A stretch of DNA of 64,000 nt from an uncultured bacterium (GTDB lineage: Bacteria > Macinerneyibacteriota > Macinerneyibacteria > Macinerneyibacteriales > CAYRFE01). This document shows, in pieces, positions 1 to 64,000 of the stretch (position 1 is the stretch's first letter; every line of letters begins with the position of its first letter). Both the position numbers and the translations under genes were made by a program. The notes below the pieces were generated by a model. The model did no database searches. It was not told the DNA's origin and saw nothing but the letters and a program-made list of their open reading frames with translations. The stretch lies in contig CAYRFE010000008.1 of assembly GCA_964423645.1 (NCBI GenBank), positions 37,333 through 101,332 of the forward strand, written 5' to 3'.

Positions 1-1034
1 GCTTCGCGGATCTCAGGATACGTATCACCCATCTCATCAGCCACAACCACTGCAAGCTTATACATAAACGGTTCCGAGTAGCCCAAGATCTTTGCTTGCC
101 GCAATGCGCGACGAAGAATTCTTCTGATGACATACCCGCGCCCTTCATTGGATGGCGTCACACCGTCAGAGAACGCAAAAGTAACGGTACGTATATGATC
201 AGCTATGATATGAAAATGCGTCTCATTATTTTTTGTATACTTCACATTCAGAATTTTTTCGGTCGCTTGAATGATCGGTGTGAAAATATCAGTATAGAAA
301 TTATTGGTCACGCCTTGTAAAATGGATGCCAAGCGTTCCAAGCCCATGCCGGTGTCGATGTTCTTTTTTGAAAGCGGCACCAACGATCCGTCCGCTTGCA
401 TATCAAACTGCGTAAACACCAGATTCCAAAACTCAAGAAACCGATCACAGTCGCACCCCGGTTTACAATCGGGTGAACCGCATCCCATCTCTGGCCCCAA
501 GTCTACGTGTAATTCGGAACACGGTCCGCACGGGCCGGTCTCACCTGCAGGTCCCCAAAAATTGTCTTTCTTGCCGAGACGAACGATGCGCTCTTTAGGA
601 AGATATTTCGTCCACATCTCAAAAGCTTCATCATCATCAAGATACACGGTCGCCCAAATAGACGATGCATCTATCTTCAATATGCCAACAGAAAACTCCC
701 ATGCCCAGTCGATCGCTTCCTGTTTGAAATAATCACCGAATGAGAAATTACCGAGCATCTCAAAAAACGAGTGATGACGCGGTGTGCGCCCTACATTTTC
801 AAGATCGCTCTTTTTTCCGCCTGCACGAAGACACTTCTGACACGACGCTGAACGTGTGTACGGTAAGTGTGCGGTGTCTTTCGCCTGAAAAAATTCTTTA
901 AACTGCACCATTCCCGCAGAGGTAAAAAGAAGCGTCGGATCATCCTGCGGAATAATGGTTGATGACGGCACTATTTTATGTTGCTTCTGTTCGAAAAATT
1001 CAAGGAATTTTTTGCGTATTTCATTCGTTTTCAT
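1..1034 (-). CDS. alaS: Alanine--tRNA ligase, N-terminal part (runs off the window start)
   Basis: Manual translation from ATG at 1034: MKTNEIRKKFLEFFEQKQHKIVPSSTIIPQDDPTLLFTSAGMVQFK, the classic AlaRS N-terminus; GGAGG SD upstream. Confidence 0.97.
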   Translation of the reverse strand, partial: MKTNEIRKKFLEFFEQKQHKIVPSSTIIPQDDPTLLFTSAGMVQFKEFFQAKDTAHLPYTRSASCQKCLRAGGKKSDLENVGRTPRHHSFFEMLGNFSFGDYFKQEAIDWAWEFSVGILKIDASSIWATVYLDDDEAFEMWTKYLPKERIVRLGKKDNFWGPAGETGPCGPCSELHVDLGPEMGCGSPDCKPGCDCDRFLEFWNLVFTQFDMQADGSLVPLSKKNIDTGMGLERLASILQGVTNNFYTDIFTPIIQATEKILNVKYTKNNETHFHIIADHIRTVTFAFSDGVTPSNEGRGYVIRRILRRALRQAKILGYSEPFMYKLAVVVADEMGDTYPEIRE

Positions 1035-1063
1035 GATAGTCCTCCATATATCTTTTCGGGCAT

Positions 1064-1091
1064 ATTATAGCGAGTTGCGCGGTAAATGCAA
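1064..1091 (-). promoter_or_regulatory. Putative sigma70 promoter of alaS (TTGCAT-N16-TATAAT)
   Basis: Motifs read on the minus strand about 30 nt upstream of the ATG. Confidence 0.55.
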
Positions 1092-1178
1092 GTGTTGATA
1101 GAAAAAAAGCGGCGAAAGCTACTCGTATAGTTCCTGCAGTTATTACATCATTCTGTTTTCCGTCATTCCTTTGCCTTT

Positions 1179-1282
1179 GTGTCATTCCCGTGAAAGCAGG
1201 AATCCAGACGAAATTCCGATTTCCACTGGATTATCGGGGCTTGTAGGGACAGGCCTTGTGCCTGTCCTTCGATAATGACACA
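1179..1282. repeat. dRS3-like inverted-repeat element with a nested GTAG REP-like hairpin
   Basis: GTGTCATTCCCGTGAAAGCAGGAATCCAG...CTGGATTATCGG...CGATAATGACAC; GTAG-GGACAGGC-CTTGT-GCCTGTCC at 1243-1268 interrupts the right arm. Confidence 0.7.
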
Positions 1283-1317
1283 AATAGGCAATCAACTGAA
1301 ACAATCGCATAAAAATA

Positions 1318-2547
1318 TTATTTATAAATTTTTACTGATCGAAACAATATTTCCGATGACCCATACCATTTTTTTGCATAGTAAGATCCTTTATTATTTT
1401 TTAAATCGCTAAGGTAATTATTAACAGTTGTTTTGTAACGATATTTTTTACTATTATCAATTAGTAACCAGTGAAAATATACCCCAGGAGGAATATCATC
1501 TAAGTATATTTGAGGAATATAATTATATTTGGAAAATATTTCCTGAATTTTTATATAATCTGATTCATTTTTTAAAATAGCAAATGGAGGAAAAATATAT
1601 ACGGGAACTGATTTTTCTTTTATATTACGTGAAATTATTTCCTGTTCACTTATATTTAAATCTCTATAAAAACTATTAAAATATGTTCCAACAAAACACG
1701 GCCATTTATCACCTTTATTTATATTTTTTATAATTTCATTATAGTAATATGATTGATGCTCTTTAATAATATCCAATACCTTACTTATTTCTTCAGATCT
1801 TTCGTTAAAACAATAATACTTAAAATTTTCTAATTTAAAAAATTCCAATATATATTTTTTCTCTACATTGCTTATTTTATTTAATAATTTGCTTTCAAAA
1901 TCATCTCCTGATATACAATATTCCATAAAATACTGTGGCAGACCTGATGCTGCTTTTAACCTATTTTGGGGTTCAATTTGAATACTATATAATGAATCAT
2001 AAACACGCGATGGATAATATCTTTTATAAAAAGTAAAATCTTGATCTCCCGGATCAGCATAAACAAACTTTACTTTTGTTTTTTCATCAAATTTCCAATC
2101 TATTGCAAATGGAGCACCATAATATCCGGGGTCAATTTCTTCGCGGGATATTCTTAAGGAAATTACATCTGTATCCGGTATAATCATCTCAAAGCCAAAT
2201 CGTTTATCCCAATATTTTTTCAATCCTACCATAAACCCCTTCCATCCCCACCCTATTCTTCCATCTATCATTTTCACTTTTATCCATGCAGCGGTGATCT
2301 TCTCACCGTTGTAATCTACTGTAGATGTGTTTTTTGATGTCTCAATATACTCAACAGGTTCGCCAAGCTTGATAGTAGCAATGACTTTTCCATTCAGGTC
2401 GGGTGTTTCACGTATTCGCAATATATCCACAAAGGGAGTCCAAAGTTTTGTATCGGTAAGCTCGGCACCTTCGGGTATATCTATTTCACAAAAAGCTAAT
2501 GTCGCTATTCGGATAAACATTACTAGAATTAACGCTATTCTTTTCAT
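1318..2547 (-). CDS. Exported protein with N-terminal bacterial SH3 (SH3b) domain and AT-rich C-terminal region of unknown function
   Basis: Signal-peptide-like MKRIALILVMF; LRIRETPDLNGKVI...WIKVK...GRIGWGW matches the SH3b pattern; start placed at 2547 by SD AGGGGAG. Confidence 0.7.
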   Translation of the reverse strand: MKRIALILVMFIRIATLAFCEIDIPEGAELTDTKLWTPFVDILRIRETPDLNGKVIATIKLGEPVEYIETSKNTSTVDYNGEKITAAWIKVKMIDGRIGWGWKGFMVGLKKYWDKRFGFEMIIPDTDVISLRISREEIDPGYYGAPFAIDWKFDEKTKVKFVYADPGDQDFTFYKRYYPSRVYDSLYSIQIEPQNRLKAASGLPQYFMEYCISGDDFESKLLNKISNVEKKYILEFFKLENFKYYCFNERSEEISKVLDIIKEHQSYYYNEIIKNINKGDKWPCFVGTYFNSFYRDLNISEQEIISRNIKEKSVPVYIFPPFAILKNESDYIKIQEIFSKYNYIPQIYLDDIPPGVYFHWLLIDNSKKYRYKTTVNNYLSDLKNNKGSYYAKKWYGSSEILFRSVKIYK

Positions 2548-2594
2548 ATGCACTCCCCTTTTCAAATATGACACCAACGCGCTTCTATCAAATT

Positions 2595-3206
2595 TTAATC
2601 TATATCATATTCTTCATTGATCACATACTGAATTACATCCTTCACGTCCTCATACGAATACCCGCGAGAAAGACAGAACCGCATCAATTTTTCCGATGCA
2701 TTGGGTTTATCCTTCACCGTTTTCCACTTTTTACGCGCTAAAGTTTTCAGCATCTCCGTATCATCCGCACCGACGGTCTCGTCGATGATATCTCGCGGTA
2801 TACCTTTTTGTTGTAATTTTACGCGCAACAGACGCGCTCCGCACGAAGGATGCCCTGCAATAAAATCAAGCGCATATTGGTGATCATTAAGAAATTTATA
2901 GGCACAAAGACGCGTGATCTCTTCCTCAGCGGCTTTTTCAGAATACCCGAGCCCGAGAATATATTTTTTTGCATCAGCAACGGTTTTACGGTACCGTGAG
3001 AGATACCGAACCATCCGCGCGTGGAGTTTTTCGGTCACCTCACACGCACGGATCGCATCGCAATCTTCCTGTGTCAGTTCTTTATCGACGTATAATCGAA
3101 ACAGCGCGACGGTGTTCTGATCAAGTCCTTCAAAAAAGTCGCCGTCAATAAAACAATTATACCTCGTCGTATGTTTCTTCTGCGGCTCCAGACGGGTTAC
3201 TTTCAT
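2595..3206 (-). CDS. recX: Regulatory protein RecX
   Basis: Directly downstream of recA; RecX helical repeats ([13 protein letters not shown]-like [21 protein letters not shown]). Confidence 0.9.
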
Positions 3207-4203
3207 CGATTTCGTTCCTATTCATCCAATCACGGACTTTTAACTCGATCTCTTCACGCATTTTCGGGTTATCTTTCAGATATTGAATAATGACCGGCTT
3301 CCCTTGCCCCAAACGCATCGTGTTGTAAGAATACCACGAACCGCTTTTTTCAAGTATTTCCGCCTGTGTGGCAAGATCAACGATCTCGTTCACACGAGAA
3401 ATACCTTCACCATAAATAATATCCACCACAACAGCGCGGAAGGGTGGCGCAAGTTTATTTTTCACAACTTTGATCTTCGTCTCGTTACCGATACTGTCGG
3501 CACCGGTTTTCAGCTGATTACCGCGACGAATATCCATACGCAGCGATGCATAAAACTTCAATGCGTTACCGCCGGTAGTCGTTTCGGGGTTACCGAACAT
3601 GACACCGATCTTCATGCGGATCTGATTGAGGAAAATGAGCGCGGTGTTGGTCTTGCTCAATACGCCGGTGAGCTTGCGTAATGCTTGGCTCATCAAACGC
3701 GCCTGCAGTCCCATATGACTGTCGCCCATTTCGCCTTCGATCTCGGCACGCGGTGTCAGCGCCGCGACAGAGTCAACGACAATAACATCGATCGCCGCAC
3801 TTCGTACGAGTGTCTCGACGATATCAAGTGCCTGTTCGCCATTATCCGGTTGTGAAACCAGCAAATTGTCGATATCGACCCCGAGTTTTTTGGCGTAGAT
3901 CGGATCTAACGCATGTTCTGCATCAATAAAAGCGGCGACGCCGCCAAGTTTCTGAGCCTCTGCAATAATATGCAATGCCAACGTTGTTTTACCCGAAGAT
4001 TCCGGCCCGTAAATTTCGGTGACTCTTCCGCGAGGAATACCGTTGATACCGGTCGCATAATCAACTTTTAAAGAACCGGTCGGAATAACCCCTACGTCGA
4101 GATGAAAATCTCCGCCGAGTTTCATGATCGCACCTTTACCGTAATCCTTTTCTATTTGCTGCATTGCTTTTTGAAGCATTTTCTCTTTCATCTCGTCTGC
4201 CAT
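3157..4203 (-). CDS. recA: Recombinase RecA
   Basis: GPESSGKTT Walker [28 protein letters not shown] motifs. Confidence 0.99.
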
Positions 4204-4227
4204 CGCATAACCTCCGTTTTTGAGATT

Positions 4228-4255
4228 AGTATAGCAAAAAAATTCAATTTGACAA
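4228..4255 (-). promoter_or_regulatory. Putative recA promoter (TTGTCA-N16-TATACT, extended -10 TG)
   Basis: Read on the minus strand; GGAGG SD follows. Confidence 0.6.
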
Positions 4256-4265
4256 TGAATAAGTT

Positions 4266-4427
4266 AAGCCCTTTGCAAAACTACCGTTTTTTGAATGTGT
4301 GCCCACCCCAAACCCCTCCCGTGAAAATCGGGAGGGGTTTAAATTATTATATAATGGGAACTTCGTCCCCACACCCCTTTTTAGAAAATAAAGATAATTT
4401 AGAAAATTTTAATTTTGCAAATATCTA
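4266..4427 (+). mobile_element. MITE copy A (short form, no REP cargo)
   Basis: Ends CCTTTGCAAAA / TTTTGCAAATATCT; shares TGTGCCCACCCCAAACCCCTCCCGTGAAAATCGG and ACTTCGTCCCCACACCCC blocks with copies B-E. Confidence 0.75.
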
Positions 4428-4498
4428 AAGTTGCTTTTGTTGCTATAAAAGTGACAGCATTTTCATCGCACGATAGTAATGTGTCCGAAAAATCCGTG

Positions 4499-5176
4499 TC
4501 AACACGGCGGGTATACGATAAGATAATAGATTGCCAGAAAGTGAGAAATACTTCCACCAAGAACAAATATGTGCCAGATTACATGATTATACCGAATAGA
4601 ACGTTTAAGATAAAAAATGGTACCTACCGAGTAAAACAATCCGCCTACAAATAACATCACAAGACTGATTGCGCTCAAATTAATATATAGCGGCTTTATG
4701 GCAATGACAATAAGCCAACCCATAAGTAAATATAAAATCGTTGAAATAACACGGAATCGTTTCACGAGAAATACTTTAAATACGATTCCTCCCAATGCGA
4801 TTGACCATACGACGATGAAAATTGTCCACCCCATTACACCGCGCACGACGAGTAGCACAAATGGTGTATATGATCCTGCAATCAGCGCATAAATTGCTGC
4901 ATGATCGCAAATCTCCAAGACATTTTTTGCTTTCCCGTCTAAAAACCCGTGATACAAGGTTGATGCCGCATACAACACTATCAGGGAAATCCCATACATA
5001 TTAAAGCTGATCCTATAGAGAACATTCTCAATGGCAACTCCATTCACAATAAGCACGATATACGCTATGACAGAAAAGATAAAACCGATCCCATGCGTGA
5101 GCGCATGTAGAAATTCTTCTTTTCTTGAGAAATGCGGTTCACCTGTTTTTACGAGTTCTGTTTCGATACGTGTCAT
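4499..5176 (-). CDS. Hemolysin III / PAQR family membrane protein
   Basis: EEFLHALTHGIG, STLYH, DHAAIYALIAGSYTPF, HVIWHIFVLGG motifs. Confidence 0.95.
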   Translation of the reverse strand: MTRIETELVKTGEPHFSRKEEFLHALTHGIGFIFSVIAYIVLIVNGVAIENVLYRISFNMYGISLIVLYAASTLYHGFLDGKAKNVLEICDHAAIYALIAGSYTPFVLLVVRGVMGWTIFIVVWSIALGGIVFKVFLVKRFRVISTILYLLMGWLIVIAIKPLYINLSAISLVMLFVGGLFYSVGTIFYLKRSIRYNHVIWHIFVLGGSISHFLAIYYLIVYPPC

Positions 5177-5314
5177 CTCCGTTCATGACGACAGTATAAC
5201 GAAAGTAAGAATTTTTTCAATGTAAAATCATGTGCCACACACTAATAACGAGTAAGAAACACCTGACAAGAAAACCATTTGTCGATCCTACACATGCGGC
5301 GTTTGTTTGAAAAC

Positions 5315-5343
5315 TTGCACGCAAGAATATTTTCCGCTATACT
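5315..5343 (+). promoter_or_regulatory. Putative promoter TTGCAC-N17-TATACT, 6 nt before the ATG (leaderless geometry)
   Basis: Direct reading; no SD between the -10 box and ATG 5350. Confidence 0.65.
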
Positions 5344-5349
5344 CCACAC

Positions 5350-6162
5350 ATGAGTATGCCTAAATCCCTTCGTACACAATTATACCGTATTATTTTTGAA
5401 TCAGACACGAAGGCCGGAAGGACATTTGATTTAGCATTGATCGTATGCATTTCTCTCAGTGTTTTAACCGTAATACTTGAAAGTATCCCTTCTTTTTCAA
5501 CACAGTTTCAAACAGAATTTTTATACGCAGAATGGTTCTGGGTCACGTTGTTCGGTATTGAATATATGCTCAGGATATACTCGGCAAAAAGCCCTCGTAC
5601 ATATATTTTCAGTTTTTATGGTCTTATCGATTTACTTGCCATACTTCCGTCCATTGCCGGCATATTCTTCGTCGGTATTCACATGTTTCTAGTTCTACGC
5701 GTTCTTCGTCTTTTTCGAATACTTCGTATTTTTAAACTTGGGAAATTTTTGTATCAAACGCGAATCATCGTTGAATCGCTTCGTGCAAGCAAAGAAAAAA
5801 TAGGCGTTTTTTTATTTGCAGTAATTCTATTGGTGCTTTGCATGGGCACAGTTATGTACCAGATCGAAGGCGCTATCAACGAAGGCTTCAACAGTATCCC
5901 CAAAAGTATTTATTGGTGTATCGTCACGTTGACAACGGTTGGCTATGGCGATATAGCTCCGATCACGACGCTCGGGCGTTTTTTAGCAAGTGCATTGATG
6001 ATCACCGGTTATGCGATCATCGCAGTTCCTACCGGGATTGTATCGGTAGAAATGGCAAAACAAGCGCAGAGCAACACAACATCCGTTATATGCTCGAAAT
6101 GCAAAAAAGCGAACCACGAACAAGGCGCAGTTTACTGCAACACCTGTGGTAAAAAACTCTAA
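5350..6162 (+). CDS. Voltage-gated potassium channel-like ion transporter with C-terminal zinc ribbon
   Basis: S4 segment LRVLRLFRILRIFKL, selectivity filter TVGYGD, C-terminal CxxC...CxxC. Confidence 0.95.
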   Translation: MSMPKSLRTQLYRIIFESDTKAGRTFDLALIVCISLSVLTVILESIPSFSTQFQTEFLYAEWFWVTLFGIEYMLRIYSAKSPRTYIFSFYGLIDLLAILPSIAGIFFVGIHMFLVLRVLRLFRILRIFKLGKFLYQTRIIVESLRASKEKIGVFLFAVILLVLCMGTVMYQIEGAINEGFNSIPKSIYWCIVTLTTVGYGDIAPITTLGRFLASALMITGYAIIAVPTGIVSVEMAKQAQSNTTSVICSKCKKANHEQGAVYCNTCGKKL

Positions 6163-6166
6163 CAAT

Positions 6167-6192
6167 GAAAAAGGGCGCTTTCGCGCCCTTAA
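6167..6192. terminator. Bidirectional intrinsic terminator between convergent genes
   Basis: AAAAAGGGCGC-TTTC-GCGCCCTT hairpin. Confidence 0.7.
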
Positions 6193-6215
6193 AGAATCTT
6201 ATTAAACTAATTCAA

Positions 6216-6830
6216 TTAAAACATGAAGCCGACGGTCGCATAAAGTGTACGAAGCTGAACTGCATCACCTTCATTATCTTTCACAATGTCAGTCAGACCG
6301 TGATTGTAACGAGCATCAAATACAAGTTTGCTAACCTTAACTTGAACACCCATAATAGCACCCATTTCAGTTGAACTTGTGAAATCTTTCATATCCATAG
6401 ATTCAACTTCGTCGCCATCAACTTCTACTATAGCTTCAGCTGTCACAAGGAAACCCATACTTAGTCCGCCATATACCTTCATCATCGGTAAAAGGCTTAA
6501 TTTTGCCATTACCGGAACTTCGATATAATCCGCTTTCATAATATAGTCAACGTCACCCTCTTCATAGCTCCATGTGTATTTTTCGCCTTTTTGGGTATAC
6601 AGTACTTCCGCACCTAAAGAAAGCGGGCCAAGAGGAAGTTCCATCATGATACCACCGGTGAGGCCTAAACGAAACGGGTTACTTTCATCAACCCACGGCG
6701 GTTGAGTTTCTTCGCCATACACAATATTACCCATGGTCAATCCAGCCTTGATACCAAACTCAGGACCGATAGCGTTCACGGAAAACACAGCAACTAAAGC
6801 TACCAACAACACAACTAAAACTTTTTTCAT
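6216..6830 (-). CDS. Outer-membrane beta-barrel protein (PorT/OMP_b-brl_2-like), array copy 1
   Basis: Signal peptide, FGIKAG, YTQKG, LDYIEVP-type, DARYNxGLTDI motifs, terminal Phe. Confidence 0.85.
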   Translation of the reverse strand: MKKVLVVLLVALVAVFSVNAIGPEFGIKAGLTMGNIVYGEETQPPWVDESNPFRLGLTGGIMMELPLGPLSLGAEVLYTQKGEKYTWSYEEGDVDYIMKADYIEVPVMAKLSLLPMMKVYGGLSMGFLVTAEAIVEVDGDEVESMDMKDFTSSTEMGAIMGVQVKVSKLVFDARYNHGLTDIVKDNEGDAVQLRTLYATVGFMF

Positions 6831-6890
6831 ACAGTCACCTCCGTTTTTCATACATAAATATATACCCACATCGCAATATTTTCAAGGTAC

Positions 6891-6918
6891 AAAAAAAGGG
6901 GCGATCTCTCGCCCCTTT
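6891..6918 (-). terminator. Intrinsic terminator of porin copy 2 (repeated at ~7625-7652 for copy 3)
   Basis: AAAGGGGCGA-TCTC-TCGCCCCTTT with U-tract on the minus strand. Confidence 0.8.
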
Positions 6919-6940
6919 ACTTAAGTTTTTACAGAGTCAA

Positions 6941-7564
6941 TTAAAACATGAAGCCGACGGTAGCATAAAGAGTGCTTAGTTTTACTGCATCGCCTTCATT
7001 ATCTTTCATGATGTCAGTCAAACCCATGTTGTAGCGAGCATCAAATACGAGTTTGCTGATCTTTACTTGTGCTCCAAATATTGCACCCATTTCTGTTGAA
7101 TTCATGAAATCTTTCATGTCGGCAGATGCTACTTCTGTATCATTGATCTCAGAAACCATTTCAGCAGAAACTAAGAATCCAAAACTTACGCCACCATAAA
7201 ACTTTACCAATGGCAAAAGACTCAATTTAGCCATAACAGGAACTTCGATGTAATCGAGTTTCGCAGTTACTGATACAGGAACAGCTGCGAGATAATTATT
7301 CGCAAATGTATCGAACTTCTCACCTTTTTGAGTATAAAGAAGTTCAGCACCCAAAGACAACGGACCCATAGGCATTTCCATCATAATACCACCGGTTAAT
7401 CCTGCACGAAACATATCCGTGTCAAAATCTTGCGGTGCGTTATCATCACCATACACAATATTACCCATGGTCAATCCAGCCTTGATACCAAACTCAGGAC
7501 CGATAGCGTTCACGGAAAACACAGCAACTAAAGCCACCAACAACACAACCAACATTTTTTTCAT
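6941..7564 (-). CDS. Outer-membrane beta-barrel protein, array copy 2
   Basis: Paralog of copy 1 with the same conserved motifs and different loops. Confidence 0.85.
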   Translation of the reverse strand: MKKMLVVLLVALVAVFSVNAIGPEFGIKAGLTMGNIVYGDDNAPQDFDTDMFRAGLTGGIMMEMPMGPLSLGAELLYTQKGEKFDTFANNYLAAVPVSVTAKLDYIEVPVMAKLSLLPLVKFYGGVSFGFLVSAEMVSEINDTEVASADMKDFMNSTEMGAIFGAQVKISKLVFDARYNMGLTDIMKDNEGDAVKLSTLYATVGFMF

Positions 7565-7674
7565 ACAGTCACCTCCGTTTTTCATACATAAATATATACC
7601 CATATCGCAATATTTTCAAGGTACAAAAAAAGGGGCGATCTCTCGCCCCTTTGCGTAAGTATTTAGAGAGTCAA

Positions 7675-8283
7675 TTAAAACATGAAGCCGACGGTAGCAT
7701 ATAAAGTGCGCAAATTAACTGCATCGCCTTCATTATCTTTCATGATATCGGTAAGACCATGATTATAGCGCGCATCGAGTACGAGTTTGCTGATCTTTAC
7801 CTGCACACCCATGATAGCGCCCATTTCTGTTGTATTTATGAAATCTTTCAAGTCCATTGAGTCTACTTCTTCACCATCGATTTCAACAATTTCTTCAGCA
7901 GTTGTTAAAAAACCAAAACTTACTCCGCCGTATACTTTTACTATAGGAAGAAGATTCAATTTTGCCATTACAGGAACTTCGATATAATCGAGTTTGAGGT
8001 TTATCAATAAATCGCCCTCTTCTTCAAAAGTGTATTTCTCGCCCTTTTGAGTATACAACACTTCGGCGCCAAGTGAAATCGGACCCATAGGCATTTCCAT
8101 CATGATACCACCGGTCAAACCGAATTTCAATGGGTTGTCGAGACCTTCGAAATCACCATTCTCTTCACCCCATACTACATTACCCAATACTAATCCGCCC
8201 TTGATACCAAACTCAGGACCCATAGCATTCACAGAAAACACAGCAACTAAAGCCACCAACAACACAACCAACATTTTTTTCAT
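7675..8283 (-). CDS. Outer-membrane beta-barrel protein, array copy 3
   Basis: Paralog of copies 1 and 2. Confidence 0.85.
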   Translation of the reverse strand: MKKMLVVLLVALVAVFSVNAMGPEFGIKGGLVLGNVVWGEENGDFEGLDNPLKFGLTGGIMMEMPMGPISLGAEVLYTQKGEKYTFEEEGDLLINLKLDYIEVPVMAKLNLLPIVKVYGGVSFGFLTTAEEIVEIDGEEVDSMDLKDFINTTEMGAIMGVQVKISKLVLDARYNHGLTDIMKDNEGDAVNLRTLYATVGFMF

Positions 8284-8360
8284 ACGGTCACCTCCGTTTT
8301 TCATACACAAATATACACCCGTACGACCTATTTTTCAAGGCAAAAACAAAATTGATACAT

Positions 8361-8386
8361 AAAAAAAGCCGCCCGAAGGCGGCTTC
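8361..8386 (-). terminator. Intrinsic terminator downstream of the 497-aa OMP
   Basis: AAGCCGCC-CGAA-GGCGGCTT with U-tract on the minus strand. Confidence 0.8.
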
Positions 8387-8407
8387 CGAAAAAAAGATTC
8401 TATACAA

Positions 8408-9901
8408 TTAGAAAGTAAATGAAAGACCACCGGTGAAACCGACACCTTGAGAATTCAAATCTACTTCGTCATTCCAGTCACCTTCATCACCATTTTCAGT
8501 ATACTTTGTTGGATTCGCATACATATCGACCATTAAATTACCAAATACTGCAATTTCAGGAGTAAGAAGTACATCAAGTCCTGCTCTTCCGGTAAAACCG
8601 ATCGCATTTGCTTTCAATTCAGAGTTAGCGTCATCACCTTTGACTGTAACCATACTATACCCGCCTGCAACGCCAAGGTTAAGCGCAAAACGGTTAAAAT
8701 ACACTCTATATCCCACACCAGCGTTAATAATAACCTGAGAAGCGGTTACTCCCTCAATTCCTTCTTCAAAACTCGGCATCGTATATCTTCCGCCGATTTC
8801 AAAATATAATTCTGATACATTGACAACCGGGCCAAGATCGTACGCCATGGTAACATGAATAGAAGGATGAATCCCTTTTATTGGTTCTTCATTGCCCCAT
8901 GCATATTTCAACGGACTCATACCGAATGCAGCACGGAACTCAAGACCGAGTTTACCGTCTTCTTTCGCCTGATCGCCTTCTTCGGCACTTCCGATAAGGA
9001 TCTGCGCTTCAGATTTGGTCTCATCAATCTTACGAACCTTACCGAATGATTTCATTATCAATTTGCCGTCTGCGGTATACGTATATGTTTTGTAGCGGTG
9101 ATCCATTTTAATGCCGCTGTCTTTACCAAAATCAAAACCAAAACGCCCGCCGCCGATCATGGTAACAACTGCACTGATCGTAAATTCAGGTGTATTACGA
9201 AGATCTTTTTTTATTACTTCAAAAAGACCGGCAACCGAATTGCGGAAATTCGTCTGTTTTTCTTTTTCTTCAGTCGACAGATTTTTCAGATCGCTGTTGT
9301 CAACACTGAAGGTACTTAAACCGGACATTAACGCACCAAGCACACTGGTCTTGTTATTTGCAGTCAGTGTGTGAATTTTTTCTTTTGTTTCAACATTGTA
9401 AATATCAAAATGCATTGCCATAGTGTAGGTATACTCGGTATACACTTCTTCTTGACCAAGCAAATTCTTTTTCTTTTTTTCTTTGGTAACCACGCTGATG
9501 GTGTCAATATAAGGAACGGCAGCATAAGAATGATTAAGAGTCTTAATCAAATCATCTGCAGTCACCATTGCTTCTTTAAACTTCCCGTCTGCTTCCATAC
9601 GCTGTGCGGCGATATCACGCAAATTTGCTTTGATAAACGCTTCCGCATTATCAAGGAAGCTTTGGAGAGACCCTTTGTTCACATCAAAAAAATCCACGCG
9701 TTTAAAATCAGCAACAAACATCTTATACATCTGTTTGTCAACGAATACTTCACGATCTCTGTTCATCTCACCTCTTGCATCGGGACCGTACTGAACAGGG
9801 AAAATAAACAATGATTTACGCTCATACTTCGTGAGCTCTTGAGCAAATACACTACCCAAAGCGACAGCCAATACCAAAACCAACAACACAACCTTTTTCA
9901 T
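8408..9901 (-). CDS. Exported two-domain protein: periplasmic alpha/beta N-domain plus probable C-terminal beta-barrel
   Basis: Signal peptide ending VFA-Q; alternating amphipathic strands in the last ~190 aa; ends GLSFTF. Confidence 0.6.
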   Translation of the reverse strand: MKKVVLLVLVLAVALGSVFAQELTKYERKSLFIFPVQYGPDARGEMNRDREVFVDKQMYKMFVADFKRVDFFDVNKGSLQSFLDNAEAFIKANLRDIAAQRMEADGKFKEAMVTADDLIKTLNHSYAAVPYIDTISVVTKEKKKKNLLGQEEVYTEYTYTMAMHFDIYNVETKEKIHTLTANNKTSVLGALMSGLSTFSVDNSDLKNLSTEEKEKQTNFRNSVAGLFEVIKKDLRNTPEFTISAVVTMIGGGRFGFDFGKDSGIKMDHRYKTYTYTADGKLIMKSFGKVRKIDETKSEAQILIGSAEEGDQAKEDGKLGLEFRAAFGMSPLKYAWGNEEPIKGIHPSIHVTMAYDLGPVVNVSELYFEIGGRYTMPSFEEGIEGVTASQVIINAGVGYRVYFNRFALNLGVAGGYSMVTVKGDDANSELKANAIGFTGRAGLDVLLTPEIAVFGNLMVDMYANPTKYTENGDEGDWNDEVDLNSQGVGFTGGLSFTF

Positions 9902-9937
9902 AGAAAAAACCTCCTTCGTTATTTCAGTTCACATGCC

Positions 9938-9966
9938 AGTATACACCTGCCATTGTTATTTTGCAA
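9938..9966 (-). promoter_or_regulatory. Putative promoter TTGCAA-N17-TATACT
   Basis: Direct reading upstream of the GGAGG SD of 8408..9901. Confidence 0.65.
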
Positions 9967-10040
9967 GGTGTTTTTACCCTTTTATTTTGTATCTGTTGAA
10001 GATAATAAAAAACGCAAAAAGTACAATTTTTTAATCTAAA

Positions 10041-10172
10041 TGAGTTAAATTCCCCGAAGCTTGCTTTGGCGTTACTATTATAGTTTTGTTATTATAAAGG
10101 GTGTGGTGACGGCAAACAAATAAAGCATTTTTTTGAGGAGATACACCGTAGCTTGCTGCAGGGTAGTTCATT
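10041..10172 (-). mobile_element. Small non-autonomous remnant with IS200/IS605-like terminal hairpins
   Basis: Minus strand GAACTACCCTGCAGC-AA-GCTACGGTG ... CCAAAGC-AA-GCTTCGGGGAATTTAAC: two decayed copies of a CCCCGCAGCAAGCTGCGGGG-type hairpin. Confidence 0.55.
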
Positions 10173-10286
10173 AGGTATACACTCACAAATGAAATACTGC
10201 ACCGCACGTATCCCACAATATCACTACGCCGTTGCTTCGCCCCCTCCACTGCTCTTCTTATCACAATAGACCGTTGAAGTAAAAAA

Positions 10287-11150
10287 CTATAACGAAAATA
10301 TGTCTAATGTGCGACAAAAGTCACTATACGACATTTCCAGTGAACGAATCACGGTTTCAGTAAAGAGTTGCGGAGAATACTTTTGGCTATTCATACGAAG
10401 TTGTTCCTCAATCCGTGATGCGTAAATAAGTTTCCTGTTGGTCATATGCACAGCGCGTTCGATCCCGTTCAGTTCAGGCTCTCGCCCACTTGCAAGTGCT
10501 TCGATATAACGCAAAGTATGTGTCACAATTTCATCCGTCACACGTCCGCTGTGCGCACTAAGCATAATATGAGGTTTCATTTCTATCATCGAATGCAGAG
10601 ATCTCAGATATACATCAAAATGATGCCATGCAACGCACGGCAACGGAGCTTCCCACATATCACCCGCAAAAATCACACCGTCGCGTGCATCATACAATAA
10701 AGACGAATCTGCAGTATGACCCGGTGCATGAAAAAGCGTTATTTCTTCATTATGAAATATGAAACTGTCAAAAAATATTTCATTCGGTAAATACGTCTCA
10801 TTTTCTCCGCATGCTAAATCTTTCAATGCCATTCGAAATGCTTCGTTTTTTTCAGCCATCAGGGTGTGTGTTCGTTCATGTGCACATATTTTTGAATCTT
10901 TAAAGAATGTATTACCCCACACATGATCATAATCGGCATGGGTATTGAAAACAGTGATCGGCTTATCTCCAAACGTATCCTTAAGAAGCGAAACGACCAC
11001 TTGCATTGCGGCAGCACCAAGATAAGTGTCACATAGCAGTATATAATCGGCACATCCGATCGCATACACTGCCGTAGGGAAAGAAAACATTTCAGTCGTA
11101 CAGGTTATGAGTAACCCGCGAGAGCCGATTTTTTCCGTTGAAAATGTCAC
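10287..11150 (-). CDS. MBL-fold metallo-hydrolase
   Basis: THADYDHVWGN, PGHT, AGD, HSG motifs; GTG start overlapping the upstream TGA. Confidence 0.9.
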   Translation of the reverse strand: MTFSTEKIGSRGLLITCTTEMFSFPTAVYAIGCADYILLCDTYLGAAAMQVVVSLLKDTFGDKPITVFNTHADYDHVWGNTFFKDSKICAHERTHTLMAEKNEAFRMALKDLACGENETYLPNEIFFDSFIFHNEEITLFHAPGHTADSSLLYDARDGVIFAGDMWEAPLPCVAWHHFDVYLRSLHSMIEMKPHIMLSAHSGRVTDEIVTHTLRYIEALASGREPELNGIERAVHMTNRKLIYASRIEEQLRMNSQKYSPQLFTETVIRSLEMSYSDFCRTLDIFSL

Positions 11151-12124
11151 GAGGCATTCTCTTCTTTCGGTATACGTACGCACAATCGATGCACGACCGA
11201 AAGGGGAAGTCGCTCAACAAAACGCACCATTATCCACATGACAATGAGCGTGAACAGTACACGCCCGATCAAAACCCCGGTGATCGATGCGCCAAGGGAC
11301 ATCATGAGAAGCGTGTCCTCGATAACACTGTGAGATAAACCCATGAGTGCCATCGCATAAAAAATATCTTTTTTTGATATATGTCCCGCTTGTGCTTCCT
11401 TAATGATCAGTCCTCCACCATATGCCACGCCGAGCGTCATACCTATCATGGTAAGATCAGCCACTTCACTTCCGATCCCCAGCATTTTCAAAACGGGATC
11501 GAACATGCGAATAAGCCATGCCATGACGCCCCATTTTTTCAAAAAATAGAGTACCGTTAATAAAGTTAATATCATAAGGAATATTTTCCCGTAATTTGCA
11601 CATTCTTTCAATGCCCATGCCGATATTGACGGGTCGGTTGTTTTTGGTTCTAATATTGTTTTATTTATCGCAGTTAACGTTCCGGTTACACGATACAGGC
11701 CCGCCAATAATGCGCCGATCGCGATCGCACCAAAAAAACGAATAGAAAAGATCGCCAAAAAACGCACGCCGCTTTTTGTGGCAATTTTCAATTCTACAAA
11801 AAAATTATGGGCGACAAGCATCATCGTTGTCAATATTGTGACTTGTGCAACAGTAAGCGGGTATTCTTTTGATAATGCTAAAAAAGCCAAGATACCGCCG
11901 TATAAATTGGTAAGCATCGCCGTGACCCATACAAGAGAATATTCTCCCGGCAATCCGACTATTTTCATGATCGGAGCAAGAGAGTCTCCAATATACGGAA
12001 TAAGATTAAACATTGACAATGCTTTAATGACAATACTTACCGGGATCATGATCTTAAATAATATCCAGCTGGTATCAAATGCTTCTTTTATACGTTGCTT
12101 GAAAAATAAAAACACTGTCGTCAT
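11147..12124 (-). CDS. Nucleoside-recognition (Gate) domain membrane protein
   Basis: Two Gate-like repeats, AHNFFVE, GGGLII, HSVIEDT motifs; SD GAGGAGAGG. Confidence 0.8.
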   Translation of the reverse strand: MTTVFLFFKQRIKEAFDTSWILFKIMIPVSIVIKALSMFNLIPYIGDSLAPIMKIVGLPGEYSLVWVTAMLTNLYGGILAFLALSKEYPLTVAQVTILTTMMLVAHNFFVELKIATKSGVRFLAIFSIRFFGAIAIGALLAGLYRVTGTLTAINKTILEPKTTDPSISAWALKECANYGKIFLMILTLLTVLYFLKKWGVMAWLIRMFDPVLKMLGIGSEVADLTMIGMTLGVAYGGGLIIKEAQAGHISKKDIFYAMALMGLSHSVIEDTLLMMSLGASITGVLIGRVLFTLIVMWIMVRFVERLPLSVVHRLCVRIPKEENAS

Positions 12125-12269
12125 ACACCTCTCCTCTTTCATGTCGAGTATATCGGAAAGCACCGTCTATGTCGAGAAAATTTGACTAAAATCATACCGC
12201 AACTATTACTGTACACCTGATTCCGAACCGAATTTTATTCGCTCATTTTTGTGAATCGGAAACAAAAAT

Positions 12270-12371
12270 AATTGTAGGAACAGAAAATATTTCTGCCTGC
12301 CTCTCGAGTTTAACGAGAAGGGGTTTGGGGAGAGCACAAATTAAAAAATATTGTAGTTTTGCTAAGGGCTC
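12270..12371 (-). mobile_element. Partial, degenerate MITE copy F
   Basis: GTAGGAACAGAAAATATTTCTGCC...GGGGTTTGGGGAGAGCACAAATT...GTTTTGCTAAGGGCTC resembles the right half of copy C. Confidence 0.55.
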
Positions 12372-12533
12372 GTGCATGTGATAGGTAATTGAGGAAGAAA
12401 ATTCGCAATAATTATTTGATTACTACACGCTCAATCGTGCAGCGTTCGTCCAACCACTTTTTTTCGTGAATAATTTCAATTATCAGATGATGCAGGGACA
12501 AGATAATAGCCCTGTCCCTGCAGAGATAAACCG

Positions 12534-13454
12534 TTATTTCGCTCCGGCCGCTATCGCAAATCGATTATCTATCAGTGCATTTACGTCAATTTTACTACGC
12601 ATAACTCCCATTGCTGTCATCATGTATTCTTGTATTTTTTCAAGATCCAGTGCAACCGGCATCAACTCCGTTGTTTTTACGCGATCAGCCGGACTGGTGA
12701 GAACACGTTCGATGACATCAACATCCTGATCCAAAAATGCAGCTCCTATTTTGGCGGCTTCTTTCGGGTTGCTTGCGATAAATTGCCCCGAATCATTCAA
12801 ACTTTTTACAAGTTCATACACTGCCGCTTCATTGTTTTTGATGAGTTCATCCTTCACGACAAACACACAGCACGGATGATTCGGCCATAATTCTTTTGAC
12901 AAATAAAATTCTTCTCCGTACCCCAACTTTATAACCTGACTGCCAAACGGTTCGGCGACAATAAATCCGCCTATCTCGCCTTCCTCATCATATTCCATCG
13001 CTTCCGGGATTTGCGAAGGTGCAAAAACTTCAAGCATGACGTCCTGTCCCGCGCCACACGATAATCCTTTTTCAGTGAGCATTTTGTGAAGTAACATATG
13101 ATGAATTGAGAGTTGATAAGGGATAATGACCGTTTTCCCTTTAAAATCTTCAATTTTAGTAATATTCGCTTTTTTGCTTTTAATAAAAACACTTCCATTT
13201 TTATGCCCCAACAACACTAATTTAATCCCGACACCGGATTTAAATGTGTCCATAGCCATCGGAGCAAGTATAAACGCCGCATCAAGGCTTCCGTCACACA
13301 GCCCCTGATCAACCTCATTCCAACCCGTTTTTGCAACAGTCTCAATTGTACAGTGCTGGAATGTCTCAGTGCCTTTTGCTAATTTGTCTTTTGTGATACC
13401 GAGAATTAAATGATCGGTTATTTTTAGATGCCCTATTTTGATTGGCGCGGCCAT
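12534..13454 (-). CDS. NrtA/CmpA/NMT1-like substrate-binding-fold protein without signal peptide
   Basis: IKIGHL..DH, LDAAFILAPM, SIHHMLL, AEPF, WPNHPCCV; N-terminus starts directly at the first beta-strand. Confidence 0.8.
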   Translation of the reverse strand: MAAPIKIGHLKITDHLILGITKDKLAKGTETFQHCTIETVAKTGWNEVDQGLCDGSLDAAFILAPMAMDTFKSGVGIKLVLLGHKNGSVFIKSKKANITKIEDFKGKTVIIPYQLSIHHMLLHKMLTEKGLSCGAGQDVMLEVFAPSQIPEAMEYDEEGEIGGFIVAEPFGSQVIKLGYGEEFYLSKELWPNHPCCVFVVKDELIKNNEAAVYELVKSLNDSGQFIASNPKEAAKIGAAFLDQDVDVIERVLTSPADRVKTTELMPVALDLEKIQEYMMTAMGVMRSKIDVNALIDNRFAIAAGAK

Positions 13455-13508
13455 ATATCCCTCCTTTTCATTTATCCATCCGAAACTACGTCTGCCACTA
13501 TATTTTTT

Positions 13509-13536
13509 AGTATAGCCGATTTCATAATACTGTCAA
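13509..13536 (-). promoter_or_regulatory. Putative promoter TTGACA-N16-TATACT
   Basis: Direct reading; abuts a MITE-end-like GAGACCTTT sequence. Confidence 0.6.
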
Positions 13537-13561
13537 GAGACCTTTACGAGACTTCCTTTTT

Positions 13562-13764
13562 GATATCTTTGTAAAACTACTTTTTTTATATATTTGTGCC
13601 CACCCCAAACCACTCCCGTGAAAATCGGAAGGTGGGCAGAAAGATCTTCTGCCCCTACAAAAATTCTCAATGGAGCGGGCGCATATCATGCGCCCGACTT
13701 CGTCCCCACACCCCTTTTTAGAAAATAAAGATACTTTGGACATTTTGAATTTTGCAAAGGTCTA
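13562..13764 (+). mobile_element. MITE copy B (~203 bp) with two REP-like hairpins
   Basis: Ends ATCTTTGTAAAA / TTTTGCAAAGGTCT; contains GGGCAGAAAGATCTTCTGCCCCTAC and GGGCGCATATCATGCGCCC. Confidence 0.8.
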
Positions 13765-13880
13765 AATCTCTCAACGATGAGATGATATTCGCGAGTCACG
13801 TGAAAGAATTCAATGCGTATCATCATGAAAAACTTGAAGCATGTCGGGGTGAACATGAGCGATCACCCCGAATGTGAGAA

Positions 13881-16800
13881 TTATCGTTCAAATGAAAAAC
13901 GTTTCATCAGCGTTACAAATAATGCCGGTAACACAACAAGTGTCAATGCGGTTGATGTCATCAAACCGCCGATCAAAGTAATAGCAAGGGGTTGTGACAA
14001 TTCACTGCCTTTTCCGATACCTAATGCAAGCGGAAATAACCCGAGTATGGTCGTAAGTGATGTCATAAGAATCGGTCTGAAACGCATTGTGCATCCTTTT
14101 TTCACTGCCTCAATCAGTGGCATTCCTTCTCGCATCAATGTATTGATAGTATCAATTTCCAGAATACTATCATTCACGACAATACCCGTTGCAACAACAA
14201 TTCCCATTAAACTCATGATATTAAATGATGTATGTGTCAATAACATAAGCGTTAACGATCCGATCAACGCCATTGGGACCGCAAGCATAATAATAACAGG
14301 CTGCAAAAAAGACTCAAACTGCATCCCGATCAGCATATACACCAATAAAAGAGCAAGACCGAACGCAAACCACAGCCCCGAAAAAGATTCTTTCATGTTC
14401 TCGATCTTCCCGCCGATTTTCAACTTGATCGGTTTGTCCCCGTTTAGGGTCTTAAAGGTATCATTGATCATGATCACCGCTTTTTCCAAACTTTTTCCCT
14501 TTATATTACAGAGTAATGACACTTTTCGACGTTGATCTTCACGTTTTAATTCATTCGGAACTTTTATTGAACGCAATTCAACAATATCTCCTACTTTATA
14601 TTCGGTTTTCCCGACAACGATCATACGCTCCAAGAACTCTTGTTTGCTTGGCGTGTTCTCATCATTTTTAAGCCATATGTCTATCTCTTTTGAGCCATCA
14701 TAAATAGTAGTTGTTTTCACCCCGACGGTCACTTTTTTCAATTGCTCAACAACTTCATACAACGGCACTGTGGATGATGCAATAAAATAATCTTTAAAGC
14801 GTAATTCAAGAATCTCACGCTCAAGCTCCAGATCTTTCTCAATGGCCGTGATCCACGAAAAATCCTTTTTTAATGCTTGTCGCATCGTATCAGCCAATAC
14901 ATTTAATTGCTCAATATCATCGCCTTCAAGCATCAGATCGAGATCATATTCACCAAAATCAAAAAACTGGTTGTACACACTGCCGGCCGAATAAAATGTA
15001 TACTCTATACCATATGAGGCAAGTAACGTATCGGAGATATGCTTTTTCAGCGGTTCAACATCATGAATCGATTGTGTCGCGATAAGGAAATATCCGGTAT
15101 TCACCCCTGCGATAGAATTTGAATACGACTTTCCTACATTAGCGATATGATACCGTATCACGTCTTTTTTTTCTTCAAGAATATTTTCAATGAGCTTTAC
15201 GTATTTCATGTTCGCATCAATCGTTGCACCGGTCGGAAGTGAATACTCAAGAAAAAACTTATCCTCCTTTACCGGCGGCACAAACTCACGTCGAATGGTC
15301 ATGCCCATAGATATGGTTATCAAAAATACAATTGCTGTTATCATGATAATTTTCTTTTTATTCTCTAAAACATTCACAAGTTGTTTTTGGTACTTCGATA
15401 ATACAAATAACAACATTTCATCAAACCAGGAAAAAATCTTTTTGGCTTTTTGTATAAACCATGCATTAAATCGTTCCATTTTTAATACGTACAACAACAT
15501 AGGCACAAACGTCAACGCGATGATAAGTGATGCAAGTAACGCCATGGTAATGATCAGTGCTTGTTCTTTAAACAATACTGCGACAACACCTTTAAGGTAC
15601 AAAACCGGTAAAAACACCACGATCGTTGTCAGTGTTCCCACGAGAATTGACGGTGCCATTTCCGTCGCACCCCTGATAATGCTTTCTTTTACCGTTAATC
15701 CCTCTTCGCGATAACGGTCTATATTCTCCATGACAACTACCGAGTTATCGGTCAACAAACCTATTCCAATCGCTAACCCGCCGAGAGATAAAATATTAAA
15801 ACTGATCCCAAAAAAATACATGCCGACAAATGTGGTAATAATAGATAACGGCATCGCAAAACCGATAATGAGCGGAGTGCGAAAATCATGTAGAAATATG
15901 AATAAAACAAAGAATGAAAGAATTCCTCCCCATACGACAGACCACGCAATATTTGCGATCGCCTGCAATATCGTATCGGAATCATCATACAATATACTGA
16001 GTTCCACCTTGTCCTTCGTATTTGATTCTTTTTTGAATTCCTGAATTAGTTTTCGCACTTCTCGACACACATTAACCGTATTCGCAGAAGATGATTTTAT
16101 AACAAATAAACCGACTCCCCTATCGCCGTTATAACGTGTGATTTCATCATTTTTCTTGACTCCACGTTCAATAACTGCAACATCTTTCAACTTAACGGTG
16201 GTCGAAATGCTCAGATTCCCGATCTCTTCAACCGAAAAACGATTTTTCTCTAATGACAATGAATATGAAAAATTTTCATCGCCGATCTCACCTGCGGATG
16301 CCGCAATATTATTCTGTTGCAACGCTCGGCTGATATCGTTAAAGCTAAGCCCGTATGATATCATATCTCTATTCTTTATCAAAACTCGTATCTCTTCTGT
16401 ATCAGCACCGACAACTTCACAAACCGCAACACCTTCAAGTCGCTCGATACGGTATTTGAGATAGTCTGATGCAAATCTGCTTATTTCAAGAAAATCATTG
16501 CCCTGTTTCGGTTCAACCATGACCTGCATTACAGGGGCTTGTGCAGGATCAAAATAGAGAATATTGGGTTTTTCCGCATCTCCTATATCGTCTTTTACCA
16601 TGTCAAGCTTTTCACGCGCCTTGAGCATGGTGTACTCCATATTGACTCCCCAATAAAATTCTACCGTTACAAGAGACTTACCGTCGGTTGATACCGATGT
16701 CACACGCTTCACATCAGGCAATGTGCTTAATTGACTTTCAATTTTTTGCGTGATGGTCTGATCCACTTCTTCAGGTGGCATATCAGGTGCTTTTGTCTCA

Positions 16801-16940
16801 ACAACAATCTTGGGTATATCGAGCGAAGGAAGTAATTCTACTTTCAGCATTTTCAATGAGATAGCTCCCAACAACACAATGCCGGCATAGATCATAAATG
16901 TTGTGACAGGGCGAGTAACCGAAAAGCGAGGCAAACTCAT
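13881..16940 (-). CDS. RND efflux permease (AcrB/MdtC-like), subunit 2
   Basis: FSVTRPVTT N-terminus, GLLTDNSVVVMEN TM4, RFRPILMTSLT; 1019 aa. Confidence 0.95.
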   Translation of the reverse strand: MSLPRFSVTRPVTTFMIYAGIVLLGAISLKMLKVELLPSLDIPKIVVETKAPDMPPEEVDQTITQKIESQLSTLPDVKRVTSVSTDGKSLVTVEFYWGVNMEYTMLKAREKLDMVKDDIGDAEKPNILYFDPAQAPVMQVMVEPKQGNDFLEISRFASDYLKYRIERLEGVAVCEVVGADTEEIRVLIKNRDMISYGLSFNDISRALQQNNIAASAGEIGDENFSYSLSLEKNRFSVEEIGNLSISTTVKLKDVAVIERGVKKNDEITRYNGDRGVGLFVIKSSSANTVNVCREVRKLIQEFKKESNTKDKVELSILYDDSDTILQAIANIAWSVVWGGILSFFVLFIFLHDFRTPLIIGFAMPLSIITTFVGMYFFGISFNILSLGGLAIGIGLLTDNSVVVMENIDRYREEGLTVKESIIRGATEMAPSILVGTLTTIVVFLPVLYLKGVVAVLFKEQALIITMALLASLIIALTFVPMLLYVLKMERFNAWFIQKAKKIFSWFDEMLLFVLSKYQKQLVNVLENKKKIIMITAIVFLITISMGMTIRREFVPPVKEDKFFLEYSLPTGATIDANMKYVKLIENILEEKKDVIRYHIANVGKSYSNSIAGVNTGYFLIATQSIHDVEPLKKHISDTLLASYGIEYTFYSAGSVYNQFFDFGEYDLDLMLEGDDIEQLNVLADTMRQALKKDFSWITAIEKDLELEREILELRFKDYFIASSTVPLYEVVEQLKKVTVGVKTTTIYDGSKEIDIWLKNDENTPSKQEFLERMIVVGKTEYKVGDIVELRSIKVPNELKREDQRRKVSLLCNIKGKSLEKAVIMINDTFKTLNGDKPIKLKIGGKIENMKESFSGLWFAFGLALLLVYMLIGMQFESFLQPVIIMLAVPMALIGSLTLMLLTHTSFNIMSLMGIVVATGIVVNDSILEIDTINTLMREGMPLIEAVKKGCTMRFRPILMTSLTTILGLFPLALGIGKGSELSQPLAITLIGGLMTSTALTLVVLPALFVTLMKRFSFER

Positions 16941-18124
16941 TTCTTTTCTCCCTCCTGTACACGGACATCCTTATTGATTGTGATCGGTGATTTATGCGCA
17001 AGGGTATAATGTCCGTCTATGATTATTTCTTTATCTTTTTCAAGGTCTTCTGCGATACTCACATATTCAAAATTTTCATATCCAACCTTCACATACTGCC
17101 ACCAGGCAAGATATTGCTCGCCGACTTTACGTGTCTCAAATACTAACGGTTTGCCCTCACGTATCAAAAGTGCTGACTTCGGCACAAGTATTTGGTTTTT
17201 TATGACATGGGTTTGCAGTAATACATCGCAAAATAAACCCGGTTTTAATTCTCCGTTTGAATTATTGAGTTCAACGACCGCATACGTGCTATTGTCATCA
17301 TATATAAGCGGGTTGATCGAATAAATTCGCCCCGGATACTTCTGTTTATTTACAACAGGAAACACCAATGCGCCGTTCCCCTCTTTGATCTGTGCGATAT
17401 CTTTTACCAACAGCTTTGCGCGTACTCGTAACATTGATACATCCGCAAGCGTAAGAAGCGGACTACCAGGTTTCACATATTGCCCTTCAGATGCTTCAAT
17501 TTTTCCGACAACTCCGGTAAAAGGAGCATACATACGGCATTTTTTATAATTCTCAAGCGCCTGTTTCAATCGCAACTCCTGATCGCCCAATCTATATTTT
17601 ATACGCTCTTGTGAAACATTTCCTTTTTTCATTTCCTCAAGAACACTTTTCTGAATCGCTGCGATTTCGGCATCATCAGTGTATACCATATTGGCTTCAT
17701 TATTCAGTTCCGGCAACGGGATATCGCCTTCTTTTATGGCAAGATACTCGATATAGGCTTTCTTATAATCAAGCAATGCCTTTTCATAGGCGATACCATA
17801 TTCGGGATTGTCAATGGTAAATAGCAATGTTCCTTTTTTAACAGTCTGTCCCTCGCGGACCTTAAGGGAAATATTACCGCTGGTTTCAGCCGTGTAATCA
17901 TTAACCTTTATAGGTTCCAATTTGCCTGACGATGATACATACATCGGCAAATCTCCGATTTTTGAGTACCCGACTGATACAGGAATAGGTGTTGATAATG
18001 TATGACTTGAATCAACCGCATCCTGCTTTTCCTTTTTTACAAAGATTTTACTGCGAAACACATAGCCAGCTCCTGCAAGCACAATAATAACAGCTGCGAT
18101 AATAATGATTCTGAGCTTATTCAT
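16937..18124 (-). CDS. RND periplasmic adaptor (membrane fusion protein)
   Basis: N-terminal TM anchor, lipoyl half-motifs VREGQTVKKG and APFTGVV, ELKPGLFC. Confidence 0.93.
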   Translation of the reverse strand: MNKLRIIIIAAVIIVLAGAGYVFRSKIFVKKEKQDAVDSSHTLSTPIPVSVGYSKIGDLPMYVSSSGKLEPIKVNDYTAETSGNISLKVREGQTVKKGTLLFTIDNPEYGIAYEKALLDYKKAYIEYLAIKEGDIPLPELNNEANMVYTDDAEIAAIQKSVLEEMKKGNVSQERIKYRLGDQELRLKQALENYKKCRMYAPFTGVVGKIEASEGQYVKPGSPLLTLADVSMLRVRAKLLVKDIAQIKEGNGALVFPVVNKQKYPGRIYSINPLIYDDNSTYAVVELNNSNGELKPGLFCDVLLQTHVIKNQILVPKSALLIREGKPLVFETRKVGEQYLAWWQYVKVGYENFEYVSIAEDLEKDKEIIIDGHYTLAHKSPITINKDVRVQEGEKK

Positions 18125-19484
18125 GATATTCCTCCGTAATGGTAAACGCGGTACCGGTGTAACGACTTGCCTCAATTGCCCGTGAATTATACGTGAGAAT
18201 GGCCGATAAATACTCTCGTTCCAGTGCAATATACTCATCTTCAATAGAAATCATTTCTTGCAATGTCAGCGCACCCATCGCAAAAAAATTAGCGCTTGCA
18301 CGATAATTCTCGCGCATCGTGGGGAGAACATCTTCATACACTTTCACTTTATCATGATTGTACGCGACGTCCTTTAATAATTCACTAAATTCACGATCGA
18401 CAGATTCAATTTTTTCATCAAACTCGTTTTTCTTGAGCAAATAATCAATTTTTTCCATTTTAATACTTGAATACTTCATCAAATTAGAGAAGGGTATAGT
18501 CAATTTGAGACCAACCGAATAATTAGAATATTCAAACCCGTCACTTCCGTAAGCACCGGAATCATCATACCCGATATGTAAAAATCCGGATAATTTCATA
18601 CTGTTTTGATCCAGTGCAATACGATGTGCCCGGTATGCGTCATCAAGCGAGCGATGTATATCACGGCGTTTTTCATCGGGAATCGTACCGATCATATCTT
18701 TATTGATGTTCTTTATGGAAAAACTCACTTCATTGAGGGTTCCGTTAATAAATTGTTCGGCGATCCTGCGTGCTTCGTCTCTGTTTTTTTCGGCACTGCT
18801 CATATCGAGTTCTGCAAATTTAAACCGTTTTTTTATACGACTGTAATCCACGATCGTCATCAACCCCAAGGCATATTTGTTTCGAGCGCCGTCATGGATA
18901 TCGCGGTACCGTTCGAGTTGATTCTTACTCAATTGATATTCTTTTTCCGCAAGACATACTTGGATATAGATCGTGTAACATTTTTGCAGCAACTCCAGTT
19001 CATATTCTTTTGTTTTGTAATGACGCGATTCGCGTGCATTTCTCCAGAGACGATAATTATGATACGGCGTGTTGATACCCCATACTGTTTGCTCAACAGA
19101 CAGCGTCAATGCACTACGTTCCTCGGTCTCGTTATCGGTAAAATCATAATGATCATATTGGTATGAAGCGGCAATATTCGTATTACTGGGAAGGCTCTGT
19201 GTCAACGATAATCTCCCCTGATAATCATAATATTCACTCGTTGTACCGGTTAAAGAAAAACTTGTTTTATCGCTTACATACTGCGGTTGCAAGGTTGCAT
19301 CGACGAGTGGAACTATAGCGGATAAACGACGCATTTCATTCCAATAGTCGTATTTTTTTAAAAGTTCATTATCACGATACGTATCACTTTTTTTAAACGC
19401 TTGTTTTGCGAATTCCTCAAAGGTCAACGCCCTAACCGGTGTGAGAAGAAGCGCGACTGCAATTAAAAACAACACTATCCTCAT
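18117..19484 (-). CDS. TolC-family outer-membrane efflux protein
   Basis: Signal peptide, long helical repeats with beta-strand pairs, position between RND permease and adaptor. Confidence 0.8.
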   Translation of the reverse strand: MRIVLFLIAVALLLTPVRALTFEEFAKQAFKKSDTYRDNELLKKYDYWNEMRRLSAIVPLVDATLQPQYVSDKTSFSLTGTTSEYYDYQGRLSLTQSLPSNTNIAASYQYDHYDFTDNETEERSALTLSVEQTVWGINTPYHNYRLWRNARESRHYKTKEYELELLQKCYTIYIQVCLAEKEYQLSKNQLERYRDIHDGARNKYALGLMTIVDYSRIKKRFKFAELDMSSAEKNRDEARRIAEQFINGTLNEVSFSIKNINKDMIGTIPDEKRRDIHRSLDDAYRAHRIALDQNSMKLSGFLHIGYDDSGAYGSDGFEYSNYSVGLKLTIPFSNLMKYSSIKMEKIDYLLKKNEFDEKIESVDREFSELLKDVAYNHDKVKVYEDVLPTMRENYRASANFFAMGALTLQEMISIEDEYIALEREYLSAILTYNSRAIEASRYTGTAFTITEEYHE

Positions 19485-19485
19485 A

Positions 19486-22400
19486 TTATTCCTCCCTATG
19501 CCGACGTATGCGTGCATATGTCATACTCGTTACTTTTTTCCCGAATAAATATATTTTTTTCCCAACACGGACAGGTCCTCCGCCACGAATAAAATGCCAT
19601 ACTCCGCTATCACGATATGCGGGCTCATCGACATCGCGTTTTGCAAAAAACAAATAGAACAACGGCATAAATGTCAATGTGAATAAGGTTGAGGTCGTTA
19701 ATCCGCCAACCGTTGCATAGCTTAGATGTTTCCAAATATTTGTGTTTGCCGTTGCATCACTTTCATTTTTGATAAGAATGATCGGCAACAATCCTACAAT
19801 AGTGGTCAGCGATGTAATAAGAATTGGGCGTACACGATCCGATGCGCCGCTGATGATCGCGCGAACGCGTGAGTAATCACTGTCTGTACGTAAATGATTG
19901 ATATGATTGATCATGATGATCGCATTATTCACAACAATGCCCGCAAGTAACATTGAGCCCATTATCGCATGTACCGTGAATGTTAATTCAAAAATCTTAT
20001 AAAACCAAACCACCCCGACGAATGCAAGCGGTAAACTGATAAGAATGATCAACGGCTCAAGAAGATTTTCATAAAGTGCAGCAAGAATCATATAGATAAT
20101 AATGATTGCCATTATAAGCAACCCGATAATGCGGGTATAATCAATCTCTTCTCCAAATCCGAAAAACCGTTCCTGTTCAACAACTGAAAAACCGGGAGGA
20201 AACGCAATTGATGAGTTCAGATTTTTTTCAAAATCTTGTTGACTTACTTGCTGCCCCGAATATTCATACGAGATCGGATAGCGATAATTTTGATCATCGC
20301 GTCGAATAACTCTGTTTGTTTCTTCAAAAAGAATATCGGCGATATCACCGAGTTTAATTCCGCTTCGAATATGTAACGTGCGTAGACGATATAAACTTAA
20401 CTTTTCCTCCAAACGAAGCGCGAAGGAAATATTGTCATTACCGTATTTTATTGAGTCTCGCTGGATATAATCACGCAATAACACACTGATCTTGCGAATG
20501 ACGGTAAAAACATCAAGATTATACACACGCAGTTTTTCAGAATCGAAACGTACAACCACTTTTTTGATCGCATCCGTATTATCTGCACCAAGCTTGACAT
20601 TACTGACTTCGCGGAATTGCTCAAACGCAGGTTTGAATTGATATTCGGCAAATTCTTTCAATTTTTCATAGTTGTATCCTTGCAGATATATGGTCGAGGC
20701 ATATCGCGTCCCTCCCATAAATCCACCGCCGAAGTCGGGACCAATACCCGAGACCCGCACGGAAACTTGGGATTTTCGTGCTCCATAAATTTTCAGTTTT
20801 TCACGCAATGAGTATGCTTCTGCGCTCCTCACAAACGGTTCTTTAAAATACACCAGAATACGCGCTGAATAAGAACTGATCGATGTGCGATAATAATCAA
20901 CCGTCTCGTTTCCGGCGATTAATCCTTCAAATAAAGTCACTTCATCTTTCAAGCGAAAATCGGGGACATTTGCTTCTGTATAAAAAAAGCAGGTGATCCA
21001 CGGATCATATTCCCCCCCGCCAAAGGTAAAACTCGAACGATCAACTTTGGTCACAAAAGTATAAATGCTGTGACCTACGATAAAAAGAATAAGGAACAGT
21101 ACAAAATAACGGAACCGAAATATAAAGCGAATATATTTTTCATACACCATTTTCAGCCTGCTTGTACGTTCACGTTTACGTTCTTCGATATGAAATCGTA
21201 AAAAGGCGATCGGAATCAAGGTAAATGAGACAAGGATAGACACAATCAATGACACACAGACTGTTTTTGCGAAAGGAATGTAATAGATCTTCAAATCATC
21301 CTGCAAAAAAACAAACGGTATTAACACACAGATTGTCGTGAGTGTGGACGCAAGGATCGGCATAAACATCTCGCGGTATGTCGTTATGATCGCGTTTTTT
21401 ATCGACATTCCTTTATAATAAAGTTTATGTATGCTTTCATATTCGACAACTGCATTATCAACCAACAATCCGAACGCAAGGGCAAGTCCGCTCATGGTGA
21501 ACATATTAAGAGATTCTTTCGAAAAAAATAAAAAATTAAGTGCAATAGATGCCGAAAGAAAAATCGACATCATGGTTATCAGTGAAGAGCGGATATTTCT
21601 CATGAATGCAAACAGCACTAAAAAGATCGCTGCTACTGCAACCGAGATTTGAACCGCAAGATGACGATAATCTTTTACAATATCCTTGCCCTCGTCATCA
21701 GCTACGGTATATCCGAATACCGACTGATTATCTAATATCTCCTGTAATTTTTCCTTAACGGCTTTTGATACACTGAGCGCATTTGCATTTCTGCTTTTCG
21801 CCAATACGACATATACTGCCGCGTGACCGTCAATTTTATGTATTCCGTCAACAGGGTCTTCATTGACAAAAGAAATATCCGCCACTTGTCCAAGCTGAAT
21901 TTTATTGCCGATATCCCAATTTTTGATTTGTGAAGGATCTACATCATTGACAAACGTCACATATCGTCTCATCCCTTGGTCTTCTAAATGACCGATGACT
22001 TGTTTTTTATTAAGATTATTGAGACGAAGGATCAAATCGTTAAACGAAACATTATACTGCTCTATGGCTTCGGCTCGATAGACAATACGTAACTCCTTGG
22101 TAACACCGCCTTGAATAACGACATCTGCGACACCGGGAATGCCCGACAATTCGCGTTTTAAGGTCTGCTCGGCAAATCTGGTGAGATAATATCGGTCAAA
22201 TGCTCCCCCGCCTTCCTGTGCAGCACTAAAAAGATAAAAACTAAAAAACGTTGCATCGCCGATATCATAGGGAACATACGGTTCTACACGCGGAGGGGAC
22301 ATATCAGCCGGAAGCTTTGACTTGAGAGATGACACGCGTTCATTAACAAGAAATACGGTAAAATTGATATCTGCATCACGCTCTAACTCTATTTCGATAT

Positions 22401-22668
22401 ACGCACTGCCCTGTCGAGTCGTTGATGTAATTTTCTTAACACCTTTCACGGTATAGATATCTTCTTCAATGATCGACGTAATAAAACGAACAATATTTTC
22501 AGGCGATTGGTTGCCCCAAAACGCTCTTACCGTGATCTTCGGATAACTTACGTCGGGTAATTTTTCTTTTGGGATTTGATTAAATGCATACGTTCCCAAA
22601 ATCAACATGAGAACGAAGATCATCACAAACGACTTGGGACGTTTTATTGCAAGTTCAGATAAATTCAT
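19486..22668 (-). CDS. RND efflux permease (AcrB/MdtB-like), subunit 1
   Basis: LAIKRP N-terminus, GLLVDNAVV, GIVVNNAII, RVRPILITSLTT; 1060 aa. Confidence 0.95.
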   Translation of the reverse strand: MNLSELAIKRPKSFVMIFVLMLILGTYAFNQIPKEKLPDVSYPKITVRAFWGNQSPENIVRFITSIIEEDIYTVKGVKKITSTTRQGSAYIEIELERDADINFTVFLVNERVSSLKSKLPADMSPPRVEPYVPYDIGDATFFSFYLFSAAQEGGGAFDRYYLTRFAEQTLKRELSGIPGVADVVIQGGVTKELRIVYRAEAIEQYNVSFNDLILRLNNLNKKQVIGHLEDQGMRRYVTFVNDVDPSQIKNWDIGNKIQLGQVADISFVNEDPVDGIHKIDGHAAVYVVLAKSRNANALSVSKAVKEKLQEILDNQSVFGYTVADDEGKDIVKDYRHLAVQISVAVAAIFLVLFAFMRNIRSSLITMMSIFLSASIALNFLFFSKESLNMFTMSGLALAFGLLVDNAVVEYESIHKLYYKGMSIKNAIITTYREMFMPILASTLTTICVLIPFVFLQDDLKIYYIPFAKTVCVSLIVSILVSFTLIPIAFLRFHIEERKRERTSRLKMVYEKYIRFIFRFRYFVLFLILFIVGHSIYTFVTKVDRSSFTFGGGEYDPWITCFFYTEANVPDFRLKDEVTLFEGLIAGNETVDYYRTSISSYSARILVYFKEPFVRSAEAYSLREKLKIYGARKSQVSVRVSGIGPDFGGGFMGGTRYASTIYLQGYNYEKLKEFAEYQFKPAFEQFREVSNVKLGADNTDAIKKVVVRFDSEKLRVYNLDVFTVIRKISVLLRDYIQRDSIKYGNDNISFALRLEEKLSLYRLRTLHIRSGIKLGDIADILFEETNRVIRRDDQNYRYPISYEYSGQQVSQQDFEKNLNSSIAFPPGFSVVEQERFFGFGEEIDYTRIIGLLIMAIIIIYMILAALYENLLEPLIILISLPLAFVGVVWFYKIFELTFTVHAIMGSMLLAGIVVNNAIIMINHINHLRTDSDYSRVRAIISGASDRVRPILITSLTTIVGLLPIILIKNESDATANTNIWKHLSYATVGGLTTSTLFTLTFMPLFYLFFAKRDVDEPAYRDSGVWHFIRGGGPVRVGKKIYLFGKKVTSMTYARIRRHREE

Positions 22669-22746
22669 GTTACATCTCCTGATACCGAAGCATCACGCGG
22701 TTATGAGTTATTTTCGTATACCTTTCCACTTTCGAGTCTCTCTCAA

Positions 22747-23802
22747 TTACTTTTCATTATATTCTTTAAAATCTGCTTGGTAAATCGAGGTCATATCAAG
22801 CTCTTCGGTACCGTCATCCTTAAAAATATTTTTTTGAAACCACACTTTTCCGTTTGAAGCGATATATATATTCATCGGTAATTCATTTTTTTTATGCGGG
22901 AATACATAGACACCTTTTAAAACCCCGTTAAGATCATAACATTCCATCATCTTTTTCTCTTCGCCCTCCTGCTCAGGAGCCATAAGATACATTTCGCCGT
23001 TATGCACCTGAGAAATTAAAAAACCCTTTCCTTTTACGGAAATCGATCTGCTGTCGTTCGTTGATGATGTCTTAATATCCGCTTTTTCCTCTTTCAACGC
23101 AAACTTAGGCACAACGGTTGCGCTAATCGTATACGTGTTATTTTTGAATGTTCCGAATACCACGTTCCCCGTCATGAATTTTGCAAGAATAACTTTTTCA
23201 CCGTCAAAGTAGCGAACGAATGAAAGATTCGAAAAATACTCACGGATCTCTTCACCACTCATTTTCGTCATATCGATTTGCTTCCCGGGTATAATTTCTT
23301 GAATGAACGAACCATCTGCATTGACATGAATCAGTTCGCTTTTCGCCATCATGAGTGAGACACACATCGTACCGTCTTTGAGCATATAAACGGTATTTAT
23401 ATTTCCATTGTCTAGAATGACTTCGTCAACAAATGTAAATGCTTTTTTTCGGTCGTCAAAGGCAAATGACATGATCTTTTTTAACATCCCGTCGTAAACA
23501 TAAAGTGTGTTATTATTAATGCCGGCGATTTGAACCGATTGAGAAAACTCTCCCGGCCCTTTTCCCTCTTTTTTATACGTCCAAAAGATTTTTCCTTCTC
23601 CATCTAACGCACATACCTCTGAAGTCTTACGATCAACAAATACAAAATAACCGTCCCCTTCGGTAAAGGATGATATCATCGCGGGTTTTTCGAGTTGGAT
23701 TTTTTTGGTTTCCACGACCCGGCCGCGTGTCATAATTTTTTTACTTTCACCACATCCAAAAGTAACCGCGATACTGATCACAATAAAGAGCAAGAATCTC
23801 AT
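22747..23802 (-). CDS. 6-bladed beta-propeller putative lipoprotein
   Basis: Hydrophobic signal ending FG-C; GKGPGEF motif and repeated blade-like segments. Confidence 0.75.
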   Translation of the reverse strand: MRFLLFIVISIAVTFGCGESKKIMTRGRVVETKKIQLEKPAMISSFTEGDGYFVFVDRKTSEVCALDGEGKIFWTYKKEGKGPGEFSQSVQIAGINNNTLYVYDGMLKKIMSFAFDDRKKAFTFVDEVILDNGNINTVYMLKDGTMCVSLMMAKSELIHVNADGSFIQEIIPGKQIDMTKMSGEEIREYFSNLSFVRYFDGEKVILAKFMTGNVVFGTFKNNTYTISATVVPKFALKEEKADIKTSSTNDSRSISVKGKGFLISQVHNGEMYLMAPEQEGEEKKMMECYDLNGVLKGVYVFPHKKNELPMNIYIASNGKVWFQKNIFKDDGTEELDMTSIYQADFKEYNEK

Positions 23803-24009
23803 ATAATCCTCCTTATAATAGAAGCTTATACGTCACACGCAAATCGGTGTTGCATATATACGCACATATGACAGTTAACGGAACATAAAAGTTTCACCTA
23901 GAAGCGGATACACACATACCTATATCATATATTGATGAAATTGCAAGCAAATTACTTATCGGGACGCAATCTTGAAAGCAATCATTTGAATAAATTGACT
24001 TTCAAACCA

Positions 24010-24211
24010 GAGACCTTTGCGAAATTCAAAATTTGTCATTTTTCTGGTTTTATCAAATAGGGGTGGGGGGACGAAGTCGGGCGCATGGTATGCGCCCGCT
24101 ACAGTAGGAATTTTTGTAGGGGCAGAAGATCTTTCTGCCCGCCTCCCGATTTCCACGGGAGGGGTTTGGGGTGGGCACAAATTCAAAAAATGATGGTTTT
24201 GCAAAGCTCTC
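24010..24211 (-). mobile_element. MITE copy C (202 bp), best-preserved terminal inverted repeats
   Basis: GAGACCTTTGCGAAA ... TTTTGCAAAGCTCTC; internal back-to-back GTAG REP-like hairpins. Confidence 0.85.
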
Positions 24212-24487
24212 AACCATTTAAAAAATACCATGTATCGAATGATGTGCCCACCAAATACTTATTGTTTTGTGTATGAAGCGTTTGCGTTTTTCTATAGTAA
24301 TGAGATCTTCGATCACACTCCTTCATAATAACAAAGATATATAAAATACAAAAATGAAATTTATAAAGGTCGGTTTTTTCTTGAAAACATACGCATCAGC
24401 GCAATGACACACCCCTTATTACAACATACCTGTATGCTAGAACATTCGTGATACGGCGTGAGTTATTTGAGCATAGACGATCTCCAC

Positions 24488-25369
24488 TCATTTTCCATAC
24501 ACTAACTCAAGCGGTATCTCATAAATAAGAAAATCATCCTCCTGTTCCCAGCTGATAAAACCGTTGTCAGCAAAGTGTTGTTTACCGGGGTGATGTGTAG
24601 GGACGATCGCCTCGCAATAATCAAAGCCATTCTCCATTATGGAAAACTGTGCAAACGCAAATAACTCTTGTGCATGCTCTTTTGTGTGCGCAGCGATAAA
24701 AATGATCTTCCCGTGTTGACGCTCACGATCAATACGAAGCACCATAAGTGCACGCAGTTTCTCCTGTTCACGAATTCCCCATAATGCTCCCGGTGTGCAA
24801 AAATTCTCTTTAAGTATATCTTCCGTATACGGATACACTCTCCACCCGTCACAAAGAAAAGTGTCAAACCATTGTGATGTTCGAATAAACTCCAAAACTT
24901 CTTCATCTGCACAACATGGCTCTATGTGCAGAAACTCAGCCCTATTGATCTCAGATTCATAATTTTTTGATTTTACCGACATTGTGCGCACAACTTCAAA
25001 TCCCAAACGCTCATTTAAAATACGCGATTGCGTATTGCCGAAATAGGTAGAAAAACGCACTGAGTGAAGCCCTTTCCTATGCTTAAGCCACCGTAAGTAA
25101 TACCTGCTGAGCGCCGTCCCTACCCCACGAACTGTCGTGTCGGGATCTTTACGCAGTCCTTCCATCCACGCATCATACGGTGTAAGAAACGTCAGCTTTG
25201 CAAACCCGACCACCGCTCCTTCAAATTCGATCATTGTGAATTCGCCGTCGGTATCAGCGCACCATGCATCGAATACGTACGGCATGTAGTCGTCGCCATC
25301 CCAGATCTTTGCACTTATTCTTTCAACTGCTTCACGATCGCGAGCATTTGCCGGTCTAAATACAAACAT
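24488..25369 (-). CDS. GNAT family N-acetyltransferase
   Basis: FRPA...D, WMEGLRKDP...RGVGTAL acetyl-CoA-binding motif. Confidence 0.85.
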   Translation of the reverse strand: MFVFRPANARDREAVERISAKIWDGDDYMPYVFDAWCADTDGEFTMIEFEGAVVGFAKLTFLTPYDAWMEGLRKDPDTTVRGVGTALSRYYLRWLKHRKGLHSVRFSTYFGNTQSRILNERLGFEVVRTMSVKSKNYESEINRAEFLHIEPCCADEEVLEFIRTSQWFDTFLCDGWRVYPYTEDILKENFCTPGALWGIREQEKLRALMVLRIDRERQHGKIIFIAAHTKEHAQELFAFAQFSIMENGFDYCEAIVPTHHPGKQHFADNGFISWEQEDDFLIYEIPLELVYGK

Positions 25370-25452
25370 ATTTCCTCCAATTTTTGATTATTTTCCTGCA
25401 TACTACTTCATGACAAGCTTTCCGTCAAGTATATTCAGTGTGCCGCAAAATA

Positions 25453-25533
25453 TTGAAATAATGGTTGCTGTATTTCAAACATCCGCAGCTGTATCCTTGA
25501 AAAATCAGTGTACTGTGGATATACTATCACTGA
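25453..25533. promoter_or_regulatory. Porin promoter (TTGAAA-N17-TATACT, 25497-25525) with two palindromes
   Basis: TTGAAATA-N10-TATTTCAA at 25453-25478; TCAGTG-N17-CACTGA at 25505-25533. Confidence 0.55.
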
Positions 25534-25551
25534 AATAAAAGGAGGTTTCTC

Positions 25552-26358
25552 ATGAAGAAAATGGTGGCAATACTTATTGTGTGCACAGCGTTTTTAGGTA
25601 GTGTTTTTGCAGACGTTACTTTCGGCGTGAAGGCAGGCGGGGGCTTGACAAATCCTTCGCAGTTCATTTTTGATGAATGGGGTATCCCGGATGAATTTCA
25701 AAAAAATACTTTTAATTTCATGGGAGGTATTTTTGTCGATTATCCGCTCAACAATGTTTTCAGCATCGAATCAGGAATCTATTATGCACCCCGCTCGTTG
25801 AAAATTGAATATCTTTATGAAAATTATCATGATTACCAAAAGCAAAATATATCATGGCGCTCTACCTGTGATATAGAGATGAAAATGTCATATCTCGAAA
25901 TACCTATGCTCTTAAAAATACACACCGACGTTATCACACCATATGCGGGAATAAGCGCAGCGATACTCTTGGGAAATGACGGTATTGATTATATAACCAC
26001 CGGGACCGGGTACGATCAGGACGGTACTATAAACTATGACAATACAAACGATATTTCTGCATCTAACATAAAAGATTGCCTCAATAGCTTGGTATTTAAT
26101 GCACAAATGGGCTTGCAATATAATCTTACCGACAGTATTGTAATTGACATACGTTATGTACTGGGATTATCAGCTATCGAAAAATATTACGAAATAAGTG
26201 AAGCTGAGAATAACCGCTTGCAAGGATTAACAGAAAAAGAACGTAATACATGGTATAATGAACACCCATTCCGCTATGATGGCACGGTCAATACCTATGA
26301 AGACACAGAATCAATTTCTTTATCTTCGCTATACTTAATGGTAGGTTATCAGTTTTAA
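25552..26358 (+). CDS. Outer-membrane beta-barrel protein (same PorT-like family as the array, longer loops)
   Basis: FGVKAGGG, YLEIPMLLK, DIRYVLGLS, YLMVGYQF. Confidence 0.8.
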   Translation: MKKMVAILIVCTAFLGSVFADVTFGVKAGGGLTNPSQFIFDEWGIPDEFQKNTFNFMGGIFVDYPLNNVFSIESGIYYAPRSLKIEYLYENYHDYQKQNISWRSTCDIEMKMSYLEIPMLLKIHTDVITPYAGISAAILLGNDGIDYITTGTGYDQDGTINYDNTNDISASNIKDCLNSLVFNAQMGLQYNLTDSIVIDIRYVLGLSAIEKYYEISEAENNRLQGLTEKERNTWYNEHPFRYDGTVNTYEDTESISLSSLYLMVGYQF

Positions 26359-26368
26359 TGACGATTTC

Positions 26369-26392
26369 ACAAGGGGCGAAAGCCCCTTTTAT
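26369..26392. terminator. Intrinsic terminator between convergent genes
   Basis: AAGGGGC-GAAA-GCCCCTTTT. Confidence 0.8.
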
Positions 26393-26403
26393 TCTCTGAT
26401 TCC

Positions 26404-27048
26404 TCAAGAAAAAAGTGATTTCAAATCTTTTATAGATTTTGCGACAGCATTTACATGTACCTTTTCAAGTTCATCGAGAGTTCCGTACCCCCACGTGACA
26501 CCAATACTGTCAACACCATTTTTCTTCGCACCGATGATGTCATGCTCCCGATCACCGATCATCACACATGCTGAAGGATCATACGGAAACTGCAAGAGAG
26601 CATATGCGATCAGTTCGCCTTTATCGGTCATGGTCAAGTCCATATTGCTGCCGATCACTCGTGAAAATAATCGGTTCAAATTGAAATGCGCCACTATTTT
26701 CTCTGCATAAAGCGTTGGTTTTGAGGTAACGACAATATTGATACAGCCTTGCGCTTGAATATGTGACAAAATGTCTTCGATACCCGCGTAAACTTCGTTT
26801 TCATATAATCCTTTTGTACCAAAATACTCACGATAATACGCAACCGCCTGTATCGCTTCCGCCTCCGTCATGGCATAAAACCGTTGAAACGACTCTTTCA
26901 ACGGAGGACCTATAAACGGCGTGAGCATATCGCGATCGTTGACAATTATACCGAATTTCGCAAGCGCATACTGTACTGATTTGGTAATACCGATCTTCGG
27001 GTCAGTGAGAGTACCGTCGAGATCCCACATATAAAGACGGTATTTCAT
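26404..27048 (-). CDS. HAD-family hydrolase (phosphoglycolate phosphatase/5'-nucleotidase-like)
   Basis: WDLDGTLTD motif I, TSKP, MIGDREHD motif IV. Confidence 0.93.
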   Translation of the reverse strand: MKYRLYMWDLDGTLTDPKIGITKSVQYALAKFGIIVNDRDMLTPFIGPPLKESFQRFYAMTEAEAIQAVAYYREYFGTKGLYENEVYAGIEDILSHIQAQGCINIVVTSKPTLYAEKIVAHFNLNRLFSRVIGSNMDLTMTDKGELIAYALLQFPYDPSACVMIGDREHDIIGAKKNGVDSIGVTWGYGTLDELEKVHVNAVAKSIKDLKSLFS

Positions 27049-27830
27049 ATTGTGATACTTTTCCACGTATTTTTTTGTCGGTAAAACAACTCATTAAAGC
27101 CGCATTCACGTATAAGGTCAATTGCCTTGTCATACGGCGTATCAAAGTCACTCATCTGATGCGAATCAGAACCGAGTGTAAGCAATCGCCCGCCCTGCTC
27201 GCGGTATCGGGCAAGAATCACAGGATCGGGAATTATCGATCGCAACGATTTACGCAATCCTGAAAAATTTACTTCCAATGCGATATCATTGGCTATCATT
27301 TGTGCGAATATTGTATCAATGACGGGATAATACGTCGTTTTATCACATGGTGTTGTGCCATATCGTTCATAAATCCCCAAATGTCCGATACAGTGAATGC
27401 CGGCGACCCCGGTCATGGCAATATGCTCTTCATAATATTCAAAAATGTCTTTGTCGGTAAGCGGTAACATGGGATATACCGACACTTCCCGTGTATCCGG
27501 CATTCGATGCAACGATGCAATAATAAACTCGGGAGGATAATCGCTGAGTAACGCAGAAAATTCATTCGGGTAGCGATGCGGTTCACTGAATTCAATTCCG
27601 CGAATAAGGGTTAATTTTCCATCATAGGCATTTTGTAATCCATCCATGACCGTTGCATAACGTTCCAAATCAGGCAATCCGTGTTTTGTGCGATCAAGCG
27701 GATGAAGATCATAATGATCGGTAATCGCGAGTATGGTATAATGCCTTTCGACAGCTTTTTCAACAATAACATTAGGATCGATAGACGAATCACAGCTGAA
27801 CGTTGTGTGCAAATGGCAATCAATTTTCAT
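27045..27830 (-). CDS. PHP-family histidinol-phosphatase-like protein
   Basis: DCHLHT.FS.D, ITDH, GIEF, GHL, TLGSDSH motifs. Confidence 0.9.
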   Translation of the reverse strand: MKIDCHLHTTFSCDSSIDPNVIVEKAVERHYTILAITDHYDLHPLDRTKHGLPDLERYATVMDGLQNAYDGKLTLIRGIEFSEPHRYPNEFSALLSDYPPEFIIASLHRMPDTREVSVYPMLPLTDKDIFEYYEEHIAMTGVAGIHCIGHLGIYERYGTTPCDKTTYYPVIDTIFAQMIANDIALEVNFSGLRKSLRSIIPDPVILARYREQGGRLLTLGSDSHQMSDFDTPYDKAIDLIRECGFNELFYRQKNTWKSITI

Positions 27831-27923
27831 CGAGTATTTCCTCCATGCGCCAAGTATAATAACGTTTCTTGAAAAAGTCGAGCGTTATGAACGAAAGTAT
27901 ACTCAAATATGTCAAAGCACCTG

Positions 27924-28460
27924 CTATTTAGGTTCATTCATCACAAAAATTTTATTACTGAAATATTTTTCAAAAAGAATCCCTACAAGAATAATGATAG
28001 GCAATGTCAACACTGTTCTGAGTAAAGAAAATTTCCATCCTAGAAAACCGATCTCAAACGTGAGCATCGGAATTTTCATCGTAGAAAACGCCCCAAGGAA
28101 AATAAAAATATTGCGCACGCTTGCGCCTTTTTTCCATAAGAGATATGCCACGGGAAACGCGCCGTATAACGGTCCCGCCTGTGTCATCGACAACACAACA
28201 ACAATCGCCATTCCTTTTATACCCGATGTGTCGCCGATATGCGCTTTCACTTTTTCTTTATCGATCCATACGTCAGCAAGCCCGATCAAAATGAACATCA
28301 ACGGTAAAAAGACGAGCATTTCTTTTAAAAACAACCAAAACGTATCTCTCACCAGCAATATACCTGTCTGCCAATCAAAATAGAATGATACACCGGCACC
28401 GATAGTAAAAAGTAGCACGACAAAAATGTGAGGGGCATGTTTTTTAAAGTACATATGCAT
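27924..28460 (-). CDS. Predicted permease (DUF318-like), partner 2
   Basis: AGPLYGAFP motif, multiple TM segments. Confidence 0.8.
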   Translation of the reverse strand: MHMYFKKHAPHIFVVLLFTIGAGVSFYFDWQTGILLVRDTFWLFLKEMLVFLPLMFILIGLADVWIDKEKVKAHIGDTSGIKGMAIVVVLSMTQAGPLYGAFPVAYLLWKKGASVRNIFIFLGAFSTMKIPMLTFEIGFLGWKFSLLRTVLTLPIIILVGILFEKYFSNKIFVMNEPK

Positions 28461-28926
28461 ACAACACCCCCATAGCGCCGCCAACAAGCAATGCCGCAGT
28501 GAAAAAAACCGCATTACGCACAAGTGCCACTTTTAAACCGAAAAACTTGCTTTCTATAGGAAGCGTCAACACGCCGACCATCATGAGTGTAGTAATGAAT
28601 ACCGCGATCACGGGATAACTCACACCGCTTTTAACCAAGACACCTGCCAGAGGATACGCTACAAATCCCGGTATCAATGCGATCGCACCAAGTAGAGCAG
28701 CGGTTGCATACCCTGCAACGCCCGCGTCCTCGCCTAAATAGCGAACAATAGTTTCATTCGGTAAAAAAAACAAAATTATACTTATACATACCAATACTGA
28801 TAAAATAACAGGTAAAATCCCAAAAAACATAACCGCACCCTTTTTCAATCCCGCTTTCGTTTTTTTAAAATCGGCAAAAAATGACACGATACAACACACT
28901 GCGGTTATCGTAAATAAAATATACAT
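28444..28926 (-). CDS. Predicted permease (DUF318-like), partner 1
   Basis: IPGFVAYPLAG motif, multiple TM segments. Confidence 0.8.
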   Translation of the reverse strand: MYILFTITAVCCIVSFFADFKKTKAGLKKGAVMFFGILPVILSVLVCISIILFFLPNETIVRYLGEDAGVAGYATAALLGAIALIPGFVAYPLAGVLVKSGVSYPVIAVFITTLMMVGVLTLPIESKFFGLKVALVRNAVFFTAALLVGGAMGVLYAYVL

Positions 28927-28935
28927 ACCTTGTCC

Positions 28936-31089
28936 TTATTCACCACTTTTTAACGGAGAGGCACCGGGATCAGGCGTTTCATCATCATGAGCCGCACCGC
29001 GAAGTGTGCGCCCCGGGTCTGCATCGATTTTTTCAACAATAGTATAATAATTTCCTGCATTCCAAAAAGTATACCCAAGATCAAGCGCATCGGCCACACC
29101 AAGAATTTGACCGCTCACATAGGTTTCGTTATAATACTCACGATCATATTTCGAGTATCCCAGTTTAAAAGCCTGTACATACGGCCTAATGATTGCATGC
29201 CGTTTTCCGAGATAAAAATTACGCAATGTTCCTTGATAATAAATTCTGTACGGGCGTTCTTCAAACGGCGAAAAATTCAAAAAACTTTCAGCAAAATGTG
29301 ACGGATAATACATCGGACAGATCACATCAACATATCGTCGTATCATATCTACGTCTTGCCCGGTTATCCCTGCGGCACGATTCCACCCGTTCATGCCATA
29401 AATATCAATAGAAATCGGTGCGTTGATATGTTCACGCGCATACCGCAGAAACGATTCGATCGCTCCTGATTTGGTCATACCCTTTTCGCGATATGAGTAC
29501 CATGTATCATCAAGATTATCTGCATCTGTGGGAAAACGAATATAGTCAAATTGGATCTCATCAAAACCTAAAGCAATCAGCTCATTTGCGATTGCGGTGT
29601 TATATTCCCAAACTTTTTCACAATACGGATCGACCCAATATTCAAATGACTCTTGCACTTGACCATCACGGTATCGTACTCCTCGCCAAGAACCTTTTGT
29701 TTTCCCGTCTTTAATCGCATATTCACCATTGTTATAATAATAAAGTCCCGTATCCTTAAAAATAACCATTCTCGCGGCCACGTAAATACCATTTTCTTTC
29801 AGTAATTTCAAAAACCACTCGGTGTCAATAATTCCCGCACGAGTTCCAAACTTTTTTAAATATTCGGTCTGCGGCATAAAACGTACTTGACCGCCATCGT
29901 CCTTCATATCGACGACAATCAGATTTAATCCCTTTGCTTTCATAAAAGTTATCAATTCTTGTAAACGACGAGGATTACGGGCTGTTTCAGCCGTTATATA
30001 AATACCCCGTCTATTCTTTGCCGCATCCTTATACTCATTAAAATTCAGTGGCGATTGCATCCATAACGCTTCAGCATTTATCACCGCTTTCCCGTCTCTC
30101 ACCACACATACTGTTTCCGGGAAATGCCCTGCCATTTTTAAAAACGAATCGTTAAAAAATTCAACGCCGGCCTTCATCATCGAATTGCGATCGATCGTTT
30201 CACATGCCGGAAATGAGGTCGCATACACACCTCGCATACTGTTCCAATACAATTTCCCTTCGATGATATGCATACCTTCTATCATATCAAAATCAATCGG
30301 AAATATTTTTTTTACCGTCCACAAACGTGATTTGAAATCAAGTATATAGAATACGGGAGAAAAATTATATGCCGAGACAATCGACACCGAACCATTGTTT
30401 TTCACCACATGGATATCCGAAATTTCTGCATACGAGCGTAAACCGGATGCAAGATTTTCAAGTCTGCTGTTTCGAGTGATGTTTTTATAATATAATCCGT
30501 GCAGAGAATGACCGACAAGTACATGTACCATATCTGCATCAGAAAAAATCGCGACACTCTTTACGACTGCTTCAAGAGAAGGATTGGCAATAGAAGACCA
30601 TTTGAGCCCGCCGTCAGTTGAATAGTATGCACCGCTTTTACTGCATGTGACGATATTGAGCGGATTTTCGGCATCAACATCCAGATCTTTTAAGTCTTCG
30701 ATTATTTCTTCTTTTACAAATCCCGTTTCGGTTGACACTTTTAACACTACCGTCGGCAATCCGCTGTTACGATATTCAAATGTCTTCAGATCCGTCGTAA
30801 AAACGATACCTTTTGATGTGAGAAAATATATACCGCCTTGAACAGGTATGATCTTACGAACATCACTTTCATTCCACAATGCAACCGGGGTATGGACACC
30901 GTCAAAATAATAAAGTCCTTTTTCACTTCCTATAAGCGGAATCGTTGTAATATTAATTTCAGGAACATACGGTTCATCCGTAACAAATTCCGGCCCGGTC
31001 ATGACCGGTGCAGTCTTCTTAATTTTAACATCCAAACTCGTACACGCAATCATCGTAAGCAACACCACACCCATTACTACATAGCGCAT
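28936..31089 (-). CDS. Lipoprotein with N-terminal beta-propeller and C-terminal putative glycoside hydrolase TIM barrel (DUF4015-like)
   Basis: Lipobox MIA-C; YYSTDGGLKW BNR-like box; VVDMKDDGG, ARMVIFKD, WVDP, GFDEIQFDYIRFP, MYYPSH. Confidence 0.8.
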   Translation of the reverse strand: MRYVVMGVVLLTMIACTSLDVKIKKTAPVMTGPEFVTDEPYVPEINITTIPLIGSEKGLYYFDGVHTPVALWNESDVRKIIPVQGGIYFLTSKGIVFTTDLKTFEYRNSGLPTVVLKVSTETGFVKEEIIEDLKDLDVDAENPLNIVTCSKSGAYYSTDGGLKWSSIANPSLEAVVKSVAIFSDADMVHVLVGHSLHGLYYKNITRNSRLENLASGLRSYAEISDIHVVKNNGSVSIVSAYNFSPVFYILDFKSRLWTVKKIFPIDFDMIEGMHIIEGKLYWNSMRGVYATSFPACETIDRNSMMKAGVEFFNDSFLKMAGHFPETVCVVRDGKAVINAEALWMQSPLNFNEYKDAAKNRRGIYITAETARNPRRLQELITFMKAKGLNLIVVDMKDDGGQVRFMPQTEYLKKFGTRAGIIDTEWFLKLLKENGIYVAARMVIFKDTGLYYYNNGEYAIKDGKTKGSWRGVRYRDGQVQESFEYWVDPYCEKVWEYNTAIANELIALGFDEIQFDYIRFPTDADNLDDTWYSYREKGMTKSGAIESFLRYAREHINAPISIDIYGMNGWNRAAGITGQDVDMIRRYVDVICPMYYPSHFAESFLNFSPFEERPYRIYYQGTLRNFYLGKRHAIIRPYVQAFKLGYSKYDREYYNETYVSGQILGVADALDLGYTFWNAGNYYTIVEKIDADPGRTLRGAAHDDETPDPGASPLKSGE

Positions 31090-31316
31090 ATTACCAATCC
31101 TTTCATAGCTATCGTCGCGCATTACTGTAGCATAGTGATTTAATATTTGCAAGCCGTGTACAACCACTGCTGCGATTGATTTGAATACGAGCTCTGCCAC
31201 GGTCCTTTCGATTAACATTGACAATACTTTTAAAATCACGGATAATTTCTGAAAGCCAATAAAAAGTATTGGATAAATGGCATGAATCAAATGTAAATAT
31301 CGTCGGGAGGATAGTA

Positions 31317-32525
31317 ATGAATCGTTGGAAGGTCGTGTTTGCGGGATTTCTTCTTGCGTTAATGGGCGGGATTTCCTATGCATGGGGAGTTTTCGTAATT
31401 CCCATGATGGAGCGTTTTTCGTGGACTAAAATGCAAACAACGCTTCCCTTTACCGTATTTATGCTCGCATTCGCATTTACTATGGCACTAGGAGGACGTT
31501 TGCAAGATACATTCGGACCAAAGAAAGTGGCAACATACGGCGCGTTATTATTTTTCATTTCATATGCGTCTGCAGCACTAATTGGTCATTTTGAACAACC
31601 GATATGGCTTATTCTAACCTATGGCTTGATCGGCGGGACTGCCTGCGGTTTAACCTACTCCTGCGTGGCACCTCCCGCGAGGAAATGGTTCCCGGATAAA
31701 CCGGCTCTCGCTATTTCACTTGCCGTCATGGGTTTTGGTCTTGCAGCAATTATCGTTGCACCCTTAAAAGCCAAAATCCTCATCCCTCAATTCGGAATTG
31801 AGATCACGTTTCTCATGATTGCGATTCTCACTTCCGCGGTATCATTGATAGCGGCCATGATGCTTAAGAATCCGCCTGAAAATTGGATTCCTGAAGGATG
31901 GAATCCCGCACAAGCCAAAAAAACAACACGTATTTTGCATGAAACTATTCCTTCGGAAATGATAAAACTTCCTCTCTTCTGGTTAATCTGGGGCATGTTT
32001 CTTTTAGTGGTGTCGGGAGGATTGATTATGCTCGGTCTTGTCCCCTCATATGCACAGCGAATTATCAATCTTTCTCCGTTGCAGGCATCATTAACCATAT
32101 CGATTTTTTCTGCCGTAAATGGATTCGGTCGACCTTTTGCCGGGTATTTAGCCGATAAAATCGGCATTATAAGTGTGATGATCGGTACTTTTCTTTTACA
32201 GGCTGCCGTTTTCATCACCTTCAATCACATTGCAATCTCACCCGTCAGTTTGTATATTTCAGTCGGTTTAATCGGATGGGCGTATGCGGTGATTGTCGCG
32301 CTCTTTCCTACGCTGGTAGCAGTATGTTTCGGAGCACGCAATTTGGGGGTCAATTACGGTCTGGTATTTACCGCATTCGGATTTGGCGCGGTTACACCTG
32401 CCATAGGTGCGAAAATATTTGACATAACCGGTAGCTTTAGCGTAATATTCATAACGGTCGGAACACTATCTGCATTGGGAACATTCGTAGCGCTCTTTTT
32501 AAAGAAAAAATACGACCTGTCATAA
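31317..32525 (+). CDS. MFS transporter, oxalate:formate antiporter (OFA) family
   Basis: YAWGVF, GGRLQDTFGPK, KWFPDK, NGFGRP, NLGVNYG. Confidence 0.92.
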   Translation: MNRWKVVFAGFLLALMGGISYAWGVFVIPMMERFSWTKMQTTLPFTVFMLAFAFTMALGGRLQDTFGPKKVATYGALLFFISYASAALIGHFEQPIWLILTYGLIGGTACGLTYSCVAPPARKWFPDKPALAISLAVMGFGLAAIIVAPLKAKILIPQFGIEITFLMIAILTSAVSLIAAMMLKNPPENWIPEGWNPAQAKKTTRILHETIPSEMIKLPLFWLIWGMFLLVVSGGLIMLGLVPSYAQRIINLSPLQASLTISIFSAVNGFGRPFAGYLADKIGIISVMIGTFLLQAAVFITFNHIAISPVSLYISVGLIGWAYAVIVALFPTLVAVCFGARNLGVNYGLVFTAFGFGAVTPAIGAKIFDITGSFSVIFITVGTLSALGTFVALFLKKKYDLS

Positions 32526-32526
32526 A

Positions 32527-32556
32527 TAAAAGGGGGAAAAGAAAATTTCCCCTTTT
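32527..32556 (+). terminator. Intrinsic terminator after the MFS gene
   Basis: AAAAGGGGGAAA...TTTCCCCTTTT. Confidence 0.65.
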
Positions 32557-32790
32557 ATAGATTCCTCTTATTAAGTAACTACTAATTACCGTACATACAC
32601 TGACGCTTAAATTTTATCATGATAGTAATGAGCAAATTCCCTGTTTATTATTACAATAGACTGTTCGTATCATGAAATCTTTGTAAAACTATTCTTTTAA
32701 AAATCAAGCGTACTTCTGCCAAAGGGTAAATAACCTCGGCCGACACGAAAATCTAATGCAGTAATGTCGGGTAAGCGCAAATTTTTCTAT

Positions 32791-32993
32791 AAAACCTTTG
32801 CAAAAATCAAAATTATCAGATTTTCTTTTTTCTCTAAAAAAAGGGGGGGGGGACGAAGTCGGGCGCATGATATGCGCCCGTTCCATTGAGAATTTTTGTA
32901 GGGGCAGAAGATCTTTCTGCCCACCTTCCGATTTCCACGGGAGGAGTTTGGGGTGGGCACAAAGTTTAAAACTGGTAGTTTTTCAAAGGTCTC
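32791..32993 (-). mobile_element. MITE copy D (~203 bp) with two REP-like hairpins
   Basis: ACCTTTGCAAAA ... TTTTTCAAAGGTCTC; internal sequence nearly the reverse complement of copy B. Confidence 0.82.
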
Positions 32994-33115
32994 GACGATT
33001 CAAACCTCTCCATCTTGTAAAAAAAATGCCTATGAAATGACAACTTTTTCCACATCACCGTACACACAAAATGATTCACATGCACTGACATTGAGGATTG
33101 TTGTGAAACAAAAGA

Positions 33116-34132
33116 CTATTCGATAAGTTTGTCTTCATCGCTGCCGCGGGAAATAAAGATCTTCCCTTCTTCCTGCAGACGACGGATGATATCAAGAATT
33201 TTTTGCTGCGCCTCTTCAACATTTTTCAGACGCACCGGCCCCATATAGTCCATATCTTCTTTAATCATGGTTGAAGCCCTATCAGACATATTAATAAAAA
33301 ACTTTTCTTTCAGCGGTTCTGATGCAGCTTTCAACGCAAGGGCAAGCTCTTTGTTATCAATTTCTGTAAGTATTGCTTGTATGGATTGATTATCTAAGGC
33401 CATAATATCCTCAAACACAAACATTAATTTTTTAATTTCTTCAGCTAACTCAGGGTCTTCACGCTCAAGACCGCTCATAATAGTTTTTTCAGTCGATTGG
33501 TCGGAGCGGTTCAACATTTCAGCAACCAGTTGAATACCGCCGGCAAAGCTCATCTCACCGCTGAATGAGCTGGTGAGTTGTGTTTCCAACGCATCCTGAA
33601 TTTCTTTAATCATATCCGGTGAAATCGTATCCATACGTGCGACACGCTTGATTACTTCGACGCGTATTTCCTCAGTTAACCCGCCAAGAATGGTCGCTGC
33701 TTGCTCAGGAGTCAAAAATGCAACGATCAATGCAATCGTTTGCGGTTGTTCATTTTGTATAAAATTCAGCAATTGCTGAGGATCAACATCTTTCAGCATT
33801 TCTAACGGATTTGATTCTATTGATCGCTGTAGTCTGTTGATAATCTCAATAGCTTTTTGCGGTCCTAATGCCTTTTCAAGCATCGTACGTGCATAATCGA
33901 TACCGCCTCGAGCAATATATTCTTGAGCCAAAGAAAGCTGATAAAACTCATTGAGAATCGGTTGCAATTTTTTGGGGTTAACCGAGCGAAGTTTTGAAAC
34001 TTCTACCGACACTTTTTCAACGGTACGCTCATCAAGATGTCGCAATATTTGCGCAGCGACATCATCACCCAGAGCAATGAGCATCATCGCAGCCTTGGTT
34101 ATCCCCTTTGTTACATCAGGCTTATCCGCCAT
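33116..34132 (-). CDS. fliG: Flagellar motor switch protein FliG
   Basis: KAAMMLIALG, GGIDYARTMLEKALG, EQPQTIALI, MFVFEDI, MGPVRLKNVEEAQQKI. Confidence 0.97.
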   Translation of the reverse strand: MADKPDVTKGITKAAMMLIALGDDVAAQILRHLDERTVEKVSVEVSKLRSVNPKKLQPILNEFYQLSLAQEYIARGGIDYARTMLEKALGPQKAIEIINRLQRSIESNPLEMLKDVDPQQLLNFIQNEQPQTIALIVAFLTPEQAATILGGLTEEIRVEVIKRVARMDTISPDMIKEIQDALETQLTSSFSGEMSFAGGIQLVAEMLNRSDQSTEKTIMSGLEREDPELAEEIKKLMFVFEDIMALDNQSIQAILTEIDNKELALALKAASEPLKEKFFINMSDRASTMIKEDMDYMGPVRLKNVEEAQQKILDIIRRLQEEGKIFISRGSDEDKLIE

Positions 34133-34141
34133 AATTCGCGT

Positions 34142-34510
34142 TTACGCTATCCCCAATATCTGATTGATTTTTTCTTTTAATGTTTGCGGAGTAAAGGGTT
34201 TTACAACATAACTGTTGACACCACACTTCATTGCTTCGATAATATCCTCTTTTACGCTTCGTGTAGTTACCATAAGAATAGGCATGCTTTTAAAGGTCGC
34301 ATCGCTACGCACTGCTTGCACAAACTCCAACCCATTCATCTCCGGCATATTCCAGTCGGTAATGACAAAATCTATTTTCACCGACGCCATTTTTGCAAGC
34401 GCCATTTTTCCATTCTCAGCCTCTTCAACATCCTCAAAGCCGGCTTTTTTCAATGTGTTCACCACAATACGCCGCATGGTAGAAGAATCATCAACGACAA
34501 GGATTTTCAT
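34142..34510 (-). CDS. cheY: Single-domain response regulator, CheY-like
   Basis: VVDDSSTMRRI, DWNMPEMNG, MVT, YVVKPF. Confidence 0.9.
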   Translation of the reverse strand: MKILVVDDSSTMRRIVVNTLKKAGFEDVEEAENGKMALAKMASVKIDFVITDWNMPEMNGLEFVQAVRSDATFKSMPILMVTTRSVKEDIIEAMKCGVNSYVVKPFTPQTLKEKINQILGIA

Positions 34511-34526
34511 GCGCAGCCTCCTTTAA

Positions 34527-34898
34527 TTACAATTTCTTGTATTTATCCAACACCATGTCAAAAACTTTTTTCCGCAGATCCATATCTATAATCTGATACA
34601 CTTCCATAAGATGCCCTTTCTTGGTTGACCTGGACGGCATCTCAATTTTCAACATTTTTTCGTTCTCATCATCAGCAACAATCCGAATATCCTTCAAAAC
34701 GATGGATTTATTAAATTTAACGGCAGCAAATGCTTTGATACGGCCTTTTTCTAATGTTTTGGTGACGACAATATCATCGTTCGCAAGTACTAGTTCAGGA
34801 TTTTGAGTAATACGAGTCTTCTTTGTTTTCCCCTGTATATAGAGCACCAGGAGAAGAGCATTTACAACAACAGAAGATAATAACGCCACCAACATCAT
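34527..34898 (-). CDS. SpoVG-like protein with N-terminal hydrophobic anchor
   Basis: GRIKAFAAVKF...LKDIRIV...EMPSR...LRKKVFDMVLDKY aligns by eye with SpoVG; the first ~20 aa are hydrophobic. Confidence 0.75.
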   Translation of the reverse strand: MMLVALLSSVVVNALLLVLYIQGKTKKTRITQNPELVLANDDIVVTKTLEKGRIKAFAAVKFNKSIVLKDIRIVADDENEKMLKIEMPSRSTKKGHLMEVYQIIDMDLRKKVFDMVLDKYKKL

Positions 34899-34906
34899 AT
34901 ATGGTT

Positions 34907-34935
34907 ATTATATCGTAGTGTCAATGAAATGTCAA
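34907..34935 (-). promoter_or_regulatory. Perfect consensus promoter TTGACA-N17-TATAAT, 8 nt before the ATG
   Basis: Direct reading; no SD present. Confidence 0.8.
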
Positions 34936-34961
34936 TATACCATTTTTGACAACAACAACTT

Positions 34962-35756
34962 TTATACCAGTGCTACTAAATAGTAAAAAACAGGCGCGCT
35001 GAAAATCATTGAATCGAACCGGTCAAATATTCCTCCATGCCCGATAATGATAGTACTCGAATCTTTCACATTCGCATATCTCTTAATCAACGACTCTGCA
35101 AGATCACCCATTTGTACGGTAAGCGCAAAAACCATCATCCCGATTATTGCGTACGTGACCGAAATATGCAAATAAGTATGAAACAATGCACATAAACCGG
35201 TGGGTACCGCAATTCCCCCGATAAACCCCTGAATTGATTTTTTCGGAGACACCGCAATCAGCCCTCGATGTTTTTTACCGAGCCACATTCCGAATGCATA
35301 TGCTGCTGTATCGATCGTCCAAACCGAAATAAAAAATACAGGGAGCCACACCGCACCGCGTACAAGATTCATTTTTGCCACAACTAGATAATGCGAGAAA
35401 AATATAATATATATATTTGCAAATACGGCAATAAGCATTCTTCGCAGATCGCGTTCTCGTTCATCATTATACATTATAACTTCAAACGATAAAATTGCGA
35501 TAAATAGCACTACCATGACCAACGGATGAATGTGTCCGTTCCATAACGTGATAAGCATGACATAGGCAGCAAACAGAACAGTTAAACCAAAATACATCAC
35601 TCGTTTCACTGCGAACATCCGATATATTTCAAACACCGCCCCACACGCGATCACAAAGGTAAACACCGTGATCCATACGGGATTTTTCGTATACCCGATA
35701 AACAATATCACGGGAATAAAAACAACAGCTACGATAAGACGGTGTATCAGATTCAT
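34962..35756 (-). CDS. cdsA: Phosphatidate cytidylyltransferase
   Basis: DTAAYAFG, SPKKS, GDLAESLIKR...KDS...GHGGIFDRFDS. Confidence 0.96.
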   Translation of the reverse strand: MNLIHRLIVAVVFIPVILFIGYTKNPVWITVFTFVIACGAVFEIYRMFAVKRVMYFGLTVLFAAYVMLITLWNGHIHPLVMVVLFIAILSFEVIMYNDERERDLRRMLIAVFANIYIIFFSHYLVVAKMNLVRGAVWLPVFFISVWTIDTAAYAFGMWLGKKHRGLIAVSPKKSIQGFIGGIAVPTGLCALFHTYLHISVTYAIIGMMVFALTVQMGDLAESLIKRYANVKDSSTIIIGHGGIFDRFDSMIFSAPVFYYLVALV

Positions 35757-36442
35757 GGTCTTCCTCCAAATCGTCGTTGGCGTGTAACAAACCAGTCCAG
35801 TGCGACATCAAACTCATCTTCATTAAAATCAGGCCATAAGACTTGAGTAATATACATTTCACTGTACACACTCTGCCATACTAAAAAGTTCGAAAGTCGT
35901 TGTTCACCGCTCGTACGTATGATCAGATCGGGATCCGGAATATCCGGAGCATACAGATATCGCCCGATAGTAGTATCATCGATCATGTCGACCGGAACGC
36001 CTTCGGCAACAAGTTTTCGAACAGCGTCAATGATCTCGGCTCGCCCGCCGTAATTAAGCGCAACACATACAGTAATTGTTGTACACTGCGATGTTGCTTT
36101 TTCAATTGAATCCATTTGTTGTAATAATTCGGGAGATAATCGCTCACGCCGTCCAATAAACCGTATCCGTACACCTTTTTCGAGCATACGTGATAATTCA
36201 CGGGCAAAGGCGGTTTTAAAAAGATCCATCAGATAGGAGACTTCTTTTTTAGGACGTGTCCAATTTTCCCACGAAAATGCATATAACGTTATAAAACGCA
36301 CACCGCGCATCGCTGCATGCTCAACGATACGCGGCACTACGTCAACACCTTTTTTATGCCCGGCAATATGGGGTAAAAGCTTTTTTTCCGCCCAACGACC
36401 ATTTCCATCCATAATGATAGCCACATGGCCGGGAACAGACAC
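35753..36442 (-). CDS. uppS: Undecaprenyl diphosphate synthase (isoprenyl transferase)
   Basis: HVAIIMDGNGRWA, YAFSWENW, NYGGRAEI, RTSGEQRLSNF, RRFGG. Confidence 0.97.
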   Translation of the reverse strand: MSVPGHVAIIMDGNGRWAEKKLLPHIAGHKKGVDVVPRIVEHAAMRGVRFITLYAFSWENWTRPKKEVSYLMDLFKTAFARELSRMLEKGVRIRFIGRRERLSPELLQQMDSIEKATSQCTTITVCVALNYGGRAEIIDAVRKLVAEGVPVDMIDDTTIGRYLYAPDIPDPDLIIRTSGEQRLSNFLVWQSVYSEMYITQVLWPDFNEDEFDVALDWFVTRQRRFGGRP

Positions 36443-37000
36443 TTATACCTCCATTATCTCGATTTCTTTTTTAGAAAGCATTATATCTGCTTCCCGAATA
36501 TAATTATCGGTGGTTTTTTGTATCTCATCTAAAACTCTTTTTTCAAGATCTTCAGGAATCTCGCCGTCTTTTTTCATTTTTTTCACACGTTCGTTTTCAT
36601 CACGGCGTATATTTCTTATGGCTACCTTTGCATCTTCGGAGTATTTTTTCGCAATCTTAACAAATTCCTTGCGTCGTTCTTCTGACAACGGAGGAATAGG
36701 TAAACGAATAATCTTACCGTCATTAAGCGGATTCAATCCAAGATCTGAGGCACGGATCGCTTTCTCGATCGCCGCGATAAGGGTTATTTCCCATGGAGCA
36801 ATCGTTATCGTTCGTGCATCTGGAACTGAGACCGTTCCAACCTGTGAAACCGCAGTAGGCTGGCCGTAATAATCAATCTTAACATTATCCAGAATTGATG
36901 CAGATGCACGTCCGGTGCGAATTTTATGAAATTCTTCCTTCAGCACCGCAAGTGTTTTCTCCATTTTCTGTTCACTTTCCTTCACAATCTTGTCTTTCAT
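36443..37000 (-). CDS. frr: Ribosome recycling factor
   Basis: IRTGRAS, DYYG, DLGLNP, PPLSEERRKE, AIRNIRRD. Confidence 0.98.
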   Translation of the reverse strand: MKDKIVKESEQKMEKTLAVLKEEFHKIRTGRASASILDNVKIDYYGQPTAVSQVGTVSVPDARTITIAPWEITLIAAIEKAIRASDLGLNPLNDGKIIRLPIPPLSEERRKEFVKIAKKYSEDAKVAIRNIRRDENERVKKMKKDGEIPEDLEKRVLDEIQKTTDNYIREADIMLSKKEIEIMEV

Positions 37001-37024
37001 GACACACAACTCCTTTCAAGAACG

Positions 37025-37726
37025 TCAGTGTATAAACGAGTGTATACACGTACCTGACACTGCGTCGTGTAAATTATCCATGGAAGAAAAATCAAACACC
37101 ATAATCGGAATTCGTCGTTCACGACAAAGCGATACCGCAGTCGCATCCATTACGCCTAAATTTTTCAATAAATAATCGTCATATGTAATGGTTTCATAGC
37201 GGACCGCATTTACATTATTTTTGGGATCTTTATCGTAGACACCGTCTACCTTTGTCGCTTTTATAAGTACTTCAGCGCTTATTTCTGTTGCTCGCAATGC
37301 GGCAGCAGAGTCGGTGCTAAAAAAGGGGTTCCCCGTTCCACCGGTAAATATGAGCACATGTGAATGTATGTCTTCAAGCACCCGGTCAATGAAAAAGCGC
37401 TCTGCAATACCGTCAACCGCAAATGCAGAATAATTCTTCGCAGGAATCCCCTTCATTCGTAATGCAGTCTCCAACGCCATTCCGTTGATAACCGTTCCGA
37501 CCATACCCATTTGATGTGCTTTGGGTTCGGGAAAATGCATATTTCTTATAAGCGCACTCCCTCTGAAAATATTCCCCCCGCCTATCACTATTCCGATCTC
37601 TATACCGGCGTTACGACACGCAGCTATCTGCATAGTAATAGATTCAAGGGCACGGGGATTAACCCCGAACCCTTGATCTCCGGAGAGCAACTCTCCGCTG
37701 AGTTTTAAAAGTATCCGTGTATACAT
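37025..37726 (-). CDS. pyrH: UMP kinase
   Basis: LLKLSGE, GGGNIFRG, GTGNPFFSTDSAAALRA, VMDATA. Confidence 0.97.
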   Translation of the reverse strand: MYTRILLKLSGELLSGDQGFGVNPRALESITMQIAACRNAGIEIGIVIGGGNIFRGSALIRNMHFPEPKAHQMGMVGTVINGMALETALRMKGIPAKNYSAFAVDGIAERFFIDRVLEDIHSHVLIFTGGTGNPFFSTDSAAALRATEISAEVLIKATKVDGVYDKDPKNNVNAVRYETITYDDYLLKNLGVMDATAVSLCRERRIPIMVFDFSSMDNLHDAVSGTCIHSFIH

Positions 37727-38322
37727 TATTCCCCAAGCTCAAACCGTACAAAACGGCGAACTTGAATATTTTCACCAAGTTTGGCAATATACCCGTTGAT
37801 GTATTCCTTCACGGTGAGTTTATCATCTTTTATAAATGCTTGTTCAAGCAGACATGTTTCTTTGTAGAATTTTTTGTCTAACATACCTTCGACAATTTGA
37901 TCGACACGTTCAGCAGGTTTACCTTCGGCAAGCATTTTTTCCCTATAAATCGCGCGCTCTTTTTCAACCATACCTTGATCGACGTCTTCACGACGAACAA
38001 CGGTAGGATTCGCTGCAGCGATTTGCATTGCGACATCTTTTACCATAGTTTTAAAATCATCGGTCTTAGCCACGAAATCGGTTTCACACCCGATCTCAAC
38101 CAAAACACCGATTTTATTCGTCGCATGAACGTATGAACCTATTGCACCTTCTTTGGTCGCACGATCGGCCTTTTTCGCAGCAGAGGCAATACCTTTTTTG
38201 CGAAGATAATCAACTGCTTTTTCTATATCGCCTTGTGTTTCAGTAAGTGCTTTTTTACAGTCCATCATCCCCGCGCCGGTTTTTTGGCGAAGTTCATTAA
38301 CAATTTTTGCATTAATTTCCAT
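37726..38322 (-). CDS. tsf: Elongation factor Ts (short form)
   Basis: [33 protein letters not shown]. Confidence 0.98.
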
Positions 38323-38343
38323 AGTGTTCTCCTTAACGTGTTA

Positions 38344-39111
38344 TTACGCGTCTTTGCTTTCCGCTTCGTCAGCGGTTACCTCAGCAGTTACCTGAGCAGG
38401 AATATGTTCATTAATTTCTCTGCCCTCAAGATTACGCTGCAGACCTTCCATAACAGCATTGGCAACAACTTCAGAAATCAGTTTTATTGAACGAATTGCA
38501 TCGTCATTACCGGGGATTACATAATCCACTTCGTCCGGGTTACAGTTTGTATCAACCAACCCGACGATAGTAATACCGAGCTTTTTCGCTTCTAAAATAG
38601 CATTATGTTCTTTTTTAGTGTCGACGACGAAAATCAACGCGGGAGCTTCGGTCATTTCCTTGATCCCTGTAAAAATCTTTTCCATTTTTTCGCGTTGTTT
38701 ACGGAGTTCGATAATCTCTTTTTTGCTGATTTTATCAAACTTCCCTGTCTTTTCAATTTCGTCAATCTTTTTAAAATGATCTACGCGTTGACGTATGGTA
38801 CGAATATTGGTCATCATTCCGCCCAACCAGCGGTAATTAACATACGGCATCCCGCAACGATCAGCTTCGCCGGCAATGGCGTCCTGAGCTTGTTTTTTGG
38901 TGCCGACAAACAATACTTTGCCGCCGTTTTCAACAACACGTTTAATTTCATTGTATGCCTCATCGATCAATCCGGTCGTTTTTTGAAGATCGATAATATG
39001 AATACCGTTTTTTGCACCGAAAATGTATGGTTTCATTTTCGGATCCCAGCGCTTGGTCTGATGTCCGAAGTGAACACCCGACTCAAGAAGTCGCTTCATG
39101 GAAACTACCAT
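38344..39111 (-). CDS. rpsB: 30S ribosomal protein S2
   Basis: [35 protein letters not shown]. Confidence 0.99.
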
Positions 39112-39127
39112 ATAATTTGCCTCCTTT

Positions 39128-39203
39128 GGTTAAACCTCCAATTCCGCTCAAGGCTTTTACGCCCACCAACTACACGGAATTGTGTGGAATAAAACATATA
39201 CCC
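39128..39203 (-). promoter_or_regulatory. rpsB (S2) autoregulatory leader-like structure
   Basis: Minus strand GGGT...CACAC-AATTCCG...CGGAATT-GGAGG-TTT-AACC mirrors the CACAC/stem/GGAGG..AACC layout of the known S2 leader. Confidence 0.7.
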
Positions 39204-39210
39204 TTGTCTG

Positions 39211-39600
39211 TTAACGTTTCGAGAACTGGAAGCGTCTGCGCGCACCGCGTTGTCCGTATTTCTTACGTTCTTTCATTCTCGGATCACGTTTCAGAAATCC
39301 GGCTTTTTTCAATACAGGACGCAATGTTTCATCCATTTTAACCAAAGCACGTGCAAGACCATGGCGTATTGCTCCCGCCTGACCGCTCAAACCACCACCA
39401 TGAACATTAATATGTACATCATAACGACTTAACATATTTAATACTGCAAGTGGGCTTTTCACGACATCCTGATACGCACCAACGGTAAAATATTGTCCCA
39501 TTTCAAGTTTATTGATGGTAACAAGTCCTTTTCCGGTCAATAAACGAACACGGGCAACTGCAGTTTTACGACGTCCTGTTCCCCAGTATACTGTTGTCAC
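39211..39600 (-). CDS. rpsI: 30S ribosomal protein S9
   Basis: [32 protein letters not shown]...FQFSKR. Confidence 0.99.
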
Positions 39601-39621
39601 ACTACCCCTCCCTTCTTTACG

Positions 39622-40059
39622 TTATTTTGTAACTTTGATCAATTCCGGCTGTTGAGCCGCATGACCGTGTTCAGCACCTTCAAACACCTTAAGACGCGTG
39701 AGCATACGATCACCGAGTTTGTTTTTCGGAAGCATACCGCGTACGGCCTTCGAAACAACAAATTCCGGTTTTTCACGCATGAGACTGTCATAACGGCGTT
39801 CAGTCAATCCGCCCGGATAACCTGAGTGGCGATAATAAAATTTTTGAGTCAATTTATTACCTGTCAATCGTACCTTCGCCGCATTAATAATAACTACATA
39901 ATCACCGGTATCGACCATCGGTGAAAACATAGGCTTATTTTTGCCGCGGAGAATAAGCGCCACTCTCGATGCCAAACGACCAAGAACTTCGTTGCTGGCA
40001 TCCACGACATACCACTTACGCTGTATGTCTTCTTTTTTTGGCAAAAAACTTTTCATCAT
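39622..40059 (-). CDS. rplM: 50S ribosomal protein L13
   Basis: WYVVDA...LGRLAS, DTGDYVV, YRHSGYPGG, VRGMLPKN. Confidence 0.99.
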   Translation of the reverse strand: MMKSFLPKKEDIQRKWYVVDASNEVLGRLASRVALILRGKNKPMFSPMVDTGDYVVIINAAKVRLTGNKLTQKFYYRHSGYPGGLTERRYDSLMREKPEFVVSKAVRGMLPKNKLGDRMLTRLKVFEGAEHGHAAQQPELIKVTK

Positions 40060-40112
40060 ACCCTCCTTACACTGGATATACTTCGCCCACTGATGCATTA
40101 TCGCTCGGTCAT

Positions 40113-40139
40113 ATTATAAGCATCGCATTTTAATGTCAA
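40113..40139 (-). promoter_or_regulatory. Putative rplM operon promoter TTGACA-N15-TATAAT
   Basis: Consensus hexamers but a short spacer. Confidence 0.45.
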
Positions 40140-40408
40140 GAAAAAAACACGCTATCTGCCTGCCATAATACAAAATACTTGTTATTTCGCGTGTTTCTTC
40201 GAAAAAATGGATTTTCCGCTGCTCATTCAAATTTTTTCTAAAAATTTTCACCATCATAAAAAAAAGAGCGCATTTCGGCATCTTTGAACAAACAGCATGA
40301 TTGGTTCATACAAACTATCTTTAACTTTCCCCATGTATTCATTATTTTTACGTTCATTTTCATCTGTATATATGCTATAATAAACAATAAAATTACGGAG
40401 GTAGAGTC

Positions 40409-41272
40409 ATGCCGGATTTATCAGCTATAATGAGTAAAGTTCAGGAATTACCCACACTTCCCGATGTCAGTATGAAAATCTTAAAACTTGTCAATGAAAG
40501 TTCAACGTCTACTCAATCGCTTGCAAAAATAATTGAACGAGATCCCGCATTGGCAACGAAGATCTTAAAATTCATTAACTCCGCATATTTTTCACTTTCA
40601 AGGAAAATAACCAATATACAACAAGCGGTTACCTACCTTGGATTTCATCACATATCACAGTTGGTCATATCAGTTACAATTTTCAGTAAAATGGATTTTT
40701 CAAACGGAGTATTTTCCATGGAGAATTTCTGGATTCACAGCATGTTTGTGGCTGATTACAGCAAAATCCTTGCGATCGTGTCAAAAAAAACAAACCCGGA
40801 TGATGCCTACACCGCCGGGCTGTTGCATGATATCGGAAAAATGTTTTTGATAAAATATTTGACTCCGAATATGGAGGATATTCTTTCAACGGCATTTACA
40901 AATAAATCATTTTTATATGACGAAGAATATGCAAAAATGAAAATAGACCACAATATGACCGGAGAATGGTTATCGAAAAACTGGAAACTTCCCGGATATA
41001 TTTGTGATGCATGTCACTATCATAATATGCCGTTTGAAAAACGAAAGCATGTCTCAATGCTTGATCCGGGACTCGTTAATTGCGTCTCGTTAGCAAATAA
41101 ATTAATGAATATAAAACTGAAAGGCTATAGCGGAAGCTATGGAGAATACACGATCGAAAAGGCAGAACTTGATGCGTTGGGTGTAAGCGTCACGGATCTT
41201 GTACAATACGAATCGGGTATGGAAGCTCGCCTTCAAAGCGCAAAAGAGATGTTACATATTATCAAGGAATAA
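40409..41272 (+). CDS. HDOD domain-containing protein
   Basis: LPTLP, DPALATKILKFINSAYF, FWIHS, AGLLHDIGK, DHNMTG..L..NWKLP. Confidence 0.93.
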   Translation: MPDLSAIMSKVQELPTLPDVSMKILKLVNESSTSTQSLAKIIERDPALATKILKFINSAYFSLSRKITNIQQAVTYLGFHHISQLVISVTIFSKMDFSNGVFSMENFWIHSMFVADYSKILAIVSKKTNPDDAYTAGLLHDIGKMFLIKYLTPNMEDILSTAFTNKSFLYDEEYAKMKIDHNMTGEWLSKNWKLPGYICDACHYHNMPFEKRKHVSMLDPGLVNCVSLANKLMNIKLKGYSGSYGEYTIEKAELDALGVSVTDLVQYESGMEARLQSAKEMLHIIKE

Positions 41273-41296
41273 TTCGGAACCGCTTATACGTTTTTT

Positions 41297-42256
41297 CTAT
41301 TCGAAGTATGAATCATATATTATTTCTTTTATTTGATAGACCGTAAGGAAATCGTCCCTTTTGCAATCAAAGATCTCCAAATGCAGATGCTCTCCCTTGT
41401 TTGGTTTACGCGCATTGATACCGGTATTGCCACCTTGCCCCAAAAGGGTACCGGAGCGAACTATTTGTCCGGGCACGACGACGACATTATACATATGAAA
41501 ATAAAAATAATATCGTTCTGAAAAAGGATCGAACACAATGACACCATTGCCGCTGTGGGGGCTTAAACCGCCTGCATTTGTCGTGACATCGCTCGTCCAT
41601 TCCCGAGCAGCGGCTACTATGATTCCCGGTGTATACGAATAGATTGAAGGTCCTATCTGCTCATCTCCGAGTATTTTTGTTTCGGTAAAAAACAAATCAA
41701 GTGCCGTTTGATGCCCCTCCCGTAAACGATACGTAAGAGGGCGAAAAAACATTCCTTCATCAACAATCCGTGTAGAATAATAGTGCGGAATAGTATCAGC
41801 GCTCCATGCATAATACATACTGAATAACGCATGGTATCGTTTTCTGTTTTGAAACGCATCAGAGCGTAATACAAGGAGCTTTCTATAAAAATCGCCGTAA
41901 CTCCCTTTTTCTTGAGCGAATATGGTGCATTTTTGGCGTATGAACTCTTCAGAGGCCAACATTGCATATATGAAAACAGCGGGGGGGCATATCTGGGCTC
42001 CGACTTCTTGACGTACAACAATTCCGCGCTGAATCGCTTCATACGTCGTGAGCATCTGGTGTTCATATTCACTGTCCGATAACTTTACCATATACGAGTA
42101 TTCAAGATCGGAAAATAAAACATCCCGCTCTCGCATTACATTAATTACGACGCGCATTTCATCAGAAACGTAAGTATTTATCATGACAAAAAACGAAGCT
42201 AATACAAAAAACCATACGGTTATTTTTAAAATAATTATTTTAACATGAGCAGTCAT
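41297..42256 (-). CDS. M23 family metallopeptidase with N-terminal TM anchor
   Basis: HQTALDLF, GNGVIV, YFHM, GNTG, HLHLEI. Confidence 0.75.
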   Translation of the reverse strand: MTAHVKIIILKITVWFFVLASFFVMINTYVSDEMRVVINVMRERDVLFSDLEYSYMVKLSDSEYEHQMLTTYEAIQRGIVVRQEVGAQICPPAVFIYAMLASEEFIRQKCTIFAQEKGSYGDFYRKLLVLRSDAFQNRKRYHALFSMYYAWSADTIPHYYSTRIVDEGMFFRPLTYRLREGHQTALDLFFTETKILGDEQIGPSIYSYTPGIIVAAAREWTSDVTTNAGGLSPHSGNGVIVFDPFSERYYFYFHMYNVVVVPGQIVRSGTLLGQGGNTGINARKPNKGEHLHLEIFDCKRDDFLTVYQIKEIIYDSYFE

Positions 42257-42262
42257 ACAGAG

Positions 42263-42291
42263 AGCATAGTTTTTAAAAACGGTTTTGTCAA
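42263..42291 (-). promoter_or_regulatory. Putative promoter TTGACA-N17-TATGCT, 6 nt before ATG 42256 (leaderless geometry)
   Basis: Direct reading on the minus strand. Confidence 0.65.
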
Positions 42292-42349
42292 TTACTTCTC
42301 CCATTATTTATATTTTTTTTCATCTGTATGGCAATTCAGACTCAACAAG

Positions 42350-42378
42350 TTGACAATGCCGCGTATATCTGATATGAT
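42350..42378 (+). promoter_or_regulatory. Putative promoter TTGACA-N17-TATGAT
   Basis: Upstream of the GGAGG SD of the nitroreductase. Confidence 0.65.
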
Positions 42379-42406
42379 AACAATTCATATAGTATGGAGG
42401 GTGTAT

Positions 42407-42973
42407 ATGGAAGTTCAAAATGCACTACATGATCGTCGTTCATATCGTGCACTCGATACATGTAAATTTTCTGATTTCATTATTCATGAACTTGCCACAG
42501 CAGCGTCGCTTGCACCGTCGTGTTTTAATAATCAACCGTGGCGTTTTGTTTTTGTATCGAATGAATTACTCCTCAAAGAAATGCATTCGGTGTATTCGCC
42601 TGGGAATGAATGGGCAAGCGCAGGGTCCGGTGTAATAGCCGTGCTTTCCAAAAAAGAGCTGGATTGCATCATCGGAGATCGATTATATTATCAATTCGAT
42701 ACCGGCATTGCCGTAGGGCTTTTGATGTTACGAGCTGTTGAATTGGGACTGGTCACTCATGCGATCGCAGGATTCAACGTCGAAAAAACACGAAAATTGC
42801 TTGCGGTCCCTCAGGATTATGACATTATCACGCTTATTATTGTGGGGGCAAAAGGCAAATCGGATAATCCGCTCCTCACTGATGCACAAAAAGAAGCCGA
42901 GTCGGTTCGTCCTCAACGTAAAAATATTGACGAGATTCGTTTTATAAATAAATATTCTCAGGATAAAGGATGA
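42407..42973 (+). CDS. Nitroreductase family protein
   Basis: RRSYR, APSCFNNQPWRFV, DTGIA, GLVTHAIAGF, RPQRK. Confidence 0.93.
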   Translation: MEVQNALHDRRSYRALDTCKFSDFIIHELATAASLAPSCFNNQPWRFVFVSNELLLKEMHSVYSPGNEWASAGSGVIAVLSKKELDCIIGDRLYYQFDTGIAVGLLMLRAVELGLVTHAIAGFNVEKTRKLLAVPQDYDIITLIIVGAKGKSDNPLLTDAQKEAESVRPQRKNIDEIRFINKYSQDKG

Positions 42974-42979
42974 TACTCT

Positions 42980-44122
42980 ATGGAAAATCGTAAAATTTTG
43001 TATATTGAAGATGATTCGTTGATCATGGAACTCTTTCGCGCCTCATTTGAACAATTTCTTCCTCATACTACTTTTTACGGTGCATCAACCGGGAAAGAAG
43101 GATTAGAAATTGCCCGTACAATTCACCCTCATCTGATAATGCTTGACATGGGGCTCCCCGATATGGCGGGTATTGATATTTTGATCGAACTAAAAAAAGA
43201 TCCTCACTTTACGGCTACACCCGTTATCGTCGTAACCGGCAGTACTGACTCTGACGATAAAATGGCGGCTCTGGAAAACGGAGCGATTGATTTCTTGAGT
43301 AAGCCCTGCAATATTCGAGAACTTATTGCTCGGATCACACTGCATTTACGGCAGATCGACTACATACAAAAAATAGAAGAAAAAAACGCCCAATTGGAAG
43401 AGGATCTTGAAGCGGGAAGAAAAATTCAATTTAAACTGTTGCCCCCTAAGCAAAGAGAGATCGGGCCGTTCACCTTCAACGGTTTTCTCTTCCCCTCGAT
43501 GCACTTAAGCGGAGATTTTTTAGATTATTTTCCAATTGATGAACGTTATACCGGTTTTTATATTGCAGATGTTTCAGGACACGGCGTATCATCTGCATTT
43601 GTAACGGTCTTTTTGAAAAGCTTTGTACAAAATGCCCTTGAGCAGTACCATGGAGGCGTCGAGAAAGATATTATTAATCCCGATAAATTGTGTTCAAAAC
43701 TTAACAGGAATCTGCTGGATGAACGTCTCGGTAAATATATGACCGCTTTTTATGCTGTTATGGATTCCCAGACAAACACATTGACCTACACCATAGCAGG
43801 TCAATATCCGTTTCCTATTATCACTCACATGGGTTCTACTCGATATCTTTCCGGCACGAATGTTCCATTAGGCTTGTTCCCGCAATCAGAATATAGTGCC
43901 GAAACTATTTCATTGGATGATATACATGAAATAATTCTCATATCTGACGGTGTTCTCGAGATACTTCCTCACCCTACTTTACGTGAAAAACAAAGTTTTT
44001 TATTGAACATCACACAAAAGACTGATATAACCATTGATAGCTTGGTTGAAGCATTCGGCTTACAAGAAAGAACCTCGTTACCGGATGATATAACGTTTTT
44101 ACTTGTCCAAAGGAGGAAATGA
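42980..44122 (+). CDS. Response regulator receiver fused to SpoIIE/PP2C phosphatase (RssB/RsbU-like)
   Basis: Receiver (EDD, LDMGLPD, KP), coiled coil, ADVSGHG, SDG, DDIT. Confidence 0.92.
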   Translation: MENRKILYIEDDSLIMELFRASFEQFLPHTTFYGASTGKEGLEIARTIHPHLIMLDMGLPDMAGIDILIELKKDPHFTATPVIVVTGSTDSDDKMAALENGAIDFLSKPCNIRELIARITLHLRQIDYIQKIEEKNAQLEEDLEAGRKIQFKLLPPKQREIGPFTFNGFLFPSMHLSGDFLDYFPIDERYTGFYIADVSGHGVSSAFVTVFLKSFVQNALEQYHGGVEKDIINPDKLCSKLNRNLLDERLGKYMTAFYAVMDSQTNTLTYTIAGQYPFPIITHMGSTRYLSGTNVPLGLFPQSEYSAETISLDDIHEIILISDGVLEILPHPTLREKQSFLLNITQKTDITIDSLVEAFGLQERTSLPDDITFLLVQRRK

Positions 44123-44617
44123 ATGAATCCCGGAAAAATTGTATATGCGCAACATAACAGTATGTATATTATTAAAATGATTGGCACAATAAAATACACA
44201 CTGAGTTCTGATTTCGATGTTTTTATTGAGAAAATATTTCACTCTAAAAATTTTTCTAGCATTGTCATTGATATGAGCGAGACAGAATACATCGACAGCA
44301 CCAATTTGGGATTACTCGCAAAGATTGCCAACTATATGTTTGAGCATTTTCATCAAAAGGTCACTATTATCTCTACCAATGATGATGTCTGCGCAATCCT
44401 GCATAGCGTAGGCTTTACCAAAATTTTTTCGATTATTGAGAAACCGTTAAGCTGTGCCGTGAAAATGAATGATCTTGAACCAACTCAAGCCGGAAGCGAA
44501 TATCTTGGAAAAGTATTACTCGAGGCTCATGAATTTCTGGCCGGAATTGATGCTCATAATAACGAGGTTTTTAAAAACGTGATCGATGTACTCAAAAAAA
44601 ATCAAACCGGTGTATAA
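44123..44617 (+). CDS. STAS-domain anti-anti-sigma-like protein (RssC-like)
   Basis: IDMSETEYIDSTNLGLLAKI with a phosphorylatable Ser; C-terminal EAHEFL..ID..N. Confidence 0.85.
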   Translation: MNPGKIVYAQHNSMYIIKMIGTIKYTLSSDFDVFIEKIFHSKNFSSIVIDMSETEYIDSTNLGLLAKIANYMFEHFHQKVTIISTNDDVCAILHSVGFTKIFSIIEKPLSCAVKMNDLEPTQAGSEYLGKVLLEAHEFLAGIDAHNNEVFKNVIDVLKKNQTGV

Positions 44618-44644
44618 ATCAATCTCATGAACACAGGAGAATAT

Positions 44645-45121
44645 ATGAAAAATATTATCAGTATCATATGCTTTGTTATACTGACACACACATTGTGTGC
44701 GCAATCGGTCAACAAAGGAAATCTTATTTTTATTCACACTGAACGTGATACCAACACGCTGAAAAGTAATGATACGCTCGCGACCGATATGTTTTACATC
44801 ATTGATGGAGATGAATCAAAAGGCGAAGTTATCCTTACATTCAATCTTACCGAAAATTACAAAGAAGCATATCTGATTGTAAATATCCCGGACAGAGAAT
44901 GGGCAGAAACCAATGACGGATTTGATATATTCTTAAAGGACAAAAAAGTAGCGTCGATCTCATCCGCCGCACGAAACAGTTGGCTTGAGATTAAACTCGA
45001 CCATACCCTGTTACCGGCTTCAGGAACGGTTGAATTTACACTACGATCAATAAAAAATGACGGATTATACATCTGTTCCAAGAAAAGCGGGAAGGGCGCC
45101 GTTTTAAAAGTCGTTCAATAA
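44645..45121 (+). CDS. Exported beta-rich hypothetical protein
   Basis: Signal peptide ending LCA-Q; SD ACAGGAG. Confidence 0.6.
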   Translation: MKNIISIICFVILTHTLCAQSVNKGNLIFIHTERDTNTLKSNDTLATDMFYIIDGDESKGEVILTFNLTENYKEAYLIVNIPDREWAETNDGFDIFLKDKKVASISSAARNSWLEIKLDHTLLPASGTVEFTLRSIKNDGLYICSKKSGKGAVLKVVQ

Positions 45122-45271
45122 CAGTTTCGGAATATTTTGTTGTTTTTACACGGCAAAAGCGGAAATGACGTAATAAGTTACATTGTTTAGTGTCCTTTTT
45201 TTGTATCAATACACGAAATGAGCATATAAGGAATTTCTCCGTCGATCATGAGCATAGATTCAAGCACAGAG

Positions 45272-45436
45272 CGAATTCTTCGCAAAACTTGATAATTTAC
45301 ATTTCTTTATTTTTCGTAAATAGGGGTGTGGGGACGAAGTCCCCACTATACTAGAATATAAAGCCCTTCCCAAAAAGAAAAGGGGGCGGTTTGGGGTGGG
45401 TACAATTCATAAAAATAGTAATTGTATAAAGCTCTC
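45272..45436 (-). mobile_element. MITE copy E (degenerate short form, no REP cargo)
   Basis: TAGGGGTGTGGGGACGAAGT and GGTTTGGGGTGGGTACAA blocks; end TATAAAGCTCTC. Confidence 0.65.
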
Positions 45437-45577
45437 ATAGTACAAGTAACAAATCTTCACATTTTATGCGTAGAGGTTGTGGATGATACAACTCTAAAAA
45501 TATAGTGGTTTTATAAAGATCTAACTCATGCCCCGTTTCACCCATGCGGTTCTGAATATAATGCCCTGAAAAACAAC

Positions 45578-45602
45578 AAGCCCCTTCATAACAAAGGGGC
45601 TT
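45578..45602 (-). terminator. Intrinsic terminator-like hairpin after the SPFH gene
   Basis: AAGCCCCTT...AAGGGGCTT. Confidence 0.6.
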
Positions 45603-45626
45603 GGGCGTAACATGAGTGAGAATATG

Positions 45627-46601
45627 TTACTTTTTATCGCTGTTGAACATTGTTTTAATTGCTTCAAGTGAACTCAAGACACCCGTTGCTTCATAGGGCA
45701 TCAGCACGGTCTTATCACCATGTTTAATCATTTCTCGATATGCTTCAATATATTTCACCGCGATCAAATAATCGCCCGGTTTGGTTCCGGTGCTACCGAT
45801 CGCGGCACTAACTTTTGTTATTGCGACAGACTCGGCTTCAGCAATCTTAATACGAGCTTCGGCAAAACCTTCTGCATCAAGAATCTTTTGTTGCTTGCTT
45901 GCTTCAGCCTCAAGGATGACCGCCTCTTTTGCACCCTCAGCCTTAAGAATCGCAGAGTTTTTCATACCTTCGGCTTCAAGTATCATCGCACGTTTATCAC
46001 GCTCGGCTCGCATTTGTTTTTCCATCGCGCTACGAATCTCTTCCGGAGGTGTAATATCTTTCAATTCAACACGGTTAACCTTAACTCCCCATTTATCGGT
46101 GGCCTCATCCAATATTGTACGCAATTCAAAGTTAATAGTGTCACGACTGACGAGTGTTTCGTCAAGTGTCATTTTACCGGTGATATTACGCAGTGTTGTT
46201 TGAGTAAGTTTTTCGATCGCTTCAGAAAGATTTTCAATTTCATACATCGCTTTCTGCGGATCAGTTATCTGAAAATATAACAACGCATCTATTTCGAGAG
46301 TAACATTGTCCTTCGTGATAACATTCTGACGCGGAAAATCGTATACTGATTCACGAAGATCAATACGAGTGACTGTTCTGAGAGTTGCATAATGTTGCCC
46401 TTGGTACATTTGAACTTTTTTAACCTTCATTGCACGCGGTTTATCGAGAATCGGAAATATGATATGAATACCGCTATCAAGAAGACGATGAAAGCGCCCC
46501 AAACGCTCGATTACCATAACCTCGGCCTGTTGCACGACCACAATACTTTTCATGCCGAAAAAGAACACGAAAATACCGATAACAATTAACAATGTACCCA
46601 T
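45627..46601 (-). CDS. SPFH/Band 7 (QmcA/stomatin-like) protein
   Basis: VIERLGRF, VITKDNV, TTLRN..G...LDETL..RD.IN, WGVKVNRVE, QMRAERDKRA. Confidence 0.95.
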   Translation of the reverse strand: MGTLLIVIGIFVFFFGMKSIVVVQQAEVMVIERLGRFHRLLDSGIHIIFPILDKPRAMKVKKVQMYQGQHYATLRTVTRIDLRESVYDFPRQNVITKDNVTLEIDALLYFQITDPQKAMYEIENLSEAIEKLTQTTLRNITGKMTLDETLVSRDTINFELRTILDEATDKWGVKVNRVELKDITPPEEIRSAMEKQMRAERDKRAMILEAEGMKNSAILKAEGAKEAVILEAEASKQQKILDAEGFAEARIKIAEAESVAITKVSAAIGSTGTKPGDYLIAVKYIEAYREMIKHGDKTVLMPYEATGVLSSLEAIKTMFNSDKK

Positions 46602-46616
46602 AACGCTACCTCCTCT

Positions 46617-47057
46617 TTATTCTACAACGACAACAAATACTTTATTGCCCTCTGTCTTCACAATTCGAACTTTTTCAGCTTTTTTGATTTTGATTCCGTC
46701 AAGTGATACCGCCCTCCAGACATCGCCATACACTTTCACATACCCGGTACCATTATCATTATCAATTGCCTCAGAAACAATGACAACCTGTCCGACGGTT
46801 GCCGAAAAATTGGTCTCTGTTTTCTTTTTTTCTTTGAAAAAATATTTCACTGCTATTTTTCGCAAAAATGCAAACATGACAAAATTCATAATAAAAAACC
46901 CGAACCATTGAATGATTTGTTGTTCAGGTGCGATCAACGCTATGACTGACGTACACAACGCTGCGACCGCGACGCTGCCTGAAAAAAATCCGGGAGTGAA
47001 AATCTCAATAATCATCATTACAACAGCAAAAATAAGCCACATATACACCGGCTCCAT
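46617..47057 (-). CDS. NfeD-like (YbbJ) membrane protein
   Basis: IEIFTPGFF, OB-fold GYVKVYGDVWRA; canonical SPFH partner. Confidence 0.9.
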   Translation of the reverse strand: MEPVYMWLIFAVVMMIIEIFTPGFFSGSVAVAALCTSVIALIAPEQQIIQWFGFFIMNFVMFAFLRKIAVKYFFKEKKKTETNFSATVGQVVIVSEAIDNDNGTGYVKVYGDVWRAVSLDGIKIKKAEKVRIVKTEGNKVFVVVVE

Positions 47058-47069
47058 ACGTCACCCTCC

Positions 47070-47861
47070 TTATCGTGCAACATGAAATCGAGGCGGCATT
47101 TCTTTTTTATGTCCGCTCATTTGCATGAGTTGTTGCAACCTTTTGTTTATCGTATCACTGTCTTTGTCAATTGTCAACAATTTATTTTCCGGTAATGTAT
47201 ATATTTGACGTAATCCGTATTCCATTTCGTCGTAGCTTAATCCTATTTCGCCCTCATCGGTTTGTCCGGCCCACAGACCACCCGAAGGGATACGGGTGAT
47301 GATCGTATCGGTTACCCCTAATACTCGAGCCAACTCGATAACCTCAGATTTAAAAAGGTCAACGATAGGAAGCAGATCAACTCCTCCGTCGCCGTATTTG
47401 GTAAAATAACCCAATTCTGATTCTGTACGATTGCCGGTACCCAAAACCAAAGAACGTCGTGTTTGCGCATAATAATATAAGGTGATCATTCTCATGCGTG
47501 ACTTGGTATTTGCCAAAGCAAGTTTATGATTTTTTTCAGATACCGTTGATAGGTCAGCACTTACGCGATCATTACCGGTAAGACGACAAAATACATCAAA
47601 CATCGGCTCAAAATTTATTATTGTATATGGTATTGCGTAAATATCACACAATTCACGAGCATATAACTCATCCTCTTTTCCGTTCCCGCACGGAAGTATA
47701 ACCCCAAACACTGATGCAGGAAACGCTTCTTGCGCAAGTCGAACGACCACTGCAGAGTCAAGCCCACCTGATACTCCCACAACTACACCTTGACAGCCTG
47801 CCGCCGTAACTTTTTCACGAAGCCACGCAATAATATCATTTTTCAATTGCTGATAATTCAT
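47070..47861 (-). CDS. nadE: NH3-dependent NAD+ synthetase
   Basis: GVSGGLDSAV, NTKSRMRM..LY, GTGN.TE..LGYFTKYGDG, PSGGLWAGQTDE. Confidence 0.96.
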   Translation of the reverse strand: MNYQQLKNDIIAWLREKVTAAGCQGVVVGVSGGLDSAVVVRLAQEAFPASVFGVILPCGNGKEDELYARELCDIYAIPYTIINFEPMFDVFCRLTGNDRVSADLSTVSEKNHKLALANTKSRMRMITLYYYAQTRRSLVLGTGNRTESELGYFTKYGDGGVDLLPIVDLFKSEVIELARVLGVTDTIITRIPSGGLWAGQTDEGEIGLSYDEMEYGLRQIYTLPENKLLTIDKDSDTINKRLQQLMQMSGHKKEMPPRFHVAR

Positions 47862-48187
47862 CCCAACTCCTTTACCCAGCCGCTTGGACTTTTTCGCCAT
47901 CCCTTTAGTTGGTAGACAATCCCCTTAATACCCGGCAATGCTTTAATTTCTTTGTCAAGAGCCGTCAAGGCAAAACGATATTCACTATCAAGCTTTTCCT
48001 GAAGCATATCTTTTGAAAATTTAAAATCCCTCATGGTCTTTGCCATTGTAATATCTTGCCGATGTAATTCACCTTTCATGTAAATAACTCCGTTAAAAAC
48101 GCCAATATTGAGCATGTTGGTATCAAAACCGATACTTACTATTGTACGACGAACCATTGAGGTAAGTTGAAAATCAGACATAGCCAT
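47858..48187 (-). CDS. Small hypothetical protein, possibly BON-like fold
   Basis: Operon-embedded 109-aa ORF; alpha-beta-beta-alpha-beta pattern (GVIYMKG; IKALPGIKGI). Confidence 0.55.
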   Translation of the reverse strand: MAMSDFQLTSMVRRTIVSIGFDTNMLNIGVFNGVIYMKGELHRQDITMAKTMRDFKFSKDMLQEKLDSEYRFALTALDKEIKALPGIKGIVYQLKGWRKSPSGWVKELG

Positions 48188-48191
48188 GATA

Positions 48192-49322
48192 TTAACACAA
48201 CCGTCCTTTAATGATTTTATATGCTCCTTCGTTGATCGCTTGCGTTTTTAACAACGTTTCAAATATCGCGGTGTACCGTTCGCTTGGTATTTCAGACAAA
48301 AACCGATCCCACACACCGTCAAGAAGCTTTTGTTCGTATGAAGTGATCGCGCACAATTGCGAAACGGTGTTATCTAATGACACATCAAATCGCAAGGAAT
48401 ATAAAAATTCGAACTCGCCTCGTAACGAATCGTCTGTTAATGTATCAATATATGCCCGAATGGTCTTTTGGTCGGCTATTTTGAACAATACATAAAAGTA
48501 GGTTATTGATGCGACGGTATACATCGGATTCGCACGCAAAGCTCGTTCGAGGCATTCACGTGTTTTTTCATAATTTTTTTCTTCAAGATAGAATTGTGCC
48601 ATACGATAGGCAATATCGGCATAATCCGGATATAAGGAATACGCATGCTGTAATGCAACAAATGACGCTTCGCGATTTCCTAATTCAATTGCAACATGAG
48701 AAAGATCCAACAACGCAGTAATATTGGTCGGATTATCATGTATTGACTCATTAAGATATCGGTATGCGGTTTGAATATCATTATTCTTATAAAACAAAAA
48801 CCCGATAAGATAAAAAATTGAATCCCTTGGCGCGCCGCATAAAAACGCGGCGAGAAAACAATAAAATGCAGTCTCAACATCTGAGCCGCCGAGAAGATAT
48901 TTCCCGGTGACCACCATAATATCTGACACATAAAAAGGATATTCCGCTGATCGATTTTTGAATTTTTTTTCACCACATTGTATAAACGGATCGATTATCT
49001 CATCAATAGACTTGATAACATCTTGCTCGACCTTCAGATGTTTACCGGTTTCAATATGCTCACGAAGCATGATATACTTTTTAAAAGTTGAATTCAATTT
49101 CAACAATTGTTCGGTATAACGAATAGCTTTCTCGCGTTCACCCAGAAACAGTGCAAGAATTGCAGAGGGATATAAATAATCAGGATACCGGCTCCCTTGC
49201 TCAATCAGAAATTCATAATACGAAAGAACTTCTCGCATTAAATGATCTTTTTTTCCCGATCCGAAATCCTCCAGGAACGTACAAAAATGTTCCGGGCTTA
49301 TGCTGCCGGGTAAACGCTTCAT
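48192..49322 (-). CDS. Tetratricopeptide repeat protein
   Basis: Repeated A..Y/L..A....P..helix pairs (YPDYADIAYRMA, ANPMYTVA). Confidence 0.8.
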   Translation of the reverse strand: MKRLPGSISPEHFCTFLEDFGSGKKDHLMREVLSYYEFLIEQGSRYPDYLYPSAILALFLGEREKAIRYTEQLLKLNSTFKKYIMLREHIETGKHLKVEQDVIKSIDEIIDPFIQCGEKKFKNRSAEYPFYVSDIMVVTGKYLLGGSDVETAFYCFLAAFLCGAPRDSIFYLIGFLFYKNNDIQTAYRYLNESIHDNPTNITALLDLSHVAIELGNREASFVALQHAYSLYPDYADIAYRMAQFYLEEKNYEKTRECLERALRANPMYTVASITYFYVLFKIADQKTIRAYIDTLTDDSLRGEFEFLYSLRFDVSLDNTVSQLCAITSYEQKLLDGVWDRFLSEIPSERYTAIFETLLKTQAINEGAYKIIKGRLC

Positions 49323-49337
49323 GGCTGTCCTCCGATG

Positions 49338-50567
49338 TTATATAATAGGATTATACCGTTCATCTCCCACTGTCTCAGGCTTATACTGCTCCAAAGCCTT
49401 ACGTAACAATTCTATGCTTCGACGCATATCCTTTTCATTCAACACATACGCGATTCGAATTTCATTTTCCCCTTTACCGGGTGTGCCGTAAAATCCACCC
49501 GCCGGTGACACCATGACCGTCTCTTTGTTGTCTTCGAATGATTCCAATAACCATTTCGCAAAATCATCAGCACTTTTCACCGGTAATTTGACGACGGTGT
49601 AAAATGCTCCGGACGGACGCGAAGCGACTACACCGGGTATTTTATTCAATTCTTCAAATACAACATCACGACGTTTACAATATTCCGCGCGAACTTTGTC
49701 CAAATACGATCTTTCGGTTTTGAACAACTCAACCGCCAATACTTGATCAATTGTCGGCGGACATAACCGCGCTTGTGCCAACACCATTGCGGCTTTGACA
49801 AATTGCTCGTTTTTGGATATAAAAGCTCCGATTCGCGCACCACATGCCGAGTACCGTTTCGATACGCTGTCAATCAATATTACATTTTCCAACGCATCCG
49901 GAAAATGCATCATGCTAATGTGTTTTTTTCCGTCATACACAAATTCGTTATAGACTTCATCTGCAATTATCGCAAGATTGTATTTTTTCGCTAATCGTAC
50001 TATTTGCTCCAATTCTTTCTTTTCGCGCACGGTTCCGGTCGGATTGTTCGGCGTACACATGACTATTGCTTTGGTTTTACCGGGAACAACATACGCCTCA
50101 AGGTCACTCTCGCTCGGCAAAAGGAACCCGTTTTCAACTGATGTTAAAACAGGTTTGATGACCACACCAGCCATCTTCGCGAAACCATTATAATTGGCAT
50201 AATACGGCTCCGGCACCAATACTTCATCACCGGTATCCATGGTGACCATAAATGCGAAATAAATTGCTTCGCTTCCGCCATTGGTAATGATAATATCTTT
50301 TTCAGAAAGACCATACTGTAATTTATTGAAATAATTCTTCATGGATTCCCGTAATTCAAATATCCCGTTTGAAGGAGAATATTCCAGAACCGGTGCATTA
50401 AATGTATGAACCGCTTTCATCGCTTCAGCGGGAGTTTCAATATCGGGCTGACCGATATTGACGTGATATACTTTAATACCGCGTTTTTTGGCCGCATCTG
50501 AAAGCGGAACAAGTTTACGAATCGGTGATGGGGGAATAGAACTCATACGATTACTGATCATAGTCAT
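49338..50567 (-). CDS. PLP-dependent class I/II aminotransferase (aspartate aminotransferase-like)
   Basis: NIGQPD, PNNPTG, ADEVY, DSVSKRYSACGARIG. Confidence 0.95.
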   Translation of the reverse strand: MTMISNRMSSIPPSPIRKLVPLSDAAKKRGIKVYHVNIGQPDIETPAEAMKAVHTFNAPVLEYSPSNGIFELRESMKNYFNKLQYGLSEKDIIITNGGSEAIYFAFMVTMDTGDEVLVPEPYYANYNGFAKMAGVVIKPVLTSVENGFLLPSESDLEAYVVPGKTKAIVMCTPNNPTGTVREKKELEQIVRLAKKYNLAIIADEVYNEFVYDGKKHISMMHFPDALENVILIDSVSKRYSACGARIGAFISKNEQFVKAAMVLAQARLCPPTIDQVLAVELFKTERSYLDKVRAEYCKRRDVVFEELNKIPGVVASRPSGAFYTVVKLPVKSADDFAKWLLESFEDNKETVMVSPAGGFYGTPGKGENEIRIAYVLNEKDMRRSIELLRKALEQYKPETVGDERYNPII

Positions 50568-50640
50568 TTTCCTTTCACATTAAATAAAAACCGGACACAG
50601 GTAAAAGCCTGCATCCGGTTAACTGCCTCATACTCACAAA

Positions 50641-51258
50641 TTAATTGTGCAATTTAAAGGTATACGAAATTCCGAACCAAACGGCAACAGGCTGTCCGTT
50701 ATTCACTGCAGGTTTAAATTTAATTCTCCATGCAGCGTCAAGAGCGGCTTTATCCAATGCTTCGGAAACACCTCTCATCAAAACAACAGATTTTACGTCC
50801 CCGCTCTTATCAACATACACTTTCAGGATAACGGTTCCTTCCAATCCTGCTTTTTGCGCGAGTTCCGGATACGCAGGAGCTGGTTTTGATATGGTCACAG
50901 GAGGATCCGAAAAAGGTATAAAAGCATTAACATCCGGAATTGTATCGTCGACAACAGCCTTATTTAAATCAAGGTTGGTATCGGCAATAGTATCTTCGTC
51001 TTCTGCTTCATCTTCTTCTGCCTCTTCAACAGCTTTCGGTTTCTGAACAGTCTGAGTATCAGTTTGCTCTTGAATAATTTCAACATCATTAAGGTCGGAT
51101 ATAGATGCATCGCGTACTTGCTTCGCGCCAAACGGCTCAATTGATATGTGCGGAGCCGCCCAAAAAATAGCCAGCGTTAACGTAAGTGCAACGATAAAAC
51201 CTATACGAGCATACAATCCATCAACGTCTTGCAGTCTTGTTGCAACAGCCATTGACAT
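50641..51258 (-). CDS. tonB: Energy transducer TonB
   Basis: TM helix, acidic linker, YPELAQKAGLEGTV...VDKSG...FKPA. Confidence 0.92.
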   Translation of the reverse strand: MSMAVATRLQDVDGLYARIGFIVALTLTLAIFWAAPHISIEPFGAKQVRDASISDLNDVEIIQEQTDTQTVQKPKAVEEAEEDEAEDEDTIADTNLDLNKAVVDDTIPDVNAFIPFSDPPVTISKPAPAYPELAQKAGLEGTVILKVYVDKSGDVKSVVLMRGVSEALDKAALDAAWRIKFKPAVNNGQPVAVWFGISYTFKLHN

Positions 51259-51674
51259 CACCCCCCCACATCGTAGCGGGCGCCAAGAACAACTCTTAAT
51301 GCCTGAGCTTTTTTCAATTCTTCAAAGACGCCGTCAACCGCACCATATTTCGTATTACGATCAGCTTTTACTTCTACTATCAACATGTTATTGGTTTCAA
51401 AGCGTTTCTGATCGATCAGTTGAGAAACCATATTTACCGGTACGAACTTATCCTCGATTGAAATACGGTTCTGGTCATTTAACCATACGATCGCAAGGTT
51501 TTTGTTGCTTAATTTTTCAATTTTCTCCGCCTTAGGCAACGTGATTTTCAAACCGGTATCAATCTTAAAGGTGGTGGTAACCATGAAAAAGATAACCAAA
51601 AGGAATGCTATATCTGCCATGGAGGCAGTGGGCACTTTTCCGGTGATCTTTCTTTTTTTCTTGAGCACAGCCAT
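51258..51674 (-). CDS. exbD: Biopolymer transport protein ExbD
   Basis: SMADIAFLLVIFFMVTT, ADRNTKYG. Confidence 0.93.
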   Translation of the reverse strand: MAVLKKKRKITGKVPTASMADIAFLLVIFFMVTTTFKIDTGLKITLPKAEKIEKLSNKNLAIVWLNDQNRISIEDKFVPVNMVSQLIDQKRFETNNMLIVEVKADRNTKYGAVDGVFEELKKAQALRVVLGARYDVGG

Positions 51675-51686
51675 AGTTCCCTCCCG

Positions 51687-52097
51687 CTATTTCCGTTTGT
51701 TAACCTGAAGAGATACTTTTCGCATGTCTATCTTCTTCATTTCATCAAACACACTGATCATGCGTTCATAGCTGGCATTCTCGTCAGTCTTGATGACTAC
51801 AACAAGCTTATCATTGGATTTCATACGTGCAGCGACGTAATCACCTATGTTCGAAACACTCGAATTCTCATTATCATCAACGAACATACGGTTTTCACTA
51901 TTAATAAATATTTTGCACAAATTCTTTTTCGGAATTCTTGCAGATCCCGTCGATTCTCCCGGCAACATAATTGACAAACCTTTATCATTGAAAAAGCTTG
52001 TTGTTACCATAAAGAATATCATGAGCAAAAACGCGATGTCCGCCATCGAAGAATCAGGGACTTCGGTTGCAAGCTCAAGTTTCGACTTCCTTAACAT
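51687..52097 (-). CDS. exbD: Biopolymer transport protein ExbD (second paralog)
   Basis: SMADIAFLLMIFFMVTT, TDENASY. Confidence 0.93.
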   Translation of the reverse strand: MLRKSKLELATEVPDSSMADIAFLLMIFFMVTTSFFNDKGLSIMLPGESTGSARIPKKNLCKIFINSENRMFVDDNENSSVSNIGDYVAARMKSNDKLVVVIKTDENASYERMISVFDEMKKIDMRKVSLQVNKRK

Positions 52098-52107
52098 CGG
52101 GATCGCC

Positions 52108-52734
52108 TCATTTACCTTGGGACTTAAGGATTTCTAGGAAATCGCGAACACTTTCTTCAATATTTACACTGATAGCAGACACTCTCTGTGTAAAAAAGTT
52201 GAAGAATATGTTGATAGGAATACCGATAACAAGACCGGTTGCAGTCGTGATCAATGCTTCCGATATACCTGCAGCAACGATCGTCGGTTCAACGGTACCT
52301 GCCATAGCGATAGCATCAAATGCGCCTATCATACCGGTAACTGTGCCCAAGAATCCAAACATCGGTGCAACAGTAAAAAGAGTTACAAGGAATGTAAGAT
52401 TCTTCTCGAGAAATGCCAACTCGGTAACCGCGGTAGTTTCGATTGCTTTTTCAACTTCGCTGATGTCACCCTTGGTCTGTTGATATTTCATAAGACCGGC
52501 TCTCATCAATGACGGAACAGGACCCGGTGTTGCTTCGCATATCTCAATTGCCTCGTCAATGTTTCCCTGAACGAGATGAGATTTAAAATCAACAAGAAAC
52601 TTCTTCGCGCTCACGGTAACTTTAGTATACACGATAAAACGCTCAACAATAATCACCACTCCGGCAACAGCACAGAAAGCAAGAAGCCACATTACATCTC
52701 CACCCTTGGCCCAAAGATCCATAAATGCGTTCAT
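52108..52734 (-). CDS. exbB: MotA/TolQ/ExbB proton channel protein
   Basis: APMFGFLGTVTGMI.AF, GISEALITTATGL. Confidence 0.93.
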   Translation of the reverse strand: MNAFMDLWAKGGDVMWLLAFCAVAGVVIIVERFIVYTKVTVSAKKFLVDFKSHLVQGNIDEAIEICEATPGPVPSLMRAGLMKYQQTKGDISEVEKAIETTAVTELAFLEKNLTFLVTLFTVAPMFGFLGTVTGMIGAFDAIAMAGTVEPTIVAAGISEALITTATGLVIGIPINIFFNFFTQRVSAISVNIEESVRDFLEILKSQGK

Positions 52735-52763
52735 AGCAAAAACCTCCTTAACCTTTTTCCGCT

Positions 52764-52792
52764 ATTATAGTTAGCAGTTTTTTATAAGTCAA
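52764..52792 (-). promoter_or_regulatory. Putative exbB operon promoter TTGACT-N17-TATAAT
   Basis: Direct reading; AAGGAGG SD follows. Confidence 0.7.
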
Positions 52793-52990
52793 CAGAAAAG
52801 AATAGATATTATTGAATAAAAAGCCTAATATTGAATTTTCTTCAGTCTGAGCCGGGTGCAAGGGTCTTAAATTGAACTTTCGGAAACAAATTTTGTGCCA
52901 AACGGAAAAGCCAATTTTAAAACCACGTGTTGAACACACGTTCTTTGCGCCCCCCCCCTTACGTGACAAAAGAGGTGAAAAAACCGTATT

Positions 52991-53518
52991 TTAAAACTCA
53001 ATCCCCTCGCGCGCCTGGAGTTTTTCGGTTTCATAATAATGCTTTATTTCTTTCATTTCGGTCACCAGATCCGCAATATCGCACAATTTTTCGTGCGCAT
53101 ATCTGCCGGTCACGACCACCTCTGTATGAGGTTGGCGCGCCGCAATGGCATGTAGCAATGCTTCAACACTGAAAAGCTCAAAATATACGGCAATATTTGC
53201 TTCATCGAGAATAACAATATCATATGCTCCCGAAGCCAGAATACCTGTTACTTCGTCAAGACCGACACGTGCGCTGTCAATATCTTCCTGAACCGGTTTC
53301 CCGTGTATGAAACACCCGCGACCGTATTGCTTGATCGTCACAAAGTCACTGAGAAATTTGCGGATACTATCCAATTCCGCGTAATGCATACCTTTCACAA
53401 ATTGTGCAATATAAACCTTGTATCCGCGACCTGCCGCACGAAGTGCTAATCCGAAGGCGGCCGTTGTCTTACCTTTTCCGTTACCGGTATACACCTGTAT
53501 GCGTCCGTTAATCGTCAT
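52991..53518 (-). CDS. cobO: Cob(I)yrinic acid a,c-diamide adenosyltransferase (CobO/BtuR type)
   Basis: YTGNGKGKTTAAFG.ALRA.G, QFVKG, ILDE, VTGR, AREGIEF. Confidence 0.93.
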   Translation of the reverse strand: MTINGRIQVYTGNGKGKTTAAFGLALRAAGRGYKVYIAQFVKGMHYAELDSIRKFLSDFVTIKQYGRGCFIHGKPVQEDIDSARVGLDEVTGILASGAYDIVILDEANIAVYFELFSVEALLHAIAARQPHTEVVVTGRYAHEKLCDIADLVTEMKEIKHYYETEKLQAREGIEF

Positions 53519-54044
53519 ATCGTACACCTCGTTGTTTCAATGTTCGGCTGACCCATACCGCAATGACCGCCTTAAGAATATCCCCCGGTAAAAACACAAG
53601 CATAAACGGTGTCAACATGGCAGAATAACTCATGGGTTTATGTACCACGCTTCGCAACAAAACATTCGCATAAGGGATTCCTATAGCATAAATTATAACC
53701 GTGCCTATGATTACGATCGTCGTATCGTATAAAAATGACGACTCTTTTTTCAGAAGAAAACCGACGACTAAGGAAGATACAACAAAACCAATGATGTACC
53801 CGAAGGAAAGTTTGAGAATATATGCGATCCCGCCGCCGTCTGAAAAAACCGGCACACCCGCAAGACCAATCGCTACATACAATAAAACCGGAATCCACCC
53901 CTTTTTACCCAATAATAATGCCGAGAACATGACAAAAAATGTTTGAAGCGTAAAACTCAACTCACCGAGTTTGAACTTCAACGGTGCCGTAATGATCAAC
54001 AATGCAATAATAAGCGCGGAAACTGTTATCATGCGAACCTTCAT
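53508..54044 (-). CDS. bioY: Biotin transporter BioY
   Basis: FTLQT, YVAIGLAGVPVFS.GG, GYIIGF, PGDILK. Confidence 0.93.
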   Translation of the reverse strand: MKVRMITVSALIIALLIITAPLKFKLGELSFTLQTFFVMFSALLLGKKGWIPVLLYVAIGLAGVPVFSDGGGIAYILKLSFGYIIGFVVSSLVVGFLLKKESSFLYDTTIVIIGTVIIYAIGIPYANVLLRSVVHKPMSYSAMLTPFMLVFLPGDILKAVIAVWVSRTLKQRGVRYDD

Positions 54045-54047
54045 ACC

Positions 54048-54668
54048 TCATCCCTTCTTAATATATACCACATGTCTTTTTGAGGTCTTTGATCGACGAA
54101 AGCTGAATAAACTTTCATCACATATGGTACAGCGAGGATTAACAGTGATTTTTTCTCGCAGAACACCTGCTTTTTCAGCCAAAAATATATTCATCCCAAT
54201 GAGATCGGCATACAAGCCTGCTTCGCGTTGAATAAAAAACCGATGAAGTTCTGATTGAAACCGGTCAATAATGTCCTTTCCGATTTCATAACAACACGAA
54301 CGAGCAGATGGTGAAAAATAGACAGAGAGACGTGAAGGGTCTATCCCATGCGAAAAAAAAAGAGCGATACCTTCAGACAGTATCGCAGATGCAGTGCCCT
54401 TCCAGCCCGCATGTAGCACCATGACAAGTTCTTGATTATCGTCCCATAGAACAATGCCGTTGCAATCTGCAGTTCGAACGGTCAGACACACATTGGCTCT
54501 ATCGGTAAACAGTCCGTCCCCGTCGCCATAAAATCCCGGACTTGGGGCATAACAAATATGATTTCCATGAATTTGATGACAATATGCCGCATCGGGAAAA
54601 TGTGCTGCGACATCTTCCCGCTCCGGATAACTGTTCGTCGTCCAACCGAAATACGGCTTATTCACCAT
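54048..54668 (-). CDS. pgeF: Peptidoglycan editing factor PgeF (YfiH family)
   Basis: QIHG, DGLFT, TADCNGI, HAGWKGT, CCYEIG, CT.C...LFSFRR. Confidence 0.92.
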   Translation of the reverse strand: MVNKPYFGWTTNSYPEREDVAAHFPDAAYCHQIHGNHICYAPSPGFYGDGDGLFTDRANVCLTVRTADCNGIVLWDDNQELVMVLHAGWKGTASAILSEGIALFFSHGIDPSRLSVYFSPSARSCCYEIGKDIIDRFQSELHRFFIQREAGLYADLIGMNIFLAEKAGVLREKITVNPRCTICDESLFSFRRSKTSKRHVVYIKKG

Positions 54669-57600
54669 ACTTCGGCCAGCAACACGTCTTATATTTCTTT
54701 CCGCTCCCGCACGGGCACGGATCATTACGTCCAACCTTAACATTCTTTTTGATCGGTTGACGCTTAATTCCTTTACCGTCCCCCGAATTTCCCGCAGTAG
54801 TATAAATGAGATCTTTTGTATCATCCTGTTGTTGTTCAGCTTTTTCAATGACCAAATGAAACAGATCTCGTATTACTTGTTTGCGTATCATCGCCTCAAG
54901 TTCATGGAACATTTCATACGATTCTTTTTTATACTCAAACAAAGGATCTTTCTGTGCATACGCACGAAGATTAATACCTTCCATAAGATTATCGATCGCA
55001 TATAAATGCTCCCGCCAGTTCCTATCGATCGCCGATAACATGATGATACGTTGTACATCACGCATGATATCAGCACCGACCTGTCGATCGCGTGATTGCG
55101 CAAGTTTTTCGACTTCTTGATTGACATAGGCGTTCAGTGCGTCACGATCAGCACACTTCGTTAACGAATCAATATCAATAAAAAGACCGAAGTATTCAAG
55201 TGCAAAAGTTTTTAAGCCTTCCAAATCCCAATCCATCGGACGAAGATCCTGCGGACAGAACATGTCAACGCCTTCTTCGACAACCTCAGCGATCATGTCG
55301 GTCAATTGCTCTTCCAAAAGATCGTTTGATGCGATATGCACTTCTTCGCCTTCTGTCTCGATCATAGAGTGTTTTTCAAGAAGTGGAAACAATACACGTT
55401 CAAAACCTTTTTCGAATGCATTCGTGCGAAACGCGTCATATGATGCAAATCGAGTTTTATCGGTCGTCGCTGCAATAAATTCGCTGAGATAAACGGCTTC
55501 AAGAACTGAATTACGACGATCATAGATCGAGAAACGTTGTTTATTCATTACATCGTCATATTCAAGTGTGTGTTTACGAATCTGGAAATGATGATGTTCA
55601 ACACGTTTTTGCGCATTCTCGATTTGACGTGAAATAAGCGGATGCTGAATCGCTTCCCCGTCTTCCATTTTAAGACGATCAAGTATCCCTATTATTCTGT
55701 CAGAACCGAAAAGACGCATGAGGTTGTCTTCAAGTGAGACAAAGAACCGTGATGCACCCGGGTCACCCTGTCGACCGGAACGACCTCGCAACTGACGATC
55801 GATGCGTCGACTTTCATGACGCTCTGTACCGATTACATATAATCCGCACGGAACGTCGCGTTTACATTCACGCACATCAACGCCGGCTTCTACGGCAACA
55901 CCTTCTTCAGATGCCACCAATGCACACGATACACAGCGCTTCACGCCGGCTCCGAGTTTAATATCGGTTCCGCGACCGGCCATATTGGTCGCAATAGTGA
56001 TCGATCCCTTTTGCCCTGCTCGTGCGACGATCTCGGCTTCTTTTTGATGATTCTTCGCATTTAAGACCTCAGCGATCAGTCCTTTACGAGTAAGCATACG
56101 TGCTAACAACTCAGAATCTTCGACCGATACTGTGCCGACCAGTACAGGTTGCCCTCGTTGATTTACACGATGGATCTCATCAATGACCGCATTGAATTTT
56201 TCTTTTTTGGTTTTATAGATCACATCATCGTAATCCATACGACGAACAGGTCTGTTAGTTGGTACAACAAGTACATCCATCTTATAGATTTCTTTGAATT
56301 CGCCTGCCTCAGTTACGGCAGTTCCCGTCATACCTGATATCTTTTTATACATTCTGAAAAAGTTTTGCAACGTAATCGTCGCAAACGTCTGGGTATCGCC
56401 TTCGATCTGAACATTCTCTTTCGCCTCAAGCGCATTATGCAACCCGTCAGAAAAGCGACGTCCCGGCATCAAACGTCCGGTAAATTCATCAACGATCAAA
56501 ACCTTATTCTCCTGCACCACATAATCAACATCTTTCTCGAAGAGCGAATATGCCCGCAAAAGCTGTGATAACGCATGAAGTATTTCATTCTTTTCGCTGT
56601 AATCCCGTTGGACTTTACGTTTGAGATTCTCACGTTCTGTCTCATCCTGGGTCTCTTCTAAAATACGTGCGAATTCATCACCGATATCGGTCAATTCAAA
56701 TAACTTCGGATTTTCGGGTGATAAAAGTTTGCGCCCGTTTTCTGCCAAATCGGCAACATGTCGTTTTTCATCGATCACATAATACAACTCTTCTTCAAGC
56801 TCATGCACGCGTTTGTCACGAATATATACCAACTCCATGTCATTCATAAGACGCTGGATCTTTGTTTCCTGACGTAATTTCATCAACTGCTTGTGCGTGG
56901 GAAGACCTTTATAGGCGATAAGAAATTTTATGGCCGCAGTGTCAAAATCACCTGACTCGTATGCTTCTTGTCCTTCACGAACAAGTTTTGATACCAATTC
57001 TCGTTGATGATCAAGTAATCGACGTACTTTCGGATTTAACTCGCGAAAATAACGATTGCTTTGCGATTGAACCGGTCCCGAAATGATAAGCGGTGTACGG
57101 GCTTCATCGATGAGGATCGAGTCGACTTCATCGATAATTGCAAATTCACGATATTTCTGCACTTGCTCTCGCAGATTCCCCACCATATTATCTCTCAAAT
57201 AATCAAAACCGAATTCGGAATTCGTACCATATACAATATCATTCTGATACACACTTTTTCGTGCTTCGGTATCCATACCGCCCTGCAAACAACCGACGGT
57301 CACTCCCAACGTTGTATATAAAAGCCCCATCCACTGACTATCACGAAGTGCCAAATAATCATTGACGGTAACAACATGTACTTGCCCGTTCAGTGCATTG
57401 AGATAGGCAGGCATGGTCGCAACCAGTGTTTTTCCTTCACCGGTCGCCATTTCTGATATTTTCCCGCTGTGGATGACTATTCCGCCGATAAGCTGTACAT
57501 CAAACGGCACCATTTCCCACGGCATTTGATGACCGGTCACATTCGCGAGAATTTTATTCTCTTTCAAGTAATATGCAACACGCTTTACAAGACCGAATGC

Positions 57601-57801
57601 CTCGGGTAACAATTCGTCCGTTGTTTCGCCTTTACGTAAACGTGCGCGGAACTCCTCGGTTTTTCGTTTGAAATCGTCGGGTGTGTGCACTTCTTGCAAA
57701 AACCGTTCGAAATTTTGATTGATCCCGTCAACATGCGAAAACAATTTCTTTACTGTTCGTTCTTGATAACTGCCGAAAATCTTTGTTAAAAAACCTAACA
57801 T
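54658..57801 (-). CDS. secA: Protein translocase subunit SecA
   Basis: MATGEGKTL, DEVDSILIDEARTPLIISG, ATNMAGRGTDI, GTERHESRRIDRQLRGRSGRQGDPG, SEC-C GRNDPCPCGSGKKYKTCC. Confidence 0.99.
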   Translation of the reverse strand: MLGFLTKIFGSYQERTVKKLFSHVDGINQNFERFLQEVHTPDDFKRKTEEFRARLRKGETTDELLPEAFGLVKRVAYYLKENKILANVTGHQMPWEMVPFDVQLIGGIVIHSGKISEMATGEGKTLVATMPAYLNALNGQVHVVTVNDYLALRDSQWMGLLYTTLGVTVGCLQGGMDTEARKSVYQNDIVYGTNSEFGFDYLRDNMVGNLREQVQKYREFAIIDEVDSILIDEARTPLIISGPVQSQSNRYFRELNPKVRRLLDHQRELVSKLVREGQEAYESGDFDTAAIKFLIAYKGLPTHKQLMKLRQETKIQRLMNDMELVYIRDKRVHELEEELYYVIDEKRHVADLAENGRKLLSPENPKLFELTDIGDEFARILEETQDETERENLKRKVQRDYSEKNEILHALSQLLRAYSLFEKDVDYVVQENKVLIVDEFTGRLMPGRRFSDGLHNALEAKENVQIEGDTQTFATITLQNFFRMYKKISGMTGTAVTEAGEFKEIYKMDVLVVPTNRPVRRMDYDDVIYKTKKEKFNAVIDEIHRVNQRGQPVLVGTVSVEDSELLARMLTRKGLIAEVLNAKNHQKEAEIVARAGQKGSITIATNMAGRGTDIKLGAGVKRCVSCALVASEEGVAVEAGVDVRECKRDVPCGLYVIGTERHESRRIDRQLRGRSGRQGDPGASRFFVSLEDNLMRLFGSDRIIGILDRLKMEDGEAIQHPLISRQIENAQKRVEHHHFQIRKHTLEYDDVMNKQRFSIYDRRNSVLEAVYLSEFIAATTDKTRFASYDAFRTNAFEKGFERVLFPLLEKHSMIETEGEEVHIASNDLLEEQLTDMIAEVVEEGVDMFCPQDLRPMDWDLEGLKTFALEYFGLFIDIDSLTKCADRDALNAYVNQEVEKLAQSRDRQVGADIMRDVQRIIMLSAIDRNWREHLYAIDNLMEGINLRAYAQKDPLFEYKKESYEMFHELEAMIRKQVIRDLFHLVIEKAEQQQDDTKDLIYTTAGNSGDGKGIKRQPIKKNVKVGRNDPCPCGSGKKYKTCCWPKYGE

Positions 57802-57806
57802 ACTTA

Positions 57807-58748
57807 TTACCCCCGTAATACTTTTAACGGATCAATTGCCTGATCGTTTATGCGTACCTCAAAGTGAAGATGTGCGCCGGTAACCCTTCCGGTTGCACCG
57901 ACATATCCTATTATGTCTCCTTTGACAACTTGCTGTCCGGTAGAAACCGTAAAGCCCTGCATGTGCGCATACCTCGTCGACACCGATGCGTTGTGATTAA
58001 TGATAATTACATTTCCATATTCGGTCATTACGCCTGCATATTCGACAAAACCGCTTTCAGCGGCAAAAATAGGAGTTCCCAAAGGACCGGCGAAATCGAG
58101 CCCTGTATGCGACGCCCCCATCCCATTGATCGGATCCCACCGAGACCCGAAATAAGAAGTAATTCGTGTGCCCGTGGGGTGAATAAACTCAAGACCGCCC
58201 AAAAAGTAAAAAATGCTGTTTTGTTCCTCTTTGGTCAAGATCGCATCAAATGTATTCAACTGTGCAAATATCCCCCCCGCCAATTCACTCATTACCCGCT
58301 CATCATCTTGTTCAAGCAAACGACGCGTATAGTCACTCATGGATATCGTTGGTTTATTACCTGCGCCTTGTTCATCGGGTATTTTATATAATCGTGTGAT
58401 CCGGTTTATCTTTCCATGGAGTGCCGCAATATCATTATTCACGCGTTTTTCCCAGTTGATAAAGGTGTATTTGTGATTACGATACTTTTGGTATACATTC
58501 TCCATTTCATTACGCAACTGTAAGTTTTGTTTCTTGGTTGTTTGAAATTGACTGTATACCGGCGCATAATCACGATTCATATCACTGTAATTCCAAAAAA
58601 ACACACCAATCGTAAGAAGGGCAATAAACAACGTCATTGATGCAACCGCCATAATCACCTTGAACAGTTTTCGGGACACCGTAAACTTACGAATTTCTTC
58701 GGTATCATCGGAAACAATGAGAATATGATAACGTTTTCTGTCACTCAT
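57807..58748 (-). CDS. M23 family metallopeptidase (TM plus coiled coil)
   Basis: HTGLD, YAHM, HLHFEV. Confidence 0.93.
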   Translation of the reverse strand: MSDRKRYHILIVSDDTEEIRKFTVSRKLFKVIMAVASMTLFIALLTIGVFFWNYSDMNRDYAPVYSQFQTTKKQNLQLRNEMENVYQKYRNHKYTFINWEKRVNNDIAALHGKINRITRLYKIPDEQGAGNKPTISMSDYTRRLLEQDDERVMSELAGGIFAQLNTFDAILTKEEQNSIFYFLGGLEFIHPTGTRITSYFGSRWDPINGMGASHTGLDFAGPLGTPIFAAESGFVEYAGVMTEYGNVIIINHNASVSTRYAHMQGFTVSTGQQVVKGDIIGYVGATGRVTGAHLHFEVRINDQAIDPLKVLRG

Positions 58749-59688
58749 TAAGGTACGTGAACCTCCGCATCATCGTATTTTCTTCAGGAAGAAGATATTT
58801 CGCAGGATTATCGGGTTGTCCGTTTCGTATTACTTCATAATGCAAGTGAACTCCGGTTGATTTACCCGTACTACCCATATATCCTATTGTTTGCCCCTTT
58901 TTGACGTTTATTCCGGCTTTGATCTTGGGGTGTATTTTTTCCAAATGACCGTACCGTGTCTCATATCCGTATCCATGCTCGATCACAATCATGATACCAT
59001 ACACGCTTCTTGCTCCGGCAAATGCGACAAAACCATTCGCGGTCGCAACGATCGGAGTTTCTGGAAGATTGGAAATATCCAATCCGGTATGATACTCCTG
59101 CCCGCTGCCGAACGGCGATTCTCTCCACCCGAATCCCGAGGATACCCATCCCTCGGCAGGCCAAATAGTAGGTACTCGTTCCCATTTTTTCACATTTTGA
59201 TCCATGACCTCGTACACTTTATTGAAGCTTGAATTAAGTGAGTTCATCTTCAGTTCGATTTGAGAGAACAACACATCCATGTCACCCGTAATTTCTTCTT
59301 CGTTTGTTTTTTTGATCGTCTCTGCATCATCAAGAGAAAAACCACCGACATTCAATCCCTTTACCGTAGTAAATACGGGGGGCAGCGCATTCAACATCAG
59401 CACATTATCGCATAACTCCTCGAGTTTTAAAAAACCGGCATCATATTTTACAATTTTTTCCTTCAATACCGCATAATGAATTTTAAGATACTCATTCCTT
59501 TTTGTAAGGACAATATTTTCCGTTTTTAAATATGCCGTATGTGCAAAAGAGAAAAAATTGATGAGTGCGCCGGCAAAAACAAAAAGAAAGGCTGCGATGA
59601 TACCGATTGCAGTTAAGGCGTTCATGTTGAACTCGATATAACGTCGGTTTCCCGGTAAGGTAATTTTACATTTTACGTTTTTACGCAT
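58741..59688 (-). CDS. M23 family metallopeptidase (TM plus coiled coil)
   Basis: HTGLD, YGHL, HLHYEV. Confidence 0.93.
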   Translation of the reverse strand: MRKNVKCKITLPGNRRYIEFNMNALTAIGIIAAFLFVFAGALINFFSFAHTAYLKTENIVLTKRNEYLKIHYAVLKEKIVKYDAGFLKLEELCDNVLMLNALPPVFTTVKGLNVGGFSLDDAETIKKTNEEEITGDMDVLFSQIELKMNSLNSSFNKVYEVMDQNVKKWERVPTIWPAEGWVSSGFGWRESPFGSGQEYHTGLDISNLPETPIVATANGFVAFAGARSVYGIMIVIEHGYGYETRYGHLEKIHPKIKAGINVKKGQTIGYMGSTGKSTGVHLHYEVIRNGQPDNPAKYLLPEENTMMRRFTYLNE

Positions 59689-59698
59689 CCTCCACCTC

Positions 59699-60361
59699 CT
59701 ATTTGTGTTGCACGGAATAATTATCCATGATCACAATGCCGCCATCCGAGTCAGTATATACTTTAAGATAAGGGAACGGATCGTCAACTACTCCTCCGTC
59801 TTTTTCGTATAAATATAACACTTTTTTTACATACTCCATTGTTTCACGATAGGGAGGGATCCCGTTGAATCGTGTGACCGCCTCCGGTCCTGCATTATAT
59901 GCTGCCAAGGCAAGCGAATAATTATTATTATATAATCGCAAAAGCTGTTTGAAATATCGCACGCCTCCGGTAACATTTTCCTCAGGATCAAACGGATTTT
60001 TCACACCAAGTGATGCCGCCGTCGAAGGCATCAATTGCATGAGTCCCATCGCACCGACACGAGAAATTGCAAACGGGAAAAACCGAGATTCGACGGTAAT
60101 GATCGCTTTAATCATTTTTACATCAACATTTTCACGGGTGCATACGCGGTGAATAACACTCATGACATCATCAGATTTTTCCGCTGACAATATGATTTTG
60201 GTATCTTTTGGTTTTTTTTCATCGGTACTTTTAATAAAAACACTACTCGTCACGTTCGAGTGTAAAACAGTACTGTCATCTTTTTTTTGAATAATGAACT
60301 CAGCACGCGCAACTGCCGTAAAACAGATCACGCATGTGAGAAAAAATATGGTTCGCGCCAT
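59699..60361 (-). CDS. Lytic transglycosylase (SLT domain)
   Basis: AIITVES, SRVGAMGLMQLMP.TA, ALAAYNAG, ET..YV.KV. Confidence 0.94.
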   Translation of the reverse strand: MARTIFFLTCVICFTAVARAEFIIQKKDDSTVLHSNVTSSVFIKSTDEKKPKDTKIILSAEKSDDVMSVIHRVCTRENVDVKMIKAIITVESRFFPFAISRVGAMGLMQLMPSTAASLGVKNPFDPEENVTGGVRYFKQLLRLYNNNYSLALAAYNAGPEAVTRFNGIPPYRETMEYVKKVLYLYEKDGGVVDDPFPYLKVYTDSDGGIVIMDNYSVQHK

Positions 60362-60376
60362 TATCGCCCCGATTCC

Positions 60377-62170
60377 TCAGGGATTCCCGGTGTGAAGCTT
60401 TTTAAGATCTGTCTCGAATACCCTGACAAGACCTTTCATATCAGCCACAACCAACTCGGAACCGACAAAAAACGGAGTTGCATATATCTTATCACTCATT
60501 TGAGCTTTCCAAAGAATTGTGCCGTTCGACGCATCAAGTGCATAGACATACGTATCATAACTTGCAATATATGCGACACCATCAGCAACTATGACACCGC
60601 TCATGACCTCGGCATTCGCTTTAAACGTCCAGCGCACTGCACCGTTTTTCGCATCAAGCACATGCACAGTACCGTCATCACACCCGAAATATACCGATGC
60701 ATCATCCGCAGTGATCTTTCCGTTGATCCCTTTCGGCGCTACAAACGACCATAATTCATTTCCCGTGGCTGAATCCAATGCCACGAGCGACCCGTTCGAT
60801 GTGCCTGCAAACACGGTCGTGCCGGAAACTGCAGATGTCGCATACACCGAACTGCGGAATTGTTTACGCCATATAATCTTTCCCGTCAAACTATCGATCG
60901 CATATAATGATTTATCGAGAGACCCTGCGAAAAGAGTCGTACCGGATAACACCGGCGTTCCCCAAATCACACCTTTTGTCGGCACACGCCACGCCTGTTC
61001 TCCGGTATCTTTATTGAATGCATAAATATAACTGTCTGTGGAACCGGTGAATACCAGGGTATCATTCATCACCGAGCCGGCGACAATCTTTTTCCCGGTT
61101 TTACCGCGCCAGATAATCGAGCCGTCAAGAAGCGAAAGTTTGTATTCAATCCCTTTATACGTCCCGATATACACACCGGTCAGATCAACGGCAGGGGTTC
61201 CACCCATTTCATATGCCATGTCGGCAGTCCAAACTTCTTCATGTGTCAGCATATTGATCGCACGTACTTTTGAATCTTTTGCGGCAACATAAAGCACGCC
61301 GTTGAATACAATAGGCGAAGATGTAATACTTGCGTAGGTCTTTTCCCATGATGTGCGAGGATTCAACGGTAATTTGCCTTCTAATTTTTTGATATATTCA
61401 CTATTTTTGCTTTTTTGCACAATTGGATCGTTCACCGGTTTCTTGGTCGGGTCATCCGGCAAGGGGATACCCGGATCGGCGAACAACAAACGGTAGATAC
61501 CGTACACGATCGCAGCGATAACCGCTAAAACCAAACCCATACGCACCAATGCAATCCCTGAAGATTTTTGCGTTGCATTCACTCGTACAGCCATAACCAT
61601 CACCTTATCATCGTTTGTACGCTCAAGTGTTTTTTTGAGCAATTCCTGTGCCGCCACACTCTCTTCGTATTCGCATAATATATCGGTTAATTCTCGTACA
61701 TCAAGTGCCTCGGGCACTTCGCGAGAACAAAAGACCAGTCTATCGCCGCCCATAACGGGATATTCTCCAAACACCACATCCCCGTCACCCTCAGTGACCG
61801 CAGTGTCAGGATCATTGAGATAACGAAGTTCTTCCTTGCGCATCAACAAGACGGACATATCCGTGTGCATCGCAAAATACAACATCCGATTATGCGCAAC
61901 GGCAAGAATAAAACCTCCGAGAAGATTCCCGTCAACAATAGCTTTTTTAAGTGCCATACGCGGCTTGAGTGTCTCGGCGTTCTCATAGTAGATATCAAGC
62001 ACATCGTTGATATTGTTGCCGTCTTCGGCGACGGTTTGTGTGACACCGAAAAGATGTCCGCATGTTTTGACTTCATGAGATTTCCGCGCCGGAAGATACC
62101 AGAAATGCTTTCTTCCGATATCCTCTTTAAAACACGACGCTTCACCGATAGTAAAAGGTATTTGCGGCAT
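60377..62170 (-). CDS. Degenerate PP2C-like domain, TM helix and PQQ-like beta-propeller
   Basis: GDRLVFCSRE...DDKVMVMAV PP2C-like C-terminal half; TM GLVLAVIAAIVYGIY; about 8 PQQ repeats (A.D..TG...W.F). Confidence 0.8.
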   Translation of the reverse strand: MPQIPFTIGEASCFKEDIGRKHFWYLPARKSHEVKTCGHLFGVTQTVAEDGNNINDVLDIYYENAETLKPRMALKKAIVDGNLLGGFILAVAHNRMLYFAMHTDMSVLLMRKEELRYLNDPDTAVTEGDGDVVFGEYPVMGGDRLVFCSREVPEALDVRELTDILCEYEESVAAQELLKKTLERTNDDKVMVMAVRVNATQKSSGIALVRMGLVLAVIAAIVYGIYRLLFADPGIPLPDDPTKKPVNDPIVQKSKNSEYIKKLEGKLPLNPRTSWEKTYASITSSPIVFNGVLYVAAKDSKVRAINMLTHEEVWTADMAYEMGGTPAVDLTGVYIGTYKGIEYKLSLLDGSIIWRGKTGKKIVAGSVMNDTLVFTGSTDSYIYAFNKDTGEQAWRVPTKGVIWGTPVLSGTTLFAGSLDKSLYAIDSLTGKIIWRKQFRSSVYATSAVSGTTVFAGTSNGSLVALDSATGNELWSFVAPKGINGKITADDASVYFGCDDGTVHVLDAKNGAVRWTFKANAEVMSGVIVADGVAYIASYDTYVYALDASNGTILWKAQMSDKIYATPFFVGSELVVADMKGLVRVFETDLKKLHTGNP

Positions 62171-62301
62171 GGTACCTCCCATTTTCCTGCCGATAAGTAT
62201 ACCTTCGTCTGACCATTTTGCAAGTATTATTTCACCTAAACGCTTTATTCACGCAAAATTAGCCGATTAATCATGCACATACACCACGCTCGAGCACAGT
62301 A

Positions 62302-62330
62302 TTGCGAAGTATGCGCCGCTGTGCTATACT
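62302..62330 (+). promoter_or_regulatory. Putative promoter TTGCGA-N17-TATACT (extended -10), 10 nt before ATG 62341
   Basis: Direct reading; no SD. Confidence 0.6.
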
Positions 62331-62340
62331 CATCTTTCCT

Positions 62341-63426
62341 ATGATGAATTATATTTATATCGGATGCTTATTTTATGCATGCATATGGTTATTCACGCTT
62401 GCCGGGTTGATCATACCGTATAGAAAAAACGACTGCACCTCATTTCCCTCGGTCACGATACTTATCGTGGCACGAAATGAAGCATTGCGATTGCCCCTTA
62501 CGCTTGCCTCGTTACAGACACTCGATCTTACCGGTATACGCGCAGAATTTATTTTCGTGAATGATTGTTCTACCGATGACACTCTCACATGCATGCAACA
62601 ATTTACCTCGACGTTTCCCGTGCACATACTCACTATTGACACAAAAAACCCTCTCTTGCCCGGGAAGAAAGACGGAATAACCCGTGCTGTCGCAGTTGCT
62701 CACGGCGAAATAATCATCATGACCGATGCAGACAGTGTGCCGCAACCCCGGTGGGTGCAGGCAATGCTCCGCCATTTTACGCCGAGTACCGTCATGCTTC
62801 TCGGACATGTTCGCTATGCGGTGACCGGAATTCATTCTTTTTTTGCAAATATTGAAGCATTATGCGGTTCGATATTTACGTTTTCATGGGCTCGCTTCAA
62901 CAACGCCCCTTATTGTCGCGGGGCAAATCTTGCATTTCGGAAAGACACATTTATTCGCGCAAAAGGCTATGAGGGAATGCCGCCGATCGCATCGGGAGAT
63001 GATATGTTCCTACTGCAAAAACTACGTCACTACGGACAATGTCGTCCGGTTTTTGATCAACGAACTTTTGTGAGTACCTCACTGCATACACACGTATCGG
63101 ATCACATTGAACAGCAAAAACGAAAATACGCCAAAAATTTCCGCTATGAACCGCTTCACCAGATTTTATTTGTGGGCGGTTTATTGTTTCACTTTCTCCT
63201 CTTTACGGGACTTTTTACCAATACCGTTCACGTACTTCATGTGATCGCCATAAAAACGGCATGTGAGTATATGATTTTTTGTATCGGTGCTTCCCGACTC
63301 GGTGCATGGAACTATCTGCCGTGGTTCCCGTTTTTTATTTTGGTCTATCCGTTTGAAGTCATTATTTTTAGCCTTTGGGGCGCAATAAAAGGATATCGGT
63401 GGAAAAGTGACAAAAAAATCCGCTAA
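62341..63426 (+). CDS. Glycosyltransferase family 2
   Basis: ARNE, NDCSTD, GKK, TDADS, GANLAF, SGDDMFL, QQKRKY. Confidence 0.92.
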   Translation: MMNYIYIGCLFYACIWLFTLAGLIIPYRKNDCTSFPSVTILIVARNEALRLPLTLASLQTLDLTGIRAEFIFVNDCSTDDTLTCMQQFTSTFPVHILTIDTKNPLLPGKKDGITRAVAVAHGEIIIMTDADSVPQPRWVQAMLRHFTPSTVMLLGHVRYAVTGIHSFFANIEALCGSIFTFSWARFNNAPYCRGANLAFRKDTFIRAKGYEGMPPIASGDDMFLLQKLRHYGQCRPVFDQRTFVSTSLHTHVSDHIEQQKRKYAKNFRYEPLHQILFVGGLLFHFLLFTGLFTNTVHVLHVIAIKTACEYMIFCIGASRLGAWNYLPWFPFFILVYPFEVIIFSLWGAIKGYRWKSDKKIR

Positions 63427-64000
63427 ACCGCTCATCACACTATTCAAAACACTGCTTATAGGGGGAGTTGTTTATATCATCGCCACAAAGATCAACGGAA
63501 AAGATATTCTGCATGCTTTTTCAACGATCGATCCGTTATGCGGATGGTCCGCATTCGGGCTTGCGCTCATGGTCATGGCAATCAATCTTATAAAATGGGA
63601 TTATATAGTCCGTGCATTTGCACAAGGCGAACGGAAACACATCATTGCATCCTTTTACGCCGGTTACTCTCTTGCACTGGTCACACCCGGAGGGGTGGGA
63701 GAATTGGGACGATGTTTATTCCTGCCGCATATTCACCGTAATACCGGTATAACCCTTACGATAATCGACAAACTCTTCAATCTGTTACTTATGATCATTT
63801 TCGGCTCGATCGCGTTCACACTTATCCCTTCACGATTACCTGCAGGAATTATTTTATTCAGCGGCTTGTTTGCAGGAATCATCATCGCCTGTATGCTGTT
63901 CTACATTGCCGCCCCCCGTTCACTCTATGCACTTGCGGTGCGATTCCCACGGTTACGCAAAGGTCATGCAAAACACTATATATCCGTACTGCGAAAAACA
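63407..64000 (+). CDS. Lysylphosphatidylglycerol synthase TM-region/flippase-like membrane protein (partial)
   Basis: Manual translation from GTG 63407: ...INLIKWDYIV...FYAGYSLALVTPGGVGELGR...IIDKLFNL. Confidence 0.8.
   Translation, partial: MTKKSAKPLITLFKTLLIGGVVYIIATKINGKDILHAFSTIDPLCGWSAFGLALMVMAINLIKWDYIVRAFAQGERKHIIASFYAGYSLALVTPGGVGELGRCLFLPHIHRNTGITLTIIDKLFNLLLMIIFGSIAFTLIPSRLPAGIILFSGLFAGIIIACMLFYIAAPRSLYALAVRFPRLRKGHAKHYISVLRKT

Follow-up and report, generated by a model that had tools for sequence, protein, structure and literature searches.

The 64,000-nucleotide stretch of DNA analysed here (the window), which comes from one uncultured bacterium, carries a family of intergenic repeats with inverted ends, and some of these contain a pair of GTAG-tagged hairpins. 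The locus raises the question of which enzyme moves the repeats and how the hairpins came to be inside them. An earlier note proposed a MITE mobilised by a DDE transposase and carrying a REP doublet mobilised by an HUH enzyme. The MITE and its IS5-like ends are borne out, and we put the probability that the repeats are a genuine, non-coding MITE family moved by a DDE-type transposase at roughly 75%, whereas the hairpins are not independently dispersed and no clean insertion of the doublet was found.

A nhmmer profile made from the five full copies in the window recovers all five, and repeat discovery and alignments concur with its copy list. Three are long copies of ~202 bp, located at 24010-24211 (forward strand, E = 3e-69, 202 bp, used as the reference copy), 13562-13764 (reverse strand, E = 2e-68, between an NMT1-like gene and an RND pump gene), and 32791-32993 (forward strand, E = 3e-67, between the convergent genes for an MFS transporter and fliG). 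Two are short copies of ~163 bp, located at 4266-4427 (reverse strand, E = 3e-43) and 45273-45436 (forward strand, E = 2e-37), the latter being the most diverged of the five. A half copy at 12265-12372 (forward strand, E = 3e-16) extends from the GTAG tag of a degenerate hairpin 2 (GGGCAGAA-N5-TTCTGCCC type) to the right terminal inverted repeat (TIR). There are also two or three end remnants; a weak right-end remnant lies at 45472-45522 (forward strand, E = 0.017), 3' of the short copy at 45273-45436. A solo TIR-like sequence, GAGACCTTTACGAGA, lies at 13537-13551, just outside the long copy at 13562-13764. The set of at least five intergenic copies in both orientations, together with a fragment, that had been noticed from the letters alone is thereby confirmed.

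The family survives only in intergenic DNA, which accounts for 8.7% of the window and about a fifth of which (~19%) consists of MITE elements; the chance of six independent insertions all being intergenic is P ~4e-7. Copies lie mostly downstream of genes. The short copy at 4266-4427 ends ~10 bp short of the -35 box predicted for recA, on the upstream side. Pairwise identity among the copies is 58-84%, which marks them as old, so that the family may no longer be mobile. The elements range in size from 162 to 203 bp, and their reading frames are short and unconserved. A search with the translated frames found no protein family, the sole match being an ORF that overlaps another copy. Rfam gave no match at the gathering score across the whole window, and one copy searched at E up to 10 gave chance-level matches only (E of at least 0.4). 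The predicted fold is a TIR-closed, multi-hairpin DNA structure with z-scores of -5.0 (long form) and -3.3 (short form).

The evidence for the mode of transposition comes from the ends of the element. Each of the six full copies examined is bounded by TIRs of 15 bp and GAGACCTTTGCAAAA type, with 1-4 mismatches to the consensus, as the earlier note had described in outline; in the reference copy they are GAGACCTTTGCGAAA on the left (24010-24024, forward strand) and TTTTGCAAAGCTCTC on the right (24197-24211). The pattern AGACCTTTGCAAAA, allowing 0-3 mismatches, has 20 matches in the window compared to 9.2 +/- 3.2 in shuffled sequence, and none of 100 shuffles reached 20. The right boundary is fixed by contigs of other copies, which diverge at 24210-24212, i.e., at the end of the TIR. 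Three of the six full copies are bordered by perfect 5-bp target duplications that directly adjoin the consensus ends (AACCA, AACTT, and TCCTT). These include the reference copy, with AACCA at 24005-24009 and 24212-24216, and the short copy at 4266-4427, with AAGTT on the forward strand at 4261-4265 and 4428-4432, while in a fourth copy (45273-45436) the flanks agree at three of five positions. Among duplication lengths of 3 to 9 bp, only 5 bp matches, and by our own estimate the chance probability of one perfect 5-bp match is ~0.001. The duplications indicate DDE-type transposition, although three of the six copies, including the long copies at 13562-13764 and 32791-32993, have no perfect duplication, which counts against this reading.

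The TIR consensus is identical to that of the IS5-family element ISNme1, listed as GAGACCTTTGCAAAA / TTTTGCAAAGGTCTC (PMC4596501, Table 2), and close to those of ISPg1, ISPg4, ISPg9, and the BrickBuilt MITE, all of the IS5 family (PMC4596501). The suggestion of IS5-like ends is therefore upheld, and the partner of the MITE would be an IS5-family element. The search for an IS5-family transposase itself came back empty, as neither this nor any other DDE-family transposase was found in the 64-kb window or in ~45 kb more of the organism (contigs L014, L024, and L026).

Between the ends, the long form consists of conserved blocks and a pair of hairpins. In the reference copy, reading along the forward strand, a left conserved G-rich block (24060-24078, GGGGTG(G/T)GGGGACGAAGTC) is followed by hairpin 1 (24079-24102, GGGCGCAT-GGT-ATGCGCCC, then G and CTAC, which is GTAG on the opposite strand), by a GTAG tag with hairpin 2 (24116-24140, GGGCAGAA-GATCT-TTCTGCCC), and by a right conserved core (24142-24179), in which the hairpin CCTCCCG-ATTTCCA-CGGGAGG overlaps the G-rich block GGGAGGGGTTTGGGGTGGGCACA. 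No other part of the family is as conserved or as abundant as this core. Each of the two hairpins, taken as GGGCGCAT-N3-ATGCGCCC and GGGCAGAA-N5-TTCTGCCC, occurs exactly once per long copy and, in the window, never outside the family. The two tags point towards each other across 13 nt; because the stems are unlike, the pair is a heterodimer. This cargo corresponds to the published descriptive definition of an inverted GTAG REP dimer (PMC3733652), in agreement with the REP-like character first proposed for it. Both hairpins are present in all three long copies, as had been described, and hairpin 2 is tagged in every one, but the tag of hairpin 1 is found in only one of the three (24099-24102, read as CTAC). 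Across the genome's copies, the GTAG(C) tag of hairpin 1 is in the majority, with ~12-23% of the depth departing from it.

In the short copies, the left G-rich block takes the form of a hairpin, GTGGGGAC-GAA-GTCCCCAC, which together with an AT-rich spacer makes up a conserved central module. The earlier note regarded this filler as unrelated sequence; instead, it is characteristic of a subfamily, as its junction (...CGAAGTCCCCACTATATAACAATTTAAGCC) is common to 11 contigs of metagenome run X1 and 16 contigs of run X2, and part of it can be aligned with the spacer of the long-form doublet. What distinguishes the two forms is a pair of separate indels (of 16 nt and ~24 nt) around this partly homologous spacer. 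Long and short subfamilies exist, but the content of modules is mosaic and not strictly bimodal as had been supposed.

The hairpin doublet is seen almost entirely within MITE copies; of the 43 metagenome contigs that carry it, most run on into MITE sequence. In the window and these contigs, the MITE hairpins do not occur as independently dispersed REPs. Stand-alone GTAG hairpins that are related to those of the MITE, but not identical, do occur. One, at 1243-1268 (forward strand, GTAGGGACAGGC-cttgt-GCCTGTCC), lies outside any MITE copy, is related to hairpin 2 over its first eight bases (GTAGGGRC), and is single-copy at a likeness of at least 85%; a second is located at about 18612-18640 of L026.

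Further copies from the same organism were found at 5854-6057 of L024, at 14446-14608, 14647-14762, and 18403-18455 of L026, and at 15831-15894 of L014, giving a total over ~110 kb of seven full copies, six of which entered the analysis of target duplications, and a minimum of five partial copies or fragments. The depth of the core, summed over contigs, is 3132 compared to 19.4 for single-copy DNA in run X1 (~160 copies) and 780 compared to 5.9 in run X2 (~130 copies), which puts the conserved core at ~130-160 copies per genome. The contigs counted carry the organism's own depth of 17-20. The summed depth of hairpin 2 (~1230-1450) corresponds to ~64-75 copies. Contigs L002, L003, and L015 terminate inside MITE copies, and the family thereby explains why assemblies of this uncultured lineage are interrupted in intergenic DNA.

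Other assemblies of the same species have the same copies, and neither an empty site nor a presence/absence difference emerged from the comparisons. In the closest relative (RecA 91% identical), no element lies upstream of recA, where the upstream gene is a different one, synteny is broken, and only promoter-proximal sequence aligns; relatives at 75-79% RecA identity (~80 kb) have neither copies nor the TIR motif. Scanning a genome collection with the core motif matched only two orthologous loci in Prolixibacteraceae MAGs, which were rejected as members of the family, their common part being the GGGAGGGGTTTGGGGTGGGTACA hairpin end only. The metagenome scan gave six weak matches, all unrelated, the scan of viral contigs gave none, and BLAST against plasmids gave only chance matches of 27 nt.

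A chimeric six-frame peptide query from the MITE led to one protein and through it to L024. The source of this contig is very probably the same organism or a close relative, as it occurs in the same two samples, carries a MITE copy, and has a tetranucleotide correlation of r = 0.90 to the window. It encodes a RayT-like Y1/HUH gene (6660-7460), the sole transposase-like gene in the readable sequence of the organism. The protein matches NCBIfam NF047646 at E = 5e-17 with 62 bits, which is below the cut-off of 80 bits, the match being split by an insert, and Pfam Y1_Tnp with 26.3 bits (cut-off 23). Both the HUH motif (NHMHG) and the tyrosine (in RFYDHIIR) are present, the only solved structure matched at E up to 1 is 4er8, the TnpA_REP of E. 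coli, and homologues of the protein carry the JGI name RayT. The gene is located 600 bp from the long-form MITE copy, which lies upstream with another gene between them. The gene is not flanked by the MITE hairpins, and no GC-rich hairpin is found in the 24 bp upstream or the 115 bp downstream of it. Its in-frame internal palindromes are of GTAGAGACG type (GTAGAGACGC...), with a stem unlike those of the MITE hairpins.

These findings bear on the idea that the RayT-like HUH/Y1 enzyme inserted a REP doublet (REPIN) into the MITE and still uses it as a substrate, so that two transposase chemistries would act on one element. The inverted pair, with both hairpins tagged in the majority of the family, matches the tail-tail heterodimer described for GTAG REPs (PMC3733652), GTAG hairpins and a RayT-like gene both occur in the genome apart from the element, and in several truncated copies the break coincides with a GTAG hairpin or lies next to one (at 12265, at L014 15807, and, in two contigs, at 24115). 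However, the flanks and palindromes of the gene do not match the MITE hairpins, its NF047646 score stays under the cut-off, the unlike stems of the doublet do not form a classical REPIN of two like arms, the two indels separating the long and short forms do not delimit a single inserted unit, and the doublet was never seen outside a MITE context. We therefore consider this history unlikely. It is somewhat harder still to credit that the RayT-like enzyme continues to act on the hairpins of the long subfamily, its cleavage at the tags yielding the recurrent half-elements that begin or end precisely at a GTAG hairpin and swapping central modules between MITE lineages.

Two further readings appear very improbable. 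The repeats could be a compound palindromic sequence spread by a Y1/HUH enzyme alone, with the inverted ends as part of one long palindrome, in the manner of the TIR families around "TIRYT" genes or the REP-plus-stem-loop structures of Pseudomonas putida. RayT-like genes have been linked to long TIR families, and REP dimers to longer palindromic repeats (PMC3733652). That no other transposase-like gene was read in the organism also favours this view, although the RayT-like gene is not bracketed by MITE ends, and perfect 5-bp duplications border half of the scored copies. Y1/HUH transposition in the IS200/IS605 and RAYT family is not known to create target duplications. The ends are, moreover, identical to those of a DDE IS family (PMC4596501). 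Alternatively, judging from sequence, the core may primarily serve the host, by stabilising or terminating RNA, binding a protein, or forming a G-quadruplex, and may have spread on the MITE with copies kept by selection. The internal G-rich blocks are nearly invariant while the arms drift, and they also surpass the TIRs in conservation, which may reflect a function for the host instead of purely selfish spread. In the same direction point the core's far greater abundance than the arms at 80% likeness, stems that are kept while loops vary (with a compensatory C:G to T:A change in hairpin 1 of the L024 copy), the position of copies mainly behind genes, and a similar hairpin with a GGGGTGGG motif in the unrelated Prolixibacteraceae MAGs. 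Conversely, copies occur in both orientations relative to neighbouring transcripts, only one (4266) has a terminator-like score, on the strand opposite to both neighbouring genes, no Rfam family matches, and three of five copies lack an intact G-run pattern.

Under the preferred reading of a DDE-mobilised MITE, a DDE-type transposase would act in trans on the 15-bp GAGACCTTTGCAAAA ends of a lineage-specific element, making a 5-bp staggered cut that leaves a 5-bp target duplication, and the family would have expanded in this way to ~130-160 copies in one uncultured flagellated bacterium, probably of the FCB group. The interior is a mosaic of GC-rich stem-loops, with subfamilies differing in their central module. 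REP-like hairpins of the kind present elsewhere in the genome most likely joined one MITE lineage and may then have been copied passively at each transposition. A REP origin of the hairpins would fit this history, and passive carriage is supported by the restriction of the doublet to family copies in the window and by the continuation of most doublet contigs into MITE arms.

The finding extends known kinds of elements, as IS5-ended modular MITEs and REP dimers inside longer repeats have already been described. MITEs with GAGACC...TTGCA ends derived from IS5-family elements include ATR of Neisseria meningitidis (parent ISNme1) and BrickBuilt and MITEPgRS of Porphyromonas gingivalis (parent ISPg1), the latter two of which contain internal repeats (PMC4596501, PMC2575886). 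The present family has the same terminal sequence, small size, non-coding and intergenic nature, short target duplications, and variable internal modules between fixed ends, but it has no internal sequence similarity to them, carries GTAG-tagged hairpins instead of tandem minisatellites, shows duplications of 5 bp only, whereas those of BrickBuilt vary, and is about ten times more numerous (~130-160 compared to 10-20 copies; PMC4596501). As in the GTAG REPs, REPINs, and BIMEs associated with RAYTs, GTAG stands at one end of a palindrome of ~20-25 nt, and as in GTAG REP dimers, the tags are inside an inverted pair ("TT" dimer) with different stems, in a genome with a RayT-like gene. REP dimers also lie inside longer palindromic repeats in Anabaena variabilis (GTAG-15) and P. 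putida (PMC3733652). In contrast to REPs and REPINs, the hairpins here are not dispersed alone and have a short spacer (13 nt), and in contrast to REP-RAYT systems, the RayT-like gene lacks flanking hairpins of this type and the unit as a whole is bounded by DDE-type ends and target duplications. The Correia elements (NEMIS/CREE) of Neisseria, although unrelated in sequence, are likewise high-copy intergenic MITEs with TIRs. They too fall into long and short classes, distinguished by an internal segment, and have copies beside promoters, as seen here. Correia elements duplicate TA, and no transposase is known for them, whereas the 5-bp duplication in the present family is not sequence-specific.

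For this organism, the MITE family provides a species-specific marker, and the copy ~10 bp from the predicted recA promoter makes effects on neighbouring genes testable. More broadly, it is a natural case of GTAG-tagged REP-like hairpins riding in a DDE-ended transposon in a genome that also has a RayT-like gene, and hence a test bed for whether REP-like hairpins arise and spread via RAYTs only or also hitch-hike on other elements. If the hairpins are live substrates of the RayT-like enzyme, a DDE-mobilised transposon would be remodelled by a second, single-strand transposase chemistry.

A single family of non-coding intergenic repeats was recognized at six places in the window by direct reading, repeat discovery, and multiple alignment. 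A profile built from five copies recovers all five, comprising long forms of ~202 bp beginning at 24010, 13562, and 32791 and short forms of ~163 bp beginning at 4266 and 45273 (E = 3e-69 to 2e-37), together with a half copy at 12265-12372 (E = 3e-16) and, weakly, a remnant of the right end at 45472-45522 (E = 0.017); TIR-like remnants also occur at 13537-13551 and 32675-32688. With the forward orientation defined as GAGACC...GGGGTGTGGGGACGAAGTC...GGTTTGGGGTGGGCACA...GGTCTC, three of the five copies point forward and the other two are reversed. Every copy in the window is intergenic; intergenic DNA accounts for 8.7% of the window, and the probability that six independent insertions would all fall there is ~4e-7. 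The elements occupy ~19% of the intergenic DNA and are held by 6 of the 12 intergenic gaps of at least 150 bp. Profile, repeat discovery, and alignment agree with the earlier note, which had described at least five copies and a fragment of one family in both orientations. Pairwise identity among the window copies is 58–84%, so most of them are old. On L026, a further contig assigned to the window organism, two short-form copies lie in tandem (14446-14765), each followed by the same ~40-bp flank (ATAACAGATTTCCTCTG...), the product of a local duplication of element and flank rather than of two insertions.

Each element was delimited where its ends best fit the TIR consensus (GAGACCTTTGCAAAA ends), and six full copies were scored for target duplications, including one on L024, a contig that very probably comes from the organism or a close relative. 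Perfect 5-bp direct repeats abut the ends of three of the six: AACCA at copy 24010, AACTT (element orientation) at copy 4266, and TCCTT at the L024 copy. The flanks of a fourth agree at 3 of 5 positions, and flanking repeats of 3, 4, 6, 8, or 9 bp were found in none of the six. Since a perfect 5-bp match is expected by chance at ~0.001 per copy by our own estimate, the three duplications are not attributable to chance. Metagenome contigs representing other copies cease to agree in their flanks at 24210-24212, the exact TIR end. Terminal inverted repeats combined with duplications of fixed length mark the work of a DDE-type transposase; the window itself encodes no transposase of any type. The TIR consensus is identical to that printed for ISNme1 of Neisseria meningitidis, an IS5-family element (PMC4596501 Table 2), and close to those of ISPg1, ISPg4, and ISPg9 and the MITEs BrickBuilt and MITEPgRS of Porphyromonas gingivalis (PMC4596501; PMC2575886), all of which are given as IS5 family (PMC4596501 Table 2; PMC2575886). 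The IS5-like character of the ends, proposed in the earlier note, is upheld by the TIR.

The anatomy is described here for the long-form copy 24010-24211. Inward from the left TIR (24010-24024, GAGACCTTTGCGAAA) lie an AT-rich arm that varies among copies (24025-24059), a G-rich block (24060-24078, GGGGTGGGGGGACGAAGTC), hairpin 1 (24079-24097, GGGCGCAT-GGT-ATGCGCCC), and its tag CTAC (24099-24102; GTAG on the other strand). A 13-nt spacer (24103-24115) separates this tag from the GTAG tag (24116-24119) of hairpin 2 (24120-24140, GGGCAGAA-GATCT-TTCTGCCC). Hairpin 3 follows (24142-24162, CCTCCCG-ATTTCCA-CGGGAGG) and is overlapped by the right G-rich block (24157-24179, GGGAGGGGTTTGGGGTGGGCACA); beyond this block lie a second variable AT-rich arm (24180-24196) and the right TIR (24197-24211, TTTTGCAAAGCTCTC). 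In the computed single-stranded DNA fold, the TIRs close the element and the hairpins form separately, with z-scores of -5.0 (long form) and -3.3 (short form). The short form lacks hairpins 1 and 2 and has GTGGGGAC-GAA-GTCCCCAY, then an AT-rich stretch. This stretch is not the unrelated filler it had been taken for, as the junction CGAAGTCCCCACTATATAACAATTTAAGCC recurs in 11 contigs of X1 and 16 of X2 (two metagenome runs), and MAFFT pairs the short-form CCCAYTATATAACAA with the long-form CCCGCTACATTGAGAA, so that the two forms differ by two indels (16 nt and ~24 nt) on either side of a spacer that is homologous in part.

The segment GGGAGGGGTTTGGGGTGGG (24157-24175, with an equivalent in copy 4266) has the four G-runs of a canonical G-quadruplex motif and overlaps the 3' arm of hairpin 3, but three of the five window copies interrupt the pattern. 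Unrelated Prolixibacteraceae MAGs and a relative with 91% RecA identity share a hairpin CCCCTCCC-loop-GGGAGGGG (L004 330-385, L005 5079-5160, and L012 4715-4760). In the MAGs, TTTGGGGTGGGTACA comes after it, once forming a long compound palindrome; in the 91% relative, the matching G/C-rich run is on the opposite side. Judging from this resemblance, a hairpin motif of wide occurrence may have given rise to the right core of the MITE.

Hairpins 1 and 2 match the published description of GTAG REPs and, with tags inside and different stems, form a "tail-tail heterodimer" in the nomenclature of PMC3733652, which also reports REP dimers inside longer palindromic repeats. This fit favours a REP origin for the GTAG hairpin pair, which belongs to one MITE subfamily. 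The organism has a depth of 19.4 in X1 and 5.9 in X2, both aquatic-metagenome runs, and the long contigs behind the counts sit at its own depth (17–20). Samples containing it include ENA ERZ27262927 and ERZ27262924, JGI 3300020048, and run SRR7760390. The summed depth of the right core, 3132 in X1 and 780 in X2, corresponds to ~160 and ~130 copies, that of hairpin 2 (~1230–1450 in X1) to ~64–75, and that of hairpin 1 (~500 in X1) to ~26, all rough estimates because alignment is poorer in the variable parts. Most copies have the CTAC tag after hairpin 1, with 12–23% of depth departing from it. Stems are kept among copies and loops vary, and hairpin 1 of the L024 copy shows a compensatory change from C:G to T:A. 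The strict bimodality of hairpin content expected earlier did not hold: hairpin 2 is also joined on its left to other sequences and turns up in truncated copies, so that the content is mosaic.

A second small palindromic element of ~105 bp (1179-1283), bounded by GTGTCATT...AATGACAC, holds the hairpin GTCATTCCCGTGAAAGCAGGAATCC and the GTAG hairpin that stands alone at 1243-1268. Over its first 35 bp the depth in X1 is ~4x that of single-copy DNA, which makes it a low-copy repeat.

The earlier note had further proposed that an HUH enzyme moves the hairpin cargo and that a RAYT gene flanked by these hairpins might be found. A search with the element's translated frames identified L024, which bears a long-form copy at 5854-6057 and, 600 bp past it, a RayT-like ORF of 266 aa (6660-7460). 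This ORF matches the NCBIfam REP-associated tyrosine transposase (E = 5e-17) at 62 bits, below the cut-off of 80 because an insert splits the match, and Pfam Y1_Tnp at 26.3 bits (cut-off 23). Its sole solved-structure match (E up to 1) is E. coli TnpA_REP (4er8), many homologues are named RayT by JGI, and the HUH (NHMHG) and tyrosine (QPRFYDHIIR) motifs are intact. Given the same JGI and ENA samples, a tetranucleotide correlation to the window of r = 0.90, and the family copy, the contig carrying this gene very probably belongs to the window organism or a close relative. However, GC-rich hairpins do not flank the gene, and the palindromes within its coding sequence are of another type (GTAGAGACGC...GCGTCTCTAC). 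Related GTAG hairpins do stand alone at 1243-1268 and near L026 18612-18640, and the breakpoints of several truncated copies fall at a GTAG hairpin or next to one (12265, two contigs at 24115, and L014 15807-15894, which bears a third hairpin, GTAGGCAGGGC), as HUH action might leave them. Hairpins 1 and 2 themselves, on the other hand, do not occur outside family copies in the window, and most of the 43 doublet-bearing contigs run on into MITE sequence. HUH action on the cargo is possible but improbable; the RAYT proposal very probably stands for the gene and falls for its flanks.

Between its HUH and tyrosine motifs, the RayT-like gene contains, in frame, a perfect palindrome tagged with GTAG (GTAGAGACGCCC..GGGCGTCTCTAC) and encoding VETPNLGVST, present once or several times, a feature shared by L027 66-755 and L025 1968-2767. 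The peptide motif is at the same place in 5 of 6 aligned homologues, three of them named (Calditrichota, Ignavibacteria, and Ancylomarina), and the unit number differs between assemblies of the species, which give products of 266 aa and 229 aa and, in one version, a gene called as two ORFs.

No Rfam family matched the element. A role as terminator was rejected, one copy only being terminator-like and on the strand opposite both neighbouring genes; with respect to adjacent transcripts, both orientations of the element occur. The short copy 4266 ends ~10 bp upstream of the predicted -35 box of recA (region 4228-4266; -35 TTGTCA, a 16-nt spacer with TG, and TATACT as -10). From the -10 box onward, this promoter is conserved in the 91% relative (L013), where the element is not present and the gene upstream of recA differs at this locus, the one compared for an empty site.

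The window is core chromosome (recA, recX, secA, an RND efflux operon, a flagellar cluster, exbBD-tonB, and nadE). All 4-kb bins show negative GC skew (-0.04 to -0.17), and the minus strand carries most of the genes, as would fit a single replichore with a strong gene-strand bias. The outer-membrane beta-barrel genes at 6216-8310 (OMP_b-brl_2) are three paralogues in tandem, in repeat units of ~730 bp with 60–92% identity; one and the same strong terminator, AAAGGGGCGAGAGATCGCCCCTTTTTTT, comes after each of the first two.

By RecA, the host has one relative at 91% and a few at 72–79%, the remaining matches being at most ~70% and from diverse phyla, including Caldithrix (69%) and Fibromonadales (68%). 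Neither a copy nor the TIR motif was found in ~80 kb of relatives at 75–79%, nor a copy in 7.8 kb of sequence from the 91% relative, and the family is absent from GTDB with one genome per species (core-motif search) and from a metagenome scan, viral contigs, and plasmids; it looks specific to the window species. We consider it likely (probability about 0.75) that the repeats are genuine MITEs of one family, with ends like those of IS5 elements and target duplications of 5 bp, present in high copy in one uncultured lineage. Both ingredients, the MITE with IS5-like ends and the REP dimer, and even their association have precedents.

Follow-up and report, generated by a model that had tools for sequence, protein, structure and literature searches.

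Among the described systems that resemble the locus reported here, the p28/omp-1 locus of Ehrlichia comprises 22 tandem paralogous outer-membrane barrel genes in E. chaffeensis (PMC7971322). These genes have individual sigma-70 promoters (PMC5066175), and the variability of the P28-OMP proteins is found in hypervariable surface regions (PMC6867850). The array that we analyzed shares with this system the tandem paralogs, the presence of a promoter for each gene (consensus matches in our case) and the variability in surface loops. In Ehrlichia, variation is thought to run through differential expression and not through cassette recombination. Ehrlichia is an obligate intracellular pathogen, whereas the host of the array is a free-living environmental bacterium. 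As no P28/Msp4 homology was found, with PF13568 and PF13505 being the sole Pfam matches of the three array proteins, the likeness to the Ehrlichia type should be considered an analogy and not a sign of membership. P28-OMPs belong to a Pfam family other than PF13568 and are larger proteins.

The bab/hop genes of Helicobacter pylori and the opa genes of Neisseria resemble the array in a different respect: interlocus gene conversion acts on their conserved 5' and 3' ends, which are made alike or exchanged, and their middles differ. The paralogs in those systems are, however, dispersed, several of them with phase-variable short repeats, whereas here they are adjacent and without short repeats. The array host, unlike theirs, is not known as host-associated, and the cores of the array genes are conserved across species rather than hypervariable within a species, as far as sampled. 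Anaplasma msp2/p44, Borrelia vlsE, Treponema tprK and Neisseria pilE/pilS also present a variable centre between conserved sequences that are able to guide segmental conversion. These systems, however, are split into an expression site and promoterless donors, whereas every copy in the array has its own promoter, SD, start codon, signal peptide and terminator, and the conversion tract described below is without any variable segment.

The window, i.e. the whole stretch of 64,000 nucleotides that was analyzed, comes from an uncultured aquatic or sediment bacterium whose nearest named relatives are Candidatus Mcinerneyibacteriota (its SecA shows 67% identity to a protein from there, which makes the assignment to this phylum a tentative one). 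The locus holds a tandem, lineage-specific family of small 8-stranded outer-membrane beta-barrel proteins, with about 180 residues in the mature form. Three tandem paralogs are found on the minus strand, with pairwise protein identities of 71-76%. The first gene of the array, c3 (7675..8283, stop codon included), was defined by its ORF and translation and encodes a precursor of 202 aa. The second, c2 (6941..7564, 207 aa), represents the most divergent lineage and is set apart by a longer L2 loop and by the residues FGAQ and YNMG, and the third is c1 (6216..6830, 204 aa). All three match PF13568 (OMP_b-brl_2) at E-values of 3e-16 to 7e-20, scoring 60.4, 72.3 and 64.5 bits where the curated cut-off is 27; c3 matches PF13568 at 1.6e-17 and PF13505 at 1.5e-12. 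A sequence-only reading that preceded our analysis had described three paralogous beta-barrels lying side by side, and both the pairwise identities and the Pfam matches agree with that description.

The AlphaFold2 model of c1 (pLDDT 82.7) predicts 8 strands (residues 24-37, 53-67, 70-89, 92-114, 117-137, 140-166, 169-176 and 192-203), joined by long protruding extracellular hairpins and by periplasmic turns of 2 residues. The best Foldseek matches of this model were OmpA-TM, Ail, OmpX, NspA and OmpW, with E-values of about 1e-6 and TMt of 0.5-0.6; for OmpA-TM, Ail, OmpX and NspA, the probability was 1.0 and the TMt 0.53-0.61. At the level of sequence, the array proteins are only 12-16% identical to these solved small barrels. 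By inspection, all three copies start with MKK-hydrophobic-SVNA and end with ...TVGFMF, corresponding to a Sec signal peptide and to the aromatic residue of the BAM beta-signal. As modelled, the proteins are OmpA-TM/OmpX/Ail/NspA-like 8-stranded barrels and not classical porins, and the label 'porin' in the sequence-only reading was a misnomer. While classical porins have 16-18 strands and ~300-400 aa, the array proteins have 8 strands and 202-207 aa. No porin family was among the Pfam matches of c1-c3, and OmpF (4lsh) aligned with the c1 model at a TM of only 0.13 and a Foldseek probability of 0.25. It should be noted that NCBI names such Pfam matches 'porin family protein'; for annotation, the proteins should be referred to as OmpA/OmpX-like 8-stranded barrels despite this label.

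The column entropy of the predicted membrane strands and periplasmic turns is 0-0.9 bit, as compared with 1.4-1.9 bit for loops L1, L2 and L3. Loop L4 is conserved along with the strands and turns, and the paralogs differ mainly in L1-L3. Such strong conservation of L4 is unusual for an extracellular loop and, together with the arrangement of the genes in tandem arrays, distinguishes this family from the known small 8-stranded barrels. The earlier claim of conserved strands and divergent predicted loops is supported by these values, and the variable segments are predicted extracellular loops according to the AlphaFold2 model and the column entropy. Following the rules of barrel topology, L1-L4 would all be extracellular, and the loops may serve paralog-specific ligand or receptor roles. 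The close subfamily has very few members: a search of 1.84 billion representatives gave 3 clusters at E<=1e-30.

Judging from its sequence elements, each array gene appears to be a full expression unit, with a promoter, an SD, a Sec signal peptide, a C-terminal Phe and an intrinsic terminator. A sigma-70-like promoter, TTGAAA-N17-TATATT, is found on the minus strand upstream of c3 (8310..8338), c2 (7591..7619) and c1 (6857..6885), in each case as a consensus match only. This promoter had been ascribed to copies 1 and 2, which is correct for both, but copy 3 carries it too. Of 13 aligned upstream regions from several species, 12 retain the promoter core, and the promoter and 5'UTR core are conserved both between paralogs and between species. 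The runs that hold the locus include no RNA runs. An SD, GGAGGTGA, lies ahead of the start codon in c1, c2 and c3, and every array gene is followed by a GC-rich hairpin and a T-run (folding z of -3.4 to -4.2), so that the SD and terminator previously assigned to each copy are indeed in place. The predicted terminator after c3 (7629..7652, minus strand) has a 10-bp stem and a T-run (-19.0 kcal/mol, z -4.2) and is the same in sequence as that after c2 (6895..6918, minus strand; z -3.9), while the one after c1 (6171..6190, minus strand; z -3.4) is unlike the other two. A further predicted terminator, belonging to the upstream gene for a 497-aa protein (8364..8387, minus strand), would isolate the transcription of c3.

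The sequence-only reading had taken the locus for a diversification array that needs no recombinase, in which gene conversion or unequal crossover regularly shuffles the loops and yields chimeric barrels, e.g. for variation in phage receptors or substrates. The make-up of the locus offers no specific support for such a device. No silent, promoterless or truncated donor copies were found, as all three copies are full-length with promoter, SD and terminator. There are no short tandem repeats within 6100-8400, where the longest homopolymer seen by eye is A7 at the start codon, and the terminator palindrome is the only inverted repeat at the locus. None of the Pfam-scanned neighbouring genes (an SH3-domain protein, RecA, HlyIII, an ion channel, a metallo-beta-lactamase-fold protein, Gate and NMT1) is a reverse transcriptase, an invertase or another site-specific recombinase. 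An Rfam scan of the whole window yielded no match, nor did the PADLOC defence models. That all copies are full expression units, without silent cassettes, short repeats or dedicated enzymes among these neighbours, argues against a diversification device, and recombination of the RecA type would account for the one event described next; recA itself is found at 3157-4203, 2 kb from the array.

The two junctions of the array are covered by a direct repeat of 253 nt (7449-7701 and 6715-6967, offset 734) with 9 mismatches, i.e. 96.4% identity, and a longest exact run of 86 nt, which confirms the near-identical repeat of 252 bp with the same offset that had been noticed across the gene junctions. 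On the minus strand, each repeat copy starts 27 nt before the end of the upstream CDS, continues through the terminator, promoter and SD, and reaches 116 nt (39 codons) into the downstream CDS. The copy at 7449..7701 thus runs from the 3' end of c3 to codons 1-39 of c2, and that at 6715..6967 from the 3' end of c2 to codons 1-39 of c1. At the protein level, residues 5 to 39 are the same in c1 and c2, in line with the reported match of copies 1 and 2 across the promoter and the first ~39 aa.

As the source organism is uncultured, one should consider whether strain mixing or mis-threading in the metagenome assembly could have produced the repeat or the mosaic. Logan contigs do break at the repeat, as expected at k=31, and one Logan contig from the aquatic metagenome run X2 shows the letters of the other copy at five repeat mismatch positions, although we treat this contig as possible bubble-popping and not as a sign of a variant. 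However, given the 9 differences and at most 86 shared exact bases, a long-k-mer assembler has no path for mis-threading; the assembly k, judging from the contig names, was 141. Over 7.7 kb, array included, another assembly (L001) agrees with the window at 99.96% identity, though it may come from the same sample. In independent Logan contigs, moreover, each core is joined to the shared stretch, the depth of which is about 1.6-2.4x that of the flanks, and in two runs, unitigs starting in either core, c1 or c2, run 30 nt into the same shared sequence. An assembly artefact, a concern raised along with the sequence-only reading, was not upheld by these data and is scarcely credible.

The max-chi2 statistic along the copies was 63.7, a value that none of 2000 permutations reached (p<1/2000), with the breakpoint at 6717/6714, which is codon 39 and precisely the start of loop L1. 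Before the breakpoint, the informative nucleotide sites are distributed as 52 for c1=c2, 2 for c1=c3 and 6 for c2=c3; after it, the corresponding numbers are 49, 61 and 67, a star-like pattern. In the same manner, dS between c1 and c2 is 0.14 inside the tract and 1.0-1.6 elsewhere. The shift of tree topology along the gene that a recombination test had been expected to reveal was found both by max-chi2 and by the segment trees presented below. A recent ectopic gene-conversion tract connects the c3-c2 and c2-c1 junctions. Most likely, the c1 side was the donor and c2 the recipient, because, when outgroups are included, the tract has a beta1 sequence of the type found in c1 and in M_3, a copy from a related genome. 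This event would be the product of homologous recombination, presumably RecA-dependent. The tract, which is the newest event, ends at the first codon of L1, the point at which homology collapses. It homogenises the stretch from the terminator over promoter, SD and signal peptide to strand 1. The proposal that conversion shuffles surface loops does not describe this tract, as it carries no loop. Downstream of it, c1 had been said to match c3 at diagnostic sites. The residues are indeed there, but they represent the majority state across 14 family members, and the affinity of c1 for c3 is no more than a star-like paralog tree would give.

Explanations of the 253-nt identity that do not involve conversion should also be considered. 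Unequal crossover is how tandem arrays grow, and the repeat could be what is left of a recent tandem duplication from which c2 or c1 arose. Such a duplication would, however, leave near-identical cores, yet the core dS of c1 and c2 is about 1.6 and each has its own ortholog in another species, with the orthology between c2 and M_8, another copy from the same relative as M_3, disfavouring it in particular. Alternatively, selection could have kept the promoter and signal peptide alike, as these and the SD are constrained and kept in all paralogs. This leaves unexplained the synonymous near-identity (dS 0.14), that of the non-functional stretch separating the stop codon from the terminator, and the divergence of c3: although equipped with the same functional elements, this copy reaches only about 75% identity across the 230-nt 5' unit, as compared with 95% between c1 and c2. 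We therefore consider both of these explanations very unlikely.

For comparison across species, copies in the window are labelled W, the single copy in L005 is S1_a, and M_3 (P0001) and M_8 (P0013) are copies of the eight-copy relative M. NJ trees of amino acid columns 40-125, i.e. of short segments from three to four related genomes, group W_c1 with M_3, W_c3 with S1_a and W_c2 with M_8p at a bootstrap of 100 each, and over two segmentations, these core pairs received 96-100. The core of c1 shows 84% amino acid identity to that of M_3. NJ trees of the 5' segment, of columns 126-182 and of the 3' end do not contain these ortholog pairs, and in the 5' segment tree, the window and S1 copies fall together (bootstrap 75). 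Accordingly, sites at which W_c1 equals M_3, relative to those at which it equals W_c3, number 56:11 in the core and 20:26 in columns 126-182 (Fisher p 1.3e-5). All paralogs of a genome also carry a genome-specific signature in the signal peptide (ALV vs ALC), and the C-terminus reads GFMF or G[LI][ST]F, the latter in 6 of 7 complete M copies. The promoter, signal peptide, strand 1 and 3' part cluster by genome, a pattern of concerted evolution.

With respect to selection, dN in the loops is 3-6x that in the strands, with dN/dS still below 1. Between orthologs, loop dN/dS is 0.07-0.20 for the two pairs with finite dS, and the loops should therefore be regarded as conserved lineages and not as shuffled cassettes, bearing in mind that pairwise dN/dS with saturated dS demonstrates only values below 1 and that positively selected sites may still exist. 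The L1-L2 cores appear to be under purifying selection and to be conserved at least as well as the neighbouring gene, as pN is 0.05 for the c1/M_3 core and 0.115 for the gene of the 497-aa protein. Between the same two species, the pS values are 0.50 for the c1 core and 0.63-0.65 for the neighbouring gene, a difference of roughly two standard errors by a rough estimate, on which we do not claim inter-species transfer of this core.

Probably, then, the locus is an ordinary tandem family of outer-membrane proteins in which ectopic gene conversion homogenises the copies and the L1-L2 cores are vertically inherited. Copying of promoters and gene ends by ordinary recombination is a familiar pattern and constitutes no new loop-shuffling device. 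The three copies would be old paralogs that evolve in a modular manner: The central L1-L2 core of each would be passed on vertically and held by purifying selection, while the flanks (3' end, terminator, promoter, SD, signal peptide and strand 1) would undergo concerted evolution within the genome through ectopic (interlocus) gene conversion, with the 3' half of the gene experiencing a weaker version of the same homogenisation. Over longer times, a birth-and-death process would alter copy number, with unequal crossing-over at the same conserved flanks as its presumed mechanism.

Nonetheless, several observations are those one would expect of an array that diversifies its loops. Conserved 5' and 3' flanks around a variable core present the architecture of cassette exchange, one recent conversion is established, and the 86 nt of exact identity in direct repeats 734 nt apart could be used by RecA. 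In addition, the orthology signal is gone from column 126 on, in the segment that holds L3, the order of the paralogs is non-collinear between species, and relatives differ in copy number. Set against these are the facts that the sole datable event halts before L1, that the L1-L2 cores are orthologous across species (bootstrap 100, columns 40-125) and that loop dN/dS is below 1. The array is also identical in two assemblies, and no chimeric or copy-number joints were seen in Logan contigs of four runs, although this is weak evidence, as contigs drop rare variants. Taken together, regular shuffling of loops is unlikely. Paralogs may have exchanged L3 in the past, in the window lineage or in the M lineage; saturated dS outside the tract and the small number of genomes limit both the dating of older conversions and the reconstruction of how columns 126-182, L3 included, evolved. 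We likewise see little chance of a true cassette system in a free-living candidate-phylum bacterium, in which RecA exchange between flanks occasionally moves L1-L2 or L3 cores and resizes the array, changing the surfaces shown to phages or predators, with the FlgT-like/barrel fusion described below as a partner. If true, such a system would explain both the range of one to eight copies among close relatives and the non-collinear paralog order.

The comparison across relatives revealed that the array is not fixed: it has one copy in L005, three in the window and eight in M, the latter rebuilt from overlapping contigs (L004, L006 and L010). In L008, the copy at the last position belongs to another paralog type. 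Within the window, the c2 type precedes the c1 type, whereas M carries the c1 type in position 3 and the c2 type in position 8. Either core swapping or duplication plus loss could lie behind this difference. More distant relatives, at 31-43% identity, likewise occur in arrays of 4-5 copies. A scan of genome contigs added one related genome (a binchicken MAG), and a scan of metagenome contigs yielded only relatives at 38% identity or less, among which arrays recur.

The locus is of interest as a well-delimited case of modular evolution in a barely studied candidate phylum, where regulatory, export and assembly parts evolve in concert and the surface-loop cores are old conserved lineages. Where a repeat spans the junctions of a tandem outer-membrane-protein array, checking the tract against orthologs has to come before any reading as a loop-diversification device.

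Upstream of c3 lies the conserved neighbour gene (8408..9901, minus strand), which encodes a 497-aa fusion protein: the N-terminal part is FlgT-like and the C-terminal part forms an 8-stranded OmpA-TM-like barrel (AlphaFold2 pLDDT 86.9; Foldseek matches to FlgT 3w1e at E 3e-10 and to OmpA-TM 1bxw at TMt 0.77). An hhalign comparison with the array proteins revealed no homology (probability 4.6%), and the likeness of the barrels is structural only. This gene adjoins the array in W, S1, M and L011, and its protein family is confined to Mcinerneyibacteriota-like MAGs. The linked fusion and the recurring arrays in related lineages may point to a conserved envelope module. Elsewhere in the window, a gene of 268 aa outside the array (25552..26358, plus strand), previously listed as a fourth family member, is a real but distant one, with about 26% identity by tblastn (E 5e-11 to 6e-13) and a match to PF13568 at E 3.5e-14.

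Three paralogous minus-strand genes at 6216-8283 are arranged head to tail and are transcribed in the order c3 (7675-8283, 202 aa), c2 (6941-7564, 207 aa) and c1 (6216-6830, 204 aa), where each ORF is read from its MKK start codon and the numbering follows the plus-strand coordinate, as in the sequence-only reading. Their proteins are 76% (c1-c3), 73% (c1-c2) and 71% (c2-c3) identical. Judged by consensus matches, each gene qualifies as a complete expression unit. The promoter TTGAAA-N17-TATATT had been described for c1 and c2, which is correct, but it is not limited to these two, as c3 carries it as well; each start is preceded by the SD GGAGGTGA, and each gene is followed by a GC-rich hairpin with a T-run (folding z-score -3.4 to -4.2). 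An additional terminator (8364-8387) is found between the upstream 497-aa gene and c3. The fourth family member proposed at 25552 is real, though distant (25552-26358, plus strand; ~26% identity; PF13568 E 3.5e-14).

The curated cut-off for PF13568 (OMP_b-brl_2) is far exceeded by all three proteins, two of which, c2 and c3, are matched by PF13505 as well. For c1, AlphaFold2 was run with 14 family sequences and gave a model (pLDDT 82.7, pTM 0.75) in which a signal helix leads into an antiparallel barrel of eight strands. As the PDB folds closest to this model are those of the OmpA transmembrane domain, Ail, OmpX, NspA and OmpW (E ~1e-6), while OmpF-type porins reach a TM of only 0.13, c1-c3 are predicted to be small OmpA/OmpX-like barrels of the PF13568/8-strand OMP class. 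The label "porin", used previously, is the generic name that NCBI puts on such Pfam matches. By barrel topology rules, the N-terminus and the 2-residue turns 68-69, 115-116 and 167-168 should be periplasmic, and the predicted extracellular parts are thus L1 (38-52), L4 (177-191) and the tips of the long beta3/beta4 (L2) and beta5/beta6 (L3) hairpins. Column entropy over the 14 sequences fits this topology and bears out the earlier impression of conserved strands and divergent loops, with 0-0.9 bit for membrane strands and turns and 1.88, 1.44 and 1.41 bit for L1, L2 and L3, respectively. L4 is unexpectedly conserved for an extracellular loop (0.64 bit): the stretch HGLTDI.KDNEGDAV (c1 residues 177-191, 6258-6302, and the c2 and c3 equivalents) is near-invariant across paralogs and species; it may be tucked into the barrel or serve to bind a shared partner.

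The near-identical repeat reported across the gene junctions at offset 734 is present: its two copies, 6715-6967 and 7449-7701, are 253 nt long and 96.4% identical, with 9 mismatches and a longest exact run of 86 nt. On the coding strand, it begins 27 nt before the end of the upstream gene, runs through the terminator, promoter and SD, and takes in 116 nt at the start of the downstream gene, which encode the signal peptide and strand beta1; it ends at codon 39, directly ahead of L1. When the three gene units are aligned, the informative sites ahead of the breakpoint are distributed as 52 for c1=c2, 2 for c1=c3 and 6 for c2=c3, and past it as 49, 61 and 67. The maximum chi2 of 63.7, with the breakpoint at 6717/6714, was reached by none of 2000 permutations. 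Inside the tract, synonymous divergence between c1 and c2 is 0.14, whereas beyond it every paralog pair is at 1.0-1.6, which is saturated. Gene conversion had been correctly proposed.

Could the repeat or the mosaic be an artefact of assembly, as the sequence-only reading had itself considered for the repeat? This is unlikely, as a second assembly (L001) is 99.96% identical across 7.7 kb, and the longest exact identity of 86 nt is too short for mis-threading with long k-mers (the contig names begin with k141). Moreover, independent contigs (k=31) from two aquatic metagenome runs of 2018 reach 30 nt from the c1 and c2 cores into the common sequence, the depth of the common stretches being ~1.6-2.4x that of the flanks. 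Selection on regulatory elements was also rejected as the cause of the identity, as synonymous sites and the stop-to-terminator spacer are near-identical too, and as c3, with the same functional elements, is only ~75% identical over the 5' unit, compared with 95% for c1-c2. Recent duplication is ruled out because the c1 and c2 cores diverged long ago.

The close family is tiny, with 14 proteins found in a search of 5.8 billion and three clusters at E<=1e-30 among 1.84 billion representatives. The array is not fixed among these relatives: one species (S1, L005) has a single copy between the 497-aa gene and a downstream ion-channel gene, while another (M; L002, L003, L004, L006 and L010) has eight tandem small-barrel copies and two tandem large neighbour genes. 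In L008, the copy beside the channel gene belongs to a different paralog type. More distant relatives (31-43% identity) in other metagenomes (L011-L017) are arrayed as well, with 4-5 copies in the four longest loci (L011 8001-11669, L012, L013 and L015); in L011, a sixth, more distant 224-aa barrel protein follows the array.

Neighbour-joining trees built by gene segment show that the topology changes along the gene. In the 5' segment, c1 and c2 of the window pair (bootstrap 100), and a group is formed by the copies of the window and S1 (bootstrap 75). In amino acid columns 40-125 (L1 through beta4), the pairs are instead c1 with M_3, c3 with S1_a and c2 with M_8p, each with a bootstrap of 100; these cross-species pairs are not recovered in columns 126-182 or at the 3' end. 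The signal peptide reads ALC in every M copy as opposed to ALV in the window and S1 copies, and the C-terminus is GFMF in the window and S1 copies and G[LI][ST]F in six of the seven complete M copies. Given these differing trees and genome-specific signatures, the genes are modular: their flanks are in concerted evolution within each genome, while the L1-L2 cores represent old lineages, already separate before these species split. Sites supporting c1=M_3 over c1=c3 change from 56:11 in the core to 20:26 in columns 126-182 (Fisher p 1.3e-5). L3 thus lies in a second half of the gene from which the orthology signal has been lost and where dS is saturated.

Within the tract, the beta1 sequence KAGLTMGNIVYG is of the c1/M_3 type, while GNMVWG and GNVVWG are found in M_7 and M_8, the orthologs of c2; we therefore consider conversion from the c1 side to c2 the likelier direction. 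Codons 4-5 of c2 agree with c3, which suggests more than one conversion patch.

The sequence-only reading was largely correct in what it observed, yet its functional interpretation, a recombinase-free array that diversifies by shuffling surface loops, is without support: the tract ends before L1, the cores are orthologous across species, and loop dN/dS between orthologs with finite dS is 0.07-0.20, by a crude pairwise method that is blind to individual positively selected sites. The sites at which c1 was taken to match c3 as a mosaic (EVLY, EKYT, KVYGG, IMGVQ, YNHG and LRTL) are majority states of the family, c2 simply being a divergent lineage; FGAQ and NMG are common to c2 and M_7. The loops do evolve faster than the strands (dN between paralogs 0.40-0.67 versus 0.11-0.13), but pairwise dN/dS is below 1 throughout. 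The c1/M_3 core has a pN of 0.05, compared with 0.115 for the neighbouring 497-aa gene in the same two species. These sequence comparisons indicate loops that are paralog-specific and functionally conserved, with no sign of continuing shuffling or an arms race.

No short tandem repeats were found in or between c1-c3, the only inverted repeat is the terminator palindrome, and PADLOC models gave no matches. Among the neighbouring genes scanned, there is neither a reverse transcriptase nor an invertase or other site-specific recombinase. RecA-dependent ectopic gene conversion would be the simplest mechanism, starting in the conserved 3' or 5' end and stopping at L1, where homology collapses. Unequal crossover between the same repeats would delete or duplicate one 734-bp unit, exactly the c2 core, and fits the birth-and-death copy-number differences among relatives. 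A recA gene (3157-4203, minus strand; PF00154 E 8e-139) is located 2 kb away from the array, probably by coincidence, although its presence bears on the wording "recombinase-free".

The dynamics of c1-c3 match those described for bacterial outer-membrane paralogs. Where it cites Santoyo & Romero 2005, PMC6053082 describes short-term concerted evolution by gene conversion as often involving outer-membrane protein genes (see also the H. pylori OMP review PMC3960876). Judged by sequence, the locus lacks the defining features of expression-site or silent-cassette systems. In organisation, the closest analogue is the Ehrlichia p28/omp-1 locus, which contains 22 paralogs in tandem (PMC7971322) that have their own promoters (PMC5066175) and are hypervariable in surface regions (PMC6867850); the likeness is one of sequence organisation alone, Pfam detecting no homology.

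The 497-aa protein (8408-9901, minus strand) is predicted to combine an FlgT-like N-terminal part with a C-terminal 8-strand OmpA-TM-like barrel (pLDDT 86.9), and stays below the curated cut-off of every Pfam and NCBIfam family. Its gene adjoins the array in every relative examined, including L011, where the array proteins are only ~35% identical, and the members of its family come only from Mcinerneyibacteriota-like MAGs; the closest named SecA relative is a "Candidatus Mcinerneyibacteriota" protein (67% identity). The large FlgT-like barrel protein and the tandem small barrels seem to form a conserved envelope module of the lineage. In M, the homolog is in tandem duplicate (L003 1879-3378 and 3497-5002; also L002 4873-5172 versus 6491-6790), with the first 300 codons identical (pS 0) and the last 200, the barrel part, at pS ~0.5, the same mosaic style as in the small genes, with a homogenised 5' part and a divergent remainder. 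Between window 8283-9901 and L005 3601-5340, pS drops along this gene from 0.72 in its first 100 codons to 0.23 in its last 100 and is still low (0.27) in the first 39 codons of c3, which suggests a segment imported by inter-lineage homologous recombination.

Further along (13881-22668, minus strand), genes for a membrane-fusion protein and an OEP/TolC-like product accompany those of two RND efflux permeases (1019 and 1060 aa), an ordinary envelope context. In L009, from another metagenome, a copy near-identical in protein to M_5 lies directly downstream of a probable IS transposase gene (1283-2332; 349 aa, with the transposase-type HTH domains HTH_23/28/29/32), which queA precedes; the array context is thus rearranged in that organism. 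ERZ27262927 gives both L001 and L004, and likewise, in one of the aquatic runs (X1), the flanks of contig 6 (window 7532-7581) match the signal-peptide sequence of the eight-copy species at a depth of ~6, compared with ~20 for the window organism, and two relatives with different arrays thus seem to co-occur in the same sample.

Follow-up and report, generated by a model that had tools for sequence, protein, structure and literature searches.

A SpoVG-like protein with a predicted membrane anchor, encoded in front of cheY and fliG in an uncultured candidate-phylum lineage

SpoVG is a widespread, poorly understood regulator that has so far been known only as a soluble protein. Regulators that bind nucleic acids from the membrane are represented by ToxR and CadC, both of which are bitopic and membrane-tethered. 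In the flagellar motor, CheY belongs with the FliG-FliM-FliN switch, and in spirochaetes a stand-alone FliG paralog, FliG1, is found beside the FliG2 encoded in the flgB operon. The locus described here touches on all of these systems, since a gene for a SpoVG-like protein with an N-terminal hydrophobic helix (hereafter TM-SpoVG) is followed at short distance by cheY and fliG. The window, i.e., the whole stretch of DNA that was analyzed, has a length of 64 kb (64,000 nucleotides), and the features of interest in it are as follows.

34962..35756, minus strand: cdsA, phosphatidate cytidylyltransferase (PF01148, 174.5 bits)
34946..34951, minus strand: TGTCAA half-site, which pairs with the -35 as TGTCAA-N10-TTGACA
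34907..34935, minus strand: sigma-70-type promoter TTGACA-N17-TATAAT, 12/12 consensus match (-35 TTGACA at 34935-34930, -10 TATAAT at 34912-34907)
34924-34919, minus strand: second TTGACA, within the promoter spacer
34527..34898, minus strand: TM-SpoVG-like gene, 123 aa (Pfam SpoVG, 53.8 bits)
about 34830-34898, minus strand: anchor, TM-SpoVG residues 1-23, uncharged and hydrophobic
between anchor and domain, minus strand: K/R-rich linker, TM-SpoVG residues 24-41
34533-34775, minus strand: diverged SpoVG domain, TM-SpoVG residues 42-122
34517..34524, minus strand: Shine-Dalgarno (SD) sequence AAAGGAGG of cheY, within the 16-nt gap (direct reading)
34142..34510, minus strand: cheY, 122 aa, single-domain chemotaxis response regulator (PF00072, 108 bits)
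33116..34132, minus strand: fliG, 338 aa, full-length rotor/switch protein with N, M and C domains (TIGR00207)
32533..32552, no strand assigned: terminator-like hairpin with T-runs on both strands, between the convergent fliG unit and an MFS gene

The layout agrees with the original prediction: the three genes, all on the minus strand, lie directly after cdsA, and the gaps between them measure 16 nt (TM-SpoVG to cheY) and 9 nt (cheY to fliG). The cdsA gene, the final one of the run rplM-rpsI-rpsB-tsf-pyrH-frr-uppS-cdsA, is separated from the TM-SpoVG ORF by a 63-nt spacer. The terminator scan reported nothing in the two short gaps. The first terminator-like site 3′ of fliG is the hairpin at 32533..32552; besides this hairpin, the unit has a single minus-strand site, which falls within the fliG reading frame (33779-33766). 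The related loci L001 and L036 have transglutaminase or M32 peptidase genes, of which no trace was found in the 590-bp spacer 3′ of fliG, and the Rfam and tRNA scans of the window gave no matches. As had also been stated, no other flagellar gene is nearby: cheY and fliG are the sole ones among the 59 large ORFs of the window, so that no fliF adjoins fliG, and none was found in the ~7 kb and ~4.5 kb that extend past the window ends on the same or near-identical contigs. Elsewhere, the window has genes for beta-barrel outer-membrane, TolC-like and TonB/ExbBD proteins, none of which points to a spirochaete.

The promoter of the TM-SpoVG gene is the only perfect TTGACA-N17-TATAAT match within the window, where matches with up to one mismatch numbered 7 against 1.0 expected. 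The -35/-10 pair is kept, at 6-9 nt from the start codon, in L001, L004, L013, L010 and L007, and this conservation in six lineages, both with and without cheY-fliG, is more than chance. In the window the -10 ends 8 nt 5′ of the ATG and the start has no SD, the arrangement predicted for a leaderless gene (a -10 at 5-10 nt 5′ of the AUG and no SD), so that the TM-SpoVG mRNA would be leaderless or near-leaderless, as had been proposed. GGAGG-type SDs are used in this DNA and precede 30 of the 59 ORF starts, including that of cheY. The palindrome TGTCAA-N10-TTGACA (34951-34930) and the second TTGACA (34924-34919) are both present as described. As an operator, however, the palindrome was rejected, since at least one match with up to one mismatch was obtained in 23 of 100 shuffles and the closest relatives do not conserve it: the TGTCAA half is absent from the 83%- and 62%-identical relatives, and it is not conserved in L001 or L004. 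This half-site is probably a chance match.

The signals downstream are preserved within the sub-lineage of the window. The SD of cheY is conserved in L001, L004, L013, L034 and L036. The fliG start has no SD and lies 9 nt past the cheY stop (6-9 nt in the sub-lineage), which suggests that fliG translation is probably coupled to that of cheY. The whole translational set-up, i.e., a leaderless first gene, a strong cheY SD and an SD-less fliG, is kept in the window, L001, L004, L013 and L032-L037, with TM-SpoVG identities down to 44-53%. Expression of cheY-fliG would occur by read-through from the TM-SpoVG promoter, with cheY translated from its strong SD and fliG, at a lower level, by coupling to cheY.

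The N-terminal hydrophobic helix, and with it the membrane anchor that had been claimed, proved to be genuine. Residues 1-23 carry no charge and reach a mean Kyte-Doolittle value of 2.63 over 19 residues, a helix is placed at residues 2-32 in the AF2 model, and by the hydropathy and charge check the homologues (15/15) begin with about 20 uncharged hydrophobic residues. A hydrophobic helix that is conserved in all 15 homologues is more than chance, and because all of these relatives carry it, it is part of the protein. A start codon 3′ of the helix was rejected, since no in-frame ATG, GTG or TTG is found between V18 and the domain, and since the helix is conserved in the homologues. A cleavable signal peptide that exports the domain was rejected by inference: there is no basic n-region, and the uncharged stretch of about 20 residues is followed by a basic cluster. 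In the homologues the segment after the anchor has a net charge of 0 to +6, and a basic stretch follows each helix, so that the SpoVG domain is predicted to face the cytoplasm while held at the inner membrane. TM-SpoVG, unlike the small soluble SpoVG proteins, would be a small bitopic inner-membrane protein with an N-terminal signal-anchor and a cytoplasmic domain.

The assignment of this domain to SpoVG also stands. PF04026 (SpoVG) is matched at 53.8 bits against a gathering threshold of 29.6, with residues 42-122 covering model positions 5-82 of 82, and the family profile matches PDB SpoVG with E=3e-10. In the AF2 model, which is of moderate confidence (pLDDT 70.8), the predicted strands (43-47, 54-62, 66-75 and 83-86) and helices (96-103 and 106-122) would build the beta-sheet and C-terminal helix of the SpoVG fold, and the top 10 Foldseek matches of this model in the PDB were all SpoVG (probability 1.0, TM-score 0.56-0.70 on target). 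The domain is nevertheless a diverged one: the NCBIfam equivalog ‘septation regulator SpoVG’ (NF009749) scored 47.9 bits against a cut-off of 108. In the alignment to PDB SpoVG, the DIAHP motif is indeed replaced by EVYQI, and across the TM-SpoVG family this position reads (E/D)(V/I)Y(Q/K)(F/I). DNA binding by SpoVG depends on a basic doublet, K50-R51 in S. aureus and R53-R54 in B. burgdorferi (PMC3688583). The equivalent of K50 in the TM-SpoVG family is an invariant R90, but that of R51 is S, A, I or V, so that the doublet is lost. The SpoVG beta-sheet, C-terminal helix and P-S/A-R motif are kept, and the basic loop is strengthened by the extra residues K93 and K94 after R90.

Members of the family are very few: they form three clusters at 50% identity among 1.84 billion representatives, and the sole source with a name is Ca. 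Mcinerneyibacterium, a candidate phylum. Besides the genome of the window, the family is carried by GCA_964525975.1, GCA_964548195.1, GCA_964565585.1 and GCA_008086245.1 and by the genome to which contig CAZIJP010000076.1 (L004) belongs. Several canonical SpoVGs with apparent N-terminal extensions (P0012, P0016, P0024 and others) are not members, since their internal M(E/K)ITDV start and their DIAHP motif mark them as ordinary SpoVGs with miscalled starts. No membrane-anchored SpoVG was found in the literature searches at the title and abstract level, and a search by the name ‘Mcinerneyibacterium’ returned no paper, those bearing the phylum name alone aside. The view that this is an undescribed SpoVG variant with a membrane anchor is supported.

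The two flagellar genes encode proteins of canonical type. For CheY, NF007901 was the best-scoring family by a wide margin, at 150.5 bits, which is below its equivalog cut-off of 189. The best PDB matches were all CheY, led by 3gwg (E=1.8e-43), and the residues DD...DWNMP...T...Y.KPF align to CheY structures; D7-D8, D52 (in DWNMP), T82, Y101 and K104 are aligned with those of 3gwg and 3h1g, as in a single-receiver CheY. FliG scored 404.5 bits with TIGR00207 (cut-off 226.7), and the FliG_N, FliG_M and FliG_C domains scored 131.7, 112.6 and 154.1 bits, respectively; the match to PDB chain 1lkv was of 253 bits. Conserved residues include K268, R285, E292/D293 and R301 in the torque helix, the G198-G199 linker and R163.

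The position of fliG, apart from fliF and from every other flagellar gene, is unusual. In addition, the closest FliGs outside the clade, which are those of Firmicutes (51-56% identity among the matches listed), are encoded in classical flgB-flgC-fliE-fliF-fliG-fliH operons, and the FliM-binding motif reads EQPQ...R where the reference has EHPQ...R. These observations would fit an extra, specialised FliG paralog like the spirochaete FliG1, with a polar, regulatory or non-flagellar role and a second fliG beside fliF. This reading is unlikely. The score lies far above the equivalog cut-off, the protein is full length, the FliF-binding N domain, the GG linker and all the torque-helix charges are present, and the H of EHPQ also varies in bona fide single-copy reference FliGs (ENPQ in Thermincola). 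Identity in the FliG search drops from 79% in clade members straight to 56% or less, so that no close paralog surfaced. Furthermore, both genes are under extreme purifying selection (dN/dS of 0.005 for cheY and 0.015 for fliG); the fliG value is below those of Frr and PyrH, whereas a paralog under relaxed selection or with a new function should show the reverse. The canonical sequence and this constraint suggest that FliG most likely still works in the flagellar rotor, with its gene separated from fliF, and is not a diverged paralog, and the stand-alone or non-flagellar FliG of the original prediction is not favored. Its analogy to spirochaetes has no basis: a spirochaete origin was rejected, as the FliG matches lend it no support and the named source of the family is a candidate phylum.

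The degree of identity of CheY and FliG among relatives (97-100%) might suggest recent horizontal transfer. CheY is 100% identical at the protein level in L001 even though dS is about 1.35, and dS is saturated in all the genes (pS 0.63-0.83); recent transfer is therefore excluded as the cause of this identity. The dN/dS of TM-SpoVG is 0.07, which is at the level of housekeeping genes.

The original prediction had read the three genes as one module, in which the membrane-tethered SpoVG-like protein works with the motor switch, and had made this depend on conservation of the trio in relatives. We consider it doubtful that the tethered SpoVG domain forms one functional unit with CheY and FliG, be it as a brake, clutch or positioning factor of the C-ring or FliG ring, or by binding flagellar mRNA or DNA at the motor. 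The tight operon architecture is conserved in at least four species-level lineages with saturated dS, and the SpoVG domain would be located at the cytoplasmic membrane face, where FliG sits. The link of SpoVG to motility also has precedent, since SpoVG loss abolishes soft-agar motility in Listeria (PMC4959528). On the other hand, cheY-fliG is found downstream of TM-SpoVG only in the window's sub-lineage (the window, L001, L003/L004, L013 and L032-L037). In at least three other lineages, the 6-8 kb of sequence covered contain neither cheY nor fliG, and TM-SpoVG is followed instead by an OKR_DC_1 decarboxylase and NhaC (L007, L010-12 and L017-23) or by ligA, and the invariant residues of the SpoVG-like domain are identical in the lineages with and without the pair. 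In L001, the same OKR_DC_1 and NhaC genes come after cheY-fliG-transglutaminase-MFS, which points to an insertion or deletion here. Moreover, the rate of TM-SpoVG matches that of housekeeping membrane enzymes and not that of the ultra-conserved cheY and fliG, and no other flagellar gene is present in the window and its extensions. The constant partner of TM-SpoVG is cdsA, which lies upstream in every locus with upstream sequence, either directly or via one DHO_dh-family gene. Hence, what stood of the module is the anchor and, within the window's sub-lineage, the gene order and its signals; what did not stand is a trio common to the family.

This fixed position after cdsA fits a different function, in which the SpoVG-like domain does not bind nucleic acids and serves as a membrane-surface adaptor for lipid or envelope biogenesis, perhaps by binding anionic lipid head groups or by partnering CdsA, UppS or the DHO_dh-family protein. 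The linkage to cdsA and DHO_dh is universal and includes overlapping stop and start codons of TM-SpoVG and the DHO_dh gene in some lineages; one of the two essential DNA-binding residues is lost, as is DIAHP, and the basic loop and basic linker lie beside the membrane. Adjacency to a housekeeping cluster is, however, weak functional evidence, the gene has its own promoter in the clade of the window and is not coupled to cdsA, and our literature searches on SpoVG show no lipid-binding SpoVG; indeed, we know of none. Such an adaptor is an improbable reading.

The explanation that we prefer, with confidence only somewhat better than even, is that one transcription unit combines two parts of different age, namely an anchored SpoVG core gene and a canonical cheY-fliG pair. 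In a clade of uncultured diderm bacteria, of which only Ca. Mcinerneyibacterium has a name, TM-SpoVG would belong, as a lineage-specific core gene, to the tsf-pyrH-frr-uppS-cdsA cluster. In several lineages it has a strong promoter of its own, from which the mRNA would start no more than about 2 nt from the AUG. The protein is predicted to consist of a signal-anchor helix with essentially no periplasmic part, a basic linker and an SpoVG-fold domain at the inner membrane face. We infer that this domain still binds something anionic at the membrane surface, RNA or DNA being the likeliest ligands by analogy with soluble SpoVG, and that its job is in the membrane or envelope, or otherwise independent of flagella. 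In the sub-lineage, a canonical cheY-fliG pair would lie between TM-SpoVG and the ancestral downstream genes as a result of either insertion or retention.

A link of TM-SpoVG to the flagellar motor, which is possible, is not the best reading. As a counterpoint, although synonymous sites are saturated and TM-SpoVG identity falls to about 45-53%, the trio within the sub-lineage retains its order, spacing and translation signals; selection for co-expression and, hence, a functional link are possible. Loss of flagella in the lineages without the pair could have removed cheY-fliG and left an orphaned partner. One version of such a link would make the anchored SpoVG a flagellar accessory factor that binds RNA, DNA or FliG, is made from a leaderless mRNA in a fixed ratio with CheY and the cell's only FliG, and couples rotor assembly or switching to local mRNA or chromosome control at the membrane, with the lineages that have no cheY-fliG at this locus keeping the pair elsewhere. 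We regard this version as very unlikely.

A membrane-tethered SpoVG subfamily would offer a new handle on the mechanism of SpoVG, and if it is tethered with altered ligand contacts, it would show what the SpoVG fold is capable of when confined to a membrane surface. The cheY-fliG pair is of separate interest. Its position away from fliF and behind a putatively leaderless gene, with apparent and conserved translational coupling, would be an unusual arrangement for expressing a rotor protein and is relevant to how deep-branching uncultured bacteria preserve the order of their flagellar genes and the stoichiometry of the products. In practice these findings carry limited weight, as the organisms are uncultured, the TM-SpoVG family is very small and its function is putative.

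When compared with known systems, TM-SpoVG is closest to SpoVG itself (PDB 2i9x, 2i9z and 2ia9), the soluble DNA/RNA-binding regulators of Firmicutes and Borrelia, with which it shares sequence homology, the fold, the conserved P-S-R segment, the K50-equivalent basic residue and the C-terminal helix. It differs from them by the N-terminal membrane anchor and basic linker, by the replaced DIAHP and the lost R51 equivalent, by T-K/N-K/R-G-H in place of T-P-D-G-E, and by its genomic position after cdsA; in addition, the C-terminal helix is hypervariable in SpoVG, whereas that of TM-SpoVG is conserved within the family and ends in KKYKxL. ToxR and CadC provide an analogy of mechanism only: in these a nucleic-acid-binding fold is likewise held by a single helix at the cytoplasmic face of the inner membrane, but the predicted anchor of TM-SpoVG is N-terminal, with 0-3 residues outside the membrane and no periplasmic sensor domain, their winged helix is unrelated to the SpoVG fold, and DNA/RNA binding by TM-SpoVG is putative. 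As in leaderless bacterial mRNAs, a consensus -10 lies 6-9 nt from the AUG without an SD, although the genome makes use of strong SDs elsewhere; the difference is that the TM-SpoVG gene of sister lineages is preceded by an SD (GAAAGGA) or overlaps with the gene before it. With respect to the canonical CheY/FliG-FliM-FliN switch, the phospho-acceptor pocket and Y/K switch residues of CheY and the FliM-binding and stator-binding residues of FliG are all present, but cheY is directly 5′ of fliG with apparent translational coupling, and the pair lies outside any che/fla cluster, downstream of a non-flagellar gene. Finally, the locus resembles that of spirochaetal FliG1 in that fliG is away from fliF and other flagellar genes, and it differs in that FliG here is canonical in sequence and very strongly constrained.

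The three genes of the trio (TM-SpoVG, cheY and fliG, in that order) were assigned to families with Pfam and NCBIfam models, and the ORFs, gaps, promoter, palindrome and second TTGACA of the original prediction were all found as described. The first product, TM-SpoVG, consists of an N-terminal hydrophobic helix and a SpoVG-like domain. The locus is arranged as follows (window positions):

34962-35756, minus strand: cdsA, separated by a 63-nt spacer from the TM-SpoVG gene
34935-34930, minus strand: TTGACA, -35 box in the cdsA/TM-SpoVG spacer
34912-34907, minus strand: TATAAT, -10 box, N17 from the -35 box, ending 8 nt before the TM-SpoVG ATG
34527-34898, minus strand: TM-SpoVG gene, 123 aa (PF04026 at residues 42-122, 53.8 bits, cut-off 29.6)
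34142-34510, minus strand: cheY, 122 aa (Response_reg, 108 bits; best NCBIfam model CheY, 150.5 bits)
33116-34132, minus strand: fliG, 338 aa (TIGR00207, 404.5 bits, cut-off 226.7; N, M and C domains present)
32533-32552: terminator-like bidirectional hairpin, the first such site past fliG

The genes are separated by 16 nt (TM-SpoVG/cheY) and 9 nt (cheY/fliG), and a scan of the window revealed no terminator-like site in either gap.

The hydrophobic helix is a genuine part of TM-SpoVG, because no later start is available, the architecture is rare and shared, and the segment is conserved. When the sequence was read directly, the stretch from V18 to the first SpoVG-domain strand had no in-frame ATG, GTG or TTG, and a start codon further downstream would remove half of that domain. 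A phmmer search of 1.84 billion representatives found the architecture in only three 50%-identity clusters (P0001, P0004 and P0005), the other matches being ordinary SpoVGs. In the family, enlarged to 15 distinct sequences by a profile search and a metagenome scan, all members carry ~20 uncharged hydrophobic N-terminal residues (mean Kyte-Doolittle 1.6-3.3), and dN/dS is 0.07 against an 83%-identical relative, like that of the adjoining housekeeping genes. A start downstream of the helix was thus rejected, and the proposed membrane anchor stands. The segment after the hydrophobic stretch has a net charge of 0 to +6 in the 15 members. The positive-inside rule is an established basis for predicting membrane topology, and by this rule TM-SpoVG would be an N-out/C-in signal anchor with practically no periplasmic part and a cytoplasmic SpoVG domain.

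In every locus with enough upstream sequence the TM-SpoVG gene is preceded by frr-uppS-cdsA, a run that continues to rplM-rpsI-rpsB-tsf-pyrH on contigs long enough to show it. The link to cdsA is direct, or passes through one DHO_dh-family (dihydroorotate-dehydrogenase-like) gene that overlaps the TM-SpoVG start. The latter gene was observed in the Mcinerneyibacterium-like branch, at these positions of three relatives' contigs:

L005, 7006-8390
L014, 677-2100
L016, 276-1651

In all three the gene ends right at the TM-SpoVG start or overlaps it, which implies that the two genes would be translationally coupled. On the 3′ side, the conservation of the trio expected from the original prediction was borne out only within the sub-lineage of the window, i.e., the window, L001, L003/L004, L013 (TM-SpoVG 83%, 62% and 45-53% identical to that of the window, respectively) and additional contigs recovered by the exact CheY sequence. 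Elsewhere, an OKR_DC_1 decarboxylase and an NhaC antiporter (L007, L010-L012 and L017-L023) or ligA (L005, L006 and L019) follow TM-SpoVG, and no CheY or FliG match was found within 6-8 kb. The decarboxylase gene is intact in L012 and L007; it is shortened or uncalled in the near-identical contigs L010 (3990-5105) and L011 (3983-6134), which may reflect a pseudogene or an assembly problem. Because L001 has the decarboxylase-NhaC pair just past cheY-fliG-transglutaminase-MFS, cheY-fliG marks a site of insertion or deletion. Loci with and without cheY-fliG share the same invariant residues in the SpoVG-like domain. Since cdsA is always upstream and cheY-fliG is confined to one sub-lineage, the stable partner of the family is cdsA, not the switch genes.

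The TTGACA-N17-TATAAT ahead of the TM-SpoVG gene is the sole perfect 12/12 promoter match in the 64 kb. A -35/-10 pair 6-9 nt from the start codon also occurs in L001, L004, L013, L010 and L007, and thereby spans lineages with and without cheY-fliG. This conservation, together with the strong, GGAGG-type SDs used elsewhere in the genome, makes a predicted leaderless or near-leaderless TM-SpoVG gene well supported. In sister lineages (L017-L022) a GAAAGGA SD precedes the gene instead, and at the DHO_dh-type loci stop and start codons overlap. Elsewhere in the window, an ion-channel gene (Ion_trans, 5350-6162, plus strand) lacks an SD and has a TATACT that ends 6 nt ahead of the ATG; it may likewise be leaderless. 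The cdsA/TM-SpoVG spacer does contain the second TTGACA and the TGTCAA-N10-TTGACA palindrome. The TGTCAA half of the latter is missing in L001 and L004, however, and the pattern gave at least one match in 23 of 100 shuffles, no rarer than chance, so that we regard it as fortuitous. In all trio loci cheY has the SD AAAGGAGG, whereas fliG has none and starts 6-9 nt past the cheY stop, which suggests that fliG is translationally coupled to cheY, with FliG output below that of CheY.

We favour, with moderate confidence, the most economical reading, in which a single promoter serves two units that differ in age. One would be a lineage-specific, membrane-tethered, cytoplasm-facing SpoVG-fold protein whose gene belongs to a housekeeping cluster, at its cdsA end, and the other a canonical cheY-fliG pair, downstream only in the sub-lineage of the window and expressed by read-through. 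The functional module of anchored SpoVG with CheY/FliG, originally proposed to join membrane, nucleic acid and motor, is now improbable: the trio arrangement is retained through deep divergence and SpoVG loss impairs motility in Listeria (PMC4959528), but the absence of cheY-fliG after TM-SpoVG outside this sub-lineage weakens it.

In the window, 590 bp without a gene separate fliG from the MFS gene. This spacer contains a run of 10 G (32843-32852) adjoined by a perfect hairpin, GGGCGCAT-GAT-ATGCGCCC (32861-32879), and the region 32843-32879 had no Rfam match. In relatives the spacer holds a transglutaminase-like gene, in some cases together with an M32 peptidase gene; the window's spacer showed no remnants of these genes.

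By homology and fold the domain of TM-SpoVG is a SpoVG, as the original prediction held: PF04026, the family profile (three solved SpoVGs, E=3e-10 to 4e-8) and Foldseek agree, the ten best PDB matches of the AF2 model (pLDDT 70.8; four strands and a C-terminal helix pair) all being SpoVG chains at probability 1.0. By family signatures it belongs only partly, and it scores under the NCBIfam SpoVG equivalog cut-off. In S. aureus SpoVG, K50 and R51 are each essential for DNA binding (Jutras et al., PMC3688583); in the TM-SpoVG family the former is an invariant Arg (R90), whereas the latter is S/A/I/V. The T-P-D-G-E after this doublet is replaced by T-K/N-K/R-G-H, and DIAHP, family-wide, by (E/D)(V/I)Y(Q/K)(F/I). 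With one DNA-contact arginine retained and a more basic loop, the domain probably continues to bind an anionic ligand at the membrane, which could be nucleic acid or perhaps the head groups of lipids. A lipid-related role without nucleic acid is doubtful; it overlaps in part with the two-unit and module readings, as does an extra-paralog FliG. We regard TM-SpoVG as a new subfamily of the SpoVG fold, set apart by its membrane anchor: the fold is known, the variant new. The subfamily appears undescribed, none of the titles and abstracts listed by literature searches on SpoVG being about an anchored form, and its sole named source is Ca. Mcinerneyibacterium aminivorans.

As predicted, no other flagellar or chemotaxis gene was found in the 64-kb window or in short extensions past its ends, the content being ExbB/ExbD/TonB, efflux, OMP, RecA, SecA and similar. 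A row of three outer-membrane beta-barrel paralogues (OMP_b-brl_2; 217, 220 and 211 aa) occupies 6216-8310 (minus strand). The upstream 25 nt of two are identical, so the tandem duplication is recent; in L026, a near-identical contig, the third gene encodes only 172 aa and is flanked by an additional 51-aa ORF. The longest ORFs of Cu-oxidase_4 (YfiH-like; 54048-54848) and secA (54658-57801), on the minus strand, overlap by ~190 nt; for the former, the TTG start has probably been placed too far upstream. On the plus strand, an HDOD-domain protein (40409-41272) adjoins rplM, a position kept in the relative L034, and a partner-switching set (42980-45121) comprises a response-regulator-SpoIIE phosphatase, a STAS protein and a 164-aa ORF with no Pfam match; these signalling genes could be relevant to motility or sigma-factor control.

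CheY can be aligned over its full length with solved CheY structures (best match 3gwg, E=1.8e-43), with all active-site and switch residues in place. FliG (253 bits against PDB chain 1lkv) retains the GG linker, the torque-helix charges and the FliM-binding E-x-P-Q...R motif, in which Q replaces an H that is variable in reference FliGs too. Between the window and L001, CheY is 100% and FliG 97% identical (Frr 92%, PyrH 82%, CdsA 73%), with dN/dS of 0.005 for cheY and 0.015 for fliG. In all genes the synonymous sites have reached saturation (pS 0.63-0.83), so the identity reflects very strong purifying selection instead of recent transfer. Such a pattern marks an indispensable component of the motor; a paralog that is relaxed or neofunctionalised would not show it. 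The non-flagellar or paralogous role once suggested for this FliG thus fares poorly, and we consider an extra paralog unlikely. Among the matches listed, Firmicutes FliGs are 51-56% identical to it, and the closest is encoded in a classical flgB-flgC-fliE-fliF-fliG-fliH-fliI operon; a detached, putatively coupled cheY-fliG pair is an unusual, not a revolutionary, gene arrangement.

Follow-up and report, generated by a model that had tools for sequence, protein, structure and literature searches.

FtsEX-EnvC-amidase, NlpI-MepS, DipM-SdpA/B and Csd1-Csd2-Csd7 are systems in which non-catalytic or pseudo-enzyme organisers control M23/LytM proteins and lytic transglycosylases. We know of no PP2C fold or propeller in any of them. 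Tandem M23 genes, as at the locus described here, occur in H. pylori. PstP of Mycobacterium tuberculosis acts in cell-wall growth control; its outer domain is not a propeller, and the neighbours of its gene are kinase, FHA and rodA-pbpA genes, not hydrolases. The C-terminal domain of E. coli RssB is a PP2C without catalysis that serves as a protein-binding adaptor module. It has been described as a PP2C-type pseudophosphatase (Dorich et al. 2019, PMC6546054), and TAB1 and PHLPP2 are eukaryotic PP2C pseudophosphatases (PMC12002173). PQQ propellers are found in AfsK-like Ser/Thr-kinase-TM-PQQ-propeller receptors (PMC1262709) and in BamB (YfgL), a periplasmic protein-docking scaffold.

Gene X, from a window of 64 kb (the whole stretch of DNA analysed), directly precedes genes for a lytic transglycosylase (SLT) and two M23 endopeptidases (M23a and M23b), and shares features with several of these proteins. 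PstP (PDB 1TXO and 2CM1) likewise has a cytoplasmic PP2C-fold domain, a single TM helix and an extracytoplasmic domain, and ranks high among the structure and profile matches of the X N-domain, but PstP is an active Mn2+ phosphatase with its flap and a full set of metal-binding Asp residues. RssB resembles X in its non-catalytic bacterial PP2C-fold domain, whereas it is soluble and receiver-fused, delivers sigma-S to ClpXP and has no membrane anchor, propeller or link to the wall; no specific sequence relationship between RssB and X was found. TAB1 and PHLPP2 share the PP2C fold and a diverged metal site and act as binding or regulatory subunits, but are eukaryotic and soluble and have unrelated partners. 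AfsK-like receptors (PDB 7EQ5 and 7DXN) provide the closest natural propeller sequences and also combine a cytoplasmic signalling-type domain with a TM helix and a PQQ-like propeller; unlike X, they carry an active Hanks kinase in the cytoplasm, no PP2C fold, and no conserved hydrolase neighbourhood. BamB has an eight-bladed PQQ-like propeller, and X matches Pfam PQQ_2, but BamB carries a lipobox and is a lipoprotein of the outer membrane, while an internal TM helix is predicted to anchor X in the inner membrane. Compared with FtsEX-EnvC-amidase and its kin, the X block has no ABC ATPase. EnvC, Csd2 and DipM contain a degenerate M23 domain, whereas both M23a and M23b keep all zinc ligands, which does not fit the Csd1/Csd2-type pair (one partner without zinc ligands) mentioned in the initial annotation.

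Results

Six tightly packed genes (X, SLT, M23a, M23b, secA and pgeF) run on the minus strand from 62170 to 54048, with spacings of 15, 10, -8, 5 and -11 nt, negative values being overlaps. This agrees with the earlier description of six co-directional genes with gaps of at most 15 nt, although the array does not end with them: it continues past pgeF through bioY (53508-54044, minus strand), which follows after 3 nt, and cobO/btuR (52991-53527, minus strand), which overlaps bioY by 20 nt. Both ORFs were assigned by tblastn and by the domains of their orthologs (PF02632 and PF02572, respectively). The co-directional tight array thus reaches down to 52991 and is followed by a 256-nt gap and by exbB, which has a strong promoter-like site to itself (52792-52764; 11/12 matches in a consensus scan).

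Gene X (60377-62170, minus strand) encodes 597 aa. Its start was placed at ATG 62170, which is the same start residue in every ortholog, and was preferred over the first ATG of the ORF (62182) because a GGAGG ribosome-binding site, read from the sequence at 62175..62179 (minus strand), lies 4 nt before it. A promoter-like site, TTGCAA-16-TATACT (62196..62223, minus strand), is located in the 131-nt divergent intergenic region common to X and a GT2 glycosyltransferase gene; taken alone, its 9/12 match in the consensus scan is a weak indication of a promoter of X.

X is confidently predicted to be a bitopic inner-membrane protein, consisting of a cytoplasmic domain of ~200 aa, a single TM helix and an extracytoplasmic propeller. 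The cytoplasmic PP2C-fold domain (residues 1-200; 61571..62170, minus strand) is followed by a hydrophobic stretch, MGLVLAVIAAIVYGIY, which represents the TM helix (residues ~206-229; 61484..61555, minus strand); it was predicted to be helical even by single-sequence AF2, and its hydrophobicity, not its sequence, is kept across clades. A linker of ~45 residues joins it to the PQQ/BamB-like beta-propeller (residues ~273-597; 60380..61354, minus strand; Pfam PF13570, 8e-57; PQQ_2, 4e-42), in which eight repeats of the type (Y/V)A(L/I)Dxx(T/N)Gxx(L/I)W were counted by eye. PDB relatives of the propeller are kinase-linked PQQ propellers and BamB. An identity as BamB was rejected, as X scores below the cut-offs of TIGR03300 (163.2 vs 285.2) and NF008351 (119 vs 423), has no lipobox, and begins with a 200-residue cytoplasmic domain rather than a lipoprotein signal peptide; so was that of a PQQ-dependent dehydrogenase (TIGR03075, 96.8 vs cut-off 480; TIGR03074, 44.6 vs 833). 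X has one inner-membrane helix and lends no support to the "trans-envelope" character that had been proposed, or to a reach as far as the outer membrane.

Assignment of the N-domain to the PPM/PP2C fold is based on profile and structure comparison, not on Pfam, as no PP2C, PP2C_2 or SpoIIE model matches it even at E = 10. Searched against 177,635 PDB sequences, the family profile of X had a sole match, the PP2C tPphA (E 0.056), aligned in register at motifs 8-11, and hhalign of the family with PstP and tPphA gave 82% probability and E 1e-5 over residues 93-194, i.e., the C-terminal half only. The AF2 model, built from 8 sequences, reached a pLDDT of 85.6 and a pTM of 0.84, and all of its best 50 Foldseek matches in the PDB were PPM/PP2C structures (E 5e-11 to 5e-7, probability 1.00, TMq 0.55-0.67). 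No match was found between the N-domain and the SpoIIE-type domain encoded in the same 64-kb window. Together, profile, hhalign, AF2 and Foldseek firmly indicate a PPM/PP2C fold, as the initial annotation had predicted.

In the hhalign alignment, C148-S149-R150-E151 of X lie opposite C189-S190-D191-G192 of PstP, and D188-K189 opposite D229-N230. The earlier reading of the CSDG and DN motifs as CSRE and DK was therefore right, although D188, the metal-binding Asp of the second motif, is retained and the Asn alone is changed. Across the family, the position of the SDG Asp (PstP D191, R150 in X) is occupied by R, A, N or E, and that of the DN Asp by D in X and its close relatives, by E in two clades and by S in two further clades. 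The missing DGxGG motif and the deleted flap are more telling losses than CSRE and DK. No Asp-Gly follows strand 3, where PstP has D38/G39 (bridging Asp and Gly carbonyl), in 11 of 11 aligned members; the position aligned to the DGxGG Asp is Q/E/A/T/S in the family and E45 in the closest relatives of X, with low confidence in this N-terminal half of the alignment, although DGxGG is missing throughout the segment. Opposite PstP ~135-170, 27 flap residues are absent from X (hhalign), and the N-domain comprises 200 residues vs about 235 for PP2C. For the RxxNED Asp (PstP D25), the uncertain N-terminal alignment allows three registers, at D17 (D/E/T across clades), the invariant H22 or V34; none yields an Asp conserved family-wide, and one leaves an acidic residue in four of the five clades.

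Degeneracy of the motifs is itself conserved in that the catalytic Asp residues are not regained in the orthologs, and ligand-equivalent positions are even less conserved family-wide, differing between clades at 17 (D/E/T), 104 (D/T/G/Y/E/H/R), 150 (R/A/N/E) and 188 (D/E/S). No canonical metal ligand conserved across all five clades was found. These alignments support the view of the N-domain as an inactive-looking PP2C without flap, DGxGG motif and SDG Asp. Family-specific invariant residues (E10, E16, K21-H22-F23, Y61, D163, E167-Y168 and E176) are mostly placed in the N-terminal strand-loop region and in two C-terminal helices. Compared with the nearest relative, the N-domain is 91% identical and the propeller 77%, and the N-domain has a dN of 0.064 and a dN/dS of about 0.04. 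It is thus under strong purifying selection despite the lost catalytic motifs.

SLT (59699-60361, minus strand, 220 aa) encodes a secreted family-1 lytic transglycosylase (Pfam SLT, PF01464, 3.9e-28) with an N-terminal signal peptide; the catalytic E-S motif, VES(R/K/Q/N)F, is kept, and the catalytic Glu is invariant in the ortholog alignment. M23a (58741-59688, minus strand, 315 aa; Pfam M23, 5.6e-30) and M23b (57807-58748, minus strand, 313 aa; Pfam M23, 1.5e-33) share a layout of short cytoplasmic tail, TM helix, coiled-coil-like linker and M23 domain, the M23 domains being 42% identical, and the last 8 nt of M23a are shared with the start of M23b. The zinc ligands and the catalytic His are contained in HTGLD, YGH and HLH in M23a and in HTGLD, YAH and HLH in M23b. 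Retention of HxxxD and HxH, already described for this pair, extends to the orthologs (n = 9 each), in which all three motifs of each protein are conserved, and M23a and M23b can with confidence be predicted to be membrane-anchored, catalytically intact M23 endopeptidases.

The secA product (54658-57801, minus strand, 1047 aa) has the expected features of a canonical preprotein translocase ATPase, scoring 991.6 bits with NF009538 (cut-off 814) and containing the Pfam DEAD, PP-bind, P-loop, wing/scaffold and SEC-C domains with the SEC-C zinc motif. The pgeF/yfiH-family gene (54048-54668, minus strand, 206 aa) encodes a Cu-oxidase_4 fold (Pfam PF02578, 1.5e-39, score 136 vs 22.9), falls just under the cut-off of TIGR00726 (126.5 vs 141.15) and, with its start picked from ortholog lengths, shares its first 11 nt with secA. 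Linkage of M23 and secA had been regarded as already described, for which no support was found in the literature searched.

All members of the X family come from Candidatus Mcinerneyibacteriota, an uncultured phylum, in which they fall into five clades. The order X-SLT-M23a-M23b-secA-pgeF is kept in all five and in every locus long enough, and the anticipated linkage of X to SLT-M23-M23 was seen in every relative found. X is always the first gene of the block with SLT, M23a and M23b, while its upstream context varies between four different arrangements. Overlaps of 4-14 nt between X and SLT in three clades, and of 8-11 nt between M23a and M23b in all, strongly suggest that the block is translationally coupled. 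In most loci, bioY, cobO and exbB-exbD-exbD-tonB plus an aminotransferase gene are collinear as well. SecA identity within the phylum is 62-68%, and function can be deduced only weakly from gene order alone because the phylum is small and moderately diverged and unrelated genes are also syntenic. That secA, pgeF, bioY, cobO and exbBD-tonB accompany the block seems to reflect gene order retained within a small phylum, not a pathway.

Discussion

Fold, lost motifs and linkage support the earlier view of X as a catalytically dead PP2C-TM-propeller protein at the head of a cluster of wall hydrolases. Phosphoprotein binding by the N-domain and a functional link to Sec export, which the same view included, gained no support from the analysis. 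Since X always directly precedes three wall-cutting enzymes, it is probably their organiser or regulator. In its specific form, as a bitopic pseudo-phosphatase adaptor restricted to Candidatus Mcinerneyibacteriota by which the SLT and M23 hydrolases are organised or gated, we regard this role as having about an even chance of being correct.

Alternatively, X may be functionally unrelated to its neighbours, the gene order being merely preserved in a small, shallow phylum. That a single phylum supplies all X members, and that bioY, cobO, exbB-exbD-exbD-tonB and the aminotransferase gene are likewise collinear in most loci, would fit such a historical linkage. Yet X, SLT, M23a and M23b are never separated despite the four rearrangements directly upstream of X, they are still together in M. 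aminivorans, which is rearranged downstream of pgeF or cobO, and the start/stop overlaps of X/SLT and M23a/M23b persist at 35% protein identity, which makes a purely historical linkage unlikely. Equally improbable, in our estimate, is that X is a receptor rather than a scaffold, with a propeller that senses a periplasmic cue (muropeptides, or an unfolded or outer-membrane protein) and a dead PP2C that sequesters or releases a cytoplasmic phosphoprotein; the adjoining hydrolases would be at most the regulated output. In its favor, the propellers closest to that of X are those of Ser/Thr-kinase-TM-PQQ and OmpR-like-TM-PQQ receptors, RssB offers a precedent for a dead PP2C as a binding module, and a receiver-SpoIIE phosphatase gene in the window is followed by one for a STAS protein, which suggests that this organism has Ser phospho-signalling. 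One candidate for the phosphoprotein would be a phospho-STAS partner-switching protein like that encoded at 42980-44617. No intact phosphate-binding pocket can be shown in the N-domain, however, and the invariable translational coupling to SLT/M23 suggests stoichiometric co-production, not signalling.

The N-domain has several invariant acidic residues and one invariant His, D188 aligns with the DN aspartate, and E45 of the closest relatives occupies the DGxGG Asp position in the low-confidence alignment, so that it could be envisaged as a phosphatase or another type of hydrolase whose metal site has been rebuilt (invariant E10, E16, H22 and D143, plus D188 in this clade). As none of the canonical ligand positions is kept in all five clades, the flap is missing, the SDG Asp is replaced by R/A/N/E and PP2C Pfam matches are lacking even at E = 10, we consider residual catalysis very unlikely.

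If X is an organiser, the SLT and M23 enzymes would dock onto its propeller and be held or gated there, on the outer side of the inner membrane. Its dead PP2C domain would serve for binding and not as an enzyme, and may connect the docked hydrolases with a partner in the cytoplasm, which would direct wall cleavage to the right place and time. Under this adaptor model, secA, pgeF, bioY and cobO would be co-transcribed housekeeping passengers outside the X machine. The partner of the N-domain could be a protein of division or elongation, or a phosphoprotein such as a phosphorylated STAS; other candidates are the conserved cytoplasmic tails of M23a and M23b. Conserved short N-terminal tails may be general to such M23 proteins and unrelated to X. 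At this locus, the tails match the catalytic domains in their degree of conservation, and that of M23b (KRYHILIVSDDTEEIRKF) shows 50% pairwise identity vs 26% for the linker.

Gene array and its borders

The minus strand carries six consecutive, co-directional ORFs from 62170 to 54048, with successive spacings of 15, 10, -8, 5, and -11 nt. The first encodes X (60377-62170; 597 aa), in which the last 320 residues form a PQQ/BamB-like beta-propeller (PF13570, 8e-57; PQQ_2, 4e-42). It is followed by the lytic transglycosylase SLT (59699-60361; 220 aa; Pfam, 3.9e-28), the peptidases M23a (58741-59688; 315 aa; Pfam, 5.6e-30) and M23b (57807-58748; 313 aa; Pfam, 1.5e-33), secA (54658-57801), and pgeF (54048-54668), which encodes a PgeF/YfiH-family protein (Pfam/NCBIfam). 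The secA product is a canonical SecA (NF009538, 992 bits vs. a cut-off of 814); as it lies above the cut-off of the canonical model, a SecA2-type accessory translocase was rejected. X starts at the ATG at 62170, with GGAGG just before it, and its start residue is identical in all orthologs.

The tight array extends past pgeF to bioY (3-nt gap) and cobO (20-nt overlap), after which a gap of 256 nt holds a strong promoter-like site for exbB. On the other side, X and a divergently oriented GT2 glycosyltransferase gene are separated by 131 nt with a weak promoter-like site. Scanning the whole window against Rfam and for tRNAs gave no matches, and the sequence of the locus is present in DNA metagenome runs only.

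Distribution and synteny

Among 185,579 species, each represented by a single genome, seven X loci were found, two of which are titled Candidatus Mcinerneyibacteriota and Ca. Mcinerneyibacterium aminivorans, while one is labelled Bacillota. This last locus (L012, DSCS01000064.1, titled “Bacillota bacterium”) contains the X-SLT-M23-M23-secA block with a SecA 66% identical to that of the window, and is probably a mislabelled Mcinerneyibacteriota genome. Only five further full-length or N-terminal copies were found among 241 million metagenome records, all belonging to one known clade. N-domain identity among the five clades (ortholog groups of X) is 29-37%.

The initial annotation had placed X at the head of a wall-hydrolase/secA operon, and this linkage recurs in relatives, as the order and orientation X-SLT-M23a-M23b-secA-pgeF are kept in every locus of sufficient length. 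Upstream of X, four contexts occur: a divergent GT2 gene, a co-directional ffh...rplS-rnhB group, a divergent gene for a pterin-binding enzyme, and a divergent TPR gene. The genes beyond pgeF-cobO also differ in M. aminivorans. Overlapping reading frames are found between M23a and M23b in every clade (8-11 nt) and between X and SLT in three clades (4-14 nt). In the Ca. Mcinerneyibacterium aminivorans locus (L005/L016, 14345-17470), the stored calls give only an 83-aa SEC-C fragment where tblastn matches secA over 1048 aa without interruption; the fault lies in the gene calling of the public record, and the gene is not broken.

The wall hydrolases

SLT retains its catalytic Glu-Ser motif and begins with a cleavable signal peptide. 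A flagellar lytic transglycosylase was rejected, as the NF047373 match covers the SLT domain only (77 bits vs. a cut-off of 234) and fliG is 26 kb off. Both ends of mature SLT (59699-60361, minus strand; ortholog loci L001-L014) carry conserved strand-like segments outside the SLT domain, one following the signal peptide, (A/G)E(I/L/F)(I/L/V)I, and one near the C-terminus, ...G.(V/I/L/S)(I/V)(I/T).(D/N)(N/E/K).(Y/F); these could be docking elements.

M23a and M23b are built alike: a short tail in the cytoplasm is followed by a TM helix, ~120-130 linker residues, and the M23 domain, which is 42% identical between the two. HxxxD, the catalytic His, and HxH are present in both proteins in all nine orthologs examined; a Csd1/Csd2-type pair of one active and one inactive M23 was rejected because both are intact. 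The tails are about as conserved among clades as the catalytic domains (loci L001-L014): mean pairwise identity in M23b is 50% in the tail, 26% in the linker, and 15% in the TM helix, and the M23a tail reaches 40%. The M23b tail follows the pattern (K/R)(R/K)YH(I/V)(I/L)I..(E/D)(D/E)T.EI(R/K)(R/K)(F/Y). Such conservation hints at a cytoplasmic contact, but M23 proteins of other phyla have similar tails, and the hint is therefore not specific to X. A third M23-like protein, divergent and 335 aa long (41297-42304, minus strand; Pfam, 1.7e-7), has an N-terminal TM helix and still contains HxxxD (HQTALD) and HxH (HLHLE).

Fold of the N-terminal domain

As a single sequence, the N-domain of X (residues 1-200) found nothing useful in Pfam at E = 10 or in the PDB (phmmer). 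A word-indexed homolog search with the sequence or an alignment also gave no matches, although full-length proteins, identical and 88% identical, are present in that collection. Five related clusters, all of ~600 aa and with the architecture of X, were recovered when 1.8 billion representative proteins were searched exhaustively with HMMER. Eight N-domain sequences were aligned (A3), and this alignment is the basis of the profile, hhalign, and AF2 comparisons.

Against all PDB sequences, the A3 profile matched only tPphA variants (a PP2C phosphatase; E 0.056), aligned in register from the GDR..CSDG motif through the C-terminal strand. hhalign of A3 against PstP and tPphA gave 82% probability (E 1e-5, residues 93-194). 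The AF2 model built with A3 reached a pLDDT of 85.6 and a pTM of 0.84, compared with a pLDDT of 39 from the single sequence. All 50 of the top 50 Foldseek matches to this model in the PDB were PPM/PP2C phosphatases, including PppA, tPphA, PstP, MspP, SpoIIE, Stp1, PPM1K, and HAB1 (E down to 5e-11, probability 1.00, TM 0.55-0.67). The PP2C fold proposed in the initial annotation is thus borne out by three independent lines, namely the PDB profile, hhalign, and the predicted structure.

Topology and propeller

X has no signal peptide and one hydrophobic helix at ~206-229, predicted even without an alignment. This topology would make the PP2C-like domain cytoplasmic and put the propeller on the outer side of the inner membrane. 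The helix is joined to the propeller by ~45 linker residues of low conservation; in the propeller, eight repeats of the type (Y/V)A(L/I)Dxx(T/N)Gxx(L/I)W were counted by eye. Among natural proteins, the propeller is most closely related to the sensor propellers found in membrane Ser/Thr kinases and, next, to BamB. X was rejected both as a BamB ortholog, scoring far below the equivalog cut-offs and having no lipobox, and as a PQQ dehydrogenase, again with a score far below the cut-offs.

The window encodes exbB-exbD-tonB and an outer-membrane efflux protein, which indicate a diderm organism. In the minus-strand stretches 13881-22668 and 33116-34132, two RND (AcrB-type) transporter genes flank an outer-membrane efflux gene, with fliG farther on, which makes the organism diderm and probably flagellated.

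Catalytic residues and constraint

The metal-binding motifs of X had been read as degenerate, CSRE and DK. In the reliable C-terminal half of the hhalign alignment, C148-S149-R150-E151 stand opposite C189-S190-D191-G192 of PstP and D188-K189 opposite D229-N230, so the motif reading is right, but in DK the metal-binding Asp is retained and only the Asn is changed. D104 lies opposite the third-metal ligand D118, and the flap is short by 27 residues. Over the five clades, position 150 is R/A/N/E, position 188 D/E/S, and position 104 D/T/G/Y/E/H/R. The DGxGG motif after strand 3 is absent from every family member aligned. The register at RxxNED is uncertain, the Asp falling on D17 (D/E/T among clades), the invariant H22, or V34 depending on the alignment, and none of these registers gives a conserved Asp.

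Conserved in the family are G9, E10, E16, G19, K21, H22, F23, G38, F41, Y61, F87, R111, G135, D143, D163, L165, E167, Y168, E176, and L177. Part of this set is PP2C structural heritage: GD(R), the Arg that follows GDSR, and the Leu in helix 6. The remaining residues are family-specific and sit in the N-terminal strand-loop region and two C-terminal helices. Identity to the nearest relative is 91% in the N-domain vs. 77% in the propeller, and the N-domain has a dN of 0.064 and a dN/dS of ~0.04, a rough ratio as dS is saturated. The N-domain is under strong purifying selection, and on sequence grounds is a maintained, functional PP2C-fold domain that very probably has ceased to act as a metal-dependent phosphatase. 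A residual or remodelled enzyme, to which the Asp retained in DK might belong, appears very unlikely.

Proposed function

The best-supported model, to which we give about an even chance, is that X is a bitopic adaptor linking the cytoplasm to the SLT/M23 hydrolases. In this model, SLT, M23a, and M23b would be docked or gated by the propeller on the outer side of the inner membrane, and the dead PP2C domain would tie this assembly to a cytoplasmic partner. More tentatively, X may be the organiser of a phylum-specific wall-remodelling machine resembling FtsEX-EnvC without the ATPase. The dead PP2C would then read a cytoplasmic state (that of a phosphoprotein, of a protein involved in division or elongation, or of the conserved M23 tails) and pass it through the membrane to the propeller, which would switch SLT and the two M23 endopeptidases on or off. 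Two further ideas of the initial annotation, phosphoprotein binding by the pseudo-PP2C and a coupling to Sec export, are speculative.

It is rather unlikely that X is instead a periplasmic sensor signalling by sequestration of a phosphoprotein. Mere conservation of gene order is a similarly improbable account of the linkage. In its favor, SecA identity among clades is still 62-68%, and most loci also keep bioY, cobO, and exbBD-tonB collinear, so part of the conservation reflects shallow divergence. For the X-SLT-M23-M23 core this weakens a functional interpretation less than it does for secA, pgeF, bioY, and cobO.

Relation to known systems

How bacteria control their own wall-cutting enzymes is an open question. 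To our knowledge, only a handful of wall-hydrolase regulators are known (FtsEX-EnvC, NlpI, DipM), systems akin to the role proposed for X, and the PP2C-fold pseudo-enzymes of bacteria are almost unexplored, RssB being the main example. If the organiser reading were true, X would be the first bacterial pseudophosphatase we know of that controls peptidoglycan hydrolysis. PstP is nearest to X in layout (PP2C, TM helix, outer domain), but X fails the catalytic-residue tests. The likeness to RssB, with its dead PP2C domain (PMC6546054), and to eukaryotic TAB1 and PHLPP2 (PMC12002173) is one of concept. The propeller, in turn, is like the ones in kinase-PQQ receptors (PMC1262709; PDB 7EQ5) and in BamB.

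No description of a PP2C-TM-propeller protein, nor of an M23-secA or SLT-M23-secA operon, was found in literature searches. In X a membrane anchor joins a dead phosphatase fold to a propeller, and the X gene is hard-wired to three hydrolases in a compact four-gene module open to heterologous expression. An interaction with the hydrolases, if true, would constitute a new coupling of the cytoplasm to wall cleavage and would open envelope biology in this uncultured phylum to functional study for the first time. If there is none, X is still a well-documented domain architecture, which is real and lineage-specific.

A SpoIIE-type phosphatase in the window

A 497-aa ORF at 8408-9901 (minus strand) is without a Pfam match at 1e-5. 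At 42980-45121 (plus strand), the gene for a response-regulator receiver fused to a SpoIIE-type PP2C phosphatase (380 aa) directly abuts that for a STAS protein (164 aa; 0-nt gap), and a secreted-looking protein of 164 aa that matches nothing in Pfam comes next. The arrangement resembles a partner-switching module, and the adjoining phosphatase and STAS genes indicate that phospho-Ser partner switching and canonical PP2C signalling exist in this genome. As hhalign gave no match between this SpoIIE-type PP2C and the N-domain, X is not a recent duplicate of that gene; by sequence comparison, its N-domain is nearer to the PstP/tPphA type than to the SpoIIE type.
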